Shown here: piece after piece, positions 1 to 19,497 of the stretch
Position numbering within the stretch: the stretch's first letter is position 1
How the letters are laid out: the number at the start of each line of letters is the position of its first letter
Virus genome (UHGV): UHGV-0127427
Strand: one strand, 5' to 3'
Length of the DNA stretch: 19,497 nt
From: a virus
The notes under the pieces: generated by a model
Database searches by the model: none
What the model was told of the DNA's origin: nothing
What the model saw: only the letters and a program-made list of their open reading frames with translations
Translations under genes and position numbers: made by a program

Positions 1-1
1 T

Positions 2-1693
2 ACGATTTTTTCCGAATTCTGCGGTTCCCCCGACATCCATCATCTGACGTTGCCATGGACACCAGCCAGTGTCGCACAGCGTAACGGTCGCGGTGCCCGA
101 GTTGGCTCCAACCGTGCAAGCGTTCGCGTTCATTACTACTGCGGCAAGGGTTCTTTCGATGAATACCGACTGAAGACGCTGAAGCGTAAAGCAGGCTGGA
201 TCTCCGATATCCTCCGTTCAGATAAGTCAGAAATGGAGAACGCCGACGCCAACGATATGATCGAAATGCAGATGTATACCGCTAAGGATGATGGCGAACG
301 TCTGGCAATGATGCAGGTTCAAATGGATAAGGCGAAAGCCGCGCAACGCGCCCGCCAGAAAGAACAGGCCGCTATCGACCTTCAGAACTACATCAAGGCG
401 CAACATGCAGCTGGCGAGGATGTTGCGGCTCTTACCGCTGAATTAGAGCGAAGTAAAGCGGAACTTGAAAAGACCACCGCCGAGGTAGCTAAATTCAAAC
501 AGGCGGTAATGGCCAAAGCAGCTGATAATGCAGACTGGAAGGCCCGCTGGGGTAGCGTCCATCACACAGACCGTACGTTGTTAGCACATTATCGCGCGTC
601 GTTGAAAAGCGCCATTCAGCGCAAGGCTAATATCACTCAAGCCATCTCCCGCTATGAGAAATTATTGAACCGTACTCAGAAGGCCGCGACGGATATCAAA
701 CGCCTGCGCCCGCTGGTGGAGGATGCAATAAATAAAGGCATTCTGGATGTTGATCCTGATCTGGTTAACCATGCGAATGAGTTCCTTGTTATCGGCGATC
801 GCTCATGGCGTGTAGGCCAATACTACGATTGTGCCGGTGATATCGTTCGCATTAAGTCGCTGGACTTCGACAGCCAGCGCGCAGACGTGGAGATCATCTT
901 TACCTTCAAAGGCACCAAATCGGGTAACTGGGATGTGAAGACGCTGGATAAACAGGTGGATGTAACTCCCGATGAAGATGCTGTTATGCAGAAAATCAGT
1001 GGTGGCGTCTCCATCGCCGGGATTAACGACATCATTTCCTGTGACGATTTCTACCGTTTCCAGCAGCGCGGCATGATCAAAATCACTGACTCATACGGCG
1101 TTCAGACTACAGAGTCAGGCTATAGCATTGATTTTGTTGGTACCTATACGGACCCACTGAAGCATGCGGTTTACCCGGATCGCCGTGACGGCGCGCTGAA
1201 GTCGTCAATTGCAAAATGGGTGCTTGGTATGATGTCGGAAGGGAATAACCGCCAGGTCCGTTTGGCAGAAGTATTCCTGACTGAACTGTTTGGCTCCAAT
1301 TATGGCGAAGTAATCGCGTCATACGGAGATACGCTATCCCCTGAAGCAATTCAGGAGAAAATAGCGGATGCGATCGCCAGAATGCCGGAGAAAACAAGCC
1401 AGGGGGCTACTCGTAACGGGGATTCTGAACTTGAGGTCACCAATGCCATTTTCGGTACCCATGAGTTCCGGGCGTCAGATTATGAGATCACCACAGCACA
1501 GTTTGGCACCATTGGCATTTACAGCAATAAAGACGAGATCAAGCAGGCAATGGACGCTGCAAGCGCGCGTATTGCAGCAGAACGGAAAGCCAATCTGAAT
1601 CATGCAGTCGCCGCGCTGACTCAATCGTGGGTAACAGCAATCAGGGAGGCCGCCACCACAGGGAAATCACACCGGCAATTGCGGATGTCGTAA
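2..1693 (+). CDS. darB: DarB-like protein, C-terminal ~560 aa (5' end lies outside the window)
   Basis: Reading frame is open from base 2 to the stop at 1691-1693 (the track's start at 50 is a TTG inside the open frame). A helicase motif VI-like QRNGRGAR lies near the visible N-terminus. Followed in the same orientation by ulx- and lxc-like genes as in P1. Assignment is by synteny and motif, not homology search. Confidence 0.5.
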   Translation, partial: TIFSEFCGSPDIHHLTLPWTPASVAQRNGRGARVGSNRASVRVHYYCGKGSFDEYRLKTLKRKAGWISDILRSDKSEMENADANDMIEMQMYTAKDDGERLAMMQVQMDKAKAAQRARQKEQAAIDLQNYIKAQHAAGEDVAALTAELERSKAELEKTTAEVAKFKQAVMAKAADNADWKARWGSVHHTDRTLLAHYRASLKSAIQRKANITQAISRYEKLLNRTQKAATDIKRLRPLVEDAINKGILDVDPDLVNHANEFLVIGDRSWRVGQYYDCAGDIVRIKSLDFDSQRADVEIIFTFKGTKSGNWDVKTLDKQVDVTPDEDAVMQKISGGVSIAGINDIISCDDFYRFQQRGMIKITDSYGVQTTESGYSIDFVGTYTDPLKHAVYPDRRDGALKSSIAKWVLGMMSEGNNRQVRLAEVFLTELFGSNYGEVIASYGDTLSPEAIQEKIADAIARMPEKTSQGATRNGDSELEVTNAIFGTHEFRASDYEITTAQFGTIGIYSNKDEIKQAMDAASARIAAERKANLNHAVAALTQSWVTAIREAATTGKSHRQLRMS

Positions 1694-1710
1694 ACGACGG
1701 CTCTAAATTT

Positions 1711-2322
1711 ATGGATGCCTATCAAATGGATGCGGTGCAGTTGCCATCAGCCTATGGGCAACTCAGCTATCGCATGACCTACAACCTGGTATCAATGTTT
1801 TCCGACCTTGCCATCCTTGGGCTGGTGGACCTTAACGAGGTTACGCCGGAATTGCTTAGCATGCGCAAGAATCATGTTGAGATATTGCAGAGAATTAACA
1901 CGGTTCTTGCCGGGCGCACCGATGAAGAGAAACAGGCCGACGCTGATCGGATAAACCTGGCCCTAGGCAACATCACGGAGGAAGAAATTGCCGCCAGAAA
2001 CGAGAAACAAGAAGAGTTATCATCAATACAGGGTGATGCCACCAGCATAGCTCAGTCTCTTGGTCTGAATTATCGCGTATCCACCGCCGACCTGAAGATG
2101 ATGTACGCACCAAAATTCGCAGCTGGTGAGGTATTTGGGCTTCAGGAGGCGTCCGGCATGAAAGGCGTTCTTTTCCGTGCTAAAGACGCAATCAAGGAAA
2201 AATTCGGCGCTCGCTGGCTGCCAGCGAAGGCGAAGAACAGCGATTTCCCGGGCAACTGGTGGATTATCGAGACAAAACACAACGTGGCGGACGTTCTGGC
2301 CGTCATCCAACAATACGCATAA
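1711..2322 (+). CDS. hypothetical protein (203 aa from ATG 1711; the ORF extends up to GTG 1627, overlapping the darB-like stop in another frame)
   Basis: Long ORF with protein-like composition, same strand as flanking genes, ATG 18 nt after the upstream stop; no strong Shine-Dalgarno. Could alternatively be a frameshifted continuation of the upstream gene. Confidence 0.45.
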   Translation: MDAYQMDAVQLPSAYGQLSYRMTYNLVSMFSDLAILGLVDLNEVTPELLSMRKNHVEILQRINTVLAGRTDEEKQADADRINLALGNITEEEIAARNEKQEELSSIQGDATSIAQSLGLNYRVSTADLKMMYAPKFAAGEVFGLQEASGMKGVLFRAKDAIKEKFGARWLPAKAKNSDFPGNWWIIETKHNVADVLAVIQQYA

Positions 2323-2355
2323 CAGGAGCGCCCGGTTCGCCGGGCGTCGCATAAT

Positions 2356-2796
2356 ATGGCCACACTATCTGATACAATAAAACCGAATAAAACATATCTT
2401 GAGGCGGTACTCCGTACAGCGTTGTTAGGAAAGACAGAAGACGAATACGTTGATTTCTTCCTGTCAGGGCTACGCGGGCGATTACTGAAAAATCCCCGCC
2501 TGTACCGCAGCTATGGCCCATACTGGCCGGAAATTAAAAAATTATTACTGGAGCGCGGTTATGGTAATTTCGGTCGTCTCGTTGACCGTGACGTTCGCAA
2601 ATTTTACCGTTATGACCGCCCGGCGCTAACACTCATAGCCGCGACGCTCTACAGCCAGGAGCGTTTTGATAATGGTCAGATATACTCAGCCTGGCATTTA
2701 CTGCCAGTCCCTGAAGAAGTTGACGACCAGGACTATGAGTTTGAGTCTTACGATTTGGAAGTTGAAGCCTTGGCACAGGCTGGAGAGAAAACTTGA
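2356..2796 (+). CDS. ulx: Ulx-like protein (gene upstream of lxc), 146 aa
   Basis: ATG-initiated ORF whose stop TGA (2794-2796) overlaps the TTG start of the downstream 82-aa lxc-like gene; position matches P1 ulx. Positional assignment only. Confidence 0.5.
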   Translation: MATLSDTIKPNKTYLEAVLRTALLGKTEDEYVDFFLSGLRGRLLKNPRLYRSYGPYWPEIKKLLLERGYGNFGRLVDRDVRKFYRYDRPALTLIAATLYSQERFDNGQIYSAWHLLPVPEEVDDQDYEFESYDLEVEALAQAGEKT

Positions 2797-3041
2797 AAAA
2801 GCGATACTACACAGTAAAGCATGGGACGCTACGAGCATTACAAGAGTTTGCTGACAAGCATAACGTTGAGGTGCGCAGGGAAGGGGGAAGTAAAGCTCTG
2901 CGCATGTACCGTCCGGACGGGAAATGGCGGACGGTCGTCGATTTCAAAACAAACAGCGTTCCCCAGGGCGTCCGCGACCGGGCATTCGAAGAATGGGAGC
3001 AGATCATCATAGATAATGCTCTGCTACTAAATGCTGACTGA
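2793..3041 (+). CDS. lxc: Lxc/Bof-like C1 co-repressor, 82 aa, TTG start
   Basis: 82-aa ORF (the size I recall for P1 Bof/Lxc) beginning with TTG 6 nt downstream of GGAGA, overlapping the upstream stop (TTGA); no in-frame ATG until codon 38. Confidence 0.6.
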   Translation: MKKRYYTVKHGTLRALQEFADKHNVEVRREGGSKALRMYRPDGKWRTVVDFKTNSVPQGVRDRAFEEWEQIIIDNALLLNAD

Positions 3042-3300
3042 GTTTAATATTACAATATTATCTGGGAGATAAATGCATCTTATTTCCCAGATGATAACTG
3101 ATGTTTTACATATTCACATGGTGTACAATTATAATACTGCCTAAATAGGCACACAAAGTACGATATGCTACTAAAACCACAACTTTTTGATACTTGTTTG
3201 AGGGGGCGGGTTTGCTTTAGTAATTTAATAGCAAAAGCCATTCGTGTATCAAGTAATAACTTACTGAAGGAGGTGTTTTCTAATAAGAGTTTTTTCTTTA

Positions 3301-3801
3301 TTAAACTCTCACTATGTATAGATAATCAGTTAAGTCTCTTAGTTTCCAATGTTTAGATACATCTGAAAGAAATATGCTGCGTACTTTCCCTGAGAAAGTA
3401 GGCATACCAGACTTAAGAAAAGCTCTAAGGTTGTCAACATCACTAAAAATTGAAAGTAATGAAAAAGTTAAAGCATCCTTAAAATCAGGATGTATATGAT
3501 TCTGGTCACTTATATTATCGATCATCCTGATTAATAAATCAGGATAAGCAAAAGACTTTTTTAGCAAATGTGGGCATTTATCCAGAAGTTGCTTCCCTTG
3601 GTGATTGTGACAAGATAAATAGTTTCTTACAGCACTATCATTAAGTTCGAATTCGATATATTTATCTGAATAGGTTTGTAAGAATTCGCGTTCAGAATGT
3701 TTAAGCAACAGCACATCACCATAATTTAATATTAAGAAATCCTTAAGAAATTGAAAATTTATCGGTTTCTTTATAAGGATGAAGTAACAGACTCCTGACA
3801 T
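3301..3801 (-). CDS. hypothetical protein, orphan gene in the AT-rich island (start ATG 3801 preferred; ORF extends to ATG 3813)
   Basis: 166-170 aa ORF in strongly AT-rich DNA; GGTGG lies 5 nt upstream of ATG 3801; no motif recognised. Confidence 0.4.
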   Translation of the reverse strand: MSGVCYFILIKKPINFQFLKDFLILNYGDVLLLKHSEREFLQTYSDKYIEFELNDSAVRNYLSCHNHQGKQLLDKCPHLLKKSFAYPDLLIRMIDNISDQNHIHPDFKDALTFSLLSIFSDVDNLRAFLKSGMPTFSGKVRSIFLSDVSKHWKLRDLTDYLYIVRV

Positions 3802-4035
3802 AGCTACCACCATTCTAAAGAGGCTTTGAACAAGAATAGAGATACAGCAGCACTGAAATCAAGAAGTTGTGCAAAAAATAAAAATATTGATTTGTGTCAT
3901 AGTTGCTGCTTTTTATTATTTAATTTTTATCAATTTCACTACAGATAAATAAATTGACATAGTGTGTAACCCCTGTAAATATAAAGGGCACTTTATCTGC
4001 TAAAGCCAACCAATTTAAAAATAGAGGGTGGGAGC

Positions 4036-4726
4036 ATGGAAGTTATCTACATAGTAGAACCAATCATTTCCACAAGCACTAACAAGTTGATAGCAGTGGA
4101 AGTGTTGAGCAGATTTTATTCCAACGAGGGGGGCTATTCTTTCTACTCAGAAAGTATTAGGTATGTTTACAAGCAAGATGAAGATTAACTTGCTAAAATC
4201 TCAACTTAACACAATAATCAAATATAAGTATTTTTTTGAATGCCATAATATATTATGCTCTATCAATGTAGATTATGATACCTGTTTATATATATATGGC
4301 AATAAACAAATTCAAGAACTACTAATAAACAATAAATTTATAGCGATTGAGATATCAGAAAACTATCCTGATTTAAGCGATGAGGATTACATCATATCCT
4401 TTCTACTGACTTTGACAGATAATGTTTGGCTTGATGATTTTGGAAGTGGTAACGCCACCATGAAAGCATTAATTAAAAATAAATATCATGCAATAAAACT
4501 TGATAAGTCATTTTTTCAAGAGCATATGATTAAGCCTCATTTTGATGTCATTATTAGCAATTTAAAAAAGTTATGTCCGAATATCATCGCTGAAGGCGTC
4601 GAAAACATTGATTGTCATAAGTTATCAAAAGGGATAGGGCTATGGGGCACTCAGGGATATTTTTTCCCATCAATTCCGCTGACGGAGATTGAGTCCATAG
4701 ATAGTAAGTGGCTATCAGATTTATGA
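4036..4726 (+). pseudogene. EAL-domain gene (degenerate EAL-only type) split by a frameshift: frame 1 4036-4188 (50 aa, EVL motif), frame 2 4163-4726 (187 aa)
   Basis: Frame 1 starts at ATG 4036 behind GAGGGTGGGAGC and encodes the EAL-type N-terminus (EPIISTSTNKLIAVEVLSRF). Frame 2 carries the remaining EAL signatures in canonical order: DDFGSGNATMKAL (DDFGTG), IKLDKSFF (KIDRSF), IAEGVE, QGYFFPSIP (QGYLFSRP). The two frames overlap around a G6 run at 4128-4133. Confidence 0.55.
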
Positions 4727-4779
4727 GATGCAGAGAGTTAGGATATTGATATGAACATCTAAGCACCTCATTACTGTGC

Positions 4780-5232
4780 TTAAAAGATGTTATCCTTACC
4801 TGTTAATTTACCTTGAGGAACTTTAGTGAGCTCCATCCGATAAAATGCTTTTATCATATTTACAAATGGCTCATATGGTGAATATTCGTTGTCTTGTTTA
4901 GTAACGGTGTCTGTCATTGTCCTGATGTAGTCTGCGCTTACCACGTTGTTGTTTGCTTCAATTAGTACCGGCCTGCCGTTCATGAAGGGATCACGCAACC
5001 TTACACGCTGGCCAACTCGACCGGTAATAAAGCTGTTTTCCTCTTCCACCAGCACGATAAAACCCTTTTCCTCTTTTTCTCGCAATTCGCGCAGCAGCTG
5101 GAGTTCCATATCGCGGCGGCGTTCAGGGTAGCTGGTCCGCTCAGCCATTATCAGCTCATTGTTGATCCATGCAGCAGTCATTGACGCCGGTTTGCCGACG
5201 CTCATTGAAACAACGCATATTTTCTTATCCAT
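4780..5232 (-). CDS. mat: Mat-like protein (P1 mat position), 150 aa from ATG 5232
   Basis: ORF between ref and the island; ATG at 5232 preceded by GGGG; the track start at 5259 is a non-ATG upstream codon. Positional assignment. Confidence 0.45.
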   Translation of the reverse strand: MDKKICVVSMSVGKPASMTAAWINNELIMAERTSYPERRRDMELQLLRELREKEEKGFIVLVEEENSFITGRVGQRVRLRDPFMNGRPVLIEANNNVVSADYIRTMTDTVTKQDNEYSPYEPFVNMIKAFYRMELTKVPQGKLTGKDNIF

Positions 5233-5243
5233 AGCGCCCCTAC

Positions 5244-5269
5244 AAAAAAGAAAAGCCACCAGCGGCGGC
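5244..5269 (-). terminator. intrinsic terminator-like hairpin plus U-run downstream of ref, ending 11 nt upstream of the mat start
   Basis: Minus-strand sense GCCGCC-GCU-GGUGGC (6-bp stem including one G.U) followed by UUUUCUUUUUU. Confidence 0.45.
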
Positions 5270-5420
5270 TTAGCAATACAACTGAAGGTAGCGCCCGGTA
5301 CTCAGACTGTGCCGTCCATGGAATATTTGAAAGGGGATCCATCCGTACCGGGCATGTGATGATTCTGACTGAAGTCACTTGTCAGTTGTCAATCATTTAT
5401 CATTAAAAATAATATATTTA

Positions 5421-5981
5421 TTAGTGCATGATGTTTGCCATCTCATAGGCGTCAGCCAGTAACTCCATCTCTGACTTGTTCAGCAGGGTGAATTCTTTCT
5501 TGCCTCCAACCACACCATCGGCATGAACAGGGACCAGCCAGGGGTATTTTGCTCTTACTTCAGCCGGAGCTGCATGCTGGTGGTGCCATCTACAAAGAGG
5601 CAATTGCTTTTTATGACAACCCGGCGCGGTACGACCGGCGATATGGTGCAGAGACATCTCATTAGATATTACTCCATGCATATAGCAGGCAATGCAGGGG
5701 AGAGTGCCAAGAGCATTGGCGATGCGCCGTTCCTCCGCCGTTGGTGTTCTCCCCTTCAAGCCACGAGATTTTATTTTTACCGCGCTTTTCCGCGTTTTGC
5801 TGGCTGGTGGGCGCTCTTTCTGTTTAGCGATACGGCGGTCGAGAGTATCCCGCATTTTCTGATATTGAGATTCTCGCCAGACCGGATCAGCCAACTTCTC
5901 CCGTTGCCGAGCGATCGCTCGTTCTCTGGCTGCCTTCTGCCACTTGCGGCACTGTTCAATTTTTTGTTCGATTGTTTTCAT
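5421..5981 (-). CDS. ref: Ref, recombination enhancement function (HNH-family endonuclease), 186 aa
   Basis: 186-aa ORF starting MKTIEQKIEQCRKWQK with Cys/His-rich HNH core (CIACYMHG...HH...CHKKQLPLCRWHH); matches P1 Ref as I recall it; located between mat and cra/cre as in P1. Confidence 0.9.
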   Translation of the reverse strand: MKTIEQKIEQCRKWQKAARERAIARQREKLADPVWRESQYQKMRDTLDRRIAKQKERPPASKTRKSAVKIKSRGLKGRTPTAEERRIANALGTLPCIACYMHGVISNEMSLHHIAGRTAPGCHKKQLPLCRWHHQHAAPAEVRAKYPWLVPVHADGVVGGKKEFTLLNKSEMELLADAYEMANIMH

Positions 5982-5985
5982 ATGG

Positions 5986-6014
5986 CAAAAAAAAAAGGCG
6001 GCCTAATGGCCGCC
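5986..6014 (-). terminator. intrinsic terminator / attenuator-like hairpin (7-bp GC stem, 4-nt loop) plus U10, 5 nt upstream of the ref ATG
   Basis: Minus-strand sense GGCGGCC-AUUA-GGCCGCC followed by ten U, then GCCAU-AUG(ref). Confidence 0.5.
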
Positions 6015-6081
6015 AATGATGTCAAGGAGTGAAGTAATGGCAACGTCTTCGTAGTTGACAAAAACTGCGGCTCAATTATAG

Positions 6082-6098
6082 CGATATATTAGAGCAAT
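6082..6098 (-). promoter_or_regulatory. C1 operator-like site (Op2-type) overlapping a candidate ref promoter
   Basis: Minus-strand sense ATTGCTCTAATATAT (14/17 to ATTGCTCTAATAAATTT) directly followed by CGC and a perfect TATAAT, about 90 bp upstream of ref. Confidence 0.65.
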
Positions 6099-6204
6099 GA
6101 TAGATATTTTGTTTATCGCTAATCACATTTTTTCACTTCAGTACCTGTGTGCTATACTCCTTCTTGATTGATTGGATGCGGAATACAAACCCGCTCTTTT
6201 GTGC

Positions 6205-6232
6205 AGCCTGGCTCCTTGCCAGGCTTTTTTTT
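6205..6232 (+). terminator. plus-strand intrinsic terminator (AGCCUGGC-UCCUU-GCCAGGCU followed by U8)
   Basis: 8-bp GC-rich stem, 5-nt loop and a run of 8 T on the plus strand; no plus-strand CDS upstream, so it probably ends a short non-coding transcript. Confidence 0.5.
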
Positions 6233-6542
6233 ATTTCATCATGGAAGTTGTTAACGCTTTGGACCTTGCTGAACTGATTGAGAGGGCTTTGTCAACGTGC
6301 CCCAAAAATTCGCCAAACTCAGACATCACTTTAGCAAAACCGCGCCGTGCTTCTTCCTCGGTGGCATTCATCACGAAATGTTCAGCACCACGCATACTTT
6401 TGACAGGGAACGCAACGGATATTGAATCAATATCAGGCATTCTATCGCTCAGCTTTACAGTGACAATGACGGCTGGCGACTGAATATTAGTGCTTACAGA
6501 CAGCACTACATATTTTCCGTCGATGTTGAAATCCTTTCTCAC
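6231..6542 (-). CDS. Cra-like hypothetical protein (cre-associated position); start uncertain (GTG 6542 or ATG 6440)
   Basis: ORF immediately downstream of cre on the same strand with protein-like composition (EEEARRGFAKVMSEFGEFLGHVDKAL); no strong RBS at either start. Confidence 0.4.
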   Translation of the reverse strand: MRKDFNIDGKYVVLSVSTNIQSPAVIVTVKLSDRMPDIDSISVAFPVKSMRGAEHFVMNATEEEARRGFAKVMSEFGEFLGHVDKALSISSARSKALTTSMMK

Positions 6543-6558
6543 ATGTCACCATAAATAT

Positions 6559-6575
6559 CAAAGAATTAGAGCAAT
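6559..6575 (-). promoter_or_regulatory. C1 operator-like site in the cre-cra intergenic region
   Basis: Minus-strand sense ATTGCTCTAATTCTTTG (13/17 to consensus; first 11 positions perfect). Confidence 0.5.
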
Positions 6576-6592
6576 CATTTACGCGTTAATGG

Positions 6593-7624
6593 CTAATCGC
6601 CATCTTCCAGAAGGCGCACCATTGCCCCTGTTTCACTATCCAGGTTACGGATATAGTTCATGACAATATTTACGTTGGTCCAGCCACCAGCTTGCATGAT
6701 CTCCGGTATTGAAACTCCGGCACGGGCCATATCTCGCGCGGCTCCGACACGGGCACTGTGTCCAGACCAGGCCAGGTACCTCTGGCCAGAGTCATCCTTA
6801 GCCCCGTAAATCAATCGGTGAGTTGCTTCAAAAATCCCTTCCAGGGCGCGAGTTGATAGCTGGCTGGTGGGTGATGGCGAGGCAACACCATTTTTTCTGA
6901 CCCGGCAAAACAAGTAGTTATTCGGATCATCAGCCACACCAGAGACAGAAATCCATCGTTCGACCAGTTTAGTTACCCCCAGGCTAAGTGCCTTCTCTAC
7001 ACCCGCGGTACTAACCAGAGTTTTCGTTCTGCCAATATGGATTAGCATTCTCCCACCGTCTGTACGTGAGATATCTTTAACCCTGATCCTGGCAATTTCG
7101 GCTATACGTAACAGGGTGTTATAAGCGATCCCCAGAAATGCCAGATTACGTATATCCTGGCAGCGATCGCTATTTTCCATGAGTGAACGAACCTGGTCGA
7201 AATCAGTGCGTTCGAACGCCAATGCCTGTTTTGCACGTTCACCGGCATCAACGTTTTCTTTTCGAATCCGCCGCATGACCAGTGAAACAGCATTGCTGTC
7301 ACTTGGTCGTGGCAGCCCGGACCGACGATGAAGCATGTTTAGCTGGCCCAAATGTTGCTGGATAGTTTTTACTGCCAGACCGCGCGCCTGAAGATATAGA
7401 AGATAATCGCGAACATCTTCAGGTTCTGCGGGAAACCACTTCCGGTTATTCAACTTGCACCATGCCGCCCACGACCGGCAAACGGACAGAAGCATTTTCC
7501 AGGTATGCTCAGAAAACGCCTGGCGATCCCTGAACATGTCCATCAGGTTCTTGCGAACCTCATCACTCGTTGCATCGACCGGTAATGCAGGCAAATTTTG
7601 GTGTACGGTCAGTAAATTGGACAT
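6593..7624 (-). CDS. cre: Cre site-specific tyrosine recombinase, 343 aa
   Basis: 343-aa ORF starting MSNLLTVHQNLPALPVDATSDEVRKNLMDMFRDRQAFSEHTWKMLLSVCRSWAAWCKLNNRKWFPAEPEDVRDYLLYLQARGLAVKTIQQHLGQLNMLHRRSGLPRPSDSNAVSLVMRRIRKENVDAGERAKQALAFERTDFDQVRSLMENSDRCQDIRNLAFLGIAYNTLLRIAEIARIRVKDISRTDGGRMLIHIGRTKTLVSTAGVEKALSLGVTKLVERWISVSGVADDPNNYLFCRVRKNGVASPSPTSQLSTRALEGIFEATHRLIYGAKDDSGQRYLAWSGHSARVGAARDMARAGVSIPEIMQAGGWTNVNIVMNYIRNLDSETGAMVRLLEDGD, near-identical to P1 Cre as recalled; loxP lies 419 bp upstream. Confidence 0.97.
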   Translation of the reverse strand: MSNLLTVHQNLPALPVDATSDEVRKNLMDMFRDRQAFSEHTWKMLLSVCRSWAAWCKLNNRKWFPAEPEDVRDYLLYLQARGLAVKTIQQHLGQLNMLHRRSGLPRPSDSNAVSLVMRRIRKENVDAGERAKQALAFERTDFDQVRSLMENSDRCQDIRNLAFLGIAYNTLLRIAEIARIRVKDISRTDGGRMLIHIGRTKTLVSTAGVEKALSLGVTKLVERWISVSGVADDPNNYLFCRVRKNGVASPSPTSQLSTRALEGIFEATHRLIYGAKDDSGQRYLAWSGHSARVGAARDMARAGVSIPEIMQAGGWTNVNIVMNYIRNLDSETGAMVRLLEDGD

Positions 7625-7631
7625 TTAACAC

Positions 7632-7853
7632 TCAGACAATAGTTTTAAGTAAAGTGTACAGGATTGGCTCTGCCTTTACCTGTTTATGGTTCTCGTCATA
7701 GAAACGCCAGCGACCGCGCGTGCGTTCTATTTTCTCTTCACCGCGCGATAATGACAGTTGGCAACTATCACGATCAAACCCTTTTGCCCGCCAGTAACCA
7801 CGGTTTTTCTCAAGCTCAAGATGAGTGGACACTTTAGCAGCTGAATATCCCAT
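7632..7853 (-). CDS. hypothetical 73-aa protein immediately upstream of cre
   Basis: ATG 7853 preceded by GAGGTG at 4-nt spacing; stop 7 nt before the cre ATG; basic protein (MGYSAAKVSTHLELEKNRGYWRAKGFDRD...). Not a P1 gene I can name. Confidence 0.4.
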   Translation of the reverse strand: MGYSAAKVSTHLELEKNRGYWRAKGFDRDSCQLSLSRGEEKIERTRGRWRFYDENHKQVKAEPILYTLLKTIV

Positions 7854-7950
7854 TTTTCACCTCTGATTGATTGGTGGTGCTAAGTGCGCTACGCGAAATC
7901 TGGAGCACTAACACTGCCAACATTTCGCAGATTTTACGTAGCGCAACCTT

Positions 7951-8023
7951 GATCAAATGATCAAGTGATCACTATTTGACCTGATAAGGTATTGAACTGT
8001 ATGGATTTACAGGTAAATTGATC
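7951..8023. promoter_or_regulatory. GATC (Dam site) cluster in the cre upstream regulatory region
   Basis: Four GATC within 73 bp (7951-7954, 7959-7962, 7967-7970, 8020-8023) between cre and loxP; consistent with the methylation-sensitive cre promoters described for P1. Confidence 0.55.
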
Positions 8024-8042
8024 ATGTTCAATAACCCTTAAG

Positions 8043-8076
8043 ATAACTTCGTATAATGTATGCTATACGAAGTTAT
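8043..8076 (-). other. loxP: loxP recombination site (34 bp: 13-bp inverted repeats flanking an 8-bp spacer)
   Basis: Exact ATAACTTCGTATA-ATGTATGC-TATACGAAGTTAT; spacer is the reverse complement of GCATACAT, so the site is inverted relative to the plus strand. Confidence 0.97.
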
Positions 8077-8119
8077 CAGGTCCGAAGAGGAGTTTACGTC
8101 CAGCTGCGCACAAAAATCA

Positions 8120-8136
8120 AGAATTATTAGAGCAAT
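8120..8136 (-). promoter_or_regulatory. C1 operator (Op99-type) in immC
   Basis: Minus-strand sense ATTGCTCTAATAATTCT (15/17). Confidence 0.6.
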
Positions 8137-8196
8137 AAATTTTGAGAGAAAAATCCCACTCCACCAGCTAAAAACTGGATTGTTTTTCATAGTTGT

Positions 8197-8223
8197 TTGA
8201 CAATTGCTCTAATAAATTATAGT
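8197..8223 (+). promoter_or_regulatory. Candidate immC promoter with embedded C1 operator (TTGACA - operator - TATAGT)
   Basis: TTGACA 8197-8202, operator ATTGCTCTAATAAATTA 8203-8219 (16/17), TATAGT 8218-8223; upstream of coi-c1 on the same strand. Confidence 0.65.
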
Positions 8224-8457
8224 TTTGCCGCCGTTACGTAATACGACTTTGGATTCACTATTTAATGTGTCTTCAGCGTTGTAGAGCGGCTCAGAAGGAA
8301 ATGAGCAAACAGGGAAACCTTATACAATGGCATTACAGCTATGCATTGCTCATCTTACACACAGCGCAATGTTGTTAGATTACCCCAGCATGGATCATGG
8401 GTGAAACAGTAGGTCAGAGCTTCAGGCTCTGTGTTGTCAATACAGTGAGGCATAATT

Positions 8458-8667
8458 ATGGCTTTCATTCAACCAACCATCGACGACGTTAGACATTGCT
8501 CTAACGCTTTATCTGTAGACCCTGCCGAAACCGACGCTGCCAGCACCATTGCTGAACACTACTCAAAGATATCCAATCAGGACTACCGCATCACCCAAGA
8601 CGACCTGGATGACCTCACTGACACAATCGAATATCTCATGGCAACTAACCAGTTAGCCTCACAATAA
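8458..8667 (+). CDS. coi: Coi, C1 inactivator, 69 aa
   Basis: 69-aa acidic ORF directly upstream of c1 on the same strand (MAFIQPTIDDVRHCSNALSVD...); size and position match P1 Coi; GTGAGG 7 nt upstream of the ATG. Confidence 0.85.
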   Translation: MAFIQPTIDDVRHCSNALSVDPAETDAASTIAEHYSKISNQDYRITQDDLDDLTDTIEYLMATNQLASQ

Positions 8668-8777
8668 ATGCACTAATAAATCTATTATTTTTGTTTGATC
8701 CCTCTATAATATAGGTCAGTAATGACCGGTTTTCTCAACCGGGCGTTATTGACCATGTCAATTCTGGAGGAGGATCA

Positions 8778-9629
8778 ATGATAAATTATGTCTACGGCGA
8801 ACAACTGTACCAGGAGTTCGTCAGCTTCAGGGATCTCTTTCTAAAAAAAGCTGTTGCACGCGCCCAACACGTTGATGCCGCCAGCGACGGTCGTCCTGTT
8901 CGCCCGGTTGTCGTTCTGCCGTTCAAAGAAACGGACAGCATTCAGGCTGAAATTGATAAATGGACTTTAATGGCGCGGGAACTGGAACAGTACCCAGACC
9001 TCAATATCCCAAAGACTATTTTATATCCAGTGCCTAACATCCTTCGCGGTGTACGTAAGGTTACAACTTATCAGACAGAAGCTGTGAACAGCGTCAACAT
9101 GACCGCTGGCCGCATTATTCATCTGATTGATAAGGATATTCGCATCCAAAAAAGCGCGGGGTTCAATGAGCACAGTGCGAAATACATAGAGAACCTGGAA
9201 GCAACAAAAGAGCTAATGAAGCAGTACCCGGAGGATGAAAAATTCCGTATGCGCGTACACGGCTTTAGCGAAACAATGCTGCGCGTCCACTACATTTCCA
9301 GTAGCCCTAACTACAATGATGGTAAATCAGTTAGTTACCATGTGCCACTGTGTGGCGTGTTTATCTGCGATGAAACCCTCCGTGATGGAATCATCATCAA
9401 CGGTGAATTCGAGAAAGCAAAATTTAGCCTTTATGACTCCATAGAACCGATCATCTGCGACCGCTGGCCGCAGGCAAAAATATATCGCCTGGCAGATATT
9501 GAAAATGTAAAAAAACAAATTGCCATCACTCGCGAAGAGAAAAAGGTCAAATCAGCCGCATCAGTTACGCGCAGTCGTAAAACTAAGAAGGGGCAGCCAG
9601 TAAACGACAACCCCGAAAGCGCGCAATAA
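8778..9629 (+). CDS. c1: C1 repressor of lysis, 283 aa
   Basis: 283-aa ORF starting MINYVYGEQLYQEFVSFRDLF behind GGAGGAGG; matches P1 C1 in length and N-terminus as recalled; multiple cognate operators in the window. Confidence 0.95.
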   Translation: MINYVYGEQLYQEFVSFRDLFLKKAVARAQHVDAASDGRPVRPVVVLPFKETDSIQAEIDKWTLMARELEQYPDLNIPKTILYPVPNILRGVRKVTTYQTEAVNSVNMTAGRIIHLIDKDIRIQKSAGFNEHSAKYIENLEATKELMKQYPEDEKFRMRVHGFSETMLRVHYISSSPNYNDGKSVSYHVPLCGVFICDETLRDGIIINGEFEKAKFSLYDSIEPIICDRWPQAKIYRLADIENVKKQIAITREEKKVKSAASVTRSRKTKKGQPVNDNPESAQ

Positions 9630-9632
9630 ATT

Positions 9633-9654
9633 ATGCCCGGCATCAACCGGGCAT
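9633..9654. terminator. hairpin between convergent c1 and the antirepressor-like gene (possible bidirectional terminator)
   Basis: ATGCCCGG-CATCAA-CCGGGCAT, 8-bp stem, 4 nt after the c1 stop; flanks are only moderately T-rich. Confidence 0.45.
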
Positions 9655-9661
9655 TCTTCCA

Positions 9662-10429
9662 TTATTCAGCCGCCACCGGTTTTAACAAGCCAGCATCGAG
9701 CAGTTTACGCGTCAACCACTGTTGTCCTTTCCCCGTTAATTGGGGCGTCAGCCGTATCTGGTAGCCATCTTCATCATCCAGCACCACTTCTTTCACTGTG
9801 AAATATCCGGCGTTTATGTACTGCTGGAACGGCACATTTTTACGCCCGCCGGACGCTATCAGAATGCCGTTCTCCCGTAACCAGGCAAACAGCGCGTTTT
9901 GCTTCAGCCCAACAACCTTTGCAAAATTACCAATCAGGATCCCCTTAGCCACTGATACACGGTCGGCAAAATCGACCTTGGGGGCTGCGGCCACCAGTTG
10001 TTGATTTAGCTGGTGGGCCTTCTGTTCCAGTAGCTGCTTTTGTTCAGCCAGCTCGGCAGCCAGGCGCAAGGCTTCAGGTAGTGTTTGGGGGATTGCGACC
10101 GGTTGCTGTTCTTTTTGCCGGAAGTAGCTGTCTTCCAGTTTTTCAAAGAATGCCCATGCTTCATCTGTGTTTACGATCTTAGACATGCGTGCCGCTCCGC
10201 GTTCGGCCCAAAGAATTACCTGGCTTGTATATTTGCTAACCAGGTGACTAGTAGTCACCAGCCTTTTAAATTCCTTTAATTTTGAACCAGTTAAGAGATA
10301 GTAATGCTTACCTTCTTCAAAGCGATCGGAGTTGCGAGACAAATTTTTACGAATATTAGCTTCATCGGTTCCATAAGCGCAGATAAACATCGCGCTTATC
10401 GACATCCAGATGCGGGTATTCCTTTTCAA
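9662..10429 (-). CDS. phage antirepressor-like protein (ORF6N-type N-terminal region plus KilA-C/ANT-type C-terminal region); start uncertain (TTG 10429 or ATG 10405)
   Basis: N-terminal half AYGTDEANIRKNLSRNSDRFEEGKHYYLLTGSKLKEF...ILWAERGAARMSK and C-terminal half DRVSVAKGILIGNFAKVVGLKQNALFAWLRENGILIASGGRKNVPFQQYINAGYF are typical of phage antirepressors; sits where P1 has pacB/pacA/lpa. Confidence 0.65.
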   Translation of the reverse strand: MKRNTRIWMSISAMFICAYGTDEANIRKNLSRNSDRFEEGKHYYLLTGSKLKEFKRLVTTSHLVSKYTSQVILWAERGAARMSKIVNTDEAWAFFEKLEDSYFRQKEQQPVAIPQTLPEALRLAAELAEQKQLLEQKAHQLNQQLVAAAPKVDFADRVSVAKGILIGNFAKVVGLKQNALFAWLRENGILIASGGRKNVPFQQYINAGYFTVKEVVLDDEDGYQIRLTPQLTGKGQQWLTRKLLDAGLLKPVAAE

Positions 10430-10556
10430 GAATTGCTGCGAGTTCTTTCGCTGATAGAAGAGATTTAGTGCGGATCATGTAATCCGCAATCTCGTACGAT
10501 GTTATTCGTGAGTGATTTATTTCCATGAAGTGGCGTCCCTGCCAGTTAAGTAACAT
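10362..10556 (-). CDS. hypothetical 64-aa protein overlapping the 5' end of the antirepressor-like gene in another frame
   Basis: ATG 10556 preceded by AGGTGA at 4-nt spacing; ends within the first codons of the antirepressor ORF; could be a real leader gene or the product of a frameshift. Confidence 0.35.
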   Translation of the reverse strand: MLLNWQGRHFMEINHSRITSYEIADYMIRTKSLLSAKELAAILEKEYPHLDVDKRDVYLRLWNR

Positions 10557-10626
10557 CCTGTCACCTACTGATTAGCCCATGTCAACTAATCAACGTCGAA
10601 TATAATACCCTCGATTAAAGAAATAG

Positions 10627-10643
10627 CAATACATTAGAGCAAT
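10627..10643 (-). promoter_or_regulatory. C1 operator-like site upstream of the 64-aa/antirepressor unit
   Basis: Minus-strand sense ATTGCTCTAATGTATTG (14/17) beginning 1 nt after the pdcB-like stop; TTGCTA-16 bp-TATTAT promoter-like hexamers overlap it. Confidence 0.55.
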
Positions 10644-10644
10644 T

Positions 10645-11691
10645 TTATCTAACGCTCGACGAATGACTTGTGATAGCGCCGACTCCAAGCGCGTAATCAA
10701 AGAACAATCGTTGATGCATCGCCAGCCTACCGTGCGTCTTCTCCCAATTATCGCGGTCACGCTCAATATCACGCTGGCATGACTGGCACAGAGGAATAGC
10801 ATAAATGTCATGCGCGCATAATCGACTATAACGAACGATATAAGGCGTAATGTGAGCGCCAGCTCCCGCCGCTCCACACCCACAGCATGGACGGGAAGCA
10901 ACAAAGTCCATGTACTCAGGTAATTTTAGCGATTGCAGTTTTGGTATTTTGAAATGCGCCATACCTGGGTCGGAGTCAACATCCACAGGGCATACTTTTG
11001 CACGCATCGGCGCGGCGCGTTCTTCCATCATCTGAACATATGCTGTAGCGCGATCGTCATACGGGCGAATATCCGCCTCTTTCAGTGGTCCGCTATCCTG
11101 CGGAGTAGCCTTCATCTTATTTATTATTGATATGCGGCAGACTTCTTCCGGCATCAGGTGCATCATGTTGCGCATGAAAGCCCACCAGCACAGCTCCTGA
11201 ATACTTAAATCATGGCTATTTGAAAGGCCCATTTCCTGACGGGCGACATCCAGTATCCAGTTAACGCGATTATTGTGCAGCGTTTCTTTCAGCTCATTAA
11301 AACCACGCATCCGGTAATGGTTATCGTGATGCCAGCACAACAACACCGCGCTATTGTCTCGTTCAGCGTGGACAATATGGTTGTCACACCAACTACGATC
11401 TGCGGCCTGGCATTGACCCTCTTTCCTACGCAACCACGCCACCAGCGCGTCAATTCCACCAATACGGCGAAACAGTTCATCGCTGTTAAAAAACGGCTGC
11501 AACGCCTCATTTGTTGCCATGGTTTGCTCGGTAACAACGAGGCCGTCTTCCATGTGCTCGATTAACTCACGCGGCACCGGCTCCATAATAAATTTACGGC
11601 CAGCCTCCACCAGCTTTCTGACCTCCTGATCCACTTTGAACGTGGCGAGGCCAAGCTCTTTCTGTACAAAGGGAGTAATTACGGCTTTCAC
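10645..11691 (-). CDS. pdcB: PdcB-like protein (post-doc gene B position), 348 aa, GTG start, Cys-rich C-terminal region
   Basis: GTG 11691 preceded by AAGGTG at 4 nt; C-terminal CCGCG...C..C..C..C cluster suggests metal binding; assignment by position downstream of doc. Confidence 0.5.
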
Positions 11692-11718
11692 ATCACACCT
11701 TTAATCACTGATTGGGCT

Positions 11719-11898
11719 TTATCTGCTGCCCGACATTATCTGTTTAAGCACAACCATTTCCTGACGGCATAACACAGCAATAGCGGTCCTGGCACCAATT
11801 TGCTTACTAACCAGGTATTGCTTTATCTTGCGGCGACTCACGCCATCAAGAAGCATCTTTAACGCTTCACGGGACAATTTGTTGTATTTGCGTGCCAT
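11719..11898 (-). CDS. pdcA: PdcA-like small protein, 59 aa from ATG 11898
   Basis: ATG 11898 lies 4 nt after the doc stop; the track start at 11919 would overlap doc. Positional assignment. Confidence 0.45.
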   Translation of the reverse strand: MARKYNKLSREALKMLLDGVSRRKIKQYLVSKQIGARTAIAVLCRQEMVVLKQIMSGSR

Positions 11899-11902
11899 TA
11901 AT

Positions 11903-12283
11903 CTACTCCGCAGAACCATACAATCTACGTAACGTGGCGGCGACAGAAGATACAGATATCTCGCCAGTCGCAGCGCCTACAGTAAGGTCTGCCAGTTCAG
12001 GTGAATCAAATACCTGCACCCCGTTACGGCGTAGAAATAGCAGCGCACTGTTTAGCGCGGTACGCTTATTGGCATCATTGAATATATGCCCTCTCGCTGT
12101 AGCCACCAGGTAGGTGGCGGAGACTTCGAAAAGGTCGGTGATCTCTTCGTAGGCAACTCTGGCCTGAACTCTCCCGATAATGGCCTCTGCCCTACCCGGA
12201 TCTGACATTCCCGGCAGGCCGCCGTAGCGGTTTATATTCGCATCATGAAGCGCAATAAGTTCTTCCGGTGATATATGCCTCAT
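11903..12283 (-). CDS. doc: Doc toxin (Fic-fold kinase) of the phd-doc addiction module, 126 aa
   Basis: 126-aa [50 protein letters not shown]...; start overlaps the phd stop by 1 nt (TAATG), as in P1. Confidence 0.95.
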
Positions 12284-12504
12284 TATCGGTTAACCAGTTC
12301 CTTGTTGGTGGAGTCCAGGGTGTCAAACAGGGATGCAAATTCAGCATCCAGCGCCGCTTTTTTGTAGGCTTCGAAAGTAGCCTTGCTGACAATTACTGCT
12401 GGCTCACGGCCTCTGCGGGTGATTTCAACCTCTTCCCCGGCTTCAACATTGTTGAGCACTTCAGAAAGGTTGCCGCGCGCGGTACGGAAGTTAATGGATT
12501 GCAT
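12283..12504 (-). CDS. phd: Phd antitoxin, 73 aa
   Basis: [73 protein letters not shown] from ATG 12504 (two codons inside the track's start); matches P1 Phd. Confidence 0.95.
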
Positions 12505-12684
12505 AAACACCTCGTGTACTCGTTATGTGTACACAATTATAAACTTCACAGGCATAAAGCACCAGCACTTTGCAGCTTAAATCACCGGACAATCATCAAA
12601 TTCCCCACTTCGGGCATCATTAATGACATGAGTGATCACACCAAACACAGCATTACTCCCCGTGCATCCATCGTCATCCACTGG

Positions 12685-12966
12685 TCACGCCTCTTTCTTC
12701 CCGGTGCTTAAATCCTCCAGGTGCTGGCGCGGATACTTTCGGTATCTCTTTATGCGATATTCACCCTCCATAGCGCACACAAGCAGCGAACCATCAACTG
12801 GAGTAAGCGAAGAATCAACCACCAGCAAAGCACCCTGCAATATTCCCTCACGGTGATGGCTATCAGCTGCCCGCATGAAGTAGGTTGCTGATGGATGTCT
12901 AATTATCTGCTGATCAAGAGAAATTCGGCTTTCAACATAATCCGCCGCAGGAGAAGGGAAACCCAT
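12685..12966 (-). CDS. humD: HumD, UmuD'-like translesion synthesis accessory protein, 93 aa
   Basis: ORF upstream of phd-doc on the same strand with a UmuD'-like C-terminal region; GAGGT before the ATG; LexA box 19 bp upstream. Confidence 0.8.
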   Translation of the reverse strand: MGFPSPAADYVESRISLDQQIIRHPSATYFMRAADSHHREGILQGALLVVDSSLTPVDGSLLVCAMEGEYRIKRYRKYPRQHLEDLSTGKKEA

Positions 12967-12984
12967 AGCGTTTTACCTCAAAAA

Positions 12985-13004
12985 TACTGTTTATCTATAC
13001 AGCA
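12985..13004. promoter_or_regulatory. LexA box (SOS operator) upstream of humD
   Basis: TACTGTTTATCTATACAGCA, i.e. CTGT-N8-ACAG with AT-rich core. Confidence 0.7.
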
Positions 13005-13140
13005 TACATTAAAGAAGCACCTTTGGTGCAAACGCGTTATGTACATCAACCACCGCTGATGATTTTTGTGCGCTTTGCTACTATTCATCACCGCGGGATC
13101 AGCGTAACCTCGTTGCCAATCAGTTAATAAGGAATTAGCT

Positions 13141-13725
13141 ATGCCTAATCGCATTCCTCTCGATCCTGTATTGCCCAAAAATTTTGACTGCACTCCTAAC
13201 GAGAAACGCTCTAAAGCTCAGCTGGACGCCTAGTGGGACCATCCATATGGGGTTACACAACCTGACGGGAAAATTGTAGTTTATTGTCTGAATGGTGGGG
13301 CGTGGGACCGTCCATCCGTGCTTTGTTTGGCAGATAACTATGATGAAGCCTGTGAACTTGCCGAAAGACAGCAGGCAAGCTGGGTAAAAACACGGTCTGA
13401 ACCGACATTCATGTTTTCAAAAGAACCGCCATTTATACTGGCGAGGATGCCGCAGCGACCGGATCATCAACAAGAAATTGTTGCTGAATTTTCCTCAAGG
13501 GATGAGATGAATCTCTTCTCATTAAAGCAGGAAGAAAGGGATCGCGTCGAAGTGTCTCCAACTCTCGACCACAACCGGATGAACCTGGCCCAGCTCGCCT
13601 GGTACAGCAAAGAATTAGAGATGTCTATTGCCCGGCTTGAAAACGAAAAAGCCGCTATCCAAGTCCAGCACGAAGTAGTTCTGAACCGGATTAGAGAAAT
13701 GCAAAACGATAACAGGGGATTTTGA
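13141..13725 (+). pseudogene. hypothetical gene interrupted by an in-frame amber codon (30 codons, TAG at 13231-13233, then 164 more codons in the same frame)
   Basis: ATG 13141 has a good RBS (AAGGA, 8-nt spacing). The frame has a single TAG and continues open to 13725; the only in-frame restart (GTG 13318) lacks an RBS. Confidence 0.45.
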
Positions 13726-14082
13726 ATGGCTAAAATCGAGTACCATCGCGATCGCGGTAATTACCTGGAAATATACGATCATGAATCTCTTAACGATATC
13801 AACGATGCGTTATATGAATACTGTGAAAAAACGAGCATCACAGATGCACCTGATGCATTTGTCGAGCTGCCGGTATATCTCCGCGACATCTATGCAATAC
13901 GAACACCGCCCGTATCGGTGATTCACATTGGCTATGTCCGCCTGTCCATCGAAGAAGATGAAGATCGTTATATCGTGCGCCACTATACATTGGACAGAAA
14001 AGAACTTCCTAATGAATGGAACATGAGTAATTTCTACAACGGTGAATATGGCTTAAAATCCGCTAATAATTTACGGTCATAA
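13726..14082 (+). CDS. hypothetical protein, 118 aa
   Basis: ATG overlaps the upstream stop (TGAATG) with AGGGGA 9 nt upstream; acidic protein, no recognised motif. Confidence 0.5.
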   Translation: MAKIEYHRDRGNYLEIYDHESLNDINDALYEYCEKTSITDAPDAFVELPVYLRDIYAIRTPPVSVIHIGYVRLSIEEDEDRYIVRHYTLDRKELPNEWNMSNFYNGEYGLKSANNLRS

Positions 14083-14618
14083 TCTATACAGGCATGTATA
14101 ACAACAACGAGCCTATTAGCTGTCAACAACGTTATTTCCTCAAATAAGAAAAAGCAGAAAACAAATTGTTTAAGGTCACAAATTGTGGCCTTGATGGAGG
14201 AGGGAGGCTTATTGGCTATGGCTAAAAATCAAATTAGACACTTCATGTTGCTGTAGCTCATCAAGATCCGAGGCCACAAAACCTTTTCCGAAAAACTTCA
14301 CAAGTAACTCACTAGCCGCATCATTGTCACCTATTACACGAAAGTCATACGGCAACGTCGCAAGTTGACGATGTAATCCTGCTGAGAAAGTCGAATCTAA
14401 CAGCGCCCAGAATTCCCACCGCAGGATAATACTCGCCTCTTAATACTGTATATATGTTGTTACGATATGTTTTTCTGTCTCTAAAAAAAGATGTTTGAAG
14501 GGGATAAAAATATACAATTCCAACAAACGTTATTTTTAACAATTTTTTTCTTTGCGTTGACTTTCCCGGACACCTTGTCTGACCGAAGGTGCGCGAAAGC
14601 CACTTTTTCCTTCCTGAG

Positions 14619-14639
14619 TTATCCACAAAGTTATGCACT
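14619..14639 (+). promoter_or_regulatory. two tandem DnaA-box-like 9-mers
   Basis: TTATCCACA (14619-14627, perfect consensus) and TTATGCACT (14631-14639, 8/9) in direct orientation, 3 bp apart, inside an AT-rich non-coding stretch. Confidence 0.4.
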
Positions 14640-14927
14640 TGCAAGAGGGCCATTTTCTACATATTGTGGTGGCTAACAGATGAAATGAATGTAGATTAAT
14701 TGAAGATAAGGAGAAAATTTGAGATGCAATCATGACGTTAATAGATAGGGTCTGCATTACAGACCCCACCCGCATCAAGGAATTAGCCGTTCCCTGATGT
14801 TTTTCCGAAAACATGTGCCGTAAGCTCACGTTAACGACTTTCATTCACCGAATCCAACTATATAGGGGTTGGGTTTCTACGTCAACGTGAGCAAGTGCAC
14901 CTTTACATTTGACAAGGAACCACCTGA

Positions 14928-15065
14928 ATGAACGCTTTTTTTCAGTTCCTGAGTGCATTTTTAGATGCGCCTATTATTAGCCAGATTCTGGCTATTATCC
15001 TCATCATCGTTTTGATTTTGCTTTTAAGGTCAGTAAAAAATGGAATTATGCACTGGCTTACTTAA
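14928..15065 (+). CDS. small hydrophobic peptide, 45 aa (single predicted transmembrane helix)
   Basis: MNAFFQFLSAFLDAPIISQILAIILIIVLILLLRSVKNGIMHWLT; AAGGAA 8 nt upstream of the ATG; a perfect 9-bp inverted repeat overlaps the stop codon. Confidence 0.3.
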   Translation: MNAFFQFLSAFLDAPIISQILAIILIIVLILLLRSVKNGIMHWLT

Positions 15066-15140
15066 TGTTTCAGTGAAACATTAAAATCTCCTTGATGTGG
15101 AAACAATCATTTTCTGTATGTGCTGGTGGGCACCTGTAGT

Positions 15141-15503
15141 TCAGCTTTCGTTGGCATTTAACTTCGTCTTTGCTTTCTCCACCAGCAACTTCCAGATGCC
15201 TATTTCATTAGCAGCCGCCTTGATGGCGGCATAAAAAGCATCTTGCTGATCGTAACGCTGGATCTGTTTTTTCAGTTTTGCCTCCACCAATTTAATTTCA
15301 TTACGTGCTTTCTGAAGCCGCATCACCGCCCGGTTACGTCTGTTCTTGTATAGCGTGTTAATCTCTGACAATTGCTTTAATTTACCAGCCTGACTGCGGA
15401 TTATCGCCTCCCTGGCTTCTGCCGTGCGTCTCATCTGATCTCTTAAGAGTTCACCGTTTTCGATAATTCTTTCAAGGTGTTTGATGTGATCTGCAACTCT
15501 CAT
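15141..15503 (-). CDS. hypothetical coiled-coil protein, 120 aa
   Basis: ORF whose start overlaps the upstream gene's stop (ATGA); heptad-rich, charged sequence. Confidence 0.5.
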   Translation of the reverse strand: MRVADHIKHLERIIENGELLRDQMRRTAEAREAIIRSQAGKLKQLSEINTLYKNRRNRAVMRLQKARNEIKLVEAKLKKQIQRYDQQDAFYAAIKAAANEIGIWKLLVEKAKTKLNANES

Positions 15504-16381
15504 ACTTCACCCTCGCTTGTATCACCAGCGTCCACCAACGACAATAAAGCCCTGGCCATCTTATGAACCAACAGTGCATCAATAATGCCAAGCGTATGCC
15601 CCGGCTTAATGTTTAATGCTGCCTCAAGATGACACCTTTCCAGACCGCTTTTCTCGGCTTGTTTATGATGATATGGCGTAATAACGTCGCCCAAAACACG
15701 GCTAATTCTTTCTCGTAATTGCTGGGTGCCAGCACACTTGATCGCTGTATCGTGGAGACGGTTAACCAGTTCGCGATAAACATGCGGCTTAATGCGGATA
15801 CGTTCACCGGTGACGCCCTTTCCTGGCGTAGGCACCGAACTATCCGGAATATCCGGATAGTTGCCAGCCAGTCTACGCAAAACAGCCTTAATTGCATCAA
15901 TACGGTCATCATCAACTTTTTCTACAATATTGGAATTTAAATACTTCGAAGCCTTGCTATGCCAATCGCTGGTTTTAGGGTCTTGTCCATCCATCAAACG
16001 CCAAGCTTCAGCGATTAACTCATAGCCAGTAACAGTGGCTTCCTGCGCATCACCAATCAGTTGTGTGATCTCTCTTTCAAGCATGCTTAGAGCGTTAGGC
16101 ATTGGTTTTTCTTCCGGTACTACTGGAACGGGGGGAGCGGCGTAGACCTCAATAATTCCATTATCAATAGGCCATTCTCCATCCTTGAGGTAGTCACTTG
16201 TGCCGTCAACTTGCTGTTCTGCAATGTGGAATGCACCTATTGGTTTTGCTTCCAGTGATGCCAGAGCAATTCGTGCCAGTTCTTCCGCTTCTTCTGCTGG
16301 CAGTACAACGTTGCTACCAGGTCCGTATGTTTCGCGCCACTGCTTGATTGTCAGTAGTCGCTCTTTGGTAATAGTGGTCAT
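15500..16381 (-). CDS. hypothetical protein, 293 aa
   Basis: ATG 16381 preceded by AGGAAA at 7 nt; no motif recognised. Confidence 0.55.
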   Translation of the reverse strand: MTTITKERLLTIKQWRETYGPGSNVVLPAEEAEELARIALASLEAKPIGAFHIAEQQVDGTSDYLKDGEWPIDNGIIEVYAAPPVPVVPEEKPMPNALSMLEREITQLIGDAQEATVTGYELIAEAWRLMDGQDPKTSDWHSKASKYLNSNIVEKVDDDRIDAIKAVLRRLAGNYPDIPDSSVPTPGKGVTGERIRIKPHVYRELVNRLHDTAIKCAGTQQLRERISRVLGDVITPYHHKQAEKSGLERCHLEAALNIKPGHTLGIIDALLVHKMARALLSLVDAGDTSEGEV

Positions 16382-16465
16382 GCCGCGTTTCCTTCTTTCT
16401 TATTAACAATTACACCGTCATATATTTCATTAAGGTGGCGAACAACAAGAAACTGATTTCCGACT

Positions 16466-16603
16466 TCACGGACTTCGTTGCTTTCCAGTTCTGCTATCCA
16501 TAAAAATGAAATGGACGCTAACGCCAGCTTTTCGCTGTGCTTCCATCAGATGAACGAGATAAGCCGATGTTCGTCCACCTGAAAAGCTGACGACTTGATG
16601 CAT
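16466..16603 (-). pseudogene. 5' remnant of a PP-loop (PAPS-reductase-like) gene, 45 codons then stop
   Basis: Encodes MHQVVSFSGGRTSAYLVHLM... carrying the SGGxxS PP-loop signature, but terminates after 45 codons; the remainder of such a ~250-aa domain is absent. Confidence 0.4.
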
Positions 16604-16612
16604 ACTCACGGT

Positions 16613-17191
16613 TTATTCCTGAATGCGCTTAAACTCGATTACCCATACCAACGGGTTAGATAGCCAGTTATCCTGCCCGTAAATACTGCGCCAGATATCA
16701 CCAAAACCAACGCGATAAACAGCTTCAGATGGCGTAATCTTGTACGTCGCCGGAGTTGCGCCTTCTGCTTTAGCATCTTCCTCGCTCATGTCATGCAGCC
16801 GTTCCACACGCACGTCGGTAATTTCCAAAAGAATGCGCGATGCCCAGCGCGGCATGTGAATTGATGGCGTCCACTTTTCTGATACTGGTTTATTACAAAC
16901 CTCGACCGGAACCCGGTGCGTTTGTTCTGTCCAGGAGTTACGCACGCTTGCGCGATAAACCAGCGTTGCGACGTCCGTCGCTTTGCCATGTACCCGGTAG
17001 GTTTCGCGAACCCAAATACGATCGCCCGGTTGACCATATGGACAATGCTTGGCAAGCAACTCTGCGGCCACTGCCCGTCCATAGAATTTTTCTTCAACAA
17101 TCCTGCGAGTCTGTGTTTTATTCCCGCCAAGAATTGCCCGGACCATCTCATCGTTAAAAATCATGCCGCGCTCTTTCACTTCGCCTTTCAT
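16613..17191 (-). CDS. hypothetical protein with ASCH/PUA-like N-terminal motif, 192 aa
   Basis: N-terminal MIFNDEMVRAILGGNKTQTRRI resembles the ASCH-domain GxKxxExR signature; AGGGGGA precedes the ATG at 17191. Confidence 0.45.
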   Translation of the reverse strand: MKGEVKERGMIFNDEMVRAILGGNKTQTRRIVEEKFYGRAVAAELLAKHCPYGQPGDRIWVRETYRVHGKATDVATLVYRASVRNSWTEQTHRVPVEVCNKPVSEKWTPSIHMPRWASRILLEITDVRVERLHDMSEEDAKAEGATPATYKITPSEAVYRVGFGDIWRSIYGQDNWLSNPLVWVIEFKRIQE

Positions 17192-17200
17192 GCATCCCCC

Positions 17201-17287
17201 TTACCCATGTGCGACGATGCCGCCAAAAGTGATAGAGAACAGCCAGAAATAGATCGCGGCCATAATGATTTTGAATGCCGTGTTCAT
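17201..17287 (-). CDS. small hydrophobic peptide, 28 aa, translationally coupled to the downstream ASCH-like gene
   Basis: MNTAFKIIMAAIYFWLFSITFGGIVAHG; CAGGAG 8 nt upstream of the ATG; its stop overlaps the RBS of the next gene. Confidence 0.3.
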   Translation of the reverse strand: MNTAFKIIMAAIYFWLFSITFGGIVAHG

Positions 17288-17315
17288 ATTTTCAGCTCCT
17301 GTGATTGATTGGATA

Positions 17316-17346
17316 CATGCCGCGCCTTGCGGCATGTTTTTATTTT
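17316..17346 (+). terminator. plus-strand terminator-like hairpin (CAUGCCGC-GCCUU-GCGGCAUG followed by UUUUUAUUUU)
   Basis: 8-bp stem, 5-nt loop, T-rich tail on the plus strand, 4 nt after the GATTGATTGG motif; both flanking genes are on the minus strand. Confidence 0.4.
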
Positions 17347-17369
17347 CACTTTCTCTGTTTTAAAAATCA

Positions 17370-17386
17370 TTATTTATTAGAGCAAT
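17370..17386 (-). promoter_or_regulatory. C1 operator-like site upstream of the small-peptide/ASCH unit
   Basis: Minus-strand sense ATTGCTCTAATAAATAA (15/17), overlapping the stop of the HAD-like gene. Confidence 0.6.
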
Positions 17387-17892
17387 TATTGTTGATGGAG
17401 AAGCGCGTTTTCATACTCCCTGACCATTAACGTAAGCACGCCGTGCCTCCTGAAAACACGCGCCACTTCAATCTTATCTTCCAGCGCGAACGCAATTTTG
17501 CTTAGACCAATTTTCTTAAGGAGATCAATCTTTGCTGGACCGTCATTTCTGTCATCGGTGGCGGGACGCATAGATAGCAAAGGCTCTGCCCCATTTGTTA
17601 CGTGCTTACGCAACCAGGCTCGTGTTTTATCCCTGGCTATCTCACAGCGCCCGGTTACAAACCAGAGCGTGTAAATGCTGGACAACTGGCGCACCATATC
17701 AATAACTGGAGTGATGGAAGCATCAGTGTCACAGGCAAGGTTAAACTCGTTCCAGTGCTCTGTTAATGCACCGTTGCCAGGCGGTGGAAGTAAATGCAGC
17801 CTGTCTTCCGTTGCCTCCGATATCGTTCCATCAATATCTACTATGACAATGTACGGACGTTCCTGGTGTGCGTGTTTATTGAAAATACTCAA
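17386..17892 (-). CDS. HAD-superfamily phosphatase-like protein, 168 aa, TTG start
   Basis: HAD motif I DxDGT in IVIVDIDGTISEA; TTG start preceded by GAGGAGG at 4 nt; no ATG alternative nearby. Confidence 0.55.
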   Translation of the reverse strand: MSIFNKHAHQERPYIVIVDIDGTISEATEDRLHLLPPPGNGALTEHWNEFNLACDTDASITPVIDMVRQLSSIYTLWFVTGRCEIARDKTRAWLRKHVTNGAEPLLSMRPATDDRNDGPAKIDLLKKIGLSKIAFALEDKIEVARVFRRHGVLTLMVREYENALLHQQ

Positions 17893-17911
17893 ATGCCCTC
17901 CTCATTGGACG

Positions 17912-17942
17912 AAAAAAATGCTGGTGGGCGCACTCCACCAGC
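17912..17942 (-). terminator. intrinsic terminator downstream of the 420-aa gene
   Basis: Minus-strand sense GCUGGUGG-AGUGCGC-CCACCAGC followed by AUUUUUUU. Confidence 0.5.
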
Positions 17943-17964
17943 ATTAAAAGTGACACTGTAACTA

Positions 17965-19227
17965 TCAGCGAACGTAAATAGTGCCGCCGTTCACTTTTTC
18001 CCATGCATCGCTAAGTGCATAGCAAACATCAAGAAGTCTTCTTGCCGCTGTTTCCTCTAAACCCAATTCGACAACCAACTGCTCATGACGGCGGGTAACC
18101 ACATCAAACAGGGTATGCAGCCCTTTAGCTGCCAGATCATCAATAAATTCCGGTTCGAACGGCAGCTCTGCATCTGCCAACATAACCTCTTGCGCCCACT
18201 CAACTCGACGGACCAGTTCCGGGCGGCGGCTTTCCATCTCTTTACAGATCAATTCATGGAAGAACTCTACCCAACCTTCCGGCTGGAACTCGCGGAAAAT
18301 TGCCAACGGCTGGAAGTTTGGCATCAACCATTCGTTGATTCGGATATCAATGGCATAGCCCATGTCGCAGCAGAACTGATAAGCAAAGTCCAGCTTAGAA
18401 ACGATATAAGGACGCTCGTTATTGAACTCTTTAGGCGATGAGATCCCATAAGCCAGGAGGCGCGGGAAGAATGAGATTTGCCCTAACGTCGGATGGAGTT
18501 TGCTTGCAGGAAAACGGCGCTCAGTAATGCCATACATTTCCTTCTTGAGCGTCGCAAATTTAGCATTTTCATTAACCAGCGCGGTAACCTCTGCTTTTTT
18601 ATTAGCAAATGCCACGCGCGCTTCGCTTGCATCTTTAATAGTTTTTTTGAGCTGTTGGTTAAGATCGGCGACCTGCTTACGCAGTTCCTGTCGCTCGCTT
18701 TTAGCTTTGTTATAGCGTTTCTCAAGGTTAAAAGGATCAAGTTTCATGATCTCTTTATATTGAGATTTTAGCGTTGAAATCTGTGAGTTCCGCAGTTCAA
18801 CCATCGCGGTCATTTCATTGAGTTTTGTTTCCAGCTCAATGCTTATACGTTCGGCATTATCAGCACGCTGGTTGGCGTCATGCGTCGCATCGTCGATCGC
18901 GTCCTGTTGCTGGCGTTTCAAATGTTCAATTTGCAGCTGAAGCTCTTCAATTTCTTTACCCTTCAGACCGAGATCCAACTGCATATTTTCAGCTGCATCT
19001 ACCAGGGAGTTATGGCTATCAGCTTCTGCGTTATAAACATCAATAAGCTGTGCGTGAAGCATCTCCGCTGACTGAACCGCATTATCAAAAAAACGCGCTG
19101 TGAGGTCATCACAACTAACGCGGCGTTGCGCGGCCCGGATGTTCTGGATAATGGCCGGGATACCGGCATTCAGGACGTCAGGGATAGATACATTTTCGAT
19201 TGATTGGTTTTGTGCTGAAGTGCTCAT
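17965..19227 (-). CDS. hypothetical protein, 420 aa, long central coiled coil plus globular C-terminal region
   Basis: ATG 19227 lies 1 nt after the upstream 72-aa ORF stop; central ~200 aa are heptad-rich (E/K/Q/L); no catalytic motif recognised. Confidence 0.55.
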   Translation of the reverse strand: MSTSAQNQSIENVSIPDVLNAGIPAIIQNIRAAQRRVSCDDLTARFFDNAVQSAEMLHAQLIDVYNAEADSHNSLVDAAENMQLDLGLKGKEIEELQLQIEHLKRQQQDAIDDATHDANQRADNAERISIELETKLNEMTAMVELRNSQISTLKSQYKEIMKLDPFNLEKRYNKAKSERQELRKQVADLNQQLKKTIKDASEARVAFANKKAEVTALVNENAKFATLKKEMYGITERRFPASKLHPTLGQISFFPRLLAYGISSPKEFNNERPYIVSKLDFAYQFCCDMGYAIDIRINEWLMPNFQPLAIFREFQPEGWVEFFHELICKEMESRRPELVRRVEWAQEVMLADAELPFEPEFIDDLAAKGLHTLFDVVTRRHEQLVVELGLEETAARRLLDVCYALSDAWEKVNGGTIYVR

Positions 19228-19228
19228 T

Positions 19229-19447
19229 TCAAAGTTCCGTATTAGCTTGTGCTTCGGTCATTTTTCCTAAGTATGAAGGAGGAAGGACTACGCAATTTGT
19301 ATCCAGTCCCTCACCTATGGCAGCCTGTAAAATTCTGGCTAAGGTGAGTCTCTTGTTGCGATACCTGGTGATGACATGCCTGATACCGCCGGTCGGCGTA
19401 ACAAAGGCGATCAGCCAGTAGTGATATTTCCGTCGGAATGGCCACAT
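19229..19447 (-). CDS. hypothetical protein, 72 aa
   Basis: ATG 19447 preceded by AAGGTG at 4 nt; coupled to the 420-aa gene. Confidence 0.4.
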   Translation of the reverse strand: MWPFRRKYHYWLIAFVTPTGGIRHVITRYRNKRLTLARILQAAIGEGLDTNCVVLPPSYLGKMTEAQANTEL

Positions 19448-19461
19448 AGTGCACCTTGTAG

Positions 19462-19478
19462 ATTGTTCTAATAAAAAA
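19462..19478. promoter_or_regulatory. C1 operator-like site upstream of the 72-aa/420-aa unit
   Basis: ATTGTTCTAATAAAAAA (13/17) about 15 bp upstream of the 72-aa gene start. Confidence 0.4.
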
Positions 19479-19497
19479 CGTTATGAGTGTACATCAC

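Follow-up and report, generated by a model that had tools for sequence, protein, structure and literature searches.

Introduction

P1-like phage-plasmids have been studied mainly as carriers of resistance genes. In a survey of these elements, the res-mod genes constitute variable region 1, and the low GC content of the region was noted (PMC9603915). In the P1 reference (NC_005856), res and mod together with IS5 fill the interval between lxc and mat. The same gap is occupied by a RelA/SpoT-family gene in SJ46 and is empty in RCS47, where the two stop codons lie 39 nt apart.

YdeO, GadX and GadW, like Rns, CsvR and ToxT, are AraC-family activators of AT-rich, horizontally acquired genes. Among stand-alone EAL proteins, PdeH (YhjH) is a proven c-di-GMP phosphodiesterase and belongs to the flagellar regulon of E. 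coli. SfaY/PdeY, which is linked to the MarR-type SfaX, is an accessory, horizontally acquired protein whose gene ends the S-fimbrial operons of extraintestinal E. coli. It has been reported to be functional when overexpressed (PMC5635171). STM1697 and YdiV (STM1344/RflP/CdgR), EAL-like anti-FlhD4C2 factors of about 230 aa, neither bind nor cleave c-di-GMP, and the interface residues for their contact with FlhD have been listed (PMC5622320).

Here we describe an AT-rich island at the lxc-mat site of a P1-like plasmid, in a window of 19,497 nt, by which we mean the whole stretch of DNA that was analyzed. The island carries an AraC-like regulator gene and a divergent EAL gene, and it resembles each of the described systems in part. 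Like the YdeO/GadX/GadW and Rns/CsvR/ToxT proteins, the regulator is about 240 aa long and lies in an AT-rich locus beside its presumed target, but it scores below every equivalog cut-off, and its DNA-binding domain has been frameshifted off here and in most natural copies. The EAL protein shares with PdeH a stand-alone architecture, a similar size, the same catalytic pattern and a non-canonical loop 6, whereas the two are only 26% identical, and the island gene, which is AT-rich and carried by plasmids or phages, has an AraC-type regulator of its own as partner and lies outside the flagellar regulon. It belongs to the same extended family as SfaY/PdeY, with the same invariant catalytic set and a similarly accessory, horizontally acquired character, but identity is 23–24%, and SfaY/PdeY has neither an AraC-type partner nor a phage-plasmid location. 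With STM1697 and YdiV it has in common a length of about 230 aa, a "G-x-G-N-x-T" loop and, in part, the hydrophobic positions that contact FlhD; identity is 26–29%, and those proteins have lost three and six catalytic residues, respectively, all of which the island protein keeps.

Results

GC content across the island (3042–4779) is 0.322, compared with 0.510 for positions 1–3041 and 0.464 for positions 4780–19497, and in 300-nt windows it falls from about 0.50 to 0.27–0.34 between roughly 3000 and 4800, bearing out the original prediction of an AT-rich stretch at this place. The flanking genes are lxc (2793–3041, + strand) and mat (stop at 4780, - strand), and the island occupies the gap in which P1 carries res-mod, also as predicted. 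Homology to P1 ends at most a few bases from each stop codon, and homology between lxc-mat variants breaks off exactly at these two codons. A repeat search found no direct or inverted repeats flanking the island, and nothing thus points to a transposon or an att site. The content of the island consists of two divergent genes separated by a spacer of 222 nt, in agreement with the arrangement first proposed (Table 1). Rfam searched at a permissive threshold gave no match, indicating no c-di-GMP riboswitch or other known RNA. The lxc and AraC-like genes converge on a hairpin with a 17-bp stem, which extends into the final codons of the AraC-like gene. The hairpin sequence is kept in all three aligned copies (the window, P1vir and Ro157c2), and it probably functions as a bidirectional terminator.

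Table 1. Positions of the island and its features in the 19,497-nt window.
Feature	Position	Strand	Basis or remark
AT-rich cargo island, from lxc stop to mat stop	3042..4779		GC content; replaces P1 res-mod
Hairpin, 17-bp stem, between convergent lxc and AraC-like gene	3056..3096		Terminator-like site
AraC-like pseudogene, C-terminal part with two HTH motifs, not in frame with the N-terminal part	3080..3313	-	Pfam on repaired protein
AraC-like pseudogene, N-terminal part (regulatory/dimerisation domain)	3301..3813	-	YdeO model, Foldseek; probable true start, ATG at 3801
AraC-like frameshift site, one C missing	3313..3314	-	+ strand TCACT-ATG, against TCACTCATG in intact copies
Divergent intergenic control region	3814..4035		Sequence and alignment
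EAL-only gene, 229 aa when intact, split into ORFs 4036–4188 and 4163–4726	4036..4726	+	Pfam EAL, AlphaFold2
G6 homopolymer (G5 in intact copies), frameshift after codon 31 of the EAL gene	4128..4133	+	Alignments

Of 5426 complete E. coli genomes, 146 (2.7%) carry the island, at 149 plasmid and six chromosomal places. About 13% of complete E. coli genomes contain a P1-like phage-plasmid, and 146 of the 699 E. coli genomes with a P1-like ulx-lxc backbone, about one in five, have the island. A total of 149 PLSDB plasmids carry it, among them single plasmids from Shigella, Salmonella and Klebsiella, as do three phage records and six IMG/VR contigs. The island is thus both deviant in composition (0.32 versus 0.46–0.51) and patchy in its presence among genomes that share its flanks, and the contents of the same gap in P1, RCS47 and SJ46 mark the locus as variable, so that the proposal of horizontally acquired cargo at a variable site holds. 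The alternative that the island is a conserved part of the P1 core was rejected, given its absence from most backbone-bearing genomes.

The same divergent pair occurs on an IncFII plasmid, with 73% DNA identity over window positions 3098–4729, a segment comprising only the two genes and the spacer. This copy is also AT-rich (0.31 versus 0.48) and lies beside ParE/RelB and repA genes. Fully intact gene pairs are present in P1-like contigs of IMG/VR. On the basis of the IncFII pair and these intact pairs, the AraC-like and EAL genes travel as a unit, and we conclude that the island is a self-contained cassette of two genes, about 1.65 kb long, which was acquired horizontally and occupies the lxc-mat gap, a variable site for cargo in P1-like phage-plasmids. 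More distant relatives of the EAL protein (35–50% identical) are encoded at the ends of Pap-like and other chaperone-usher fimbrial operons of E. coli and Pantoea, without the regulator, and IncFII plasmids encode a 57%-identical regulator next to a K88-type fimbrial gene. A 206-aa protein next to a 48%-identical AraC homologue was considered as a degenerate EAL partner and rejected as unrelated.

The gene at 3301–3801 had been described as an orphan with no recognizable motif. Alignment with the island copies of a laboratory P1vir (OP279344) and Ro157c2YLVW, both of which are intact at 3313–3314, located a frameshift at this site, and restoring the missing C fuses the 170-aa ORF (3301–3813) with the frame extending to 3080 into a single protein of 240 aa. 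This repaired protein matches Pfam HTH_18 (E 4.8e-11, 43.2 bits, threshold 33.6) and HTH_AraC (30.8 bits, threshold 26.6), and thus has the C-terminal double HTH of AraC/XylS proteins above both Pfam thresholds, whereas the unrepaired window sequence has the HTH in another frame than the N-terminal 166–170 aa. The NCBIfam YdeO model (NF007407) aligns over the full length (1–231 to 1–230 of 253; E 1.6e-41), with a score of 142.5 bits against an equivalog cut-off of 348, followed by the models for GadX (E 1.9e-26), HilD and HilC, all of them likewise below their equivalog cut-offs. An AlphaFold2 model of the repaired protein (pLDDT 76.8) was nearest to CsvR, Rns and ToxT in Foldseek over the full length (E 1e-9 to 1e-7), and the C-terminus is 39–40% identical to the DNA-binding domain 3mkl from an E. 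coli K-12 regulator, which we take to be that of GadX. The former orphan is therefore the N-terminal two-thirds of a frameshifted AraC/XylS regulator, with a YdeO/GadX-like sequence and a Rns/ToxT/CsvR-like fold.

The AraC-like frameshift is the dominant natural allele. Of 107 complete E. coli genomes, 85 matched a 60-nt probe over the site exactly, and the truncated product was found on at least 1000 contigs as the 166-aa call and on 607 as the 170-aa call, compared with a few to 16 contigs for each of the intact 240-aa forms. RefSeq labels the same gene as frameshifted in both pTB211 and pMRE162. A sequencing error at this site was considered and rejected, because the site is not a homopolymer, the frameshift is annotated by RefSeq in independent plasmids and the truncated form is so widespread among contigs. 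In the P1vir copy, the first HTH lacks 21 nt, with the reading frame preserved.

When one G is removed from the homopolymer in the EAL gene, the protein matches Pfam PF00563 with an E value of 2.1e-17 and 63.7 bits (cut-off 31.3), the match covering residues 8–210 and profile positions 18–233 of 236, which confirms the EAL domain and the signatures listed for it in the original prediction. AlphaFold2 models the repaired protein as an EAL fold of the TIM-barrel type (pLDDT 92.3). The repaired 229-aa sequence and a variant differing in one residue are the two commonest forms, occurring on 482 and 656 contigs, respectively; an example accession of the intact protein is WP_000452096.1. Among 114 complete genomes the G6 lesion is present in one, NCTC11129, and a separate frameshift near the end of the gene was seen in Ro157c2. 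If G6 is real, the longest EAL product starts at Met43 and is 187 aa long, missing residues 1–42 with the glutamate of the EAL motif and the first strands, and such a product should be inactive.

Ten catalytic residues that coordinate metal, substrate or base (E22, N77, E105, E108, D133, D134, K154, E186, E189 and Q206) are all retained in the repaired protein. None of the ten varies among 15 family members, the most distant being SfaY/PdeY (23% identity), and a joint alignment shows E. coli PdeH to have exactly this pattern, while STM1697 shows the changes E105Q, D133G and E186G and YdiV has six substitutions. The degenerate active site of the anti-FlhD4C2 factors is thus not found here. Loop 6 reads DDFGSGNATMKAL and departs from the canonical DFG(T/A)GYSS; that of PdeH, DDFGTGMANFSAL, is also off the canonical form. 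The non-canonical DDFGSGNAT loop is not disqualifying, since PdeH as a proven enzyme deviates too (DDFGTGMAN). The best family match was the NCBIfam PdeH model (NF008617; E 3.8e-26).

Among solved structures, the nearest relatives of the EAL protein by phmmer are STM1697 (E 1.6e-28) and YdiV (4e-19), followed by the active YahA/PdeL (1e-8). Foldseek gave the same picture, with TM-scores of 0.88 for YdiV and 0.83–0.90 for STM1697 (rmsd 1.9–2.4 Å), compared with about 0.77 and an rmsd of more than 3 Å for active EAL proteins. The original description of a short, EAL-only, YdiV-like protein is therefore apt with respect to both sequence and fold.

The control region between the two genes contains a perfect TTGACA at 3954–3959 and a Shine-Dalgarno-like GGGTGGGAG ahead of the EAL ATG, and several blocks near the start of the AraC-like gene are kept even in the 73%-identical IncFII copy. 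A promoter scan of positions 2950–4900 returned 11 sites, compared with 9.6 ± 3.0 in shuffled sequences, which is no excess, and only the hairpin described above stood out; promoter assignments within the region are thus putative.

To quantify selection on the two genes, we estimated dN/dS, which was 0.12–0.15 for the EAL gene and 0.08–0.11 for the AraC-like gene, at dS of 0.46–1.8. These values indicate long-term purifying selection on both coding sequences, and the frameshifts are therefore recent. Copies of the cassette are 99.7–99.9% identical to each other, and the intactness of the EAL gene among them therefore says little about current selection.

Discussion

The cassette is a real and common, uncharacterized cargo module that consists of known kinds of genes and does not represent a new kind, and the copy in the window is decayed. 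Literature searches covering the cassette itself, P1-like elements with EAL proteins and EAL proteins encoded by plasmids or prophages turned up no study of the cassette. Database names are generic ("EAL domain-containing protein", "helix-turn-helix domain-containing protein"), and in one record the EAL gene is named ydiV.

Both island genes are frameshifted in the window, and since both are disrupted, no phenotype is expected from this copy, which most likely does nothing. It is possible, although we consider it doubtful, that the EAL frameshift is a homopolymer error of sequencing or assembly, in which case the window would hold a broken regulator beside an intact EAL gene, the common state. 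Over about 17 kb the window differs from pMRE162 (99.9% identical) by only two indels, each a change of one base within a homopolymer (A4 to A3 at 1664, G5 to G6 at 4128); this pattern and the rarity of G6 among complete genomes speak for an artefact. On the other hand, G-runs are genuine slippage hotspots, and an identical 187-aa product occurs on four contigs from NCBI, IMG, Logan and ENA. The AraC-like frameshift, which does not lie in a homopolymer, is certainly real. A role in lysogenic conversion, as originally suggested, is plausible only for intact alleles and not for the copy studied here. It is conceivable, though rather improbable, that the widespread truncated regulator, which consists only of the N-terminal part, might act as a dominant-negative partner of YdeO/GadX-type regulators of the host.

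With respect to the intact EAL protein, the full catalytic set, the PdeH-like pattern and the invariance of these residues across the family lead us to predict an active c-di-GMP phosphodiesterase, a prediction that we hold with slightly better than even confidence. The original prediction had taken the likeness to YdiV to mean a protein-binding regulator and not a phosphodiesterase; this reasoning fails, because the catalytic residues missing from YdiV and STM1697 are all kept here. Against the phosphodiesterase it counts that STM1697 and YdiV, the nearest relatives of known structure, are FlhD binders without catalytic activity, that the "G-N-x-T" form of loop 6 is common to all three proteins, and that the score for the PdeH model, 91.9 bits, lies below the equivalog cut-off of 190. 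The sequence and fold matches to STM1697 and YdiV, together with the compact size of about 230 aa, would favor a protein that acts as these two do, binding FlhD and blocking FlhD4C2, the flagellar master regulator, so that motility is shut off in the lysogen and catalysis is irrelevant. We compared the set of FlhD contacts comprising F160, L172, L173, K167, K175 and H176 of STM1697 and F155, F168, F181 and A184 of YdiV (PMC5622320), and the picture was mixed. F159, V171, I172 and K166 of the island protein are conservative matches to STM1697 contacts, with F159 and I172 corresponding to the central hydrophobic contacts F160 and L173, and K166 to K167, but the polar contacts K175 and H176 are replaced by S174 and N175, F181 of YdiV falls in a segment that the island protein does not have, and F155 of YdiV is Ile there. 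F159, moreover, is conserved throughout the family and in PdeH and is not specific to FlhD binders. Motility repressors are common beside fimbrial operons, and the location of the distant EAL relatives next to such operons would be consistent with FlhD binding as well. A complete catalytic set that is invariant across the family is nevertheless hard to explain for a pure FlhD binder, and we regard this function as unlikely. Whatever probability the phosphodiesterase and the FlhD binder leave between them belongs to both roles together or to something else. One such combination, which we offer as a speculative and rather improbable idea, is that the intact protein, structurally of the compact YdiV/STM1697 subtype yet with a complete catalytic set, may degrade c-di-GMP as well as dock on FlhD, which would make it a living intermediate between phosphodiesterases and the degenerate anti-FlhDC factors; P1-like phage-plasmids would then use it, under the control of their own AraC-type sensor, to reset motility and biofilm formation of the host.

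A further possibility is that the cassette serves in defense or counter-defense, for example by degrading cyclic-dinucleotide immune signals. The lxc-mat site holds cargo of a defense type in relatives (type III restriction-modification in P1, RelA/SpoT in SJ46), and some stand-alone EAL proteins have been deposited as "cyclic di nucleotide phosphodiesterase" (6ifq). However, PADLOC models gave no match for either protein at E values up to 0.01, in PHROGs both proteins matched only families of unknown function, and the relatives adjoin fimbrial operons and plasmid maintenance genes and not defense islands, making this explanation very improbable.

The explanation that we favor as a whole, again with little more than even confidence, is a regulator-plus-EAL cassette in which the intact EAL protein would be a PdeH-like phosphodiesterase and of which the window holds a decayed copy. 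In an intact cassette, the regulator would bind the shared, AT-rich intergenic region of 222 bp and activate the EAL gene, probably by countering H-NS silencing; this activation is suggested by the arrangement of the two genes and by their co-inheritance. Activators of the YdeO, GadX and Rns types work at AT-rich loci, in line with such a role. The EAL protein would then hydrolyze c-di-GMP as PdeH does, and the resulting fall in c-di-GMP in the lysogen could lead to more motility and less biofilm based on curli and cellulose. A search for operators of the P1 repressor C1 returned six sites in the backbone and none inside the island, which would fit expression of the cassette in the plasmid or prophage state. 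Most natural copies have an intact EAL gene beside a broken regulator gene, and either the EAL gene needs no regulator or these copies are silent.

For the window itself, the analysis accounts for the "orphan" gene and shows that both genes of the island are broken. More broadly, the cassette is among the commonest cargoes at the res-mod hot spot of P1-like elements, and its EAL protein offers a useful point of comparison for the loss of catalysis in YdiV and STM1697. Should the intact form prove active, a c-di-GMP switch would be carried among E. coli, Shigella and Salmonella by a transducing phage-plasmid, and motility, biofilm formation and possibly flagellin exposure could change in the bacteria that receive it.

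Distribution of the cassette among phage records

The AT-rich island occupies the place of res-mod in OP279344, a laboratory 'P1vir' deposited as 'del res del mod', in which the EAL gene is intact and the regulator is missing 21 nt, in frame, from its first HTH. The presence of the island in this laboratory stock indicates that the cassette is carried by a plaque-forming phage. The EAL gene, at 99.4% identity and annotated ydiV, was also found in the 24.5-kb Salmonella 'phage' SJ1, where it is flanked by mat and IS1, with a Tn21 mer operon and RepFIB adjoining. SJ1 thus represents a rearranged fragment: IS1 has taken the place of the cassette's regulator side.

Comparison with pMRE162 and the P1 backbone

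Over positions 917-19497, the window was 99.9% identical, in three blocks, to pMRE162 (NZ_CP119405.1, 76.9 kb), a P1-like plasmid of E. coli MRE162. The plasmid has no counterpart of window positions 16438-17820, has approximately 250 nt extra at the junction corresponding to window position 10375, and is a shortened P1-like element containing several pseudogenes.

Relative to P1vir OP279344, phage Ro157c2 and plasmid pTB211, mat of the window has an in-frame deletion of 192 nt (64 codons), giving a product of 150 aa rather than the 214 aa encoded without the deletion. Because pMRE162 carries the same deletion, it is a trait of the lineage rather than an artefact. At 1660-1667 the window has an A3 run where pTB211 and pMRE162 both have A4, and this missing base shifts the frame of the darB-related helicase/methylase gene, with an ORF restarting at 1627.

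Scanning the window for the P1 C1-operator consensus ATTGCTCTAATAAATTT with up to 3 mismatches returned six matches (6082, 8120, 8203, 8667, 10627 and 17370; chance expectation 0.1), all at backbone positions and none inside the island.

Coordinates of mat and of the fimbria-associated EAL relatives
Feature	Sequence	Coordinates	Strand	Remark
mat	window	4780-5232	minus	in-frame deletion point 4952/4953
EAL relative, 35-50% identical	L007	5001-5711		end of chaperone-usher fimbrial operon
EAL relative, 35-50% identical	L008, L009	5001-5798		ends of chaperone-usher fimbrial operons

Relatives of the EAL gene

On approximately 22 prophage-like IMG/VR contigs (L027-L048, ~53-55 kb), an EAL segment of ~30% identity lies directly at the contig end, and may be a host gene beside an integration site rather than phage cargo. 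The closer relatives listed in the table stand at the ends of fimbrial operons; at the E. coli locus a SPATE autotransporter and hlyCA come after a Pap-like operon, and Pantoea ananatis shows a similar arrangement. This linkage, which is shared with SfaY/PdeY, the EAL-only protein ending S-fimbrial operons of extraintestinal E. coli, suggests that the family of the cassette EAL protein includes a fimbria-linked branch.

Follow-up and report, generated by a model that had tools for sequence, protein, structure and literature searches.

A heritable one-base insertion in a G tract splits a stand-alone EAL gene in a lineage of Escherichia coli P1-like phage-plasmids and probably marks an ordinary pseudogene

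In the virus genome UHGV-0127427, a stand-alone EAL gene carries a heritable G5→G6 insertion, and the gene is likely (roughly 85%) to be an ordinary pseudogene, that is, a fixed loss-of-function allele. The stretch of DNA analyzed is 19,497 nucleotides long and is referred to here as the window. A previous sequence-only reading of it had left three explanations for the split gene, namely a pseudogene, a homopolymer sequencing error or a slipped-strand phase-variable switch. The pseudogene is favored: repair by one G gives an intact protein, no G5 copy was found in the lineage carrying G6 together with a second indel (A3), and one lineage member, contig L042, has acquired a second lesion.

The ORFs at 4036-4188 (ORF1) and 4163-4726 (ORF2) are two pieces of one frameshifted EAL gene. 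Their placement in different frames around a G6 tract at 4128-4133 had been claimed earlier, and every coordinate proved correct, as did the expectation that a change of one G would fuse them into an EAL protein of about 230 aa. With one G removed, the two pieces join in a 229-aa ORF whose product is identical to WP_069067574.1 from plasmid pMRE162. The DNA aligns to that plasmid with 0 mismatches over 3814-4960, the extra G being the single gap. Alignment of the fused translation to the Pfam EAL profile (PF00563), a check that the same reading had proposed, gave 63.7 bits (cutoff 31.3) over residues 8-210. ORF2 alone scored 43 bits and covered profile positions 113-233 only, and ORF1 alone gave no Pfam EAL match.

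ORF1 consists of 32 native residues followed by 18 out-of-frame codons and a TAA stop, and its native part holds E8-P9 and the catalytic motif E22-V-L-x-R26. ORF2, which is without the EVL glutamate, holds N77, E105/E108, DDFGSG 133-138, K154, EGVE 186-189 and QG 206-207; the same 187-aa ORF is annotated by PGAP in NCTC11129. No single polypeptide encoded by the window holds the full catalytic set, with E22 and R26 on ORF1 and all of the other residues on ORF2. Judging by this domain architecture, neither product is predicted to be an active c-di-GMP phosphodiesterase, which would make the EAL gene a pseudogene in this plasmid lineage. The additional G may have arisen by replication slippage at the short homopolymer. 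The insertion cuts off residues 1-42, which include the EVL catalytic glutamate and the beginning of the barrel, from the remaining domain, and the frameshifted allele might persist because its E. coli hosts can do without the gene or exert weak selection on it. In a simple promoter scan, the region upstream of 4036 showed no convincing sigma-70 site; a terminator was not found either.

Table 1. Features in and around the split EAL gene (window coordinates), with the alleles and G6 backgrounds of the gene in public sequences
Feature	Position	Strand	Remarks
A3 run (A4 in relatives)	1664..1666	+	puts the darB-like helicase gene out of frame; lineage marker inherited together with G6
AraC-type HTH regulator gene	3080..3813	-	divergent to EAL; frameshifted by loss of 1 bp between 3313 and 3314
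Shine-Dalgarno-like GAGGGTGGGAG	4024..4034	+	putative; just 5' of the 4036 ATG, the native start of all homologs
ORF1, EAL N-terminal fragment	4036-4188	+	frame 1; 50 aa; opens with MEVIYIVEPIISTSTNKLIAVEVLSRFYSNEG
G6 homopolymer	4128..4133	+	window reads TCCAACGAGGGGGGCTATTC; G5 in the intact allele, codons GAG GGG GCT = E31 G32 A33; one added G shifts the frame
ORF2, EAL remainder	4163-4726	+	frame 2; 187 aa = native residues 43-229
T7 run, second frameshift hot spot	4231..4237	+	intact in the window; T8 elsewhere
(TA)5 repeat, third frameshift hot spot	4287..4296	+	intact in the window; (TA)4 and (TA)6 elsewhere
Intact allele			229-aa forms; 482 + 656 contigs, plus minor variants
T8 allele			67-aa product; 359 contigs
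(TA)4 allele			88-aa product; 93 contigs
G6 allele			50-aa product; 32 contigs
(TA)6 allele			96-aa product; 5 contigs
G7 allele			40-aa product; 2 contigs
G6 background 1			window lineage; 4222A, 4649A, darB A3
G6 background 2			NCTC11129/L034 chromosomal remnant; 4222G, 4649G, AraC gene intact and separated from EAL by IS5
G6 background 3			L037; 3906T, 4649G, darB A4, L012-like haplotype

The frequency of the two tract lengths was assessed with an 86-nt segment centered on the G tract, which was run against each collection. An exact G6 match was returned by one of the 115 complete E. coli records with the segment, the NCTC11129 chromosome, and the one-gap (G5) form by 113 of them, with an 85-nt span in all of the matches listed. 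A synthetic G5 probe matched exactly in 89 complete records, and the others listed carry SNPs. The same 86-nt probe found G6 in none of 112 PLSDB plasmids and in neither of two phages, and a gapped pattern scan found G5, and no G6, in all four IMG/VR contigs and all eight metagenome contigs. As G5 is the usual state of the tract, the intact 229-aa gene is the normal state.

Comparison with pMRE162, at 99.9% identity, revealed just two indels in about 17 kb, G5→G6 in the EAL gene and A4→A3 in the darB-like helicase/anti-restriction gene. The latter splits the darB-like gene into ORFs at 50-1693 and 1726-2322, and adding one A restores a continuous reading frame of 757 codons. The A3 run was absent from 633 complete E. 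coli records. Look-ups of exact products located the 187-aa ORF2 product on 10 contigs, all with G6, and the 50-aa ORF1 product in 55 collection blocks, with G6 in every one of the contigs read (at least 24). At least 19 independent assemblies, of isolates and of gut metagenomes, have the G6 allele base for base; they come from unrelated NCBI drafts, Logan assemblies of SRA runs, ENA gut metagenomes and JGI. Positions 1-10726 of the window are 100% identical to the JGI 3300056507 contig Ga0250129_00393, from which this DNA probably comes, and over 6-10 kb other members of the lineage show 0-2 substitutions relative to the window.

The contigs with the ORF1 or ORF2 product that are long enough to be checked also carry darB A3. 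Conversely, the 198-aa product specific to darB A3 was found on 24 contigs, 23 of which include the EAL locus, and the tract is G6 in 23/23. The search of assembled contigs thus showed no tract-length polymorphism within the darB-A3 lineage and no contig combining A3 with G5, and every A4 contig in the G5 sample has G5. The G6 allele is real and is inherited in one clonal plasmid lineage. Within this lineage, L042 has an extra (TA)5→(TA)4 lesion inside the same EAL gene; lesions accumulate in dead genes rather than in toggled ones, so this second lesion fits decay after inactivation.

That the tract is a homopolymer sequencing or assembly error, with a true G5 sequence and an intact gene, was the initial suspicion, and several observations encouraged it: both indels relative to the 99.9% identical plasmid lie in homopolymers and break ORFs, the sole complete genome with G6 is a PacBio-era NCTC assembly, and one of the G6 contigs, L030 (GCA_019431085.1), has five homopolymer insertions within 760 bp. 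The suspicion was dropped once the exact-product look-ups returned many independent assemblies with G6. Errors would be scattered among the more than 230 G5 records, which is not what was observed. Instead, at least 19 independent samples and assemblers gave the same G6+A3 haplotype, contigs of short-read style and gut metagenomes among them. Recurrence across platforms and laboratories with perfect linkage to a second marker, which is not expected of an error, argues that G6 is not a sequencing artifact, and this explanation is now very improbable. The insertions in L030, and the dozens of 1-3 bp indels in the 760-bp EAL region of L051 (NZ_CP044294.1 34734-36616), are almost certainly uncorrected long-read error and contrast with the clean window. 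A slipped-strand switch, in which frequent length changes of the tract would turn the phosphodiesterase ON (G5) and OFF (G6), is considered improbable as well. G6 does occur on at least three SNP backgrounds, a G7 product exists on two contigs, and the T7 and (TA)5 repeats of the same gene also have recurrent frameshift alleles. Nevertheless, the tract is merely 5-6 nt long, it does not vary among the 23 lineage contigs with the locus, G5 is found in about 98% of the other copies in complete genomes, and the second-site lesion in L042 indicates that the OFF state is not being rescued. The diverged homologs P0005, P0008, P0011 and P0016 have no G run at the orthologous codons (AAT GGT GCT, GAT GGT GTC, ACT GGA GTT and AAT GGT ATG), so the tract is peculiar to one allele family and is not a conserved device. 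The repeat content is also as predicted from codon usage, with a G/C run of at least 5 arising in the EAL gene in 50% of synonymous-codon permutations and in 12% of mononucleotide shuffles; the window has ten G/C runs of at least 5, two of which are at least 6. An evolved contingency tract was rejected on the basis of tract length, non-conservation and the permutation test.

Two further readings would give the G6 allele a function. In one, the full-length protein would be made from G6 by a +1 shift of the ribosome or by slippage of transcription along the G run. A P-site tRNA-Gly could in principle re-pair on GGG-G, and low-level leakiness of homopolymers is known in general. Against this, no stop or rare (slow) codon and no stimulatory element or structure is evident after the run. 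More than 95% of relatives and all diverged homologs lack the frameshift and are in frame, so G6 is not a conserved recoding site, and recoding is extremely unlikely. In the other, the 187-aa ORF2 product would work in its truncated form, perhaps as a non-catalytic regulator like YdiV. Among solved structures, the nearest relatives are indeed the non-catalytic anti-FlhD4C2 proteins STM1697 and YdiV, and the FlhD-contact residues of STM1697, F160 and L173 (PMC5622320), align to F159 and I172, inside ORF2. F159 belongs to the general EAL KxDxxF motif, however, so this alignment is not diagnostic. ORF2 also lacks the first ~42 residues of the barrel, no convincing ribosome-binding site precedes 4163 in the sequence, no homolog has its natural start there, and L042 is further frameshifted inside ORF2. 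A functional ORF2 product is therefore highly unlikely, and the split gene is best read as a pseudogene.

The insertion is not unique to the window lineage. Flanking SNPs at 3906, 4222 and 4649 place G6 on three SNP backgrounds (Table 1), indicating that it arose at least three times, and a single origin spread by descent was ruled out by these backgrounds. Two other simple repeats of the gene are also hit; T8, for instance, was found in L002, L045, L046 and L050, on at least three haplotypes. Alleles were read in 40 of the 1040 cluster members, and allele counts were taken as the contigs with the exact product in a collection of 15 billion proteins. For T8, such counts of the truncated product replaced probing of complete genomes, in which nearby SNPs blur the identity bands. 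Very roughly 30% of the EAL gene copies are frameshifted, on contig counts that are redundant through repeated strains and duplicated sources. The simplest reading is that the present hosts exert weak selection on this EAL cargo gene and that the short repeats take the first loss-of-function mutations. A share of about 30% is more than expected for simple neutral decay of a useful gene, and selection favoring loss, or slow evolutionary on/off toggling, may play a part. On a bolder view, the AraC-EAL module would encode a catalytically intact sister of YdiV/STM1697, and loss at the three repeats would reflect selection and not neutral decay: gut E. coli would repeatedly gain from losing a phage-borne c-di-GMP/motility modulator, or would switch it on and off slowly and reversibly. 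This view appears unlikely.

The intact form of the gene is well conserved. Homologs that begin at the 4163 ATG without the upstream EVL segment, which the sequence-only reading had named as evidence against a split gene, were not found: in all of the full-length homologs (226-265 aa, identity down to 23%), the start is the 4036-type Met and the EVL segment is retained. E22, N77, E105, E108, D133, D134, K154, E186, E189 and Q206 are invariant in 16 homologs. The consensus of active EAL domains is EVLxR / N / ExxE / DDFGSG / KLDK / EGVE / QG (PMC5635171 supplement), and the intact allele has the whole set. Diverged members gave dN/dS values of 0.11-0.18, and the intact EAL family is under purifying selection. 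Together with the invariant catalytic set, this selection indicates that the loss in the window lineage is recent. The intact 229-aa protein is predicted from its motifs to be a c-di-GMP phosphodiesterase.

Among solved structures, the best matches were to STM1697 (5hxg, E = 1.6e-28) and YdiV (3tlq and 4es4, about 4e-19), both over the full length, ahead of PdeL/YahA (1e-8), and a Salmonella phage record annotates this EAL gene as 'ydiV'. SfaY was also a detectable homolog (P0026, E = 2.4e-8). The named accessory EAL proteins of E. coli (PdeU1-3, PdeX, PdeY and PdeT) were considered and rejected as identities, with PdeU differing in its motifs (EVLIR/DDFGTGYAT) and PdeY/SfaY being 24% identical. 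The matching PHROGs entry is a 229-position family of unknown function, and the literature search found no paper naming this EAL gene. One homolog of 236 aa (P0016, 46-50% identical; L056 1-6711) has fimbrial subunit genes on one side and a SPATE-type autotransporter on the other, a setting that echoes the fimbria-linked EAL gene sfaY/pdeY.

The EAL gene is paired with a divergent regulator gene of AraC type. PGAP flags this gene as frameshifted in all of the inspected annotations of G5 plasmid relatives, and the 1-bp deletion at 3313/3314 is present in the main plasmid clade, including the window. It is intact (240 aa) in the NCTC11129 remnant and in two IMG/VR contigs, and likewise intact, at 234-240 aa, in diverged AraC-EAL modules. 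AraC-EAL looks like a conserved two-gene module in which the regulator was lost first. Taking the AraC deletion and the EAL frameshift together, the whole module seems to be decaying in the main plasmid clade.

The EAL gene belongs to the accessory ('moron') cargo of an E. coli P1-like phage-plasmid and occupies its variable darB-ref slot. A 901-bp region matches 137 complete E. coli records, with 138 of the 142 places on plasmids, and the whole window aligns to P1-like phage-plasmids at 97-99.9%, the nearest complete relative being pMRE162. The gene order in the relatives is a DarB-like helicase, an Ulx-like anti-restriction gene (phrog_1629), a small ORF, the divergent AraC-type HTH gene and the EAL gene, followed by a hypothetical gene, Ref, a Cre-like integrase, the C1 repressor, a KilAC antirepressor and Phd/Doc. 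The locus is thus surrounded by a P1-type gene set, as judged from the annotations of 98-99.9% identical relatives and from Pfam tags.

In a related backbone (L039 3954-5081), a RelA/SpoT-domain gene replaces the AraC-EAL pair between the small anti-restriction genes and ref, which points to the slot as a cargo-exchange hot spot with different nucleotide-signaling genes. Positions 1-31 of the window form a junction at which the N-terminal part of darB has been replaced in this lineage. The replacing sequence ends with a 525-aa PAS/HAMP/MCP-signal (chemoreceptor-like) gene (L019 103-1680, L038 1-717), an unusual cargo for a P1-like element. The KilAC antirepressor gene (9662-10429, junction near 10375) is truncated or rearranged relative to full-length versions; an internal stop is annotated in pMRE162, and the gene is intact, with 370 aa, in FLI21. 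The state of this gene suggests that the element is a degenerating phage-plasmid. The chromosome of NCTC11129 holds a decayed P1-like remnant adjoining cytR (L007, NZ_LR134222.1 4748953-4755880), which comprises a darB fragment, an intact AraC gene, IS5, the G6 EAL gene, a frameshifted ref and a Cre-like integrase, with several flanking IS elements. NCTC11129 was rejected as the source of the window, because its locus is this chromosomal remnant interrupted by IS5 and its SNPs form another haplotype.

For annotation, 4036-4726 should be treated as one frameshifted pseudogene of a 229-aa EAL gene, and neither as two genes nor as an assembly error. The locus is a small, clean case of phage-plasmid accessory cargo decaying by slippage at short repeats. 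Linkage to a second lineage marker in public assemblies also offers a way of separating real homopolymer alleles from error without reads. The frameshift itself alters no current understanding; recurrent repeat-mediated loss and the biology of the AraC-EAL module are minor leads. The intact gene is of possible functional interest, as it encodes a conserved and apparently catalytic EAL protein that is paired with an AraC-type regulator and has anti-FlhD4C2 factors as its nearest solved relatives.

Classical contingency loci, such as the poly-G tracts of Neisseria, Haemophilus and Campylobacter, typically have at least 8 nt and are polymorphic among clonal isolates. The EAL gene shares with them a G run in a coding region whose length sets the reading frame. 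It differs in that its tract has 5 or 6 nt, is monomorphic in the lineage and is unconserved in homologs. Like STM1697 and YdiV/STM1344, the anti-FlhD4C2 proteins of Salmonella and E. coli, the phage-plasmid protein is stand-alone and about 230 aa long. STM1697 and YdiV neither bind nor hydrolyze c-di-GMP (PMC5622320). They have lost the DDFG and EGVE motifs (GDLGVG and GGQE in STM1697; GNLGAG and GGID in YdiV), whereas the phage-plasmid protein keeps DDFGSG, EGVE and ExxE. Since these active-site motifs are kept, membership of the degenerate YdiV/STM1697 family fails on its defining feature, and the protein is best described as an apparently catalytically intact relative of that clade. With the EAL domain of PdeL/YahA (4lj3) and with SfaY/PdeY, which represent minimal or stand-alone active EAL phosphodiesterases, it has in common the Pfam EAL domain and the complete set of catalytic motifs, but identity is 23-27%, and unlike them it is paired with a divergent AraC-type regulator and resides on P1-like phage-plasmids. 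Stop codons and frameshifts that truncate GGDEF/EAL genes are reported to be a common form of strain-to-strain variation in natural E. coli (PMC5635171). The single-base homopolymer indel in the window resembles such truncations of c-di-GMP turnover genes, and differs from them in affecting phage-plasmid cargo that is recurrently hit at three simple repeats.

Follow-up and report, generated by a model that had tools for sequence, protein, structure and literature searches.

The hairpin lying directly ahead of the phage P1 gene ref is very probably a Rho-independent terminator, serving as an attenuator in the 5′ leader. In the 19,497-nt stretch of DNA analysed here (the window), it stands between a promoter overlapped by a C1 operator and a start codon without a Shine-Dalgarno (SD) sequence. 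The element itself is already known, being the P1 ref attenuator described in 1988. Windle and colleagues are said to have described, in that year, a Rho-independent terminator ahead of the ref start. The title of their article names an "attenuator-antiterminator control" (Windle, Laufer and Hays 1988, J Bacteriol 170:4881). What is new here is the comparative evidence, from three lineages, for selection on the RNA structure, together with evidence that only the P1 lineage carries a second promoter, P1ref. The ref stretch of the P1 GenBank records (AF234172) carries no terminator annotation for the hairpin, and our search of the literature for mapped P1 transcript starts or 3′ ends found nothing relevant.

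The window is a P1-type plasmid prophage whose minus strand corresponds to the P1 plus strand, and its cre-c8-ref stretch is 97.6% identical to P1 (AF234172, AF234173, NC_005856). The ref ORF (5421..5981, minus strand, ATG at 5981) encodes a RecA-dependent HNH nuclease of 186 aa, which matches the Pfam family RecA_dep_nuc (PF16786, E = 1.3e-50) and is 98.4% identical to P1 Ref; an identical protein is encoded on the E. coli plasmid NZ_CP119401.1. Ref harms the host, lowers lysogenization and enhances killing by ciprofloxacin (Ronayne 2016), and the tightness of the ref shut-off is therefore biologically relevant. Leftward of about codon 90 of mat (window 1..4950), the departure from P1 is complete, and the 3′ half of mat and the res/mod region of P1 are replaced. 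Four ORFs there have no Pfam match (50..1693, 1627..2322 and 2356..2796 on the plus strand, 3301..3813 on the minus strand), and a fifth (4163..4726, plus strand) contains a partial EAL domain (E = 4.5e-11).

Read along the minus strand, the sequence ahead of ref runs CCTTGACATCATT, GGCGGCC, ATTA, GGCCGCC, TTTTTTTTTT, GCCAT and then ATG AAA. In the RNA, this corresponds to the hairpin GGCGGCC-AUUA-GGCCGCC (5997..6014, ΔG −15.0 kcal/mol), in which 6014..6008 pairs with 6003..5997 to give seven G-C pairs and a 4-nt loop. A U10 tract (5987..5996) lies directly 3′ of the stem, and a 5-nt spacer devoid of an SD, GCCAU (5982..5986), separates it from the AUG. The original prediction of a hairpin and U10 tract ending 5 nt before the ref ATG, with no SD, is thus borne out in each of its elements, and the comparison with the P1 reference proposed there found an identical hairpin followed by U8. 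The upstream 20 nt pair with the anti-SD at only +1.4 kcal/mol; about 97% of random 20-mers drawn from the window pair more strongly, and no long ORF of the window has a weaker value.

The hairpin combines the features expected of an intrinsic terminator, namely a GC-rich stem with a short loop, an immediate and uninterrupted U tract, and structural conservation. Its d'Aubenton-Carafa-type score of 70.8 is the highest in the window (the runner-up site reaches 54.1, and the U8 allele of P1 scores 58.1). Terminator-like sites are enriched in the window, with 30 found against 17.1 ± 4.4 in shuffled sequences, and the ref hairpin ranks at the top of them. When the same palindrome is read on the plus strand, it lacks a U tract and scores −24.3, and it would therefore serve as a one-way terminator for ref-sense transcription. 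The stem pairs have a probability of 0.99-1.0 in the fold ensemble of the whole leader, and the 106-nt ref leader folds with a z-score of −2.66.

The promoter P2ref (6075..6103, minus strand), mapped by alignment from the annotation of AF234172, has its −35 element at 6103..6098 and a TATAAT at 6080..6075. The C1 operator Oref (ATTGCTCTAATATATCG, 6098..6082, minus strand) lies over it; both the operator match and the P1 annotation agree with the predicted TATAAT and overlapping operator some 90 bp upstream of ref. C1-operator-like sites number six in the window, compared with 0.10 expected by chance. Oref differs from P1 by three substitutions in its 3′ half, and the TATAAT and the operator core of P2ref are invariant among the relatives. 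The leader from P2ref to the ref ATG is about 87 nt long. Its portion between the inferred P2ref start and the hairpin (6015..6068, minus strand) contains a CU-rich, anti-SD-like stretch (CACUCCUU, 6033..6026, minus strand) 5′ of the terminator, as well as the motif GUUGCCA (6044..6038).

P2ref had been regarded as the only convincing promoter for ref, and this view did not hold. A second predicted promoter, P1ref (6016..6043, minus strand; TTGCCA, 16 nt, TG-n-CATCAT), is annotated as a sigma-70 promoter in AF234172 and was recovered independently by our promoter consensus scan. Its −10 element (6021..6016) ends 1 nt upstream of the 5′ arm of the hairpin, and a start 5-9 nt past this element (6011..6007) deletes three to seven of the seven stem pairs, leaving a residual stem of −7.6, −3.4 or 0 kcal/mol. 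Transcripts from P1ref would begin inside the stem and should therefore largely escape termination. The proposal of a near-leaderless ref mRNA does not fit either, since a read-through mRNA has the whole leader of about 87 nt and a P1ref mRNA would have about 25-30 nt. A TTGACA at 6025..6020 was considered as another −35 element and rejected, as no −10 element lies at a spacing of 16-18 nt.

We then compared the leader among relatives, which were fetched via the Ref protein, so that the sample is not biased toward the hairpin. Across the 81 sequences of the P1 lineage (60 of them unique), the stem is invariant except for C-to-U changes at the base of the 3′ arm, which give G.U pairs on the ref-sense RNA only. 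The loop occurs as ATTA, ATCA or TAAA, U runs of 7, 8, 9 or 10 nt are seen (8 in 71 of 81), and the spacer before the ref ATG reads GCCAT, GACCAT or ACCTT. The window itself carries the rare T10 allele (5987..5996). Among the 60 unique sequences, two of 14 stem columns are variable, compared with 25 of the 54 remaining leader columns (Fisher p = 0.035) and three of the four loop columns. In the TGn and −10 element of P1ref, one of nine columns varies within the P1 lineage.

More distant Ref homologues were collected by tblastn against phages and plasmids; a search of genome contigs for Ref yielded three close loci only. Cronobacter phage JK004 and three Salmonella P1-like plasmids share the ref module, with a Ref of about 65% identity, in which a TATAAT overlapped by a C1-type operator (ATTGCTCTAATAATTAT) is followed by some 65 nt of leader, by a hairpin with U7-8 and finally by ref. 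Their hairpin, GACGGTC-TTCG/TTAG-GACCGTC, differs from that of P1 in two stem pairs, in each of which both partners have been replaced (A-U for G-C and U-A for C-G). In the covariation check, 100% of cells were paired, with one G.U, compared with 14-78% in controls with slid partners; the compensatory changes represent a single between-lineage split, and hence few independent events. RNAalifold returned the terminator stem as the sole consensus structure of the leader, which is poorly conserved between lineages outside the hairpin. Taken as a comparison of sequences, these data indicate that purifying selection maintains the RNA structure of the ref hairpin. For the Ref homologues of D6-type phages and of Klebsiella, Citrobacter, Vibrio and Aeromonas plasmids, no terminator precedes ref and the SDs are ordinary, and the terminator-ref architecture is confined to the clade of P1, JK004 and the Salmonella plasmids.

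P1ref is missing from the JK004 and Salmonella lineages, where an 11-nt gap deletes the CATCAT, and no promoter-like site was found in them between the operator promoter and ref; their ref transcription must therefore cross the terminator. On the opposite strand, the ref leaders of these two lineages carry, in antisense orientation, a promoter-like site (ATGACA or TTGACA, 18 nt, AATTAT; 606..635, minus strand, in L085 and 531..560, minus strand, in L094), whose −10 element is the reverse complement of the sense TATAAT. The version of this site in the window has a 13-nt spacing and is unlikely to work.

Based on these elements, ref would be controlled as follows. Transcripts from P2ref, and any read-through from cra-cre-c8, would meet the 7-bp all-GC hairpin and U10 tract, which P2ref transcripts would reach about 55-80 nt past their start. 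The majority of them should end there, with the release of a leader RNA of about 80 nt, and ref would be transcribed only by polymerases that read through, possibly assisted during lytic growth by a phage antitermination function, as proposed in 1988. Translation would then begin 5 nt past the U tract without an SD, and the tract itself may play a part in this initiation. Repression, attenuation and weak initiation would thus act as three successive brakes on the toxic Ref. The P1 lineage alone has the weak extended −10 promoter P1ref, which, starting inside the 5′ arm, may add a low, C1-independent basal expression of ref.

The published measurements of ref mRNA bear on this scheme. By qPCR inside ref, that is, downstream of the hairpin, ref mRNA increases 73-fold after C1 inactivation, which is within the range of other C1-controlled genes; in the same work, the C1 site is said to occlude "one of the ref promoters" and H-NS binds the 5′ region (Ronayne 2016). 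This C1-dependent rise, together with the JK004 and Salmonella modules that lack P1ref, speaks for attenuation of the operator-controlled promoter as the mechanism that has been conserved, and P1ref is probably a lineage-specific, weak basal bypass. Hence, the earlier claim that ref expression depends on read-through or antitermination stands for the C1-controlled promoter, in agreement with the published model, but not for P1 as a whole, in which P1ref would offer another route.

A different division of labour could be envisaged, in which the hairpin mainly insulates ref from cra-cre-c8 and P2ref transcripts and ref is expressed from P1ref. On the minus strand, the ref hairpin is indeed the first terminator reached after cre and c8, and the annotation of P1ref, its near invariance in the P1 lineage and the predicted loss of three to seven stem pairs from its transcripts all fit such an arrangement. 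However, P1ref has no overlapping operator, whereas ref mRNA responds to C1 inactivation like that of other C1-controlled genes. Moreover, the JK004 and Salmonella elements retain the terminator without P1ref, and P1ref itself is no more than predicted and has a poor −10 element (a C at its first position), so we consider this arrangement unlikely. We regard it as extremely improbable that, instead of an RNA terminator, the palindrome is a protein-binding site at the DNA level or an inverted repeat that arose by chance. Its seven perfectly matched base pairs around a 4-bp spacer would suit a DNA site, but the U run is always present and on the ref-sense strand only, the stem changes its identity with compensation instead of staying fixed, the G.U-compatible changes fit the sense strand only, and the loop is free to vary. 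The general enrichment of terminator-like sites in the window, headed by this hairpin, also speaks against a DNA site.

It could also be asked whether the terminated leader is the actual product, as a C1-controlled sRNA of about 80 nt acting in trans, with the read-through into ref being secondary. The predicted 5′ stem-loop, single-stranded CU-rich seed and terminator with a long U tail resemble Hfq-type sRNAs, and each of the three lineages has a CU-rich stretch directly 5′ of the hairpin (in the other two at about 650..661 in L085 and about 575..586 in L094). At gathering thresholds, Rfam gave no matches in the window; a permissive scan gave sub-threshold sRNA matches, including some in the leader, but these lie well below the gathering scores and are driven by the terminator hairpins. 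No target of the leader was found, and outside the hairpin the lineages show little conservation of its sequence. The Salmonella leaders have a GGAG SD past the U tract, with which the CU stretch pairs in minimum free energy folds; this pairing points to a role in cis and suggests, as far as the folds go, an SD clamp around the terminator. The P1 ref offers no SD for the CU stretch to clamp. We therefore regard a trans-acting role of the terminated leader as unlikely, and the reading in which this RNA is the main product as very unlikely indeed.

Returning to attenuation as the preferred reading, we looked for elements in the leader that could regulate read-through in cis, and found no alternative or antiterminator helix conserved across lineages. 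Attenuation by a leader peptide was rejected, because the leader has neither an ATG or GTG nor an SD, and its sole TTG frame is shifted by the length of the U run, which varies from 7 to 10; among the P1-lineage relatives, these indels shift all upstream reading frames. An antiterminator helix between GUUGCCA and the 5′ arm, forming before the 3′ arm is made, is weak, overlaps the −35 element of P1ref and is not conserved. Long-range pairing between the A-rich beginning of ref and the U-rich 5′ part of the leader was likewise discarded, as it is broken in three relatives (L019, L066 and L081).

In comparison with the P1 ref attenuator (Windle 1988; AF234172, Lobocka et al. 2004), the window has the same locus, hairpin sequence, operator-overlapped promoter, P1ref and ref start, and differs in its U10 in place of U8 and in the three substitutions in the 3′ half of the operator. 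As in the lambda N (tL1/tR1) and Q (tR′) systems, a promoter under repressor control is separated from its gene by a strong intrinsic terminator, and for P1 a phage-encoded read-through factor has been proposed. However, no conserved nut- or qut-like element was found in the ref leader, and the likeness to lambda is one of logic only. The trp and his leaders also have a terminator in the 5′ leader right before the first structural gene, but, unlike in their ribosome-mediated attenuation, the ref leader has no leader peptide and no conserved alternative helix. A recent account states that a P1 antitermination protein is without direct experimental evidence, yet that there are "strong indications" of one, and cites the 1988 study and the P1 genome paper for P1 antitermination (Piya 2023).

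Similar junctions had been predicted ahead of mat and of a HAD-like gene, the latter at the pmgS-pap boundary. Hairpins do precede both genes, but as terminators they are much weaker than that of ref, and both are followed by an SD. The mat-leader hairpin with its U-rich run (5271..5253, minus strand), downstream of Pmat/LPmat, scores 9.9. The pmgS-pap intercistronic hairpin with U5 (17945..17917, minus strand), within the C1-controlled pmgR-pmgS-pap unit, scores 12.6, and is followed by the strong SD of pap, GAGGAGG (−12.8 kcal/mol), and a TTG start; AF234173 has no terminator annotation at this hairpin. Both are ordinary, leakier hairpins, and neither combines a very strong terminator with the lack of an SD.

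The mat ATG annotated in P1 lies 79 nt past ref, and its frame reads through the mat-leader hairpin. In the 81 relatives, it is 109, 110, 111 or 112 nt away from the ATG that follows the hairpin, and the two are in frame in 35 of these; in the window, they are out of frame (G4, not G5). Hence, the true start of mat is likely the ATG at 5232, after the hairpin and with a GGGG SD. The N-terminus of Mat as annotated in P1 (about 37 aa; 5232..5342, minus strand, in the window and 2477..2590 in L001) is probably non-coding.

All three hairpins, those of ref, mat and pmgS-pap, lie in C1-controlled units. They might be common targets of P1 antitermination, with the CU-rich stretch forming part of the recognition site or an sRNA seed, which we put forward tentatively, as a rather doubtful proposal. 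If it were true, the ref locus and its natural variants (P1, JK004 and Salmonella) would be a ready reporter for finding the antitermination factor. These natural variants make the old question of a P1 antiterminator somewhat easier to test.

Two further elements were noted around c8. Between c8 and ref, back-to-back with P2ref, lies an sRNA-like unit (6130..6233, plus strand), in which a promoter-like site (6130..6158; TTTTCA, 17 nt, TG-n-TATACT) is followed by about 70 nt and by a strong plus-strand terminator with U8 at the c8 stop (6205..6225, score 54.1). The unit folds with a z-score of −3.2, lacks an annotation in AF234172 and gives no Rfam match that passes the threshold. The other element is a perfect C1 operator core (ATTGCTCTAATTCTTTG, 6559..6575, minus strand) in the interval that separates the cre stop from the c8 start; it is present in the window and in 70 of the 81 relatives, while it is missing, and unannotated, in the P1 reference. 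Its distribution among these sequences suggests that c8 may be C1-controlled in most P1-like elements.

Follow-up and report, generated by a model that had tools for sequence, protein, structure and literature searches.

Phage P1 C1 operators are very probably conserved in their P1 positions in a decaying P1-like plasmid prophage, with a candidate additional site upstream of c8

The stretch of DNA analysed here (the window) comprises 19,497 nt of the virus genome UHGV-0127427. It covers the immC side of a plasmid prophage of P1-like type and is inverted relative to P1. P1-family phages and plasmids match it at 97-98% identity, in reverse orientation across loxP, and the best complete relatives match it at 99.9% identity over 88% of its length or at 98.4% over 96%. 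The closest complete relative is pMRE162 (NZ_CP119405/CP119401), which, like pMTY9803_untypable1 (NZ_CP135674), is a P1-derived degraded plasmid; both are 99.7-100% identical to the window over c1-ant'-lpa'-pdcB.

The window encodes the repressor C1 (8778..9629, + strand), with 99.3% identity to P1 C1.100 and a match to the NCBIfam equivalog phage_rep_C1 (NF041318) at 609.6 bits against a cut-off of 500. The C1 inactivator gene coi (8458..8667, +) specifies a protein 91% identical to P1 Coi, and lxc (bof; 2793..3041, +), the gene of the co-repressor that strengthens C1 binding, has a translation identical to P1 Lxc. The operator consensus and the C1/Coi/Lxc mechanism have been described for P1 (PMC8546580). 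Matching was performed with the 17-bp asymmetric consensus ATTGCTCTAATAAATTT, whose 11-nt core is ATTGCTCTAAT, and sites were scored with a position-weight matrix (PWM) trained solely on the 10 P1 operators outside the part of P1 homologous to the window, against a background of 300 first-order Markov simulations. The P1 reference set (AF234172/NC_005856) consisted of Oref/Op2a, Omat/Op2b, Oc1a-e/Op99a-e, Olpa/Op94, OpmgT/Op88 and OpmgRa,b/Op86a,b.

The first-pass annotation had reported seven C1 operator-like sites with 13 to 16 matches out of 17, all of which were present at the coordinates and with the match counts given. Four to five further sites (Omat, Oc1a/b and Oc1c) had been missed, which brings the set to eleven. 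Omat (formerly Op2b; 5414..5430, -; CATGCACTAATAAATAT; PWM 20.6 bits) overlaps the 3' end of ref upstream of Pmat/LPmat and is the orthologue of P1 2628-2645, with identical flanks and promoter. Oref (formerly Op1/Op2a; 6082..6098, -; ATTGCTCTAATATATCG; 14/17, 15.3 bits) corresponds exactly to P1 1962-1978 and sits between the -35 and -10 hexamers of P2ref, in a preserved promoter context. In immC, Oc1e (Op99e; 8120..8136, -; 15/17, 24.4 bits; P1 94724-94740) faces cra/cre, and Oc1d (Op99d; 8203..8219, +; 16/17, 22.9 bits; P1 94641-94657), identical in all 32 relatives compared, lies within promoter P1coi and is predicted to control imcAB, coi and c1. The weak Oc1c (Op99c; 8495..8511, +; ATTGCTCTAACGCTTTA; 12/17) lies within coi and is identical to P1 Oc1c, while the bivalent Oc1ab (Op99a,b; 8667..8694; P1 94166-94193) covers promoter Pc1 and is made up of Oc1a (8667-8683, +; 22.5 bits) and Oc1b (8678-8694, -).

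Three further operators lie on the other side of c1. Olpa (Op94; 10627..10643, -; 14/17, 12.9 bits) is identical to P1 89904-89920 and in 16 of 16 relatives; it overlaps the -35 hexamer of Plpa, and the promoter hexamers are kept through to the lpa ATG. OpmgT (Op88; 17370..17386, -; 15/17, 21.2 bits; P1 84293-84309) overlaps the pmgT promoters. OpmgRb (Op86b; 19462..19478, +; 13/17; P1 82201-82217) lies between pmgR and its promoter, which, together with Op86a, is located just past the window end. OpmgRb scores 12.9 bits compared with 18.4 bits in relatives, and its core is mutated (ATTGTTCT versus ATTGCTCT in P1) by a change of C5 to T; since all but one of the 20 annotated P1 operators have C here, the site may no longer bind C1.

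Ten of the eleven sites are positional orthologues of annotated P1 operators. Six of the seven originally reported (Oref/Op2a, Oc1e/Op99e, Oc1d/Op99d, Olpa/Op94, OpmgT/Op88 and OpmgRb/Op86b) are so base for base, their mapped coordinates coinciding precisely with protein_bind features given for C1 in the P1 record, and the ref and immC sites that were expected to be C1 operators match the P1 Oref, Oc1d and Oc1e positions. Operators and promoters together form blocks that agree with P1 at nearly every base, and around the sites the -35 and -10 hexamers annotated in P1 for P2ref, Pmat, Plpa and PpmgT are kept. Window and P1 share the consensus, C1 and Lxc, as well as the placement of the operators with respect to genes and promoters; besides the Op86b change, they differ by a few bases in the 3' halves of Oref and OpmgT.

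Chance matches of an AT-rich 17-mer in AT-rich intergenic DNA were considered as a source of these sites. With at most three mismatches to the consensus, 6 matches were observed in the window against 0.10 expected, and none of 200 shuffles reached six. The core was found 6 times exactly and 10 times with at most one mismatch, against 0.68 expected for the latter. In the PWM scan 9 sites scored at least 12.9 bits, against 0.42 expected per window. Individual sites fare differently: those at 6082 and 6559 (about 15.3 bits) have 0.09-0.10 expected matches per window, those at 10627 and 19462 (12.9 bits each, the weakest two of the seven) are singly not above background, and Oc1c (8495; 6.5 bits, with 6.8 such matches expected per window) and Oc1b (8678) are by score alone indistinguishable from it. 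The case for the weak sites being real is one of orthology and conservation, not of score alone. In pMRE162 all sites of at least 12 bits fall within the 14 kb homologous to the window, with none in the other 63 kb of non-P1 DNA. These counts and the exact positional orthology with annotated P1 operators refute chance for the complete set, and we assign it a negligible probability, although a formal scan with a background model leaves the two 12.9-bit sites without individual significance. It is very probable that the sites are dispersed 17-bp asymmetric operators of a P1-type C1 repressor in a P1-like plasmid prophage.

By P1 orthology, C1 aided by Lxc would bind every operator. Apart from the candidate before c8, each of these lies inside or adjoins a sigma-70 promoter, and C1 would thereby block the early transcription of ref and mat, cra/cre, lpa, the pmgT unit and pmgR/pmgS, as well as of coi-c1, where the effect would be autoregulation. 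Several of these targets had been read as uncharacterised, prophage-repressed cargo. The part of that proposal which stands is that the sites are C1 operators and that the genes downstream would, as orthologues of P1 genes, be C1-repressed early functions; their description as non-canonical does not stand. The supposed 72-aa/420-aa unit consists of pmgR (19229-19447, -; 100% identity to P1 PmgR) and pmgS (17965-19227, -; 99% identity to P1 PmgS; phrog_1660, PmgS-like), lying behind the annotated Op86a/b; pmgR is essential in P1 and acts in head completion/joining (PMC9024508).

The supposed small-peptide/ASCH unit lies behind Op88, as in P1, and is composed of a P1 small ORF and a divergent pmgT allele. 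The first gene is a small hydrophobic ORF (17201-17335, -), or alternatively one of 28 aa if it starts at an internal ATG that has an AGGAG motif, and the second (16613-17191, -) encodes a PmgT-type protein of 192 aa with 43% identity to P1 PmgT residues 1-239, which belongs to phrog_874 (E = 1.2e-83), a family of unknown function. The P1 sequence downstream of Op88 is nearly base-identical to the window as far as the MKGEVKER start, the small ORF included. The ASCH label is not supported for the 192-aa protein, the Pfam PF04266 match (E = 0.011, 16.9 bits) being below the 21.2-bit cut-off; NCBIfam gave no matches to this protein, and it may have a weak ASCH-like similarity. The Pap protein of the window is 95% identical to that of P1. 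A known region of difference between pap and lxr (PMC6906374) corresponds to the 8-10 additional genes that relatives such as SJ46 and RCS47 have behind Op88.

The remaining unit, described as an antirepressor-like module with an operator in front of it, has a different origin. Its operator is Olpa/Op94, the operator of lpa, and the ant gene was placed behind it by a deletion. What follows Olpa is a truncated lpa' (10362..10556, -), in which 61 Lpa codons are followed by 3 foreign codons and a stop; it covers profile positions 1-47 of 131 of Pfam BPP1_LPA, and P1 homology stops at 10374. In a different frame lies ant' (9662..10429, -), a 5'-truncated accessory antirepressor gene retaining part of ORF6N and a KilAC domain (Pfam ANT 1.8e-31, ORF6N 5.6e-12), whose product shows 76% identity to P1 Ant1 180-345 over its C-terminal 179 residues.

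The origin of ant' can be traced through RCS47 (FO818745), which carries an accessory immI-like module between pacB and c1 (operator, isrK/C4 antisense RNA, icd and ant). An ant gene in this place has been described before in P1-like phage-plasmids (PMC6906374). The RCS47 module is intact, with an operator of 20.2 bits, a C4 RNA of 75 bits, and icd and ant 80% and 54% identical to those of P1 immI. The window ant' is 93% identical in DNA to the 3' two-thirds of RCS47 ant, and both adjoin the c1 stop codon; about 142 N-terminal codons of RCS47 Ant are missing. A search of the window for an immI-type module (Op51-c4-icd-ant) found no C1 operator of its own, no Rfam C4 match and no icd, with ant incomplete. 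Deletion breakpoints, taken from homology to P1, RCS47 and pMTY9803, fuse lpa codon 61 to approximately codon 143 of the accessory ant, out of frame and at a 2-bp microhomology. This deletion took away pacA and pacB together with the 3' part of lpa and the head of the immI-like module (operator, C4 RNA, icd and the 5' end of ant), and left a 64-codon lpa stub, which Olpa now fronts, unlike in P1, and an out-of-frame ant remnant behind this operator. Loss of pacAB and the lpa 3' end is common to the window, pMRE162 and pMTY9803, whereas 251 bp kept in both plasmids are absent from the window. In pMTY9803 the retained 251 bp give an in-frame 381-aa Lpa(1-66)::Ant fusion ORF, and the additional deletion in the window breaks the frame. 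The ant' gene is probably a pseudogene, as the pMRE162 copy is according to PGAP.

The view of the first-pass annotation, that C1 operators were recruited in front of newly acquired, uncharacterised cargo with novel induction-specific functions, draws on the ant-type gene downstream of Olpa, which P1 lacks at this place, and on SJ46 and RCS47, whose 8-10 extra genes of unknown function in the transcription unit behind Op88 imply that accessory genes can join C1-controlled units. We nevertheless consider it very unlikely, since pmgR/pmgS and the small ORF with pmgT are P1's genes behind P1's operators, and the ant remnant, marked as a pseudogene in its pMRE162 copy, lacks its N-terminal codons, start, icd, C4 RNA and operator and is out of frame with the lpa stub. 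The truly foreign genes of the window, among them ORFs at 3301-3813 and 13318-14082 and a fragment with an EAL domain at 4163-4726, had no operator-like site above background nearby in the PWM scan. The explanation we favour, and as a whole hold with high confidence on the strength of these sequence comparisons, is that the C1 regulon was inherited and not newly recruited to cargo, that the genes behind the operators are canonical P1 genes except behind Olpa, and that the element is, at least in the lpa-ant region, a decaying prophage. The main result is accordingly a correction: these are textbook P1 C1 operators in textbook places, and they give no evidence for new induction-specific cargo.

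How far the inherited operators still act is a separate matter. They could be relics of a recently decaying, domesticated plasmid that has lost its lytic programme, with no present regulatory effect apart from c1 autoregulation. In keeping with this, lpa is truncated, pacA and pacB (essential in P1; PMC10695390) are missing from their usual place, a darB-like methylase is frameshifted, the Op86b core is mutated in pMTY9803 as well as in the window, and PacA/B, RepL, Ban and the genes for tail and lysis are gone from pMRE162, which has gained cellulose-synthase and metabolic cargo. Because the best complete relatives match only part of the window, lpa and pacAB could sit elsewhere in its own replicon. 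Against loss of function, the window retains intact c1, coi and lxc genes, with 99%, 91% and 100% identity to P1 respectively, and most operators and promoters are unchanged, so that C1 would be expected to go on repressing ref, cre and the operon to which it belongs. We regard such a loss as possible, with the balance tilting against it; it bears on what the sites do at present and not on what they are, and agrees with inheritance of the P1 regulon. Independent deletions ending in the accessory ant have repeatedly taken out the lpa-pacAB region beside c1, and this loss is a simple marker of prophage-to-plasmid decay, useful for annotating and classifying P1-like phage-plasmids.

The eleventh site is the sole item absent from the P1 and P7 annotation, and otherwise the window represents known biology with this small new annotation lead. 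The candidate operator, here termed Oc8 (6559..6575, -; ATTGCTCTAATTCTTTG; 13/17, 15.35 bits), lies 16 nt upstream of the start codon of c8 (6231..6542, -), a gene for putative establishment of lysogeny whose product is 92% identical to P1 C8. The P1 and P7 annotation has no entry at this position, where their sequence is ATTGCTATAATTATTTG. Whether most natural P1-like plasmids carry Oc8 as an extra, so far unannotated C1 operator is in our judgement an evenly balanced question. If they do, wild elements would have c8 in their C1 regulon, and its expression in the reference phages may differ. Conservation extends over the whole block from the candidate to the start codon of c8 and may thus serve translation initiation instead of C1 binding; no sigma-70 promoter overlapping the candidate was found, and the predicted Pc8 of P1 lies about 60 nt upstream. 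In P1 and P7, in contrast to the good core in the window, the core has degenerated to ATTGCTATAAT by a C-to-A change, which removes the C at core position 7, a base found there in 19 of the 20 annotated P1 operators, and gives rise to a TATAAT hexamer; most likely these laboratory references lost a genuine Oc8 in this way. Of 82 sampled relatives, 77 retain the ATTGCTCTAAT core of the candidate, whereas the adjoining spacer varies. A counterpart of 21.8 bits is found at the same position, between unrelated flanks, in the distant Cronobacter phage JK004, whose C8 is 48% identical.

The window matches the P1-family phages and phage-plasmids SJ46, P1, P7 and RCS47, and also many E. coli plasmids, at 97-98% identity. 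Its orientation is the reverse of that of the P1 reference, and loxP lies inside it at 8041-8074. The left part carries, from left to right, a darB-like methylase gene, ulx and lxc, and is followed by a short non-P1 stretch with an EAL-domain fragment and small ORFs. The middle part holds mat, ref, c8, cre, cra, loxP, imcAB, coi and c1, and the right part, entirely on the minus strand, consists of the truncated genes ant' and lpa', then pdcB, pdcA, doc, phd, humD, pmgV, a pmgU-type gene, a pmgT-type gene, pap, pmgS and pmgR. Among complete records the best matches are pMRE162, which covers 88% of the window at 99.9% identity, and a 111-kb plasmid covering 96% at 98.4%. The closest complete relative, pMRE162 (NZ_CP119405.1), is a P1-derived plasmid of 76.9 kb, which keeps c1, lxc, par and the sheath and major capsid genes, lacks the packaging, lytic replication (repL), ban, tail and lysis genes, and carries as cargo cellulose synthase genes (bcsABC), dcuC/malic enzyme and an autotransporter.

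The first-pass annotation had listed seven sites resembling operators of C1, the P1-type master repressor, and all seven were found at their coordinates, each agreeing with the consensus at 13 to 16 of the 17 positions. A consensus search of the window allowing up to three mismatches returned 6 sites where 0.10 were expected, a number reached by none of 200 dinucleotide shuffles. The 11-nt core ATTGCTCTAAT occurs in six exact copies and, with one mismatch allowed, in ten (0.68 expected). The formal position-weight-matrix (PWM) scan that the annotation had proposed was also run. The operator catalogue was taken from the AF234172 feature table, the full P1 genome being rebuilt from the annotated record, and the matrix was trained only on the ten P1 C1 operators outside the part of P1 homologous to the window (Op21, 51, 53, 55, 68, 72a, 72b, 82, 83 and 86a). 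Nine sites of 12.9-24.4 bits were recovered, against 0.42 per window expected from 300 first-order Markov simulations. Five of them exceeded all simulated maxima, and two sites of 15.3 bits each had an expectation of about 0.09-0.10 per window; the two 12.9-bit sites did not reach single-site significance against the Markov background. As a whole-replicon proxy and specificity control we scanned pMRE162 (76.9 kb), in which all sites of at least 12 bits were confined to the 14 kb with homology to the window, leaving the remaining 63 kb free of them. Matches at 14057, 3211 and 17495 (7.8-9.8 bits) were discarded as operators, being inside the background expectation, and the PWM scan found no operator-like site above background at the truly foreign genes of the window.

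The P1 record lists C1 sites as protein_bind features, so that orthology could be assigned by coordinate mapping and alignment. In this way Oref (Op1/Op2a; 6082-6098), Oc1e (Op99e; 8120-8136), Oc1d (Op99d; 8203-8219), Olpa (Op94; 10627-10643), OpmgT (Op88; 17370-17386) and OpmgRb (Op86b; 19462-19478) were matched to P1 operators. Absent from the earlier list are Omat at 5414-5430, with 20.6 bits, the weak Oc1c at 8495-8511 and the bivalent Oc1ab at 8667-8694; Op86a and the pmgR promoter fall a few bases past the window end. The promoter hexamers around the sites (P2ref, Pmat/LPmat, Plpa, P1/P2pmgT) are kept almost base for base relative to P1. The window also encodes the repressor system itself: its C1 shares 99.3% identity with the P1 repressor and hits the NCBIfam equivalog model, the C1 inactivator Coi is 91% identical, and the co-repressor Lxc is identical to that of P1. 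In P1 there are about 20 dispersed operators, asymmetric and 17 bp long, at which C1 binds to repress lytic functions, lpa among them; Lxc makes this binding stronger, and Coi and the antirepressor Ant inactivate C1 (PMC8546580). The C1/Lxc/Coi mechanism would carry over to the window by orthology. By orthology, the reading of the sites as C1 operators is right.

Two of the orthologous operators differ from P1. Op86b has T at core position 5, where 19 of 20 annotated P1 operators have C, and its score falls from 18.4 to 12.9 bits; the window copy may be weakened. The change is shared with pMTY9803 (L004 18978-18994) and is not present in pMRE162, SJ46, RCS47 or P1. In Oref the 3' half differs; among relatives this half is variable, and 35 of the 38 sampled retain the core.

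The operator finding is known biology, and what is new in it is small, comprising a conserved unannotated site before c8 and recurrent lpa-pacAB-ant deletions. The c8 site, candidate operator Oc8 (ATTGCTCTAATTCTTTG, 6559-6575, 15.35 bits), falls after the stop codon of cre and 16 nt ahead of the c8 start codon, in the orientation of c8. No operator is annotated at this site in the P1 and P7 records, where it reads ATTGCTATAATTATTTG, with A replacing the C of core position 7 (C in 19 of 20 annotated P1 operators). Relatives (n=82) were gathered via the C8 protein, independently of flanking DNA. The exact core is present in 77 of them, ATTGCTCTGAT in three and the P1 form in two. Over 42 distinct haplotypes, mean column conservation was 0.996 in the core, 0.955 in the stretch that leads to the start codon and 0.80 in the 17 nt immediately upstream. 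Scans for distant c8 homologues gave just two close E. coli loci among genome contigs and, among viral contigs, only relatives of at least 86% identity, which leaves Cronobacter phage JK004 as the single distant comparison. This phage (Cre 79%, C1 83%, Ref 65% and C8 48% identical) carries ATTGCTCTAATAATTTA, scoring 21.8 bits, after its cre stop and ahead of its c8 start, in otherwise unrelated flanks, together with clear counterparts of Oc1a, Oc1d, Oc1e and Oref. Its locus (L055 432-6926) shows the same operator consensus, with 21.8-25.0 bits at Oc1a, Oc1d/e, Oref and before c8; a further 12.3-bit site is located inside a small ORF downstream of c8.

Good comparative evidence thus points to a real operator before c8. 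A sigma-70 promoter overlapping the site was not found, and P1 has its predicted Pc8 about 60 nt farther upstream, which would make C1 bound here a roadblock. Another constraint on the site is possible, the whole block from site to start codon being conserved. Weighing these, we regard the case for a functional C1 operator at c8 as evenly balanced.

Several of the operators had been claimed to precede non-canonical cargo, and this part of the first-pass annotation did not stand: it was wrong for the unit of 72-aa and 420-aa proteins, which is pmgR/pmgS behind Op86, and for the small-peptide/ASCH unit behind Op88, and the antirepressor-like module proved to be a deletion artefact. Downstream of Op88, P1 has near-identical sequence across the small hydrophobic ORF and through the first residues, MKGEVKER, of the gene that follows. 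The 192-aa product of that gene is 43% identical to P1 PmgT residues 1-239, its Pfam ASCH match (16.9 bits) is below the 21.2-bit cut-off, and its PHROGs family is of unknown function. Pfam gave nothing above threshold for the 192-aa, 293-aa, 44-aa and C8 proteins, and NCBIfam no match for these proteins or the ant remnant. Given the near-identical P1 sequence, the PmgT alignment and the sub-threshold ASCH score, the unit is evidently the canonical beginning of the Op88 unit, in which pmgT is present as a divergent allele. Relatives hold 8-10 more genes within the Op88 unit, a known region of difference (PMC6906374), of which the window retains only a 47-codon PP-loop remnant. This ORF (16466-16609, minus strand) starts with the SGGxxS PP-loop motif of a PAPS-reductase-like N-terminus and appears to be the stump of one of the accessory genes found within this unit in SJ46 and RCS47.

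Only residues 1-239 of the 309-aa P1 PmgT align with the 192-aa gene (window 15500-17191; L001 9244-10313), and the C-terminus of the 293-aa window protein equals P1 PmgU (93% identity). P1 PmgT looks like a fusion product on this alignment, and the overlapping pmgT/pmgU of laboratory P1 may itself be a deletion derivative. In the 17201-17345 region, a hairpin with a 10-bp stem at 17315-17337, followed by TTTTTATTTT, reads as an intrinsic terminator on the plus strand and overlaps the first ATG of the small hydrophobic ORF on the minus strand. This ORF encodes 44 aa, or 28 aa if translated from an internal ATG that has an AGGAG motif. P1 conserves both the hairpin and the ORF, the latter without annotation, and the arrangement recalls small toxin/antisense pairs.

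The operator before the antirepressor-like module is Olpa. Right behind it the lpa frame is intact for 61 codons (Pfam BPP1_LPA; lpa', 10362-10556), and homology to P1 then ends at 10374. The following 710 bp are the 3' two-thirds of ant (ORF6N and KilAC; ant', 9662-10429) in a different frame from lpa, named by Pfam through ANT and ORF6N. Rfam had no match over the window; the ant remnant therefore lacks a C4 RNA. In RCS47, ant is part of an accessory immI-like module that is complete and inserted between pacB and c1, as noted earlier (PMC6906374). There a C1-type operator (20.2 bits) precedes Rfam C4 antisense RNA (75.4 bits) and isrK (60.2 bits) matches (L006 11539-11840), icd (80% identity with P1 Icd) and ant (54% with P1 Ant1), and the module is a full second immI-type immunity module. 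Everything between about ant codon 143 and lpa codon 61 is missing from the window, including the module's own operator, C4, icd, pacB and pacA.

Three related plasmids have three different lpa::ant junctions (window 9662-10556; L004 6931-8076; L005 4063-5397). In pSF10EC-2 the lpa 3' end is joined to about codon 27 of ant, and in pMTY9803 lpa codon 66 is joined in frame to ant, giving a 381-aa Lpa(1-66)::Ant ORF. Compared with pMTY9803, another 251 bp are deleted in the window, at a junction with 2-bp microhomology, and this deletion puts ant out of frame. A purposeful, Olpa-controlled gene was rejected because the deletion is illegitimate and out of frame, with 2-bp microhomology, and close relatives have other junctions. 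The junctions, the pseudogene call by PGAP on the pMRE162 ant copy, the decay of pMRE162 and the loss of genes essential in P1 (lpa, pacA and pacB; PMC10695390) together argue that the ant remnant is the scar left by a deletion in a decaying prophage rather than a cargo module equipped with an operator. The different junctions suggest that the lpa-pacAB-ant segment is lost recurrently in prophage-to-plasmid decay, such deletions marking P1-derived plasmids.

Two minor features were observed in the left part. The darB-like methylase/helicase frame is split near position 1646 (ORFs 50-1693 and 1627-2322), where a GGGAAAATC run is one A shorter than in SJ46 and pMRE162, either by a true frameshift or by a homopolymer sequencing error. 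The mat allele (4163-5344 region) is shortened to a 159-aa ORF, 52% identical to P1 Mat with an internal gap; the EAL-domain fragment comes after it on the opposite strand, and this place, between ref/mat and lxc, is the known hot spot for insertions.

Follow-up and report, generated by a model that had tools for sequence, protein, structure and literature searches.

A conserved ten-base motif in P1-like phage-plasmids, a probable small RNA gene and its predicted sites at phage gene starts

Why does a P1-like phage-plasmid carry the same ten-base word at four scattered loci, always on one strand, and what would read it? The word, GATTGATTGG, stands four times on the plus strand of the 19,497-nt stretch of DNA analysed here (the window), at positions 6166, 7865, 17303 and 19198. 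Chance predicts 0.07 copies and none of 200 shuffles reached four; the minus strand of the window holds no copy, and allowing one mismatch adds none. An earlier note, made from the letters of this DNA, had listed these loci and described the minus-strand contexts of the copies at 7865, 17303 and 19198, and both the count and the contexts are borne out. The minus strand is the sense strand of the local genes, and local mRNAs read every copy as CCAAUCAAUC. In an unbiased ranking of the window's repeated 10-mers, the motif comes directly below the C1-operator core and Chi-containing words, and it alone among these top-ranked words is restricted to one strand.

The motif is real and conserved. Two relatives, both diverged from the window (69% amino-acid identity for PmgS, 55% for Cra), were compared. 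Cronobacter phage JK004 (93.8 kb) carries six exact copies on one strand and none on the other, with 0.23 expected, and the Salmonella plasmid pCFSAN058588 has four exact copies and, in addition, a C-to-U variant, every one of them on the sense strand, with 0.22 expected. The flanks have changed at the orthologous positions while the 10-mer is retained: it stands ahead of the first gene that follows lox, behind the c8-like gene, within pmgS codons 7-10 and in front of a small ORF. The earlier note would have given up the element if it were missing at orthologous positions or equally dense in coding DNA; the 10-mer occupies those positions in both diverged lineages and is absent elsewhere in their genomes, an outcome that goes against refutation.

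A candidate RNA gene beside c8

The copy at 6166 (site 1) is probably the 5' end of an undescribed regulatory RNA of about 67 nt in phage P1 and its relatives. Its anatomy and conservation make positions 6166..6233 on the plus strand best read as a single-copy small RNA (sRNA) with its seed at the 5' end. This candidate trans-acting sRNA, supported by its fold and a covariance model, occupies the c8-ref intergenic region in antisense orientation, and at its 3' end it overlaps the stop codon of c8. Specifically, a promoter scan predicts a promoter at 6130..6158 (+), with a -35-like TTTTCA (6130-6135), a 17-nt spacer and an extended -10, TG-c-TATACT, whose hexamer covers 6153-6158. The element TG-n-TATACT is invariant in 65 distinct P1-clade sequences and stands exactly 7 nt before the motif in the P1, JK004 and Salmonella clades; the seven intervening nucleotides differ by clade (CCTTCTT, CATTCGC and CATCCGC). 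No -35 element is called upstream of the candidate in the JK004 or Salmonella clades, so that transcription there would rest on the extended -10 alone.

The predicted 5'-terminal seed, GAUUGAUUGG (6166..6175, +), is the first motif copy itself, with a predicted start at G6166 or T6165. Counted from the last base of the -10 hexamer, it begins 8 nt downstream in all clades; its sequence is unchanged across them, and opening its nucleotides 1-8 costs 0.5-1.4 kcal/mol. A first hairpin (GGA.GCGG / CCGC UCU; 6174..6197, +) takes in the last two seed bases. Its sequence is clade-specific, with compensatory change in 5 of 7 pairs in the model-fitted alignment; taken by itself, the hairpin does not exceed shuffled sequences in stability (z = -0.6 to -1.2). 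Next comes an intrinsic terminator with U8 tail at 6205..6233 (+; stem-loop 6205-6225), identified by terminator scan; the same element is called in JK004 and in the Salmonella plasmid, likewise on this strand. In its stem, one pair has changed from U-A to C-G by compensation, and one G.U pair would become A.C on the other strand. The complete fold of unpaired 5' end, hairpin, U-rich linker and terminator reaches z = -3.0 to -3.5 (-3.4 for the window's sRNA).

The layout of promoter, motif, hairpin, linker and terminator is common to three clades of different sequence, and the covariance model finds exactly one strong match per genome (59-94 bits). In a structure-aware alignment, 95.4% of cells pair and 6 pairs have changed on both sides, which 0 of 500 shuffles equalled; the compensatory count is taken from an alignment fitted to the covariance model. 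In three of four representatives, folding of the sRNA strand is 3-6.5 kcal/mol more favourable than that of the sense strand.

This gene-like anatomy bears on the unit of hairpin, motif and Shine-Dalgarno sequence that the earlier note had proposed. The unit is present at site 3 and loosely at site 2; at site 1, the predicted regulator rather than a target, it breaks down. There the motif is followed on the minus strand by AGAAGGAG, which had been taken for a Shine-Dalgarno sequence; no ORF is found downstream of it on that strand and it is unconserved in the relatives, so it is not one. The hairpin described as preceding the site-1 motif is the intrinsic terminator of the opposite, plus strand.

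Predicted sites at gene starts

The remaining motif copies are probably where this RNA docks by complementarity, at the starts of several genes of the phage. The predicted target in the cra-cre leader (7865..7874, -) spans -21..-12 from the cra ATG and lies directly 5' of the Shine-Dalgarno sequence GAGGTG, so that the motif, 11 nt including GAGGTG and the ATG follow one another. The gene cra (73 aa; 7632..7853, -) is the first of the cra-cre unit, and in P1 this site is downstream of the annotated P3cre promoter. Its ortholog, the 10-mer before the first gene after lox, is retained in both JK004 and the Salmonella plasmid.

Site 3 (17303..17312, -) spans -25..-16 in the leader of a 28-aa hydrophobic ORF (MNTAFKIIMAAIYFWLFSITFGGIVAHG; 17201..17287, -), directly 5' of the Shine-Dalgarno sequence CAGGAG, with 15 nt including CAGGAG between motif and ATG. 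Complementarity to the sRNA reaches about 15 bp here, including G.U pairs, and the opening energy is 0.1 kcal/mol. Orthologs of the site are present in both relatives. The ORF, whose stop lies 9 nt before a pmgT-like ATG, is without annotation in the P1 reference; its homologs are small ORFs of 53 aa in JK004 and 46 aa in the Salmonella plasmid. Directly 5' of the motif lies a leader hairpin (17315..17337, -) with compensatory change in three clades, the stems being CAUGCCGC/GCGGCAUG, GGCCGC/GCGGCC and GGCCAC/GUGGCC. The annotated P1pmgT -10 sits about 7 nt upstream of it, and the hairpin is probably at the 5' end of the C1-controlled pmgT-operon mRNA. The earlier note's hairpin before this copy is upheld in a qualified sense: read on the plus strand it is a terminator by scan in the P1 clade only, and in the relatives, where the T-run is absent, it behaves as a leader hairpin of the sense strand.

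The last predicted target (19198..19207, -) is inside pmgS (17965..19227, -), which encodes a PmgS-like head morphogenesis protein of 420 aa, and covers bases +21..+30, that is, codons 7-10. These codons, A[A/G]C CAA TCA ATC, are retained in three clades while adjacent codons diverge, and the opening energy is 0.7 kcal/mol. The site lies past the region in which pairing usually blocks initiation directly, a placement that counts against the model. Across the three genomes, 13 of 13 trans copies fall within -26 to +30 of a start codon; a fifth copy in P1 and P7 lies away from any start codon and also counts against the sRNA model.

The seed duplex is worth -12.2 kcal/mol, with seed and targets accessible, and regulator and targets covary. 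Since the seed is invariant, the covariation lies outside the 10-mer, beginning at the base next to it. JK004 has sRNA C11 opposite G at target -1 in all five trans sites, and in the same five the complementarity ends exactly at the predicted sRNA +1. The Salmonella plasmid has U11-U13 opposite A or AAA in four of four sites. In the P1 clade, nucleotide 11 (A) pairs with only one of three targets (A:U), which puts pairing there at 10-11 bp.

The available data make it rather likely that a trans-acting sRNA pairs with the CCAAUCAAUC sites, most likely lowering translation or mRNA stability across several operons. The RNA would run as a single-copy transcript of about 67 nt from the extended -10 promoter to the intrinsic terminator, and its unpaired 5' end would serve as the seed. 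It would find complementary sites in pmgS codons 7-10 and, for cra and the 28-aa membrane-peptide ORF that heads the pmgT operon, immediately 5' of the ribosome-binding site. The motif statistics, the conservation at orthologous sites, the conserved gene-like layout and the covariation of sRNA and targets are shown directly, whereas transcription of the RNA, its pairing in vivo and an outcome of repression rather than activation are inferred. Such pairing would most likely lower target translation, mRNA stability or both, and the result would be a coordinate damping of several mostly C1-repressor-controlled early or accessory operons.

Competing readings of the motif

The earlier note had left four options side by side, namely a site for an RNA-binding protein, a processing site, an antisense-RNA target and a DNA site; the evidence favours the antisense RNA, whose likely gene is the note's own first copy read on the opposite strand. 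The best-placed alternative, which we nevertheless regard as unlikely, is that the motif acts in cis on the mRNA for a protein or the ribosome, the antisense RNA at site 1 being absent, irrelevant or only a means of sequestering the element. Examples would be an unstructured translational enhancer or standby site that is free of G, or else a site at which a translational repressor or an endoribonuclease of the phage acts. All target copies indeed lie on the mRNA strand beside a ribosome-binding site, two classes of target have a conserved hairpin ahead of the motif, and in JK004 the motif directly adjoins the ref ATG without a Shine-Dalgarno sequence. Moreover, an A stands directly 3' of the motif in 12 of 13 targets; the sRNA is unable to pair with it in two clades, so that sRNA pairing leaves it unexplained, and it hints at a further constraint. 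An rRNA-complementary enhancer of the epsilon or downstream-box type is rejected, because the longest Watson-Crick run of the motif with 16S rRNA is at chance (6 nt, with 5-7 nt in 96 of 100 shuffled motifs). Generic enhancers, furthermore, do not need an invariant 10-mer, and a cis element explains neither the conserved gene of promoter, seed and terminator at site 1 nor the between-clade tracking of sRNA nucleotide 11 by the base 5' of the motif. A cis element and the sRNA are compatible and do not exclude each other.

It is highly unlikely that the site-1 RNA exists but is confined to a cis role, as an antisense RNA to c8-ref read-through transcripts, with the other copies conserved for some different reason or derived from an old duplicated leader module. 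The RNA would be fully complementary to any sense transcript across the c8-ref spacer. In addition, sites 2 and 3 share GAG[G/C]TGAAAA(T)ATG after the motif and sites 1 and 3 share terminator-like sequence, which suggests common descent. Descent, however, does not explain why the 10-mer alone survives amid diverged flanks in JK004 and the Salmonella plasmid, nor the clade-specific match at nucleotide 11 and the retention of the word within a protein-coding region.

That a DNA-binding protein of phage or host recognises the motif in DNA, be it as a regulator, recombination or replication site, is a very remote prospect. It would fit the rank of the motif alongside the phage's other repeated DNA signals, the C1 operators and Chi, and the placement of several copies in regulatory regions near C1 operators. 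Set against this are the strict strand polarity relative to transcription in three genomes, the lack of palindromy, and the location of copies downstream of promoters, in leaders and in pmgS codons 7-10, instead of at -35/-10 regions; the covariation with RNA nucleotide 11 has no explanation at the DNA level. The curated P1 record has no feature annotated at any of the four orthologous motif positions, and the known P1 DNA signals (C1 operator, Lpa late promoter, Chi, lox, parS, iterons and Dam clusters) were rejected on this ground and on the 10-mer ranking, which separates the motif from C1-operator and Chi words.

Finally, a type I toxin-antitoxin-like pair at site 3, made of the 28-aa peptide and a short cis-antisense RNA (motif plus terminator 17315-17337, +), is scarcely plausible and was rejected: the small hydrophobic ORF is conserved and the plus-strand terminator immediately follows the motif in the P1 clade, but no plus-strand promoter was found at site 3, JK004 and the Salmonella plasmid lack the T-run, no paralogue at site 3 is found by the covariance model, the ORF, ending 9 nt ahead of the next gene, is placed as an operon leader ORF would be, and in a related module the hairpin has a G.U pair in the sense orientation.

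Relation to known RNAs and to lysogeny

Enterobacterial sRNAs of the RybB and OmrA/B type begin at +1 with a conserved single-stranded 5' end and continue through an internal hairpin and a U-rich stretch to an intrinsic terminator with U-tail, and they pair with several short sites (10-13 bp) near start codons, some of these in early coding sequence. The candidate sRNA has the same architecture and target-site placement; it differs in being phage-encoded, in being aimed, as far as seen, at the phage's own mRNAs, and in having no sequence or Rfam relationship to them. Among 4227 Rfam models, which include phage antisense RNAs, enterobacterial sRNAs and C4, none matches the window at gathering thresholds, and a permissive search gives only sub-threshold, terminator-driven matches (SorX 22.6 against 46.6 bits, Hrs12 22 against 70, GcvB 20.3 against 42). 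The marks of a trans-encoded sRNA are found here: a predicted promoter of its own, a same-strand terminator with U-tail, a conserved, accessible seed with sites in several mRNAs, and co-variation of regulator and targets. No mention of its sequence was found in the literature searched.

Temperate phages encode other small RNAs that act by base-pairing, such as DicF, IsrK, AsxR/AgvB, P4 CI RNA, P22 sar and lambda OOP (PMC12197685). Most of these target mRNAs or sRNAs of the host, or one phage transcript next to them, whereas here one seed fits a dispersed set of phage translation-initiation regions, a set conserved in three diverged P1-like phage-plasmid lineages. The closest comparison within the family is the C4 antisense RNA of P1 and P7 (immI), a small phage RNA that forms one layer of lysogeny control and represses translation by pairing short complementary stretches with its sites a2 and b2, which precede icd-ant and lie at a ribosome-binding site or close to one (P1 annotation; PMC12197685). 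The candidate sRNA likewise is a small RNA of this phage family with short complementary sites near ribosome-binding sites. C4, in contrast, is cut from the operon transcript that it regulates, without a promoter-plus-terminator gene of its own and with its targets in that operon; the candidate is a free-standing gene at a distance of more than 40 kb, and its predicted sites are spread over at least three separate operons. Assignment to the C4-type immunity RNAs was rejected, as C4 and its targets (TTTGACAG, GTTAGTGAG) have no complementarity to the motif and the locus forms a gene apart, which has a terminator of its own.

A more far-reaching extension, which we hold to be distinctly unlikely, is that the sRNA is a second, unrecognised immunity-type riboregulator of P1, expressed constitutively from beside immC-lox-cre-c8 as a post-transcriptional backup of C1 repression across several operons. 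The 'c8' phenotype is assigned only putatively to the adjacent 103-aa ORF, whose stop codon the sRNA gene overlaps. If this extension were true, the classical 'c8' lysogeny-establishment phenotype would map at least partly to the sRNA gene.

The 10-mer in P1 and its relatives

The 10-mer GATTGATTGG occurs in four exact copies in the window, all on the + strand (6166, 7865, 17303 and 19198). The chance expectation is 0.07 and a count of four was reached in 0 of 200 dinucleotide shuffles, which confirms the recurrence described in the earlier note; a search allowing one mismatch returned no further copies in the window. When repeated 10-mers are ranked without bias, the motif stands directly below the C1-operator core and Chi-containing words, and it is the only top-ranked word confined to one strand. 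The gene content is that of a P1-like phage-plasmid (ref, c8, cre, cra, loxP and c1, with pmgT-like, pap, pmgS and pmgR genes further along), and since the window runs in reverse of the P1 reference, all four copies appear as CCAAUCAAUC in the sense orientation (-) of the genes around them. Specifically, site 1 (6166) lies in the c8-ref spacer, site 2 (7865) 11 nt 5' of the cra ATG, site 3 (17303) 15 nt 5' of the ATG of a 28-aa ORF, and site 4 (19198) at bases +21..+30 of pmgS. The curated P1 record carries no annotation on any of these positions. P1 itself has the same four copies plus one more, which lies downstream of the gp5 operon in the opposite orientation. This fifth exact copy, CCAATCAATC, is common to P1 (L004 25780, -) and P7 (nt 75900, -), about 185 nt past the gp5 stop on that strand and antisense to the dbn/glt 3' end. 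It is absent from two diverged relatives, Cronobacter phage JK004 and the Salmonella P1-like plasmid pCFSAN058588, and is possibly a 3'-UTR site, or else a chance occurrence.

Loci of the P1 clade (~96-97% identity) hardly vary in the motif (conserved in 98 of 105 at site 1, 83 of 85 at site 2), which does not discriminate because the flanks are equally conserved. The two diverged relatives decide the matter. JK004 (93.8 kb), picked by protein similarity (PmgS 69%, Cra 55% identity) without use of the motif, has six exact copies on the sense strand against none on the opposite one (expected 0.23), while pCFSAN058588 has four exact copies and one C-to-U variant, again all on the sense strand (expected 0.22). 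The copies are orthologously placed amid diverged surrounding nucleotides: one precedes the gene that comes first after lox, one follows the c8-like gene, one occupies codons 7-10 of pmgS (A[A/G]C CAA TCA ATC) and one stands ahead of the small hydrophobic ORF downstream of pap. Both lineages have an extra copy ahead of the small gene after lxc, and JK004 alone has one abutting the ref ATG. Across the three genomes, all 13 trans copies, meaning mRNA-strand copies other than that of site 1, lie at -26 to +30 relative to a start codon. The shared element of the earlier note has thus withstood comparison, as the 10-mer is kept in both relatives rather than lost at orthologous positions or equally dense in coding DNA. 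Because it is kept where flanks have diverged, the comparison indicates that the 10-mer itself is under selection, in association with the mRNA strand and with translation-initiation regions. A Cre search of species-representative genomes returned only two near-identical loci, and Klebsiella phage pJN2-26, which encodes a Cra homologue, is not P1-like and lacks the motif. More distant P1-like lineages, with PmgS at ~20-24% identity, occur in Pantoea, Citrobacter and Vibrio.

A candidate small RNA gene at site 1

The earlier note placed site 1 in the same hairpin, motif and Shine-Dalgarno arrangement as two other copies, a reading that does not hold. On the sense strand, the supposed Shine-Dalgarno sequence AGAAGGAG has no ORF after it, and its place is taken by GCGAATGA or GCGGATGA in JK004 and the Salmonella plasmid. 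The hairpin, with an A-run on its 5' side on the sense strand, is instead an intrinsic terminator for the + strand. On that strand, a promoter scan predicts TTTTCA-17 nt-TG-c-TATACT, ending at 6158, and the motif begins at 6166, the distance expected for a transcription start from TATACT; a terminator scan places the terminator at 6205-6225, followed by T8. Site 1 therefore looks like the gene of a small RNA (6166-6233, +) whose 5'-terminal 10-mer, the predicted seed, is complementary to the other motif copies. In P1 coordinates the predicted RNA is the complement of nt ~1894 to 1828, and its 5' end would be G6166 or T6165 of the window. The fold of this 67-68-nt RNA leaves the 5' GAUUGAUU unpaired; then come a small hairpin, a linker rich in U and, last, the terminator (MFE -23.2 kcal/mol, z = -3.4), although hairpin 1 alone is no stabler than shuffles (z = -0.6 to -1.2).

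A scan of IMG/VR for TATACT-N7-GATTGATTGG returns three homologue clades (P1-like, JK004-like and Salmonella-like) amid chance matches, and when the non-P1 terminator alone is used, without selection for the seed, every locus returned carries the seed. All clades share one layout: TG-n-TATACT, exactly 7 unrelated nt, the seed, a clade-specific hairpin, xGUGCA, a terminator (GCCUGGC/GCCAGGC or GCCCGGC/GCUGGGC) and a U-run. Terminator scans of JK004 and the Salmonella plasmid place it on the same strand as in the window. Promoter scans of these two detect no -35 element, so transcription outside the P1 clade would rest on the extended -10, which by itself suffices for transcription in E. coli.

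A covariance model built on 15 sequences gives exactly one strong match per genome (59-94 bits) and no paralogue of the RNA in the genomes searched. In the model-guided alignment, 95.4% of cells pair, against 32-57% in slid controls, and none of 500 shuffles does as well; both-sided changes occur in 6 of 15 pairs (five in hairpin 1, one in the terminator), pair counts that rest on a structure-fitted alignment. A sequence-only MAFFT alignment misregisters hairpin 1, with RNAalifold then recovering the terminator only, which the model-guided alignment resolved. In three of four representatives, the candidate strand gives a fold 3-6.5 kcal/mol more stable than that of the sense strand, and a terminator G.U pair in two clades would be A.C on the opposite strand.

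Two further sense-strand features lie near site 1. At 6060-6110 (-), GAAGTGAAAAAATGTGA resembles the cra ribosome-binding region GAGGTGAAAAATGGGA (7840-7860, -) and codes for a start-stop only; it may be what is left of a duplicated leader. The ref leader contains, close upstream of the ATG (5981), a strong terminator, GGCGGCC-ATTA-GGCCGCC + T10 (5997-6014, -), presumably the ref attenuator put forward in the literature of the 1980s; it bears no relation to the motif.

Predicted pairing with targets and competing readings

Seed and mRNA motif are perfectly complementary, and their 10-bp duplex is worth -12.2 kcal/mol. Unfolding nt 1-8 of the seed takes 0.5-1.4 kcal/mol, and opening the target costs 0.1 at site 3, 0.7 at site 4 and 4.1 kcal/mol at site 2. 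RNAduplex on full-length molecules yielded over-extended, meaningless duplexes and was not used. Past the seed, complementarity of the predicted targets follows the RNA from clade to clade. In JK004 the RNA reads on as ...GG-CUU, and G stands at -1 in all five trans targets, with two or three more pairs in three of them and G.U pairs in a fourth; pmgS codon 7, AAC (Asn) elsewhere, is AGC (Ser) in JK004 and supplies the matching G. The Salmonella RNA continues ...GG-UUU, with A at -1 in all four targets and AAA in two. The P1-clade RNA continues ...GG-AUG, a sequence matched at site 3 alone (UAU, about 15 bp including G.U); sites 2 and 4 have A at -1, without a match. At none of the five JK004 trans sites does complementarity run past the predicted +1 in the upstream direction, so the pairing boundary coincides with the predicted 5' end. 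A bipartite pairing of the linker UUUUGUGC with GCACAAAA, 5' of the pmgS site, was set aside, as it is only partly kept elsewhere and confounded by protein conservation.

It is mainly this inter-molecular covariation that favours direct RNA-RNA pairing over a protein site. Possibly the motif also, or instead, serves on the mRNA as an enhancer or as a site for a protein or the ribosome, a role that could coexist with the small RNA. In 12 of 13 target copies across the three genomes, CCAATCAATC is followed by A (e.g. window 7864 and 17302), which the RNA cannot pair in two clades because its gene has C at -1; the trailing A is thus an extra constraint on targets that pairing does not explain. 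Furthermore, the motif takes the place of the Shine-Dalgarno sequence at JK004 ref. Against such an element, complementarity to 16S rRNA is at chance level, and the site-1 gene and the covariation at nt 11 would go unexplained. A DNA-protein site is unlikely, since the motif keeps a fixed strand polarity, falls in leaders and coding sequence, and shows the covariation described above. Similarities among motif sites do exist, as expected if site 1 encoded a purely cis-acting antisense RNA and the other copies were relics of duplicated leaders, but this does not explain the selective survival of the 10-mer. A type I toxin-antitoxin system at site 3 is not supported: an antitoxin antisense, like a second copy of the small RNA, lacks a promoter, a conserved T-run and a covariance-model match there.

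The interpretation in the earlier note is thus partly supported. Of its four options (a protein-binding site on RNA, a processing site, the target of a trans-acting antisense RNA, a DNA site), the antisense option is favoured, while the grouping of site 1 with the other hairpin-bearing copies fails, site 1 being the candidate RNA gene. Overall, a regulon predicted from an RNA at site 1 and motif-bearing targets is somewhat better than an even bet.

Target leaders and the predicted regulon

At site 3 and at the gene-after-lxc sites, a hairpin lies 2-8 nt before the motif, with compensatory stems (CAUGCCGC/GCGGCAUG, GGCCGC/GCGGCC, GGCCAC/GUGGCC and GGCCGC/GCGGUC, the last containing a sense-strand G.U pair). 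About 7 nt upstream is a -10-like hexamer, at site 3 the annotated P1pmgT -10. From this arrangement we infer that mRNAs of this class start with a 5' stem-loop; motif and Shine-Dalgarno sequence would then make up nearly the whole single-stranded leader, and pairing would cover the ribosome landing region. The site-3 hairpin reads as a + strand terminator in the P1 clade only, which is regarded as incidental or at most lineage-specific.

The 28-aa hydrophobic ORF at site 3 (17201-17287, -) is situated between pap and the pmgT-like gene, with 9 nt from its stop codon to the following ATG, and is without annotation in the curated P1 reference. It encodes a small membrane peptide that is conserved (28, 53 and 46 aa in the window, JK004 and the Salmonella plasmid), with a common N-terminal hydrophobic segment. 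The ORF body (17197-17280) recurs at ~99% identity downstream of plasmid hsdR in an IncF plasmid (NZ_CP021690; L005 1501-1600) and in ~280 other non-P1 plasmids, which indicates that the segment moved between P1-like elements and IncF plasmids. An IS1 end cuts the IncF copies just after the start, and these remnants, ending just before the motif, are uninformative as an independent motif context.

Site 2 sits in the leader transcribed from P3cre. Between loxP and the cra motif lies a long inverted repeat, GCGCTACG...CGTAGCGC (7885-7945, -), with the annotated P3cre -10 within its 5' arm; JK004 keeps the repeat (L114 ~7850-7920, -) with a different inner sequence (CTACGTGAATT/AATTCACGTAG).

The C1 operator Oref lies 30-45 bp upstream of the -35 and does not overlap the predicted promoter, which suggests that the RNA is probably made in lysogens. 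Its putative targets are mostly C1-controlled operons: pmgR-pmgS via Op86, the pmgT operon via Op88, ref in JK004, and the cra-cre unit. Most likely, the RNA would damp leaky or early expression of these operons post-transcriptionally, with pairing occluding ribosome binding and/or promoting mRNA decay, though the outcome may also be activation. As it is complementary over its full length to any transcript reading through from c8 to ref, it may act in cis too. A ProQ/FinO-family protein, of the RNA chaperone class, is encoded by the Salmonella P1-like plasmid (NZ_CP077703 nt 84602-85132; L153 41602-42132) and is a possible partner for plasmid or phage small RNAs.

The predicted RNA resembles RybB and OmrA/B, enterobacterial small RNAs of the 5'-seed type, but is phage-borne and aimed at phage mRNAs. 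It is unrelated to C4, the P1/P7 riboregulator, in sequence, biogenesis and target layout, and C4 has no complementarity to the motif. An Rfam search of the locus gave no family match, and a literature search found neither the RNA sequence nor a discussion of the motif in a P1 context, although an older passing mention is possible. A 2025 review of phage small RNAs lists C4 as the sole entry for P1/P7 (PMC12197685).

If real, the RNA would join one seed to conserved sites in the cra-cre leader, pmgS and the pmgT-operon leader, and at ref in relatives, adding a post-transcriptional layer to P1 gene control, in which C4 is the only recognised regulatory RNA. It would also offer testable handles on cra, c8 and the small membrane peptide, all of unknown role. 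P1, from which Cre-lox comes, is one of the best-studied temperate phages, and the site in the cra-cre leader implies that native expression of the Cre region may be RNA-regulated. Such control would bear on the numerous P1-like phage-plasmids with resistance genes in Enterobacteriaceae.

Follow-up and report, generated by a model that had tools for sequence, protein, structure and literature searches.

A candidate small RNA gene in the c8–ref spacer of P1-like phage-plasmids has a conserved 5′ seed that matches boxes at several phage gene starts

The stretch of DNA that we analysed (hereafter the window; 19,497 nucleotides of the virus genome UHGV-0127427) is that of a P1-like phage-plasmid and matches Salmonella phage SJ46 best (97.5% identity over the 82% of the window that aligns). 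The element studied here is located in the spacer between c8 and ref. The initial annotation had given its neighbours as ref and cra; the flanking gene is c8, and cra is the 73-aa ORF that lies upstream of cre. The genes of this region and the operator in the spacer are as follows.

7853–7632, minus strand: cra (73 aa), upstream of cre
7624–6593, minus strand: cre, in the gene order cra, cre, c8, ref
6231–6542, minus strand: c8 (103 aa), convergent with the predicted RNA
5981–5421, minus strand: ref, the next gene after c8
6082–6098, minus strand: Oref, a C1 operator, together with the divergent promoter P2ref (minus-strand sequence ATTGCTCTAATATATCG; carried over from the annotated P1 record through an alignment)

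For this spacer the curated P1 record lists Oref and two ref promoters, and it contains no RNA gene, plus-strand promoter or terminator there. Elsewhere in the window, the place that mat, res and mod occupy in P1 is taken by accessory cargo that is variable among P1-like elements, namely a low-GC ORF of 187 aa (4163–4726, plus strand) with a partial EAL domain (PF00563, E = 4.5e-11) and an adjoining ORF of 159 aa that has no Pfam match.

The ref side of the spacer has features of its own. A strong intrinsic terminator on the minus strand (5987–6014; GGCGGCC-ATTA-GGCCGCC, then T10) sits between the ref promoters with Oref and the ref start codon at 5981, and ref is without a Shine-Dalgarno sequence (SD); the ref homologue of Cronobacter phage JK004, a relative described below, has a similar layout (hairpin, U8, GGG, box, ATG). 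In several P1-like plasmids of E. coli and E. albertii (L004, L006 and L007, ~11168–12498) a second icd-ant (immI-like) module stands in place of ref. This module ends 2 nt before the ref-leader hairpin, which is kept in these plasmids although icd/ant replaces ref, and the RNA gene and c8 are kept beyond it. The arrangement suggests an attenuator at 5987–6014, or a short leader RNA of ~80 nt under C1 control.

On the c8 side of Oref, the plus strand carries, in order, the parts of a candidate small RNA gene.

6130–6135, plus strand: −35-like hexamer TTTTCA, from a promoter scan, with a 17-nt spacer to the −10
6150–6158, plus strand: extended −10 TGcTATACT, with a TG before the −10, from the promoter scan
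6166–6232, plus strand: predicted small RNA of ~67 nt, running from the G 7 nt past the −10 through the U tract (both ends predicted)
6166–6175, plus strand: seed GAUUGAUUGG, the 5′ end of the predicted RNA, identical in three lineages
6174–6197, plus strand: hairpin 1, a GCGG/CCGC core with a GGA/CUC extension, from folding
6205–6232, plus strand: intrinsic terminator (8-bp stem, 5-nt loop, U7)

The promoter first proposed for this element, TTCACT (6132–6137) and TATACT (6153–6158) with a 15-nt spacer, is present in the sequence, and the promoter scan prefers the pairing of TTTTCA with the extended −10. Oref is located upstream, ~32 nt away from the −35, with no overlap. As a class, promoter-like matches are no more frequent in the window (31) than in shuffled sequences (33.7), so that support for the RNA promoter comes from its conservation, not from its match to the consensus. 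We also considered a P1 late (Lpa) promoter and rejected it: an 8-mer, ACTTCAGT, is common to this site and LPmat, but its spacing to the −10 is off by 10 nt.

The predicted RNA folds with −23.2 kcal/mol (z = −3.0), and nucleotides 1–7/8 of its seed are predicted to be unpaired (P = 0.6–0.99 in four variants). The intrinsic terminator that had been recognised at 6205–6232 is borne out and is among the best terminator-like sites of the window, with a stem-loop at 6205–6225 that is followed by T7 (6226–6232), an A and TTT; the stop codon of c8 (6233–6231) falls within this U/A tail. Because the minus-strand hairpin leads into GCACAAAAG and no U tract, the terminator works as such on the plus strand only. 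A free 5′ seed, a small hairpin, a U-rich linker and a terminator hairpin with a U tail give the predicted molecule the shape of an Hfq- or ProQ-type small RNA (sRNA), the U-rich linker and the U tail being indirect hints of an RNA chaperone. The earlier statement that the plus strand is free of ORFs holds for ATG starts; mechanically called GTG/TTG ORFs of 42, 28 and 103 aa do start inside the element, none of them with an SD. Since the RNA would start about 7 nt past the −10, at G6166, the sequence CTCCTTCT (6157–6164), whose letters belong to the −10 and to the 7 nt preceding the expected start, lies outside the predicted RNA and is not conserved in distant relatives. The anti-SD component CUCCUUCU that the initial annotation ascribed to the RNA is therefore promoter or discriminator DNA upstream of the predicted start, and it too is not conserved.

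Matches to the c8–ref spacer were found in 700 PLSDB plasmids and in many IMG/VR contigs. Among 41 distinct P1-like sequences, positions 6145–6224 are the least variable stretch of the 600-nt neighbourhood, with a minor-allele fraction of 0.006–0.016 as against 0.03–0.13 in the ref promoter region and the c8 coding DNA, and the substitutions that occur in the element within the P1 clade fall in loops or in the U tail, or form G·U pairs. A tblastn search with C8 identified a 48%-identical homologue in Cronobacter phage JK004, and downstream of this homologue, convergent with it as in P1, are TGaTATACT, 7 nt, GATTGATTGG, a hairpin, GTGCAGCC and a terminator. Salmonella plasmids such as pCVMN1543 represent a third lineage, with an equal layout and yet another hairpin 1. 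Both JK004 and pCVMN1543 keep TGnTATACT, 7 nt, GATTGATTGG, a hairpin, GUGCAGCC and a terminator in DNA whose flanks no longer align, and in none of the three lineages does the distance between the −10 and GATTGATTGG depart from 7 nt. The extended −10 is invariant in the 41 P1-like sequences and reads TGaTATACT in JK004, pCVMN1543 and the variants L261 and L272. The −35 is a weak match that varies within the P1 clade, and a T-rich TTTTC(A/C) is found at the equivalent place in JK004 and pCVMN1543. Conservation in related phages was one of the points on which the initial annotation had staked its proposal, and promoter hexamers and terminator are both conserved across three diverged lineages.

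Hairpin 1 is kept as a fold and not as a sequence. It is UGUAG/CUACA in JK004 and UGCA.GGA/UCC.UGCA in pCVMN1543, unrelated sequences at the same place, and the MAFFT alignment of this hairpin across lineages is out of register; formal pair counts were therefore made for the terminator only, and hairpin 1 was judged by folding each variant separately. All 11 variants fold alike, with a free 5′ end, hairpin 1 and the terminator; L261, L272 and L287 show consistent stem changes, and a G·U pair in hairpin 1 of variant L066 is valid on the plus strand only. In the distant lineages the plus strand is 3–6.5 kcal/mol more stable than its complement. For the terminator, 88 of the 88 alignment cells are paired; one change (U-A to C-G) is compensatory, and two (G-C to G·U and C-G to U·G) give wobble pairs whose complements on the opposite strand would be A·C mismatches.

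The conserved blocks, that is the −10, the spacing to the start, the seed and the terminator, are, as judged from sequence comparison, exactly those of a small RNA gene, and the SD-like AAGGAG/CUCCUU is not among them. This removes both the idea of an anti-SD function and that of a relic minus-strand ribosome-binding site (RBS) consisting of a box, AAGGAG and a lost ORF at 6166–6175. Such a relic also has no start codon within 12 nt, and AAGGAG is missing in JK004 and pCVMN1543, where the −10 on the opposite strand is kept. A pattern scan of genome contigs (16 specified bases) returned 120 loci, of which two were relevant and nearly all others chance matches, and a scan of metagenome contigs yielded additional members only of the lineages already known. 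Phage D6 has no c8, cra or RNA gene and no exact CCAATCAATC box, and it is a natural negative control for the association between the RNA and the boxes described next.

The 11-mer TGATTGATTGG, present at 6165–6175, has further exact copies at 7864–7874 and 17302–17312 and a copy with one mismatch at 19197–19207. All copies have one orientation, and none of 200 shuffles gave four matches. Observed and expected numbers of the exact 10-mer CCAAUCAAUC, the complement of the seed, are 4 and 0.07 in the window, 5 and 0.33 in P1, 6 and 0.25 in JK004, and 4 and 0.28 in pCVMN1543, an over-representation of 15–55 times. Besides the copy in the RNA gene itself, every box of the window, JK004 and pCVMN1543 lies in the sense orientation of a gene; P1 has an additional copy, which is antisense to dbn. 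The boxes of the window and the features around the second of them are listed here.

7865–7874, minus strand: box 1, CCAAUCAAUC, at −21 to −12 of cra, the first gene of the cra–cre transcript from P3cre
17303–17316, minus strand: box 2, GUAUCCAAUCAAUC, at −29 to −16 of a 28-aa ORF
19198–19207, minus strand: box 3, CCAAUCAAUC, at +21 to +30 of pmgS, codons 7–10
17201–17287, minus strand: the 28-aa hydrophobic ORF, MNTAFKIIMAAIYFWLFSITFGGIVAHG, the first ORF after the C1 operator Op88/OpmgT
17315–17337, minus strand: a 10-bp hairpin in the 5′ UTR of the 28-aa ORF mRNA, formerly taken for a second terminator

Homologous boxes are found in all three lineages at three places: at the RBS of the gene that opens the cre operon, at that of a small hydrophobic ORF following pap, and in codons 7–10 of pmgS. 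Thus, the complementarity that had been noticed between the predicted RNA and CCAAUCAAUCA boxes at the RBSs of the 73-aa (cra) and 28-aa ORFs recurs in distant relatives, JK004 and pCVMN1543 keeping box 1 at the RBS of the cre operon's first gene and box 2 at the homologous small ORF after pap; the third position, in pmgS, had been missed. There the window, P1, JK004 and pCVMN1543 all have the codons xxC CAA TCA ATC, between flanking codons that differ, and in D6, which is without the RNA, the codons are AGT CAA CAC ACT. JK004 has additional boxes, one that abuts the start codon of its ref homologue (65% identical) and one at the RBS of gene_104 that is common to pCVMN1543. We note that a block at 7876–7900 (minus strand; CGCGTAGCGCAC in the window, CACGTAGCGCA in JK004 and pCVMN1543) stands 10–20 nt 5′ of the cre-operon box and is conserved in each of the three lineages.

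The RNA–RNA interaction prediction that the initial annotation called for places these sites foremost. In a scan of the window for duplexes with the predicted RNA, the three boxes are the top non-self duplexes, over a background of −5.2 ± 2.3 kcal/mol with a next best match of −14.9 kcal/mol. Box 2 forms the best of them (−20.9 kcal/mol; 14 nt complementary to the RNA 5′ end, including one G·U) and is predicted to be unpaired. Box 1 follows with −16.6 kcal/mol, and the pmgS box, with −15.0 kcal/mol, is by energy alone inseparable from the best background match. Accessibility is predicted for the seed as well as the boxes. The cra box overlaps a small predicted hairpin of the leader in which CACC is paired with the SD GGUG, and activation of cra is therefore conceivable.

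The base next to the seed match differs between the lineages. Nucleotide 11 of the RNA and the base 5′ of the box form C11–G in 5 of 5 targets of JK004 and U11–A in 4 of 4 targets of pCVMN1543, and in the P1-type RNAs nucleotide 11 (A) pairs in only one of three targets. The same pattern of covariation would equally arise from one family of protein-binding boxes that included the copy in the RNA gene. Within the P1 clade we found no covariation of seed and target: G5A (L008/L009) and G10U (L004/L006) are uncompensated at the cra box.

The 28-aa ORF lies between Op88 and pmgT, where it heads the C1-controlled pmgT operon with the next gene close behind. It is unannotated in P1 and P7 and is nearly identical in P1, P7 and SJ46, the sole difference being one silent substitution in P1. 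The ORF is conserved even where the downstream gene differs (pmgT or upf86.8), and a small hydrophobic ORF is found at the equivalent place in JK004 and pCVMN1543. The stretch at 17303–17346 upstream of it, which had been proposed as a second plus-strand copy of motif and terminator, does contain the motif, a hairpin and a T-run, and we regard it as the 5′ UTR of a target, not as a second RNA gene. A second gene is contradicted by the plus strand, which has no −10 at the conserved 7-nt distance upstream of the motif; by the equivalent hairpins of JK004 and pCVMN1543, which have no T-run on either strand; and by the position of the site inside the 5′ UTR of the 28-aa ORF, downstream of Op88. 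The hairpin resembles a plus-strand terminator in P1-type genomes only.

We estimate at roughly 60% the probability that the c8–ref spacer encodes a plus-strand RNA of ~67 nt, with its own promoter and terminator, whose 5′ seed pairs in trans with boxes in phage mRNAs. This reading, which joins the observed sequence features to their conservation and covariation, retains the core of the initial annotation, a plus-strand sRNA that pairs in trans, now supported by the comparison of three lineages, and gives up its anti-SD part, its second copy and its cra label. The candidate gene was unannotated before, and since its seed matches boxes at several phage gene starts, including that of the Cre operon, it probably regulates by base pairing. 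A primary transcript of ~67 nt would start at G6166, 7 nt past an extended −10 promoter of the sigma-70 type, and would end at the terminator at 6205–6232. Its promoter would stand back-to-back with the C1-repressed ref promoter, and the absence of overlap between the C1 operator (6082–6098) and the RNA promoter leads us to infer that it is active in lysogens. The seed GAUUGAUUGG would then pair in trans with CCAAUCAAUC boxes located 5′ of the cra SD, 5′ of the SD of the 28-aa ORF and in codons 7–10 of pmgS. The likely mechanism is pairing that blocks translation initiation: at cra and the 28-aa ORF, pairing 1–3 nt upstream of the SD would block binding of the 30S subunit and lower translation and mRNA stability, and in JK004 pairing at the ref start codon would likewise block 30S binding. 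The pmgS site, at +21 to +30, is outside the region of direct ribosome block and would need another route, such as recruitment of a nuclease. The outcome, presumed here to be repression, would be a post-transcriptional layer of control on operons that are leaky in the lysogen.

The best surviving alternative, itself improbable, is that an RNA is made and acts locally only. As a convergent or antisense transcript, or as a promoter–terminator pair, it would shield c8 and cre from the ref promoter region and block or degrade c8-to-ref read-through, and the likeness between its 5′ end and the other sites would have no function in trans. The overlap of the terminator tail with the stop codon of the convergent gene in P1-type genomes and JK004 fits such a role. 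So does the minus-strand hairpin: no U's follow it, so that transcription is expected to run on from c8 into ref (gene_57 in JK004), giving a transcript to which the RNA would be complementary throughout. The local reading leaves unexplained, however, why the first ten bases never vary when the hairpin next to them has been replaced by unrelated sequence, why complementary 10-mers are enriched 15–55 times at conserved mRNA 5′ ends, and why D6 lacks both the RNA and the boxes. The RNA would be fully antisense to any c8-to-ref read-through transcript. A local antisense role is likely as an addition to, and is compatible with, the role in trans.

Somewhat less probable still is that the CCAAUCAAUC boxes are cis elements for another reader, either a C/A-rich translational enhancer or a site for a phage RNA- or DNA-binding protein, and that 6166–6175 is one more such box. 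Translational enhancers that are C/A-rich and stand just 5′ of SDs are known from GcvB targets, the boxes are likewise C/A-rich, unstructured and just 5′ of SDs, and protein sites would explain equally well why the base 5′ of the box has changed together in all copies within a genome. Against this, the copy at 6166–6175 has no start codon after it, and the SD-like AAGGAG is missing there in JK004 and pCVMN1543; the copy lies exactly 7 nt from a conserved extended −10 on the opposite strand, and behind it come RNA structure that is specific to one strand and a terminator. The two readings are compatible, since an RNA can also target an enhancer.

We give little credence to the idea that the main role of the RNA is to repress the 28-aa hydrophobic peptide in the manner of a trans-encoded type I antitoxin, with the other boxes secondary. 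The longest and strongest complementarity is indeed at the RBS of this ORF (14 nt, −20.9 kcal/mol), the peptide is short, hydrophobic and very conserved, and RalA (PMC4041452) is one known example of an antitoxin RNA that is encoded in trans and has short complementarity. The 28-aa ORF, however, is the first gene of a C1-repressed operon, with the next gene close by, and is not a toxin gene standing alone; the RNA gene is 11 kb away, and in pCVMN1543 the small-ORF box is the least perfect of its boxes. Finally, that there is no RNA at all, the promoter- and terminator-like sequences having arisen by chance and the conservation from something else, such as a recombination hotspot, agrees with the chance level of promoter-like matches in the window and is very improbable, given an ordered promoter, 7-nt spacing, seed, hairpin and terminator that are kept across lineages with non-aligning flanks, hairpin sequences that are compensated and wobble pairs that are strand-specific.

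For seventy years P1 has served as a model phage, Cre/lox is a universal genetic tool, and to our knowledge C4 is the only recognised regulatory RNA of P1. If true, a second conserved sRNA would add an unrecognised layer to the control of lysogeny, with boxes in the cra–cre leader and in two C1-controlled operons, and it may bear on P1-like phage-plasmids that carry resistance genes, the element having matched 700 PLSDB plasmids. The seed copies nine bases of the targeting domain of the host sRNA OmrA, and the phage RNA could therefore reach host envelope mRNAs, or host OmrA could act on phage mRNAs. The classical clear-plaque phenotype of c8 could even map to the RNA and not to the adjacent 103-aa ORF. 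That the RNA is a master post-transcriptional regulator of the P1 family, acting on Cre supply, the Ref nuclease, the membrane peptide and the early and morphogenetic operons, with OmrA cross-talk and with the c8 phenotype possibly its own, is an extension that we consider unlikely, if worth stating.

No description of this RNA was found in the curated P1 record, Rfam or the searchable literature, a scope that leaves aside the P1 genome paper (Łobocka 2004). Rfam 15 gave no match at gathering thresholds in the whole window, and the matches at E ≤ 10 are sub-threshold ones that reflect a generic terminator shape (score and gathering threshold: SorX, 22.6 and 46.6; MicX, 22.5 and 75; GcvB, 20 and 42). 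GcvB is an enterobacterial, Hfq-dependent sRNA with a multi-target regulon and a Rho-independent terminator, which represses translation by pairing a G/U-rich single-stranded seed with C/A-rich elements upstream of SDs. The predicted RNA is like it in having a G/U seed that matches C/A boxes just upstream of SDs, several targets and a terminator. Unlike GcvB, to which it has no homology (20 bits by cmscan, against a gathering threshold of 42), it has its seed at the very 5′ end, is one third of the size, and is encoded by a phage with phage targets.

Among phage sRNAs, C4 (P1/P7 immI), P4 CI and P22 Sar pair at or near ribosome-binding sites of phage genes in the lysogen. C4 is processed from the operon transcript that it controls and acts on that one operon via two internal loops. 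The RNA proposed here resembles C4 as a phage-encoded sRNA that would restrain phage genes, and differs from it in having its own promoter and terminator, a seed at its 5′ terminus, and boxes spread over at least three unlinked operons. In addition, the window has no match to the Rfam C4 family, and the element lies in the c8–ref spacer, not upstream of icd-ant.

With type I antitoxins (IstR-1/tisB and RalA/ralR) the predicted RNA has in common that it is short and has limited complementarity to the initiation region of an ORF for a small hydrophobic peptide, here 14 nt at the 28-aa ORF, a putative toxin; for RalA and ralR the complementarity is 16 nt (PMC4041452). In type I pairs the genes are adjacent or overlap and the toxin is a separate transcription unit, whereas here the ORF of the putative toxin opens an operon under C1 repressor control 11 kb away, and there are several other conserved targets. 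DicF of the Qin prophage is, according to PMC5069750, likewise a prophage-borne, terminator-ended base-pairing RNA with several targets. The known targets of DicF are host genes, whereas those identified here are all phage genes, and the two RNAs have no sequence similarity.

There is also a likeness to OmrA and OmrB of E. coli, whose 5′-end targeting domain acts near the translation starts of several mRNAs (PMC2588501). Nucleotides 10–18 of OmrA, AUUGAUUGG, are identical to nucleotides 2–10 of the predicted RNA (6167–6175 of the window; 373–381 of the E. coli K-12 omrA sequence, L286) and lie inside the conserved OmrA 5′ targeting domain; OmrB differs from them by one base. These 9 nt are all that is in common; promoter, RNA body and genomic context differ. 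The OmrA-B family has a 5′ domain of ~21 nt, CCCAGAGGUAUUGAU(U/A)GGUGA, and a 3′ terminator, and the predicted RNA falls outside it, with no OmrA-B match by cmscan at E ≤ 10. Cross-talk between host and phage regulons through the OmrA-like seed is possible.

JK004 (81956–82489) and pCVMN1543 (L285, 37186–37716) encode ProQ/FinO-domain proteins (PF04352, E = 2e-12) that are 75% identical to each other, and these may be phage-borne chaperones for the RNA; P1 and the window have no such homologue. The candidate shows several features of the trans base-pairing sRNAs of the Hfq or ProQ type: it has a predicted promoter and terminator of its own, with an extended −10 and U7–8 in three lineages; its seed GAUUGAUUGG is invariant, with nucleotides 1–7/8 predicted to be single-stranded; and complementarity near mRNA starts is conserved at three positions in each of three lineages, joined in JK004 by ref and gene_104.

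Follow-up and report, generated by a model that had tools for sequence, protein, structure and literature searches.

The DNA between loxP and cre in this P1-type element carries cra, a gene for a small basic protein, together with a control region of cre that contains the promoter pR1, Dam methylation sites and a LexA box, and it also holds an inverted repeat over pR1 that may be a two-part DNA site for a protein. To the explanation as a whole, i.e., cra as a gene, its presumed translational coupling to cre, control by Dam and LexA, and a candidate two-part DNA site at the repeat, we give a probability of about 0.8. The core of the finding is already known, because cra and the annotated pR1/Dam/LexA region of P1 have been rediscovered here. 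What is added to the annotation is that cra clearly codes for a protein and has relatives not linked to cre, that its junction with cre is a conserved 7 nt long, and that a conserved two-part repeat lies over pR1.

Cre/loxP is among the most used tools in genetics. To our knowledge, the natural control of cre in P1 has been little studied, and we know of no function for Cra, which was sequenced 40 years ago. The additions made here suggest concrete experiments, and they leave the understanding of the cre system unchanged.

Identity of the window and features on record

The window, by which we mean the whole stretch of 19,497 nucleotides that was analysed, is to judge by its nucleotide matches a P1-type phage-plasmid, with ~98% identity to P1 and P7 in the cra/cre region. 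The segment 7400-8300 is 97.7-99% identical to P1, P7, SJ46, RCS47 and many other P1-type phage-plasmids, and 708 plasmid records match it. Beneath the matches to P1, P7, SJ46 and RCS47 (about 97-99%), the records annotate cra, cre, loxP, promoters, Dam sites and a LexA site. The region runs in the opposite orientation to the P1 reference; window coordinates are L001 coordinates plus 5899, and the positions of the P1 promoters were taken over from the annotation of AF234172. The genes and sites that frame the region are as follows:

6593..7624, minus strand: cre, Cre recombinase of 343 aa; open reading frame, annotated as cre in P1, P7 and RCS47
8043-8076, no strand assigned: loxP; seen in the sequence as an inverted repeat, annotated in AF234172 and X03453
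8458-8667, plus strand: coi, from the list of open reading frames
8778-9629, plus strand: c1, from the same list

The cre of the window has ~80% identity to the homologues of other P1-like lineages.

The cra gene

The first gene of interest and its ribosome-binding site are these:

7632..7853, minus strand: cra (Cre-associated function; ORF1 of Sternberg 1986), 73 aa, pI 9.6; open reading frame with an ATG start, annotated in P1 and X03453
7858..7863, minus strand: Shine-Dalgarno sequence of cra, GAGGTG, 4 nt before the ATG; read from the sequence, a putative rRNA-binding site in X03453

The initial annotation had placed a frame of 73 codons with a consensus ribosome-binding site between loxP and cre, and both are present, with GAGGTG-AAAA-ATG forming a strong Shine-Dalgarno context for the start. 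It had gone astray in describing the frame as seemingly unannotated. In X03453, the cre sequence of 1986, it is labelled "pot. ORF1 (aa 1-73)"; the P1 genome, the P7 immC record and RCS47 call it "cra, putative cre associated function", and the P7 genome lists it as "upf0.2". The protein is 97.3% identical to P1 Cra over 73 aa, with two differing residues (T5A, I73V), and it is matched over residues 3-72 by phrog_804 (E = 1.3e-34), a family of unknown function.

Does the frame code for a protein, or is the region purely regulatory? The two had been offered as alternatives, and both are true without excluding each other, because the frame codes for a protein and the region carries promoters, Dam sites and a LexA box. 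A regulatory role is well represented on the records, which show the promoters pR2 and pR3 inside the frame and, ahead of it, the LexA box together with pR1 and the Dam sites; it is only the word "purely" that has to go. The suggestion of a real small basic protein made together with Cre agrees with the pI of 9.6, with purifying selection and with a position upstream of cre in one operon.

The purifying selection emerges from a comparison of codon substitutions across P1-like phages, a check that had been proposed from the start. Between lineages, dN/dS of cra is 0.04-0.31 by Nei-Gojobori counts. For JK004 against a Klebsiella lineage (L009), 18 synonymous differences stand against 4 non-synonymous ones (omega 0.056); for two Salmonella/Enterobacteriaceae lineages (L007 against L011) the counts are 31 and 15 (omega 0.07), and for SSU5 against Cyrano 29 and 7 (omega 0.04). 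In diverged P1-like elements from Salmonella, Klebsiella, Cronobacter and others, Cra homologues directly upstream of a cre homologue are 58-67% identical; between P1 and these other lineages the synonymous sites of cra are saturated, and the proteins still keep that degree of identity. Across the P1-like lineages 33 residues are invariant, including the motif GYWRAKG. On the evidence of these substitutions, cra is a genuine protein gene.

Within the P1-type population the constraint is looser. Stop codons and frameshifts in close relatives had been named as what would speak against a coding frame; such disrupted alleles do exist, in only 4 of the 78 P1-type loci, and cra is intact in the other 74. 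Over the same 78 loci (IMG/VR), pN/pS is 0.35 for cra and 0.066 for cre. By these counts cra is constrained, less so than cre, and is sometimes lost, i.e., it is dispensable but maintained. A gene that is constrained yet occasionally lost fits the report that cra is non-essential for plaque formation by P1vir in a CRISPRi screen, with an EOP of 0.66 (PMC10695390). In the mechanism that we propose, cra is a non-essential gene for a basic protein of 8.7 kDa and the first cistron of the mRNA that starts at pR1.

The Cra family

When 1.8 billion representative proteins were searched exhaustively with a profile, only 16 representative clusters of the Cra family were returned, and a scan of genome contigs with the Cra profile gave only 9 loci; in PLSDB, few non-P1 lineages are represented. 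As far as these searches reach, the family is very small and confined to enterobacterial phage-plasmids. Its members have 65-79 aa and a pI of 9.4-10.9, and they share the motif E-(L/I)-(E/D)-K-x-x-G-(Y/F)-W-R-A-K-G-F, with a central Trp, and a C-terminal LLK-x-I-I.

Another point is the company that the gene keeps. In the non-P1 lineages a gene of 356 aa precedes cra with an overlap of 4 nt (ATGA); the lox-proximal operon consists of cra and cre in P1, and of the 356-aa gene, cra and cre in its relatives. In some lineages a gene of 68 aa stands ahead of the 356-aa gene. Cra travels with the 356-aa protein, and it also occurs where cre does not. SSU5-type phage-plasmids have Cra homologues that are ~40% identical over the full length with no adjacent cre; there the cra homologue is the last member of a small-gene operon that is convergent with repA, as seen in SSU5 and Cyrano. 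A Pantoea contig has a cra homologue that no large open reading frame follows. L108, a distant relative, has genes of 188, 352 and 143 aa in this order ahead of a Cra-like frame, with no cre adjoining; this frame closely resembles P0047, which is itself ~39% identical to the Cra of the window. The name "Cre-associated" is not general, because the copies in SSU5 and Cyrano, in the Pantoea contig and in L108 lack an adjoining cre.

As for the function of the protein, the searches returned little. A Pfam search with Cra gave only a sub-threshold match to CENP-H, searches of NCBIfam and PADLOC gave nothing, and a profile search of PDB sequences gave nothing below E = 0.1. An AlphaFold2 model built on an alignment of 20 sequences is of low confidence (pLDDT 69, pTM 0.40); it would have five short strands and a C-terminal helix, and no structural neighbour of the model was found.

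Could cra then be without any protein function, serving only as a leader whose translation brings ribosomes to cre, or as DNA that carries pR2 and pR3? The dispensability for plaque formation (PMC10695390) would suit this, as would the relaxed selection in the P1-type population, the occasional disrupted alleles, the two cre promoters annotated inside the frame and the lack of a recognised domain or fold. Against it, conservation extends beyond an open frame to the amino-acid sequence, down to the 33 invariant residues; dN/dS lies far below 1, and homologues are retained with no cre behind them in SSU5-type elements, the Pantoea contig and L108. We regard this explanation as improbable.

The junction of cra and cre

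A single feature separates the two genes:

7625..7631, minus strand: gap GTGTTAA, 7 nt from the cra stop to the cre start; a weak cre Shine-Dalgarno sequence (GAG) overlaps the cra stop codon; read from the sequence

The TGA of cra is at 7634-7632 and the ATG of cre at 7624-7622, and the 7 nt between the two genes, reported at the outset, are exact. The length of this gap is invariant in at least 10 lineages, including JK004, L007, L009, L011, L121, L122, L123 and L125, while its sequence is free to vary at that fixed length (GTGTTAA, CTAACTT, GCAGACA). The Shine-Dalgarno sequence of cre is at best GAG, and the JK004/Klebsiella type has none.

This arrangement makes translational coupling plausible, by termination and reinitiation on a bicistronic mRNA from pR1: ribosomes that finish cra would probably re-start at cre. 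The promoters pR2 and pR3 annotated inside cra may in addition supply mRNAs with cre only. Given these internal promoters, coupling would be unnecessary for a basal expression of cre.

Promoters, Dam sites and LexA box

The control elements are the following, with the promoter positions transferred from the P1 records:

7931..7956, minus strand: pR1 (P3cre), -10 TAAAAT at 7931-7936 and -35 TTGATC at 7951-7956; AF234172 and X03453
7748..7777, minus strand: pR2 (P2cre) inside cra, -35 TTGATC at 7772-7777 (containing a GATC) and -10 CATTAT at 7748-7753; AF234172 and X03453
7636..7660, minus strand: pR3 (P1cre) inside the 3' end of cra, -35 at 7655-7660 and -10 at 7636-7640; AF234172
7951..7970, no strand assigned: three Dam sites (GATC), spaced 8 bp from one another at 7951, 7959 and 7967 and contained in the palindrome CTTGATCATTTGATCAAG; read from the sequence, with two annotated in P1 and three in P7
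8020..8023, no strand assigned: fourth GATC, listed as the first Dam site (site 1) of the region that regulates cre, adjoining the LexA box and the -10 of P2coi; annotated in P1 and P7
7997..8012, no strand assigned: LexA box CTGTATGGATTTACAG, overlapping the divergent promoter P2coi (plus strand, -35 at 7992-7997, -10 at 8014-8019); annotated in P1 and P7
7864..7874, minus strand: conserved leader motif CCAATCAATCA; stands ahead of the first operon gene in all lineages

Of the three promoters, pR3 has its -10 only ~12 nt ahead of the cre ATG. X03453 labels the hexamers of pR1 as putative; no more than 14 nt separate them, and a consensus scan found no standard sigma-70 promoter at pR1. As these hexamers are putative, the true start may lie upstream of the inverted repeat; a literature search found no transcription-start-site data for P1.

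The four GATC sites seen upstream of cra (7951, 7959, 7967 and 8020) are all there. The P1 record marks GATC sites here as "Dam methylation sites within the regulatory region of cre", and the GATC at its annotated position in pR1 lies inside or adjoining the -35 hexamer (TTGATC, 7951-7956). A further GATC is found at 7772, inside the -35 of pR2. A cluster of this kind is only marginal when taken alone, as 8.6% of shuffled windows contain three GATC within 20 bp. The weight comes from the comparison: every P1-like lineage examined has retained the two GATC that immediately precede the repeat, and all of these lineages, as well as L108, share one order of elements, i.e., lox, GATC, LexA box, two or three GATC (TGATCA repeats), first arm, 25-nt spacer, second arm, a CAATCA-type motif, Shine-Dalgarno sequence and first gene. 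Because this whole promoter module is conserved, a function of the GATC cluster is indicated beyond the weak statistical signal of a single window. L105 lacks the lox-proximal GATC of the module.

By its title, as cited in PMC10695390, the paper of Sternberg et al. in 1986 is said to describe the regulation of cre transcription by DNA methylation. Read together with this title and the P1 record, the three close GATC, in and just upstream of the pR1 -35, would be Dam sites that regulate cre transcription.

The LexA site is annotated in the P1 record at what corresponds to 7995-8014 of the window; the box fits the palindrome CTGT-N8-ACAG and reads CTGnnnnTCCATACAG in all lineages. The leader motif has the form CCAATCA in the P1-like lineages and CAATCAATCA in L108.

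The inverted repeat

The third component of the region is the least familiar one:

7885..7902, no strand assigned: promoter-distal arm, cre-sense CAGATTTCGCGTAGCGCA (TGCGCTACGCGAAATCTG); from the repeat search, the better conserved arm
7903..7927, no strand assigned: spacer of 25 nt, fixed in length and free in sequence; from the comparison of haplotypes and lineages
7928..7945, no strand assigned: promoter-proximal arm, cre-sense TGCGCTACGTAAAATCTG (CAGATTTTACGTAGCGCA), containing the annotated -10 of pR1; from the repeat search and the P1 annotation

The initial annotation was accurate as to the arms, their 16 complementary positions out of 18 and the spacer. The repeat is made of two inverted copies of the core GCTACGYRAAWT plus flanks, one over the -10 of pR1 and the other ~40 bp downstream. 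It is annotated in none of the records of P1 (535 features), X03453, the P7 genome, P7 immC and RCS47, and is in fact the only part of the region that these records leave unmarked; the dyad may be discussed in Sternberg 1986 or Lobocka 2004.

Could such a repeat be fortuitous, or the relic of a duplication with no function? Its absence from the very dense P1 annotation and from all other records compared would be in keeping with this, as would the lack of a known binding factor and the single copy in each genome region searched. The numbers speak against it. No other repeat of such quality occurs in the 19.5-kb window, and only 3% of composition-preserving shuffles have one, a chance expectation of ~0.03 per window; the arm search found 2 sites where 0.04 were expected. 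Within P1-type elements the spacer varies between conserved arms: among 58 haplotypes, 3 of the 36 arm positions are variable (2 of them singletons) against 11 of the 25 spacer positions, and P1, P7 and the window have identical arms with ~6 differences in the spacer. Between lineages the spacers are unrelated, and a distance of exactly 31 nt separates the cores CTACGYRAAW and WWTYYRCGTRGCGC without exception (at least 10 lineages). Motif and spacing are thus kept in all the diverged lineages and even in L108, whose homologue of the 356-aa protein is only 56% identical. A relic is very improbable on these grounds.

Several known elements were compared with the arms. The C1 operator, the -22 box of late promoters (CAAGTGACT) and the LexA box bear no resemblance to them. 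By eye, the arms agree with a loxP half-site at 7 of 13 positions and differ from the ParB boxA heptamer by one mismatch, and both similarities are too weak to be given weight. The Arg-box proposed by Paul and Summers lies, by our reading of the sequence, on the c1 side of loxP, and it is reported not to bind ArgR (PMC2409434). The repeat is also not an intrinsic terminator, because no T-run follows the stem: neither arm has one after it, and there is no terminator-like site in 7560-8300 on either strand. An Rfam search with the repeat gave chance-level matches only.

The central question is whether the repeat acts as RNA or as DNA. As RNA or single-stranded DNA it would form a stable hairpin of about -28 kcal/mol (z = -4), which might, for example, serve attenuation, processing or stability of the cra-cre mRNA from within its 5' leader. 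In each lineage the 71-nt core is predicted to fold stably, at -25 to -28 kcal/mol with z of about -4 to -5. Among the P1-type haplotypes the stem is the conserved part and the loop the hypervariable one. Some of the variation also follows the pairing: three rare arm variants of the P1 type retain it in the cre sense (two change to G.U, one repairs an A.C mismatch), one pair is A-U in some lineages and U-A in others (columns 18/52), and the 1-nt bulge of the JK004 type holds the outer stem in register. Moreover, the pR1 hexamers, on which the extent of the transcript depends, are only putative.

The alignment as a whole points the other way. For the 18-pair stem in 16 distinct sequences, 85.8% of the cells are paired, against 85.6% with shuffled partners; the covariation score is 0.090 in both the real and the shuffled alignments, and 237 of 500 shuffles reach the observed score. 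Both sides change in only 2 of the 18 pairs, and pair 11 is unpaired in 9 of the 16 sequences. At the variable positions, which are the central YR and one W, each arm changes without regard to the other, and wobbles versus mismatches show no consistent strand preference. The arm sequence, and not just its pairing, is conserved at distances where synonymous sites are saturated. Arms that are conserved with no compensatory change suggest the recognition of double-stranded DNA. In addition, since the annotated -10 of pR1 is inside the promoter-proximal arm, a transcript from pR1 would lack that arm, and the leader RNA from the annotated pR1 start has no significant fold. The absence of a T-run after the stem and of an Rfam match also count against a hairpin, which we consider unlikely, if less so than a relic.

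On balance, a two-part DNA site that binds a protein is a better account of the evidence than an RNA hairpin. The layout is that of an operator: a motif of conserved sequence is present twice in inverted orientation, the spacing of the copies is constant, and the repeat overlaps the -10 of pR1; the distance of 43 bp from centre to centre is unusual for one. In our model the repeat would most likely be a two-part DNA site for a putative protein that controls the lox-proximal operon. For this candidate site, which the pattern of conservation suggests, we put the chances at even or a shade below. The remaining probability, beyond a DNA site, a hairpin or no function, belongs to some other explanation. 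Apart from the one in L108, further copies of the half-site were found neither in the window nor in bases 1-50000 of P1 nor in the SSU5-type loci.

A bolder proposal joins the two halves of the story. The repeat would be the operator of a putative host or phage regulator that switches the lox-proximal operon in all P1-like phage-plasmids, and Cra would be a new small factor associated with nucleic acids or a recombinase, and no mere leader frame. As a joint statement it is tentative, and we would lean against it before we would accept it.

Comparison with known systems

P1 itself (X03453; AF234172 / NC_005856) has the same order of elements, i.e., loxP, LexA box/P2coi, Dam sites/pR1, cra and cre. 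Its cra frame also has 73 aa, with a nucleotide identity of 97.7%, and its cra-cre gap is also 7 nt. The differences are small in the control region, where the third GATC, at 7967, is present in the window and in P7 whereas P1 has GACC, and where the spacer of the repeat has about six substitutions. Beyond it, the DNA to the left of the gene ref differs from that of P1, and res/mod is absent there.

The SSU5-type proteins (SSU5_068, CYRAN_62 of Cyrano and those of pMT1-like contigs) resemble the Cra of the window in length (70-73 aa), in their 40% identity over the whole protein, in the motif E-(L/I)-E-K-x-x-G-Y-W-R-A-K-G-F, in a C-terminal LLK-x-I and in their basic character. Their setting is unlike that of cra: there is no neighbouring Cre-type recombinase, the gene is the last of a small-gene operon converging on repA, and the loci examined hold no copy of the repeat motif.

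With regard to the junction, translationally coupled pairs that rely on termination and reinitiation are found in phage and bacterial operons. Like them, cra and cre are separated by a short and fixed distance, and the Shine-Dalgarno sequence is weak or absent at cre and strong at cra. Unlike such pairs, the two genes do not overlap, and cre has independent promoters inside cra.

Dam-sensitive promoters provide the last comparison. The 14-nt spacing of the pR1 hexamers is atypical for sigma-70, and a response of pR1 to methylation is putative here. What pR1 has in common with them is a GATC in its TTGATC -35 and further GATC just upstream, and the P1 record holds a parallel in PkilA, which has three annotated Dam sites around its -35.

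Genes upstream of cra

Cra, the small 73-aa protein encoded at 7632-7853 of the window, just ahead of cre, does not have the same neighbors everywhere. In all of the non-P1 lineages examined, the lox-proximal promoter module is separated from cra by a conserved gene for a 356-aa protein, which overlaps the cra start by 4 nt. Some of these lineages have, in addition, a gene of 68 aa ahead of it; P1-type elements carry neither. Examples from two of the comparison loci are:

L005, 2437-3507: 356-aa gene
L007, 1934-3004: 356-aa gene
L007, 1688-1894: 68-aa gene

The 356-aa gene is also found in L009, L011, L105, and L121-L125. Its product is 76-79% identical from lineage to lineage, it has no match in Pfam or PADLOC, and its remote relatives occur on plasmids of Pseudomonas, Vibrio, Acinetobacter, and Ewingella.

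A different arrangement is seen in a distant P1-like element, L108 (IMGVR_UViG_2871745582_000001, region 600-3200). Its lox site is a variant, ATTACTTCGTATA-GCTCCAAT-TATACGAAGGAAT, and the inverted repeat of the window recurs there, together with a C1-operator-like sequence, a LexA box, three GATC sites, and the leader CAATCAATCA. After this leader, the order is a gene of 188 aa, one of 352 aa, one of 143 aa, and then a Cra-like ORF, which is not directly followed by cre.

Names and possibly doubtful records

The homologues of Cra are named "creatininase" in NCBI and nr (clusters P0002, P0005, P0006, P0024, and others). Searches of Pfam and NCBIfam gave no similarity of the 73-aa Cra to any enzyme family. 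The label looks like a propagated misnomer, and it probably originated from the symbol cra.

Lactococcus phage Q33 (JX564242 / NC_049809) has an exact 34-bp loxP at 17548-17581, within the annotated portal gene. Because a perfect 34-mer is unlikely to arise by chance, the deposited genome may here carry a scar of engineering or a piece of vector. Two very short contigs, one assigned to Acinetobacter idrijaensis (L015, 399 nt) and the other to Catenulispora yoronensis (L021, 704 nt), each encode a Cra of either the P1 type (98% identity) or the type found in SSU5-like phage-plasmids (40% identity); they look like enterobacterial contamination of assemblies from unrelated bacteria.

Gene content of the window

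Beyond the cre region, the following features were recognized in the window:

4163-4726: 187-aa ORF carrying an incomplete EAL domain
5421-5981: ref, with a RecA-dependent nuclease domain
9662-10429 (-): antirepressor-like ORF with a KilAC/ANT domain, beyond c1
10645-11691 (-): DUF968 ORF, beyond c1

The region to the left of ref (1-5300) lacks the res and mod genes of P1 and contains other ORFs, several of them with no Pfam match; therefore, the element is P1-like and not P1 itself.

Control region

Between loxP and coi lies an inverted pair of sequences similar to C1 operators (ATTGCTCTAATAA...), presumably the immC operators, and JK004 and L011 each have a counterpart of this pair:

8113-8136 and 8203-8226: C1-operator-like sequences

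In every lineage, the leader motif CCAATCAATCA (window 7864-7874, -) adjoins the Shine-Dalgarno sequence of the first gene on its upstream side; L007 has two copies, at 1658-1680 and 1905-1925, ahead of the 68-aa and 356-aa genes, respectively.

As for the GATC sites, the internal promoter pR2 likewise has TTGATC as its annotated -35, and the GATC within this hexamer (7772-7775) is not among the cre-region Dam sites listed in the P1 record (AF234172). The GATC cluster at 7950-7971 is a palindrome, CTTGATCA-TT-TGATCAAG, built from TGATCA hexamers 8 bp apart, and in this it resembles the P1 pac site, which has hexamers of this sequence.

Follow-up and report, generated by a model that had tools for sequence, protein, structure and literature searches.

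A probable deletion scar between c1 and pdcB in a P1-derived plasmid joins remnants of an antirepressor gene and of lpa

Genes and features between c1 and pdcB

The window, i.e. the whole stretch of 19,497 nucleotides analysed here (UHGV virus genome UHGV-0127427), carries intact cre, coi, c1, phd and doc according to the list of open reading frames (ORFs); a darB-like gene in it is split. The gap between c1 and pdcB (Table 1) measures 1015 bp, versus ~3.3 kb in P1 and ~5.0 kb in JL22 and RCS47. The preliminary description, made from the letters alone, had given ~1 kb for this interval against ~3 kb in P1 and had placed in it two overlapping ORFs, of 255 and 64 aa, and a C1 operator that overlaps a promoter, and was correct in all these points. 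The gene identical to c1 on matching contigs gives a Pfam match to PF27008, the hairpin sequence between c1 and the 255-aa ORF is also found 3' of c1 in JL22, and pdcB is the right-hand neighbour retained in every IS-free deletion allele examined.

Table 1. Features of the c1-pdcB interval and its flanking genes (positions in the window).
Feature	Position	Strand	Basis and remarks
c1, P1-type primary repressor, 283 aa, intact	8778..9629	+	ORF list; "phage repressor protein C1" in all matching records
Hairpin, terminator-like, 9-bp stem, between convergent c1 and ant'	9633..9654		Terminator scan
ant', 255-aa ORF	9662..10429	-	3' remnant of RCS47/JL22-type ant; Ant-derived part 9662-10375 only
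lpa', 64-aa ORF	10362..10556	-	Lpa codons 1-61 (10374-10556), then WNR-stop
Probable deletion junction, shared TA	10374..10375		BLAST break points and junction sequences
Plpa, sigma-70 promoter of lpa	10602..10629	-	-10 at 10602-10607, -35 at 10624-10629; promoter scan and transfer of P1 annotation
Olpa (former Op94), monovalent C1 operator	10627..10643	-	Overlaps the -35 of Plpa; 2 bp from the pdcB stop
pdcB, DUF968, 348 aa, intact	10645..11691	-	Pfam DUF968, E 1.2e-48; P1 annotation

Scanning of the window with the C1 operator consensus, the 17-bp asymmetric site ATTGCTCTAATAAATTT, gave six matches against 0.10 expected from shuffles. The 17-mer of the interval, ATTGCTCTAATGTATTG on the minus strand, has three mismatches to this consensus and occurs with identical sequence and position in P1, RCS47 and pMTY9803; the P1 record AF234172 annotates the same operator as Olpa/Op94 ("protein_bind phage repressor C1 ... 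Olpa"). The overlapping sigma-70-like promoter found by the promoter scan, TTGCTA-16-TATTAT, coincides with Plpa (former P94) of AF234172 in an alignment that is 98-100% identical, and positions 10540-10660 of the window are identical or nearly so to the lpa (gene 10) region of that record, with the 17-bp operator, the -35 and -10 hexamers, the 2-bp spacing from the pdcB stop, the lpa ribosome-binding site and the start codon in common. Unlike P1, the window keeps only codons 1-61 of lpa, the remainder of the gene, LPpac, pacA with pac, and pacB being deleted. Judged by this base identity, operator and promoter are the native Olpa and Plpa of P1 and lie outside any antirepressor module, so that the C1 operator-like site over promoter hexamers of the preliminary description exists, but as the operator and promoter of P1's own lpa. 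Binding of C1 and repression of Plpa at this site are assumed from its identity with the P1 site.

The 64-aa ORF is, by its composition, a truncated lpa and no new gene. Its 61 N-terminal residues are 100% identical to residues 1-61 of P1 Lpa (tblastn), its tail WNR-stop is ant sequence in the wrong frame, and it matches only positions 1-47 of 131 of the Pfam profile BPP1_LPA (PF25716), full-length Lpa having ~150 aa.

The 255-aa ORF, which had been described as an antirepressor-like protein, does match antirepressor profiles. Pfam finds a complete ANT/KilAC domain (PF03374, E 1.8e-31, residues 143-244) and an incomplete ORF6N domain (PF10543, E 5.6e-12, profile positions 20-86 of 86), the latter profile being covered from position 4 to 86 in the full-length Ant of RCS47 and in a fusion protein of pMTY9803; PHROG 63, "anti-repressor Ant", is matched at profile positions 142-367 of 431, from residue 19 on. 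Alignment to the Ant proteins of RCS47 and JL22 and to the pMTY9803 fusion places the Ant-derived part at about residues 146-371 of the 371-aa Ant, and frame analysis identifies codons 1-19 of the ORF (10376-10429) as lpa sequence read out of frame. The N-terminal ~95 residues of P1 Ant1 and the methionine equivalent to the Ant2 start are both missing. None of the candidate start codons TTG 10429, ATG 10405 and ATG 10390 has a Shine-Dalgarno sequence at usable distance. By its sequence, ant' is thus not an intact gene but a 5'-truncated remnant, corresponding to the 3' ~60% of an ant of the RCS47/JL22 type. It is most likely a pseudogene, since there is no ribosome-binding site, both native starts are lost and a part of the central domain is gone; with 255 open codons, ATG codons at 10405 and 10390 and a complete KilAC domain, low-level translation and some residual activity may be conceivable.

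Relation to the antirepressor modules of P1 and its relatives

The neighbourhood of ant and c1 is a common one. About half of the sampled P1-like plasmids have it, and insertion of ant between pacB and c1 has already been described for RCS47 and pTZ20_1P (PMC6906374). In RCS47, JL22 and pTZ20_1P an accessory immI-like module lies at that place in the order C1 operator, isrK, C4, icd-like ORF and ant; in RCS47 and JL22, C4 and isrK are detected by Rfam ahead of ant, and a C1-operator-like site lies further upstream. The ant' of the window represents the 3' part of the ant of this module, at 90-93% DNA identity, and shares with it the position and orientation beside c1 and the c1/ant hairpin. 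Unlike the module, the window is devoid of the first ~145 codons, the icd-like ORF, C4, isrK and the module's operator, and transcription of ant' would be possible from Plpa only. A search with Rfam, which found both C4 and isrK in RCS47, JL22 and pTetA, detected neither RNA in the window, and the interval contains neither c4 nor icd.

The immI region of P1 (Op51, c4, icd, ant1/ant2) resembles the accessory module in having a C1 operator ahead of the antirepressor operon and in the C4 RNA family common to both, and the KilAC-containing C-terminal part encoded in the window is 76% identical to that of P1 Ant1 over 179 aligned residues. In contrast, the full-length RCS47-type Ant shares 54% identity with Ant1, from which it differs in its central domain, ORF6N, while the ORF of the window has neither the Ant1 N-terminus nor an Ant2-type start and the interval has no c4 or icd. 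Control of an antirepressor operon by a C1 operator is an already known logic, found in P1 immI as well as in the accessory ant module of JL22 and RCS47. The different immunity circuit suggested in the preliminary description is not borne out, as Olpa and Plpa are native to P1, the 64-aa ORF is lpa' and ant' is a remnant; the juxtaposition of operator and ant' appears to be an accident of deletion.

Origin of the junction

For positions 10374-10800 of the window, identity to P1, P7 and SJ46 in the pdcB-Olpa-Plpa-lpa 5' region amounts to 98.4-99.5%; for positions 9500-10367 the match is to c1-ant of JL22 and RCS47, with 90-92% identity. The left side of the junction is ant (position 2316 of the JL22 locus, L002) and the right side is lpa (position 6327), with TA as shared microhomology. 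Compared with JL22 the window is short of ~4.0 kb, and compared with pMTY9803 and pMRE162 of 251 bp. The reading that we favour, with a probability of about 0.88, is that a deletion in a P1-derived plasmid has left this interval as its scar, which would be an ordinary step in the decay from phage to plasmid. As the alignments demonstrate, the ancestral layout would have been like that of RCS47 and JL22, with c1, ant (371 aa), the icd-like ORF, C4, isrK, a C1 operator, pacB, pacA (within which pac is contained), lpa, Plpa/Olpa and pdcB. Two TA dinucleotides, one at about codon 146 of ant and the other at codon 61/62 of lpa, would have been broken and rejoined, as the break points demonstrate, and the ~4.0 kb lost comprises the 5' end of ant with its regulatory leader, pacB, pacA with pac, and most of lpa. 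A course in the opposite direction, in which the short arrangement is ancestral and a block of lpa, pacAB and C4 was inserted later, cannot be reconciled with the position of the two break points, each of which falls within a reading frame.

The closest records, pMTY9803_untypable1 (NZ_CP135674.1) and pMRE162 (NZ_CP119401/03/05), are degraded P1-derived plasmids of 61-77 kb that are 99.9-100% identical to the window across c1-ant'-lpa'-pdcB and well past this segment. The difference lies in 251 bp that both keep and the window lacks, which yield an in-frame Lpa(1-66)::Ant(56-371) fusion. In pMTY9803 this fusion is intact, a protein of 381 aa with BPP1_LPA, ORF6N and ANT domains, while in pMRE162 a single nonsense change, Ser175stop, interrupts it; the fusion gene has accordingly been inactivated independently in two sister lineages, by the nonsense change in pMRE162 and by the frameshifting 251-bp deletion in the window. 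From the nesting of the deletions and the near-identity of the records, the events most probably had two steps: a first deletion would have created the fusion still present in pMTY9803, and a second one, of 251 bp, would then have cut out the joint of the fusion and brought about the frameshift.

The scar may instead have arisen by one ~4.0-kb deletion straight from an intact RCS47/JL22-like ancestor, independently of the fusion allele of pMTY9803 and pMRE162. Both break points of the window are at TA sites of a kind that other one-step alleles also show, two further alleles with different backbones made independent use of the right site (JL22 6327), and the junction of pMTY9803 is of another type, having no microhomology. 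We nevertheless regard this course as unlikely, for the flanks of the window are 99.9-100% identical to those of pMTY9803 and pMRE162 but only 93-97% to those of the intact phages examined, and the deletion of the window wholly encloses theirs. The end state and its consequences would be the same.

On the two-step as on the one-step course, Plpa and Olpa are intact, and loss of C1, which normally keeps the promoter off, would give a transcript through lpa' and then ant'. This could be taken for a functional, rewired module, in which Plpa, directly controlled by C1, would drive the truncated antirepressor, its translation being coupled, for instance, to that of lpa', and a C1-repressed feedback loop would be closed. 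The open frame of ant' with its internal ATG codons and 68-nt overlap with lpa' would agree with such a module, as would the complete KilAC domain with its likeness to the C-terminal part of Ant1, the intact in-frame fusion behind the lpa ribosome-binding site in pMTY9803 and the 100% conservation of the arrangement across many contigs. That conservation, however, reflects recency, the contigs being essentially identical everywhere and so silent on selection. Moreover, ant' is out of frame with lpa' and without a usable Shine-Dalgarno sequence at its candidate starts, the Ant1 N-terminus, the Ant2-type start and the first ORF6N strands are deleted, and the fusion of pMRE162 was independently knocked out. 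Other deletion alleles annotate ant as a 110-aa remnant, a partial pseudogene, a small remnant ORF or nothing, and in the nearest complete relative no lytic machinery is left that an antirepressor could activate. A working module of this kind is accordingly very improbable.

The exact junction was located in public assemblies through the junction-specific ORF, contigs in 45 blocks having this 64-aa product among their gene calls; the identical junction is present on at least 24 public contigs (24 read), SRR413634, JGI 3300056507 and SRR23603513 are among the metagenomes or isolates that carry it, the gene order in eight places from different projects (ENA, JGI, Logan) is that of the window, and two human-gut metagenome contigs are 100% identical to it over 19,136 bp. 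Although the exact junction is absent from PLSDB and from 5,426 complete RefSeq E. coli genomes, its 32-mer has no match in a one-genome-per-species collection and a junction-spanning megablast against complete E. coli genomes retrieved only alleles 251 bp longer, these independent assemblies refute an artefact in which reads from the c1-ant and lpa-pdcB regions were mis-joined, the probability of which is practically nil.

Besides the allele of the window, at least 14 further deletion alleles of the same interval were found in other P1-like plasmids; pTetA_020022 is heavily rearranged by IS elements. Ten of the 12 independent IS-free deletions of the interval in other plasmids are joined at TA, usually in the context GGTA/TACC, with sites re-used; the right site of the window junction, inside lpa, was used independently at least three times. 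Since so many independent deletions follow this TA rule and share end points, we tentatively propose, as a conjecture more doubtful than not, that one specific break-and-rejoin activity, cutting at TA with a preference for GGTA/TACC, repeatedly removes lpa-pacA-pacB and the ant leader while re-using the lpa sites, the window junction being one of its products. The rule may be specific to the c1-pdcB locus, because two deletions of the same lineage outside the interval (n=2) are ordinary microhomology events, one (L013) with the 6-nt microhomology TGCCCG and the other (L014) with a messy junction.

Several known activities were considered as the source of these deletions. Cre acting at cryptic lox sites was rejected, the 15 break sites having 3-9 of 26 matches to the loxP arms compared with a mean of 6.8 for background TA sites. 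The pacase of P1 finds no support as the direct source of the ends, as the annotated pac cleavages are staggered by 2 nt and fall at G/C and A/C steps, not at TA; no deletion end point lies at pac. Gyrase trapped by quinolones cleaves before G and leaves a stagger of 4 nt (PMC6379681), which would fit G/GTAC/C. Simple subunit exchange by gyrase or topoisomerase IV is nevertheless inconsistent with the recombinants, all of which are hybrid within the 4-nt window with the crossover inside TA, and these enzymes are a possible source only if the ends were processed. Hairpins were rejected as well: a hairpin in lpa (z = -2.2) has one hot spot at its two feet, but the other break sites are without structure. 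Boundaries like those of group I or II introns and YTAR targets of the IS5 type were, by eye, inconsistent with the 15 sites.

Persistence as a plasmid

The absence of lpa, pacA and pacB from this position, claimed in the preliminary description, is confirmed, as lpa is cut after codon 61 and tblastn detects no PacA or PacB in the window. The search of a complete replicon that it had called for was carried out on the nearest complete relative, pMRE162 (76.9 kb, 99.9% identical), and neither protein has a tblastn match there, nor in the pMTY9803 locus (L003) or the metagenome contigs L009 and L010; from pMRE162 we infer that pacA and pacB are absent from the remainder of the window's replicon too. 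pMRE162 has repA, parAB, c1, cre and phd/doc, and no head, tail or terminase genes were found in it. The earlier surmise of a defective or plasmid-only element agrees with a window without pacase and a relative without pacase or structural genes.

From known P1 biology, late promoters could not be activated in the absence of Lpa, and DNA could not be packaged without PacA, PacB and a pac site. The element would then persist only as a plasmid, by means of repA and parAB, which lie outside the window and are annotated in pMRE162. By its gene content, with maintenance and immunity functions kept and phage functions lost, it is a P1-derived plasmid and not a functional P1-like phage-plasmid. That P1-like phage-plasmids can turn into plasmids through gene loss has been published by Pfeifer & Rocha (2024, PMC10879196), and the plasmids discussed there are of the same kind, with the same loss of phage functions and persistence as plasmids; the passages searched in that paper describe no c1-pdcB deletion hot spot, Lpa::Ant fusion or TA junction rule and contain neither "deletion" nor "terminase".

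For annotation, this means that the "phage antirepressor", the small ORF and the 381-aa "Ant" of pMTY9803 would be deletion products that should not be annotated as an immunity system, and that the element should be grouped with the P1-derived plasmids, as one unable to form particles. The locus would provide a base-resolved case of a phage-plasmid turning plasmid, in which late activator, pacase and pac were lost in one deletion that spared the flanking repressor and, on the opposite side, the addiction module. If the TA rule does reflect one specific activity, the conversion of phage to plasmid would proceed by a defined enzymatic pathway instead of by random decay, and its confirmation would add a new mechanism shaping clinically relevant, resistance-carrying elements.

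Origin of the operator, promoter and reading frames

The window comes from a P1-like replicon and runs in the opposite direction to the P1 map. The preliminary description placed at 9633-10644 a C1-operator-controlled antirepressor-like module replacing lpa, pacA and pacB of P1, and as a list of features it was correct as written: the ORFs, the operator-like site and the overlapping promoter hexamers were all located. Six C1-operator-like sites occur in the window, where 0.10 are expected by chance; one is the 17-mer at 10627-10643, which a promoter-like hexamer pair overlaps, and those within 8120-8683 correspond to Oc1e, Oc1d and Oc1a of P1 around coi and c1.

Comparison with the fully annotated P1 genome AF234172 identified window 10602-10643 as the counterpart of Plpa (former P94), a sigma-70 promoter, and of Olpa (former Op94), a monovalent C1 operator lying 2 bp away from the stop codon of pdcB. 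In a four-way alignment, the window, P1, RCS47 and pMTY9803 agree in the operator, in the two hexamers, in the ribosome-binding site and in the start of lpa; the operator is therefore that of lpa and not of an antirepressor. By megablast, the pdcB-lpa region of P1, P7 and SJ46 aligns with window 10374-10800 at 98.4-99.5% identity, and the c1-ant region of the Escherichia phages JL22 and RCS47 with window 9500-10367 at 90-92%. The 64-aa ORF (lpa') matches the Lpa family PF25716 over the first 47 of 131 profile positions; its Lpa residues 1-61 are 100% identical to P1 Lpa, after which out-of-frame ant sequence supplies Trp-Asn-Arg and a stop. With promoter, operator and 64-aa ORF all traced to the lpa gene of P1, a distinct antirepressor module under C1 control finds no support.

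Features of the window and related loci
Feature	Coordinates	Strand	Remark
darB-like DNA methyltransferase C-terminal region	50-2322	+	two overlapping ORFs
EAL-domain (cyclic-di-GMP phosphodiesterase-type) gene	4163-4726	+	P1 backbone, between ref and darB-like region
C1-operator-like site	6082-6098	-	upstream of ref
cre	6593-7624	-	
C1-operator-like site	8120-8136	-	coi/c1 surroundings
C1-operator-like site	8203-8219	+	coi/c1 surroundings
coi	8458-8667	+	
C1-operator-like site	8667-8683	+	coi/c1 surroundings
c1	8778-9629	+	
ant' (255-aa ORF)	9662-10429	-	KilAC and partial ORF6N
lpa' (64-aa ORF)	10362-10556	-	PF25716 start only
pdcB/DUF968	10645-11691	-	
pdcA			past pdcB, before doc
doc	11903-12283		
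phd	12283-12510		
humD-like gene			near the interval
C1-operator-like site	17370-17386	-	beside pap-like gene
ant-leader immI-like module, RCS47 (L001)	7551-7852		Rfam and predicted operator
ant-leader immI-like module, JL22 (L002)	2988-3289		Rfam and predicted operator
ant-leader immI-like module, pTetA_020022 (L022)	2573-2874		Rfam and predicted operator
Lpa::Ant fusion, pMTY9803 (L003)	6931-8076	-	NZ_CP135674.1 53317-54462; under Plpa/Olpa
Lpa::Ant fusion, pMRE162 (L007)	8148-9293	+	nonsense change at Ser175

Ancestral ant module and its deletion in the window

In RCS47 and JL22 the gene order is c1, a convergent ant (371 and 370 aa, respectively), about 0.6 kb, pacB, pacA, lpa and pdcB. 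An ant gene between pacB and c1 has already been described for RCS47 and pTZ20_1P (PMC6906374), and ant lies beside c1 in about half of 60 plasmids sampled at even spacing from 741 matching ones. The C4 antisense RNA and the isrK RNA, both found in the 0.6-kb ant-pacB region at the Rfam gathering threshold, together with a C1-operator-like site (2 mismatches) upstream of them, make this block a complete second immI-like module, composed of operator, isrK, C4, an icd-like ORF and ant. The immI locus of P1 (X17512) is similarly built, with the operator at 50-66, c4 at 247-332, then icd, and ant1 at 598-1641. In pTetA_020022 the immI-like module is accompanied by a canonical icd-ant locus at another position. 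RCS47-type Ant and P1 Ant1 are 54% identical. They share an N-terminal stretch of ~95 residues and the C-terminal KilAC part, whereas the centre of the former is an ORF6N domain, unlike that of Ant1.

Mapped on JL22, the window sequence is kept to 2316 (in ant) and resumes at 6327 (in lpa), the joint at window 10374/10375 being a shared TA. The ~4.0 kb absent comprises ant codons 1 to ~145, the icd-like ORF, C4, isrK and the operator of the module, as well as pacB, pacA including the pac cleavage site, LPpac and lpa codons 62-151. The closest records, pMTY9803_untypable1 (flanks 100% identical) and three pMRE162 plasmids (99.9%), hold 251 bp more at the deletion point, and in them the reading frame runs from lpa codon 66 straight into ant codon 56. 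The resulting 381-aa protein of pMTY9803, Lpa(1-66)::Ant(56-371), has the domains BPP1_LPA, ORF6N and ANT and is labelled in RefSeq just 'phage antirepressor Ant'; in pMRE162 a one-base difference creates a stop at Ser175. The fusion joint falls inside the segment deleted from the window, where the loss of 251 bp, a number not divisible by three, breaks the frame. Since the deletions are nested and the flanks nearly identical, a fusion deletion followed by the 251-bp loss would be the most parsimonious history; a single larger deletion directly from an unsampled intact ancestor is a less economical possibility. The Ser175 stop in pMRE162 and the frameshift in the window suggest that the fusion gene was inactivated twice, independently, in these sister lineages.

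What remains of ant in the window is, judged from its sequence, most likely a pseudogene. KilAC (PF03374) is complete in the 255-aa ORF (E 1.8e-31); ORF6N begins only at profile position 20 of 86, and the match to PHROG 63 'anti-repressor Ant' starts no earlier than position 142. Only residues 20-255 derive from Ant, codons 1-19 being lpa in another frame, and the deletion has taken away both the Ant1 N-terminal region and the Met equivalent to that at which Ant2 starts. Of the candidate starts TTG 10429, ATG 10405 and ATG 10390, none is preceded by a suitably spaced Shine-Dalgarno sequence. Transcription from Plpa would occur only upon loss of C1, and residual function of ant' is improbable. 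In other deletion-allele plasmids, the annotation reduces ant to a 110-aa remnant (L005, L018 and L022 classes), gives it as a small leftover ORF or partial pseudogene (L028, L029), or omits it altogether (L004, L019).

Plasmid state and spread of the junction

P1 PacA and PacB gave no tblastn match in the window, the pMTY9803 locus, the metagenome contigs L009 and L010 or the whole 76.9-kb pMRE162. The latter carries P1-type repA, parA/parB, c1, cre and phd/doc, lacks head, tail, lysis and terminase genes, and bears many IS elements and cargo (autotransporter, cellulose synthase and C4-dicarboxylate metabolism genes). The EAL-domain gene, also present in pMRE162, is probably cargo. The split darB-like ORFs of the window match PHROG 21007 at positions 101-639 and 639-857, a pattern suggestive of a frameshift and of continued phage-gene decay. 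The proposals that the element is defective or lives as a plasmid are borne out by the missing PacA/PacB, the lack of structural genes in pMRE162 and the split darB-like gene; nothing supports a different mode of packaging. This state fits the published conversion of P1-like phage-plasmids to plasmids through gene loss (PMC10879196), and the element is an ordinary P1-derived plasmid that bears a deletion scar.

The exact junction is missing from PLSDB, 5,426 complete RefSeq E. coli genomes and species-representative genomes, and the allele is not yet represented in curated plasmid collections. The 64-aa product specific to the junction does appear in public assemblies, in 45 blocks; the same gene order occurs in eight places from ENA, JGI and Logan, and two human-gut metagenome contigs match the window over 19,136 bp at 100% identity. 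The lineage with this junction is still eroding: in contig L014, ant' runs at window 10177 into a gene for a PAS-domain chemoreceptor, with c1 and coi lost (L014 9390-9600), and contigs L013 and L016 join the region of window 12616 to pMRE162 ~75730 with 6-nt microhomology (L013 3100-3140).

TA dinucleotides at deletion junctions between c1 and pdcB

The interval is a deletion hot spot: c1 and pdcB are closely spaced in many other P1-like plasmids, and in RefSeq this was found in 59 of the 5,426 complete E. coli genomes, 1,136 of which have any match. Fifteen alleles, including that of the window, were mapped on JL22. Four have an IS at the joint (IS1 in two, IS903-like, IS3-family) and the 11 IS-free alleles yield 12 junctions, in ten of which the microhomology is or contains TA: exactly TA in seven, and TTA, TACC and GTAA in one each. 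The crossover lies within TA at every TA junction. Besides the window, the alleles behind this tally, from independent P1-like plasmids, include L004, L005, L017, L018, L019, L022, L023 and L029. Among the first ten junctions nine contain TA, against 1.3% for random break points in the same ranges (chance of at least nine ~1e-16, a value that covers those ten, the final two alleles, one TA and one TT, having been mapped later). The exceptions are the pMTY9803 fusion junction, without microhomology, and the pWL164-2 junction, with TT and lpa retained; two deletions elsewhere in the lineage (L013, L014) have ordinary 5-6-nt microhomology.

GGTA/TACC occurs at 11 of the first 15 parental break sites, compared with 18% of all regional TA sites (binomial p = 5e-6); a sixteenth site, from pCRST035_1, is GGTA too. 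JL22 6327 was used three times with different partners (the window, the pHI1B-o111 class and pCRST035_1), and JL22 6370 and 2636 twice each, again with different partners. Left ends all lie between the c1 stop and pacB; the right end is within 45 bp of lpa in six of ten TA junctions, and in all TA-type junctions reaching lpa it is inside this gene.

The position of the crossover fits either a cut with a 2-nt stagger followed by religation or an overhang centred on TA whose ends were trimmed. Simple gyrase subunit exchange does not match the hybrid junctions, pacase cutting is unsupported as the origin of the ends, and Cre acting at cryptic lox sites was excluded by scoring the break sites. No general hairpin structure was found at the break sites. 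A single small hairpin is present in lpa at window 10374-10399 (JL22 6326-6351; TA-AGCGC-N11-GCGCT-TA, z = -2.2), and the TAs at its two feet both served as deletion end points, three times on the left and once on the right.

This TA pattern, with its repeatedly used end points, might be the sole part of the locus that is new.

Follow-up and report, generated by a model that had tools for sequence, protein, structure and literature searches.

The window analysed here is a stretch of 19,497 nucleotides (UHGV virus genome UHGV-0127427), and it comes from an E. coli plasmid prophage that is P1-like and defective. The locus of interest reads mostly on the minus strand. It begins with pdcB (10645..11691), a DUF968 gene (Pfam PF06147, E 1e-48) that is annotated as HNH-type in P1, where it likewise lies upstream of lpa. 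Next come the C1-repressor operator Olpa (10627..10643, minus strand; ATTGCTCTAATGTATTG), which in alignment is identical to the annotated Olpa/Op94 of P1, and the sigma-70 promoter Plpa (10602..10629, minus strand), with a -35 element TTGCTA at 10629..10624 and a -10 element TATTAT at 10607..10602. Plpa is identical to the annotated P1 promoter and was also detected by a promoter scan. Two overlapping open reading frames follow, the first of 64 aa and the second resembling a phage antirepressor. The latter converges with the c1 repressor gene (8778..9629, plus strand, 283 aa), which is annotated as C1 in all relatives. The 32-nt gap separating the ant and c1 stop codons contains a GC-rich, 9-bp hairpin (9633..9654, minus strand) that passed the terminator scan in the minus-strand orientation only and probably acts as a terminator.

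The first-pass annotation had described the 64-aa ORF as strongly equipped with a ribosome binding site and as ending within the antirepressor ORF, and our coordinates agree. The frame (10362..10556, minus strand) runs from ATG 10556 to a TGA at 10364-10362, and its start has a duplex energy with the anti-Shine-Dalgarno sequence of -7.7 kcal/mol at good spacing. Its product matches the Pfam family PF25716 (BPP1_LPA) at E 1.1e-20 and 74.8 bits, against a cut-off of 35 bits. This match covers only positions 1-47 of the 131 in the profile, compared with positions 1-130 for the Lpa of phage RCS47, and the product falls short of the full length of 150 aa. At the nucleotide level, window 10658..10374 is identical, except for 2 bases upstream of the start, to the P1 sequence of lpa (gene 10, encoding the late promoter-activating protein) and its control region, a stretch that takes in the operator, Plpa, the ribosome binding site, the start codon, and lpa codons 1-61. 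The Lpa homology ends after ...CTGCGCTTA, and the remaining residues, W-N-R followed by the stop codon, are encoded by antirepressor DNA read out of frame. Thus 61 of the 150 codons of P1 lpa are kept and the C-terminal 89 residues are lost, and LPpac, pacA (with pac), and pacB of P1 are gone from the window. By homology, then, the 64-aa ORF is the N-terminus of Lpa and not of an antirepressor; we refer to it as lpa'.

The antirepressor ORF spans 10429..9662 (minus strand). Upstream, the frame is bounded by a stop at 10477, and it closes with a stop codon whose last base is 9662; the in-frame start candidates are TTG 10429, ATG 10405, and ATG 10390, which would overlap the 64-aa ORF by 68, 44, and 29 nt, respectively. 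The earlier observation that this ORF has only TTG or internal ATG starts and no clear Shine-Dalgarno sequence was borne out: the anti-Shine-Dalgarno energies are -0.9 kcal/mol for TTG 10429, -5.6 kcal/mol for ATG 10405 (at a distance of 13 nt), and -3.9 kcal/mol for ATG 10390. The native starts lie at about -11 kcal/mol (-11.4 for the Ant2-type start in relatives and -10.8 for the native ant1 start). The stop codon of the 64-aa ORF is 26-41 nt past the two in-frame ATGs and 20 nt before a further candidate, TTG 10342. The part of the mechanically called ORF that reaches up to TTG 10429 is lpa' sequence in another frame, and gene callers working on identical contigs picked ATG 10405, giving 247 aa.

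The antirepressor sequence proper, the 'ant remnant, occupies 9662..10373 (minus strand) and corresponds to approximately residues 135-371 of Ant in RCS47 numbering. It encodes a truncated ORF6N domain (PF10543; 10175..10378, minus strand), covering profile positions 20-86 of 86 compared with positions 4-86 in the RCS47 Ant and in a fusion protein of plasmid TUM9803 described below, and a complete KilAC (ANT) domain (PF03374; 9698..10003, minus strand; E 1.8e-31, positions 2-106 of 108). A protein alignment that included the starts annotated in P1 places both the Ant1 start and the Ant2-type start within the missing DNA. A search of the PDB for a relative of Ant by which to judge the ORF6N truncation found none. 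With its native start gone and its ORF6N domain truncated, the ant remnant is best regarded as a pseudogene, which we infer to be at best weakly translated and non-functional. Reinitiation at ATG 10405, ATG 10390, or TTG 10342 could conceivably occur at a low level, and a KilAC-only fragment might keep some activity.

Comparison with close relatives accounts for the overlap of the two frames. Window 10800..10374 matches positions 2901..3327 of the locus from the E. coli TUM9803 plasmid at 100% identity, and window 10375..9501 matches positions 3577..4451 of the same locus, again at 100%. Both matching blocks include the dinucleotide TA, so that a 2-nt microhomology lies at 10375-10374 and 10373 is the first unambiguous ant base (junction 10373..10375, minus strand). 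In the closest complete records, the TUM9803 plasmid (100%) and three MRE162 plasmids (99.7%), the two halves are 251 bp further apart. There they belong to one gene: the TUM9803 plasmid pMTY9803_untypable1 encodes a 381-aa protein annotated as 'phage antirepressor Ant' (WP_001653129.1), in which Lpa(1-66) is joined in frame to Ant from approximately residue 56 and which starts at the same ATG as the 64-aa ORF of the window. This Lpa1-66::Ant fusion is also found in the MRE162 plasmids and in IMG/VR UViG_2778261693_000004. Relative to it, 251 bp that encode fusion residues 62-145 are absent from the window, and the ORF is split out of frame. As 251 cannot be divided evenly by 3, the lpa' frame runs into a stop codon after WNR, and what is left of ant is shifted to the +1 frame. 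The missing 251 bp hold the motif AAGGAGG-N7-ATG, which in the alignment falls on the Ant2 start annotated in P1, and encode the first ~19 profile positions of ORF6N. Compared with an intact RCS47-like layout, the total loss is ~4.0 kb and comprises the 3' part of lpa, LPpac, pacA with pac, pacB, the operator, C4, icd, and the 5' third of ant.

By these alignments the ORF overlap is a deletion junction at 10374|10373 rather than a chance overlap, and the overlapping segment 10362-10429 is Lpa-coding DNA that chances to be open in the ant frame. We consider it very probable that the two ORFs are pieces of one gene broken by the 251-bp deletion, that is, an ordinary pseudogene scar. The first-pass annotation had raised the possibility that a frameshift separated an original N-terminus from the antirepressor body. 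This holds in outline, given the single 381-aa ORF in the TUM9803 plasmid between flanks that are 100% identical. The details differ, as the lesion is a 251-bp deletion and not a small indel, and the N-terminus is that of Lpa (residues 1-61) and not of the antirepressor. MAFFT aligned the N-termini of Lpa and Ant1 in register, but BLASTP finds no match between them, so the TUM9803 fusion did not arise by exchange between paralogous domains. A second in-frame chimera of 93 aa was also observed (proteins P0039 and P0041, on E. coli and E. fergusonii contigs), in which a Tyr common to both proteins links Lpa(1-47) to the C-terminal 46 residues of Ant; lpa-ant fusions therefore arose more than once.

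The junction itself is rare among the collections that we scanned. No contiguous match to the junction 30-mer was found in 5,426 complete E. coli genomes, PLSDB, the GTDB representatives, IMG/VR, or a metagenome DNA index, and this absence from the complete-genome, plasmid, GTDB, and IMG/VR collections indicates that the allele is not common. It is also the one point in favor of an assembly or sequencing artefact, with the 251 bp present in the true molecule. An exact-protein look-up, however, showed the 64-aa product to be encoded by at least 28 contigs, in 45 index blocks, that originate from various human-gut metagenomes, a JGI sample, and a Logan run, always with the same 247-aa call after it. 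Since this look-up found the junction, the DNA collections searched evidently do not hold those contigs. The junction was identical in all six of the carrier loci retrieved, five of which showed no difference whatsoever from the window over 1.1 kb. Identical junctions across studies, assemblers, and samples, at a site where any repeat that might cause an assembly to collapse is at most 2 nt long, make an artefact very improbable; the same junction on at least 28 independently assembled contigs indicates that the deletion is real and a recently spread allele.

Two further readings would give the overlap a function. The 64-aa ORF could be a translated leader from which ribosomes reinitiate on a shortened but active antirepressor, and several features are compatible with such an arrangement: its ribosome binding site is strong, its stop lies close to ATG 10405, ATG 10390, and TTG 10342, and the P1 record describes icd and ant as a coupled pair ('icd apparently required for expression of ant'). 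A short ORF precedes ant in P1 immI as well and runs into its 5' end. There, however, the end of icd and the start of ant1 have 4 nt in common, and ant1 is served by a strong Shine-Dalgarno sequence of its own (-11.4 kcal/mol). In the window, a fragment of lpa takes the upstream position, the two frames share 29-68 nt, and the Shine-Dalgarno sequence is lacking. Overlaps in translational coupling are typically 1-4 nt. The arrangement also appears to be a recent accident, with 0 substitutions among its carriers and no diverged homologue that shares the architecture; the ORF6N domain is truncated; and in one carrier (L009) the remnant has been broken again at window position 10177. The coupled leader gene proposed in the first-pass annotation likewise found no counterpart among homologues, none of which has a separate conserved small gene followed by an ant start at 10405 or 10429. 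Intact Ant proteins are 370-372 aa long, start far upstream, and are preceded by icd. We therefore regard a functional leader as improbable. A programmed +1 ribosomal frameshift reuniting the Lpa' and Ant frames is the least credible of the explanations considered and hardly deserves weight: the ant frame does lie at +1 relative to lpa' and the frames do overlap, but 10362-10429 contains no +1 slippery motif (such sites are exemplified by the CUU-UGA type, and the stop context here is CGA-UGA-A), and the junction is a recent deletion without conservation. The pseudogene scar remains our preferred reading of the locus.

The ancestral layout can be judged from the RCS47-type P1-like plasmids, in which a second immI-like cassette lies between pacB and c1 (Venturini et al., 2019; PMC6906374). 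This cassette, consisting of an operator, C4 RNA, icd, and ant, is a ~75%-identical paralogue of P1 c4-icd-ant1/ant2. The window shares with it the 3' two-thirds of ant, the place convergent with c1, the 32-nt spacer, and the intact KilAC domain, and lacks the operator, the C4 RNA, icd, the Ant1 start, the Ant2-type start, and Ant residues 1-134. A search with Rfam identified the C4 antisense RNA between pacB and ant in RCS47 (75 bits), and the same search of the window returned no match. In RCS47 (L019) the interval 5894-6117 contains, besides the full C4 RNA, an isrK-like RNA (60 bits). The a1/b1 target model also matches there, but weakly (22 bits) and short of its gathering score of 47, and the RNA elements are preceded by a C1-operator-like sequence, TTGCTCTAATAAATT. 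From its sequence, the pacB-ant stretch of RCS47 looks like a largely complete second immI-type operon, of which nothing is left in the window.

The ant gene next to c1 has been damaged in other ways among these plasmids. In an MRE162 plasmid (L022) codon 175 of the fusion is a nonsense codon (S175*), in pSF10EC-2 (L003, 3547-4557) the c1-adjacent ant has an internal stop, and in p1_025943 (L004, 3459-4667) ISVsa5 is inserted between icd and ant. In L009, the carrier of the 251-bp deletion mentioned above, homology breaks at window 10177 and a terminal repeat follows, which we take to be of the Tn1721 type. A link between L009 and the TUM9803 plasmid through a methyl-accepting-chemotaxis module was considered and rejected, as the L009 homology breaks at a different position. 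Such repeated, independent loss of the c1-adjacent ant, by deletion, nonsense codon, IS, and transposon, is consistent with decay of P1-derived plasmids or with selection that disfavors their induction.

The most economical history of the window allele has two steps. The nearest complete relative across the whole window is an MRE162 plasmid (99.9% identity), which carries the lpa66::ant junction, and plasmids with intact lpa-pacAB reach at most 98.4% identity; this difference is what argues for a fusion followed by the 251-bp deletion. The MRE162 match begins at 917, with window 1-916 unaligned to this otherwise 99.9%-identical plasmid. From an ancestral order as in RCS47 (pdcB, Olpa/Plpa, lpa, pacA, pacB, a cassette of operator, C4 RNA, and icd, then ant and the convergent c1), an earlier deletion of ~3.8 kb would have joined lpa codon 66 in frame to approximately codon 56 of ant. 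Its product would be the C1-repressible, 381-aa Lpa'::'Ant gene that is still found in the TUM9803 plasmid. A further 251 bp would then have been lost through illegitimate recombination at a TA dinucleotide, with the deletion starting at lpa nucleotide 184, reaching the Tyr codon within the GYGTD motif of Ant, and taking with it the Ant2-type internal start, its strong Shine-Dalgarno sequence, and the first ~19 ORF6N positions. In the absence of C1, Plpa would transcribe lpa'-'ant, and we infer that the 64-aa peptide would be made. A single deletion of ~4.0 kb from an intact RCS47-like plasmid, running from lpa nt 184 to ant codon 134 with no fusion intermediate, would leave the same sequence. 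In favor of one step, lpa nt 183 is also the recurrent left endpoint of at least 7 other deletions that clearly began from intact lpa-pacAB, all of them spanning the pac site. The presence of lpa66::ant both in MRE162 and in the TUM9803 plasmid, with its 100%-identical flanks, and its absence from the more distant intact plasmids nevertheless make a single deletion the less likely course, and we retain the two-step history.

The left endpoint of the deletion coincides with a structural feature of lpa. A 10-bp hairpin inside the gene (10374..10398, minus strand; TAAGCGCGAT-GTTT-ATCtGCGCTTA) has its 3' foot at 10374, the left deletion endpoint, and folds as DNA with a centroid energy of -8.8 kcal/mol and a z-score of -2.9. 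Junctions were collected from two sources, the 90% protein cluster that includes the 64-aa ORF and a homology search, which returned many other truncated Lpa N-termini. At least 8 distinct junction types in P1-like plasmids begin directly after lpa nt 183. Endpoints equivalent to nt 183 were seen in loci L002, L011, L014, L016, L106, and L108. The right ends of the nt-183 deletions fall in mid pacA, at the pacA end, at three positions in pacB, at icd codon 6, and, for the window, in ant; TA precedes the partner sequence in all seven of the nt-183 junctions with recoverable right-hand context. More junctions lie at nt 161, the 5' foot of the hairpin, where they occur on more than 800 contigs, and at nt 173-174 in the loop, and the pac site annotated in P1 is spanned by all of the deletions with hairpin endpoints. 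In an unbiased sample of metagenome contigs, 47 of 58 lpa copies were intact and one of nine truncations lay at nt 183; in IMG/VR, 77 of 80 lpa copies were intact. Counted by distinct junction types, the recurrence at nt 183 is therefore real, but its share is inflated by the protein-cluster ascertainment, as a cluster-based list over-samples this region.

On this basis we tentatively propose, with somewhat more doubt than confidence, that lpa nt 183 is a deletion hot spot at which TA microhomology mediates the loss of the 3' part of lpa, pac, pacA, and pacB. A break to the right of lpa could be followed by trimming of the 3' tail back to the hairpin and by joining through its frayed terminal TA, and the initiating double-strand break might be pac cleavage itself. 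Replication slippage at the hairpin would be an alternative route. Several other causes of the nt-183 endpoint were considered and set aside. Quasi-cix sites for Cin show no half-site symmetry, and invertases disfavor deletions; Cre/lox does not fit; a ColE1-type nic, which has the form CTGG|CTTA, is at odds with junctions that fall after CTTA and not before it; and adjacent deletion mediated by an IS finds no IS at the junctions. Loci L106 and L107, with left ends at lpa nt 183, and L152, with its left end at nt 233, have right ends within 1-2 nt of each other in pacA, at a common site GCATA|C|GAACG equivalent to P1 ~91323, which may be a preferred right-hand site. More speculatively, the C1-controlled peptide of 61 N-terminal Lpa residues that is retained could be beneficial in its own right, for example if it disturbed the late transcription of P1-like phages that superinfect.

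Annotators should record the 64-aa and 247-255-aa ORFs as fragments of lpa and ant pseudogenes; automatic callers mislabel them as 'hypothetical protein' and 'antirepressor YoqD-like'. The components of the locus and the icd-ant cassette were already known, and the recurrent hairpin-foot endpoint in lpa is a modest lead, the sole element here that is perhaps worth a separate study. With the late activator, the packaging enzyme and its site, and the second antirepressor module lost, the element would be able to live only as a plasmid. If the hot spot at lpa nt 183 is real, it would represent a recurrent route by which an inducible phage-plasmid is turned into a non-lytic plasmid.

Follow-up and report, generated by a model that had tools for sequence, protein, structure and literature searches.

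The lxr locus and its in-frame amber codon

The window, by which we mean the whole 19,497-nt stretch of UHGV virus genome UHGV-0127427 analysed here, is a P1/P7-like phage-plasmid, as judged from its sequence. On the minus strand it carries doc (11903-12283) and phd (12283-12510), with synteny as in the P1 and P7 records, and humD (12577-12966); beyond a LexA box follows, on the plus strand, a frame at 13141-13725 that is the lxr gene of P1, or upf94.2 of P7. The gene order doc-phd-humD, LexA box, lxr is that of both records. The box, CTGTTTATCTATACAG at 12987-13002 between humD and lxr, is a perfect match to CTGT-N8-ACAG, a pattern that occurs twice in the window as against 0.18 matches expected, and the P1 and P7 records have, at the equivalent position, a LexA binding site that they assign to lxr and humD. 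Since a sigma-70 consensus scan upstream of lxr returned no promoter within its thresholds, we assign LexA control from this P1/P7 site annotation only. The second perfect CTGT-N8-ACAG match, the LexA-box-like site CTGTATGGATTTACAG, lies at 7997-8012 between cre and c1.

The lxr frame comprises 194 codons and a stop, and its ATG at 13141 is preceded, at a spacing of 7 nt, by the Shine-Dalgarno sequence AAGGA (13129-13133) on direct reading. The duplex with the 3' end of 16S rRNA amounts to -6.2 kcal/mol, compared with -6.5 kcal/mol for the neighbouring upf93.6 start (ATG 13726) and with a background across the window of -1.55 kcal/mol on average and -6.1 kcal/mol at the 5th percentile; in this respect the lxr start is on a par with its neighbour. 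In translation, codon 31 is the amber codon TAG (13231-13233), after which 163 sense codons continue in frame to the TGA at 13723-13725. Direct reading and translation thus agree with the initial annotation, which had described a good ribosome-binding site at 13141, a TAG after 30 codons and a long in-frame continuation. When the 489 nt after the TAG were put through 200,000 mononucleotide shuffles, only 17 remained open, and the other two forward frames over the same 489 nt contain 9 and 11 stops, indicating that the long open stretch did not arise by chance. At its far end the lxr stop abuts the start codon of upf93.6 (13726-14082, plus strand, 118 aa) in a TGAATG junction; this downstream gene is known from the P7 annotation and matches PHROG 5797 from end to end.

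With upf93.6 in this position, the window follows the P7 arrangement. As in the locus of P7 Upf94.2 (AAQ07574.1, AF503408), a 585-nt frame diverges from humD across the LexA box and is succeeded by upf93.6, and over these 585 nt the two sequences differ at 13232, 13587 and 13696 only; however, codon 31 is TGG in P7, where the gene yields an intact protein of 194 aa, and TAG in the window. P1 Lxr ('LexA regulated function', AAQ14072.1, AF234172) is an orthologue with the same start, ribosome-binding site and LexA box, near-identical over its N-terminal ~170 residues and likewise with TGG at codon 31. Unlike the frame in the window, the P1 gene is intact, encodes 190 aa with a divergent C-terminal end, and has as its next gene not upf93.6 but hot, on the opposite strand.

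The part of the frame beyond the amber codon has no credible start of its own, as the initial annotation had also noticed. The anti-Shine-Dalgarno duplexes of GTG 13318 (-3.9 kcal/mol) and TTG 13327 (+0.6 kcal/mol) are at background level, and PGAP alternates between the two on identical DNA, yielding either the 135-aa hypothetical protein WP_001354543.1 (13318-13725, plus strand) or the 132-aa WP_001648136.1, so that the start is evidently a mechanical choice. These two records and WP_223656859.1 are translations of the same DNA past the stop, as it occurs in carriers such as pEC21Z048 and pMRE162; the records show them as genes and carry no pseudogene flag, whereas the evidence given here makes them the tail of a broken lxr. 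Indeed, the short downstream ORF is annotated only where an upstream stop is present, and intact orthologues encode a single protein of 190-194 aa, rather than the two separate genes that the initial annotation had considered as a counter-case.

Ancestry of the TAG allele

Alignment with P1, P7 and pEC21Z048 places a single G>A transition at 13232, by which the Trp31 codon TGG, present in both P1 and P7, became TAG in the window. To count the two alleles, we used 35-nt allele-specific megablast queries, in which no 28-nt seed can miss the variable base, against the 72,556 plasmids of PLSDB and 5,426 complete E. coli genomes. As a result, TGG was found in 136 PLSDB plasmids and TAG in 30 (17 from Escherichia, 11 from Salmonella and 2 from Shigella), and the complete E. 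coli genomes gave 169 with TGG and 24 with TAG. The comparison with P1-like orthologues that the initial annotation had proposed thus returned a sense codon for tryptophan in P1, P7 and 136 plasmids, and the ancestral codon 31 is TGG. The TAG carriers come from the wild, having been isolated from humans, poultry, fish and wastewater.

We then tabulated all variable sites in 12 TAG carriers and in six plasmids with TGG at codon 31. The haplotype from humD through upf93.6 (~12475-14090) is common to all 12 TAG carriers, apart from sub-lineage changes, the differences among them lying further upstream, in the pdcA-doc region. Among intact copies, P7 is nearest within lxr (3 nt) and NZ_CP027443 over the 5' end of humD and the intergenic region. 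Furthermore, an allele-specific search revealed a second stop, Trp55 to TGA (G>A at 13305), in 23 PLSDB plasmids, all of them among the 30 with TAG. Since the Trp55 stop is nested in the TAG set, the TAG arose first and the TGA later. The shared haplotype and the nested second stop are direct observations, and with them the TAG allele has, in all likelihood, a single origin. The later gain of the TGA also means that the frame downstream of the TAG is unprotected, which is the opposite of what read-through or a maintained suppression would predict.

Both stops are present in seven of the 12 fetched carriers, together with the lxr changes V38I (13252) and E131K (13531), and in these seven humD and upf93.6 are unchanged. 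The group with TAG only, the smaller of the two, consists of the window, pEC21Z048, p88COLEC, E2 p1, pMTY9803 and three pMRE162 clones. The substitutions at 13232, 13252, 13305 and 13531, which lead through the TAG lineage to the lineage with both TAG and TGA, are all G>A on the coding strand, four changes being too few to claim a mutational bias (sequences L005-L008, L010, L011 and L013). Divergence within the lineage is likewise too low for a meaningful dN/dS. As to age, the host strain of pMRE162 was isolated in 1949 (PMC10652920), and pMRE162 carries the TAG allele, which is therefore probably at least that old.

pMRE162, a 76.9-kb, IS1-riddled derivative of a P1-like plasmid, is also the closest record to the whole window, with 99.9% identity over 88% of its length. 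Like pMRE162, the window lacks ~4.0 kb that intact relatives have between the c1-adjacent antirepressor and pdcB, namely part of the KilAC antirepressor, an icd-like gene, ash, pacB, pacA (terminase) and most of lpa. The junction lies at ~10367-10374 in the window, to be compared with 10436-14454 in the intact relative L022, and that of pMRE162 is similar, with 250 extra bases. With these genes gone, DNA packaging and late-gene activation are probably beyond the element in the window; it is thus very likely a defective prophage-plasmid, where decay of genes is to be expected. A segment at 16437-17821, in the block upstream of a 420-aa ORF (17965-19227), varies in length, from ~1.4 kb in the window to ~0.45 kb in pMRE162 (L020, 17272-17720).

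The window also carries a stop in humD, where Leu codon 94 (12685-12687, minus strand) has changed from TTA to TGA, with C at 12686 as against A elsewhere, so that both of the LexA-controlled genes flanking the box, lxr and humD, are stopped here. This opal codon was seen in the window only, both in translations of the window, pEC21Z048 and P1 and in the table of variable sites. The allele was absent from the 72,556 PLSDB plasmids and the 5,426 complete E. coli genomes, and is hence a private mutation or an assembly error. Many of the differences between the window and pMRE162 are A:T<>C:G transversions, for which reason a mutT-like signature among the private changes of the window was considered; it was rejected after polarisation with two more plasmids, since the changes derived in the window are a mixture of C>A, T>C, C>T, G>A and A>C.

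The Lxr family and its other losses

The intact P7 protein covers positions 1-194 of the 194-position PHROG 6164 profile (E = 3.5e-135), and the P1 protein positions 1-190 (E = 5.9e-130). A functional member of this family is expected to have an uninterrupted frame, and the frame in the window is broken by TAG at codon 31; the window thus holds a pseudogene of the PHROG 6164 family and not a functional member. Among the homologues, the N-terminal ~125 residues are 50-65% identical to stand-alone proteins of ~133 aa from Klebsiella, Enterobacter, Pseudomonas, Burkholderia, Bradyrhizobium, Mesorhizobium and Xanthomonas. Residues 1-125 (13141-13515) thereby form an uncharacterised domain of wide occurrence, and the gene for its P1 member is preceded by a LexA box.

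In an alignment of 16 sequences spanning several proteobacterial genera, Trp31 is invariant, as are W32, D33, P35, G37, the motif C49-L-N-G-G53 and W55-D-R57. Residues 1-59 contain 30 of the 41 invariant positions. The amber codon therefore removes nearly all of the conserved domain, and restarting at codon 60 or 63 would give a product without the core of the domain.

Searches of Lxr against Pfam gave sub-threshold coiled-coil matches only, NCBIfam gave no match, and the best E value of a sequence-profile search against the PDB was no better than 0.045. The AlphaFold2 model (mean pLDDT 84) consists of a small alpha/beta domain and a C-terminal helix of ~44 residues (149-192) that stands apart from the rest. 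The name 'DNA-binding protein', given to Lxr in some NCBI records, was not supported by any model that we ran. PHROGs itself splits the family into phrog_17145, the N-terminal 111 residues, and phrog_10721, the C-terminal 71 residues, and both may come from split annotations of broken lxr genes.

Independent disruptions of lxr are found in other plasmids. NZ_CP080373 has TGG at codon 31 but a separate nonsense mutation, Gln40 to TAA (13258 C>T), which is unique in PLSDB. In the protein database, frameshifted lxr products were detected as P0021 (a 93-member cluster), P0038, P0041, P0058 and P0098, internal deletions as P0028 and, inside the double-stop lineage, P0036, and a stop-loss fusion of lxr with upf93.6 as P0060. 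Dispensability of lxr is in line with published work: a genome-wide CRISPRi screen of P1 scored the gene as nonessential (PMC10695390), and the eight hypervariable regions described for P1-like phage-plasmids include the pmgT-hot-lxr-humD block (PMC9603915). The two papers found to mention lxr do not discuss the TAG allele.

Given the three independent nonsense mutations (codons 31-55), several frameshifts, deletions and a fusion, the loss of lxr may be favoured and not merely tolerated, although we regard this as unlikely. If it were true, SOS-induced Lxr, with its domain conserved across proteobacterial plasmids, could be costly to a plasmid-borne prophage, and there might be an adaptive gain in knocking out the N-terminal domain while sparing upf93.6 and the C-terminal coiled-coil ORF.

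A nonsense pseudogene and the alternatives to it

We conclude with high confidence that lxr/upf94.2 was killed by one G>A transition, which turned the invariant Trp31 codon TGG into TAG, and that the resulting nonsense pseudogene was inherited by one plasmid lineage. This was one of three options offered by the initial annotation, and it is the one borne out by the TGG of P1, P7 and 136 plasmids, by the invariance of W31 and by the second in-frame stop that most carriers have gained. In a sup0 host, translation from 13141 would end after 30 residues with the release of a short peptide, and the function of Lxr would be lost. The transition itself would have occurred once, before 1949, and would then have passed by clonal inheritance into plasmids of E. 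coli, Salmonella and Shigella. That the frame is still open over the remaining 163 codons would be due only to how recent the lesion is in evolutionary terms, and the allele would persist because lxr is dispensable.

For the downstream gene, ribosomes stopped at codon 31 would fail to reach the TGAATG junction, so that translational coupling to upf93.6 would be lost, and the ~490 nt of untranslated RNA may permit Rho-dependent polarity, lowering upf93.6 expression. Against a strong effect, however, upf93.6 has its own good Shine-Dalgarno sequence, and its protein, WP_001062545.1, is unchanged in every TAG carrier that we fetched. On this reading the 30-residue peptide, or a restarted fragment, would be inert.

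The alternative that survives best, with a slim chance of being correct, is that reinitiation or internal initiation makes a truncated but useful product, either of 135 aa from GTG 13318 or, from ATG 13507, a 72-aa coiled-coil tail. ATG 13507 has a moderate Shine-Dalgarno sequence (-5.1 kcal/mol), and the tail would correspond to the separate C-terminal helix of the AlphaFold model. All three nonsense codons seen (31, 40 and 55) lie upstream of GTG 13318 and of codon 60, so the 135-aa ORF is open in every carrier, including all 30 TAG plasmids. The clustering of these codons before codon 60, from which a uniform scatter would most often differ, is weakly suggestive of a kept C-terminal fragment, the events being three only and one of them having struck an already dead gene. 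The fragment from codon 60 would, however, be made from a start at background level, on which PGAP itself alternates, and would lack residues 1-59 with their 30 invariant positions. Moreover, the C-terminal part is frameshifted in other lineages (P0021, P0038 and P0041), and a 7-aa deletion lies within the remnant in the double-stop lineage itself (P0036).

A suppressor host was the second option of the initial annotation: the allele would be a conditional one, giving full-length Lxr only with an amber-suppressor tRNA from the host or from the element. The single-base change from TGG to TAG in an otherwise intact frame, with the start and the LexA-controlled promoter region intact, has the anatomy of laboratory amber (sus/am) mutants of phages such as P1 and lambda, in which one sense codon likewise became TAG and which are suppressible in principle, and a supE or supF host would physically make some full-length protein. 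This much of the option stands, but as a maintained mode of expression we consider it very improbable. Laboratory amber mutants were selected in essential genes on suppressor hosts, whereas lxr is nonessential, so that nothing would select for a suppressor-dependent allele, and its TAG has probably been present in wild plasmids from 1949 or earlier. On the side of the element, an ARAGORN scan of the window, of ~69 kb of the 76.9-kb pMRE162 and of 30 kb of pEC21Z048 gave no tRNA gene. The common amber suppressors insert Gln, Tyr or Ser, and would thus place one of these at the invariant Trp31. Finally, the Trp55 TGA of 23 of the 30 carriers is a non-amber stop that an amber suppressor does not read, and with this nested opal codon the conditional reading is close to refuted.

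Programmed read-through, the third option of the initial annotation, by which a 30-aa peptide and the 194-aa protein would be made at a set ratio, deserves hardly any credence. Its sole support is that the frame is open for 163 codons past the stop. The stop is not conserved, since most orthologues, as counted above in plasmids and in complete genomes alike, have TGG instead. The 103 nt at 13228-13330 fold at -22.3 kcal/mol compared with a shuffle mean of -30.1 kcal/mol, which is worse than all of 200 shuffles (z = +2.37) and indicates that no stimulatory structure follows the stop; in addition, an Rfam search at gathering thresholds returned nothing in the window. A U follows the TAG, a context that makes for efficient termination in E. 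coli. Nor is the downstream frame kept open or constrained, as it acquired a second stop at the invariant Trp55 in most carriers and two nonsynonymous lxr changes in the seven fetched double-stop carriers. A sequencing or assembly error in the window, for which no evidence was seen in the case of the TAG, is practically discounted, since the same base recurs in 30 plasmids that were assembled independently and in 24 complete genomes; these come from different laboratories and platforms and include three separately sequenced MRE162 clones.

The amber codon is thus genuine, but it is an ordinary inherited nonsense mutation of a dispensable accessory gene and not a recoding signal. The amber codon has no bearing on what the conserved N-terminal domain of Lxr does. 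For annotation, the RefSeq hypothetical proteins of 132-135 aa derived from the tail of broken lxr genes inflate protein families. The biological significance is small, with another pseudogene added to the decaying accessory region of a P1-like plasmid, and what is new here is the unflagged lxr pseudogene and a lineage marker only. The nested markers, G13232A and then G13305A, define a plasmid lineage and could serve in typing; the lineage so marked runs from the 1949 isolate to recent resistance plasmids in E. coli, Salmonella and Shigella.
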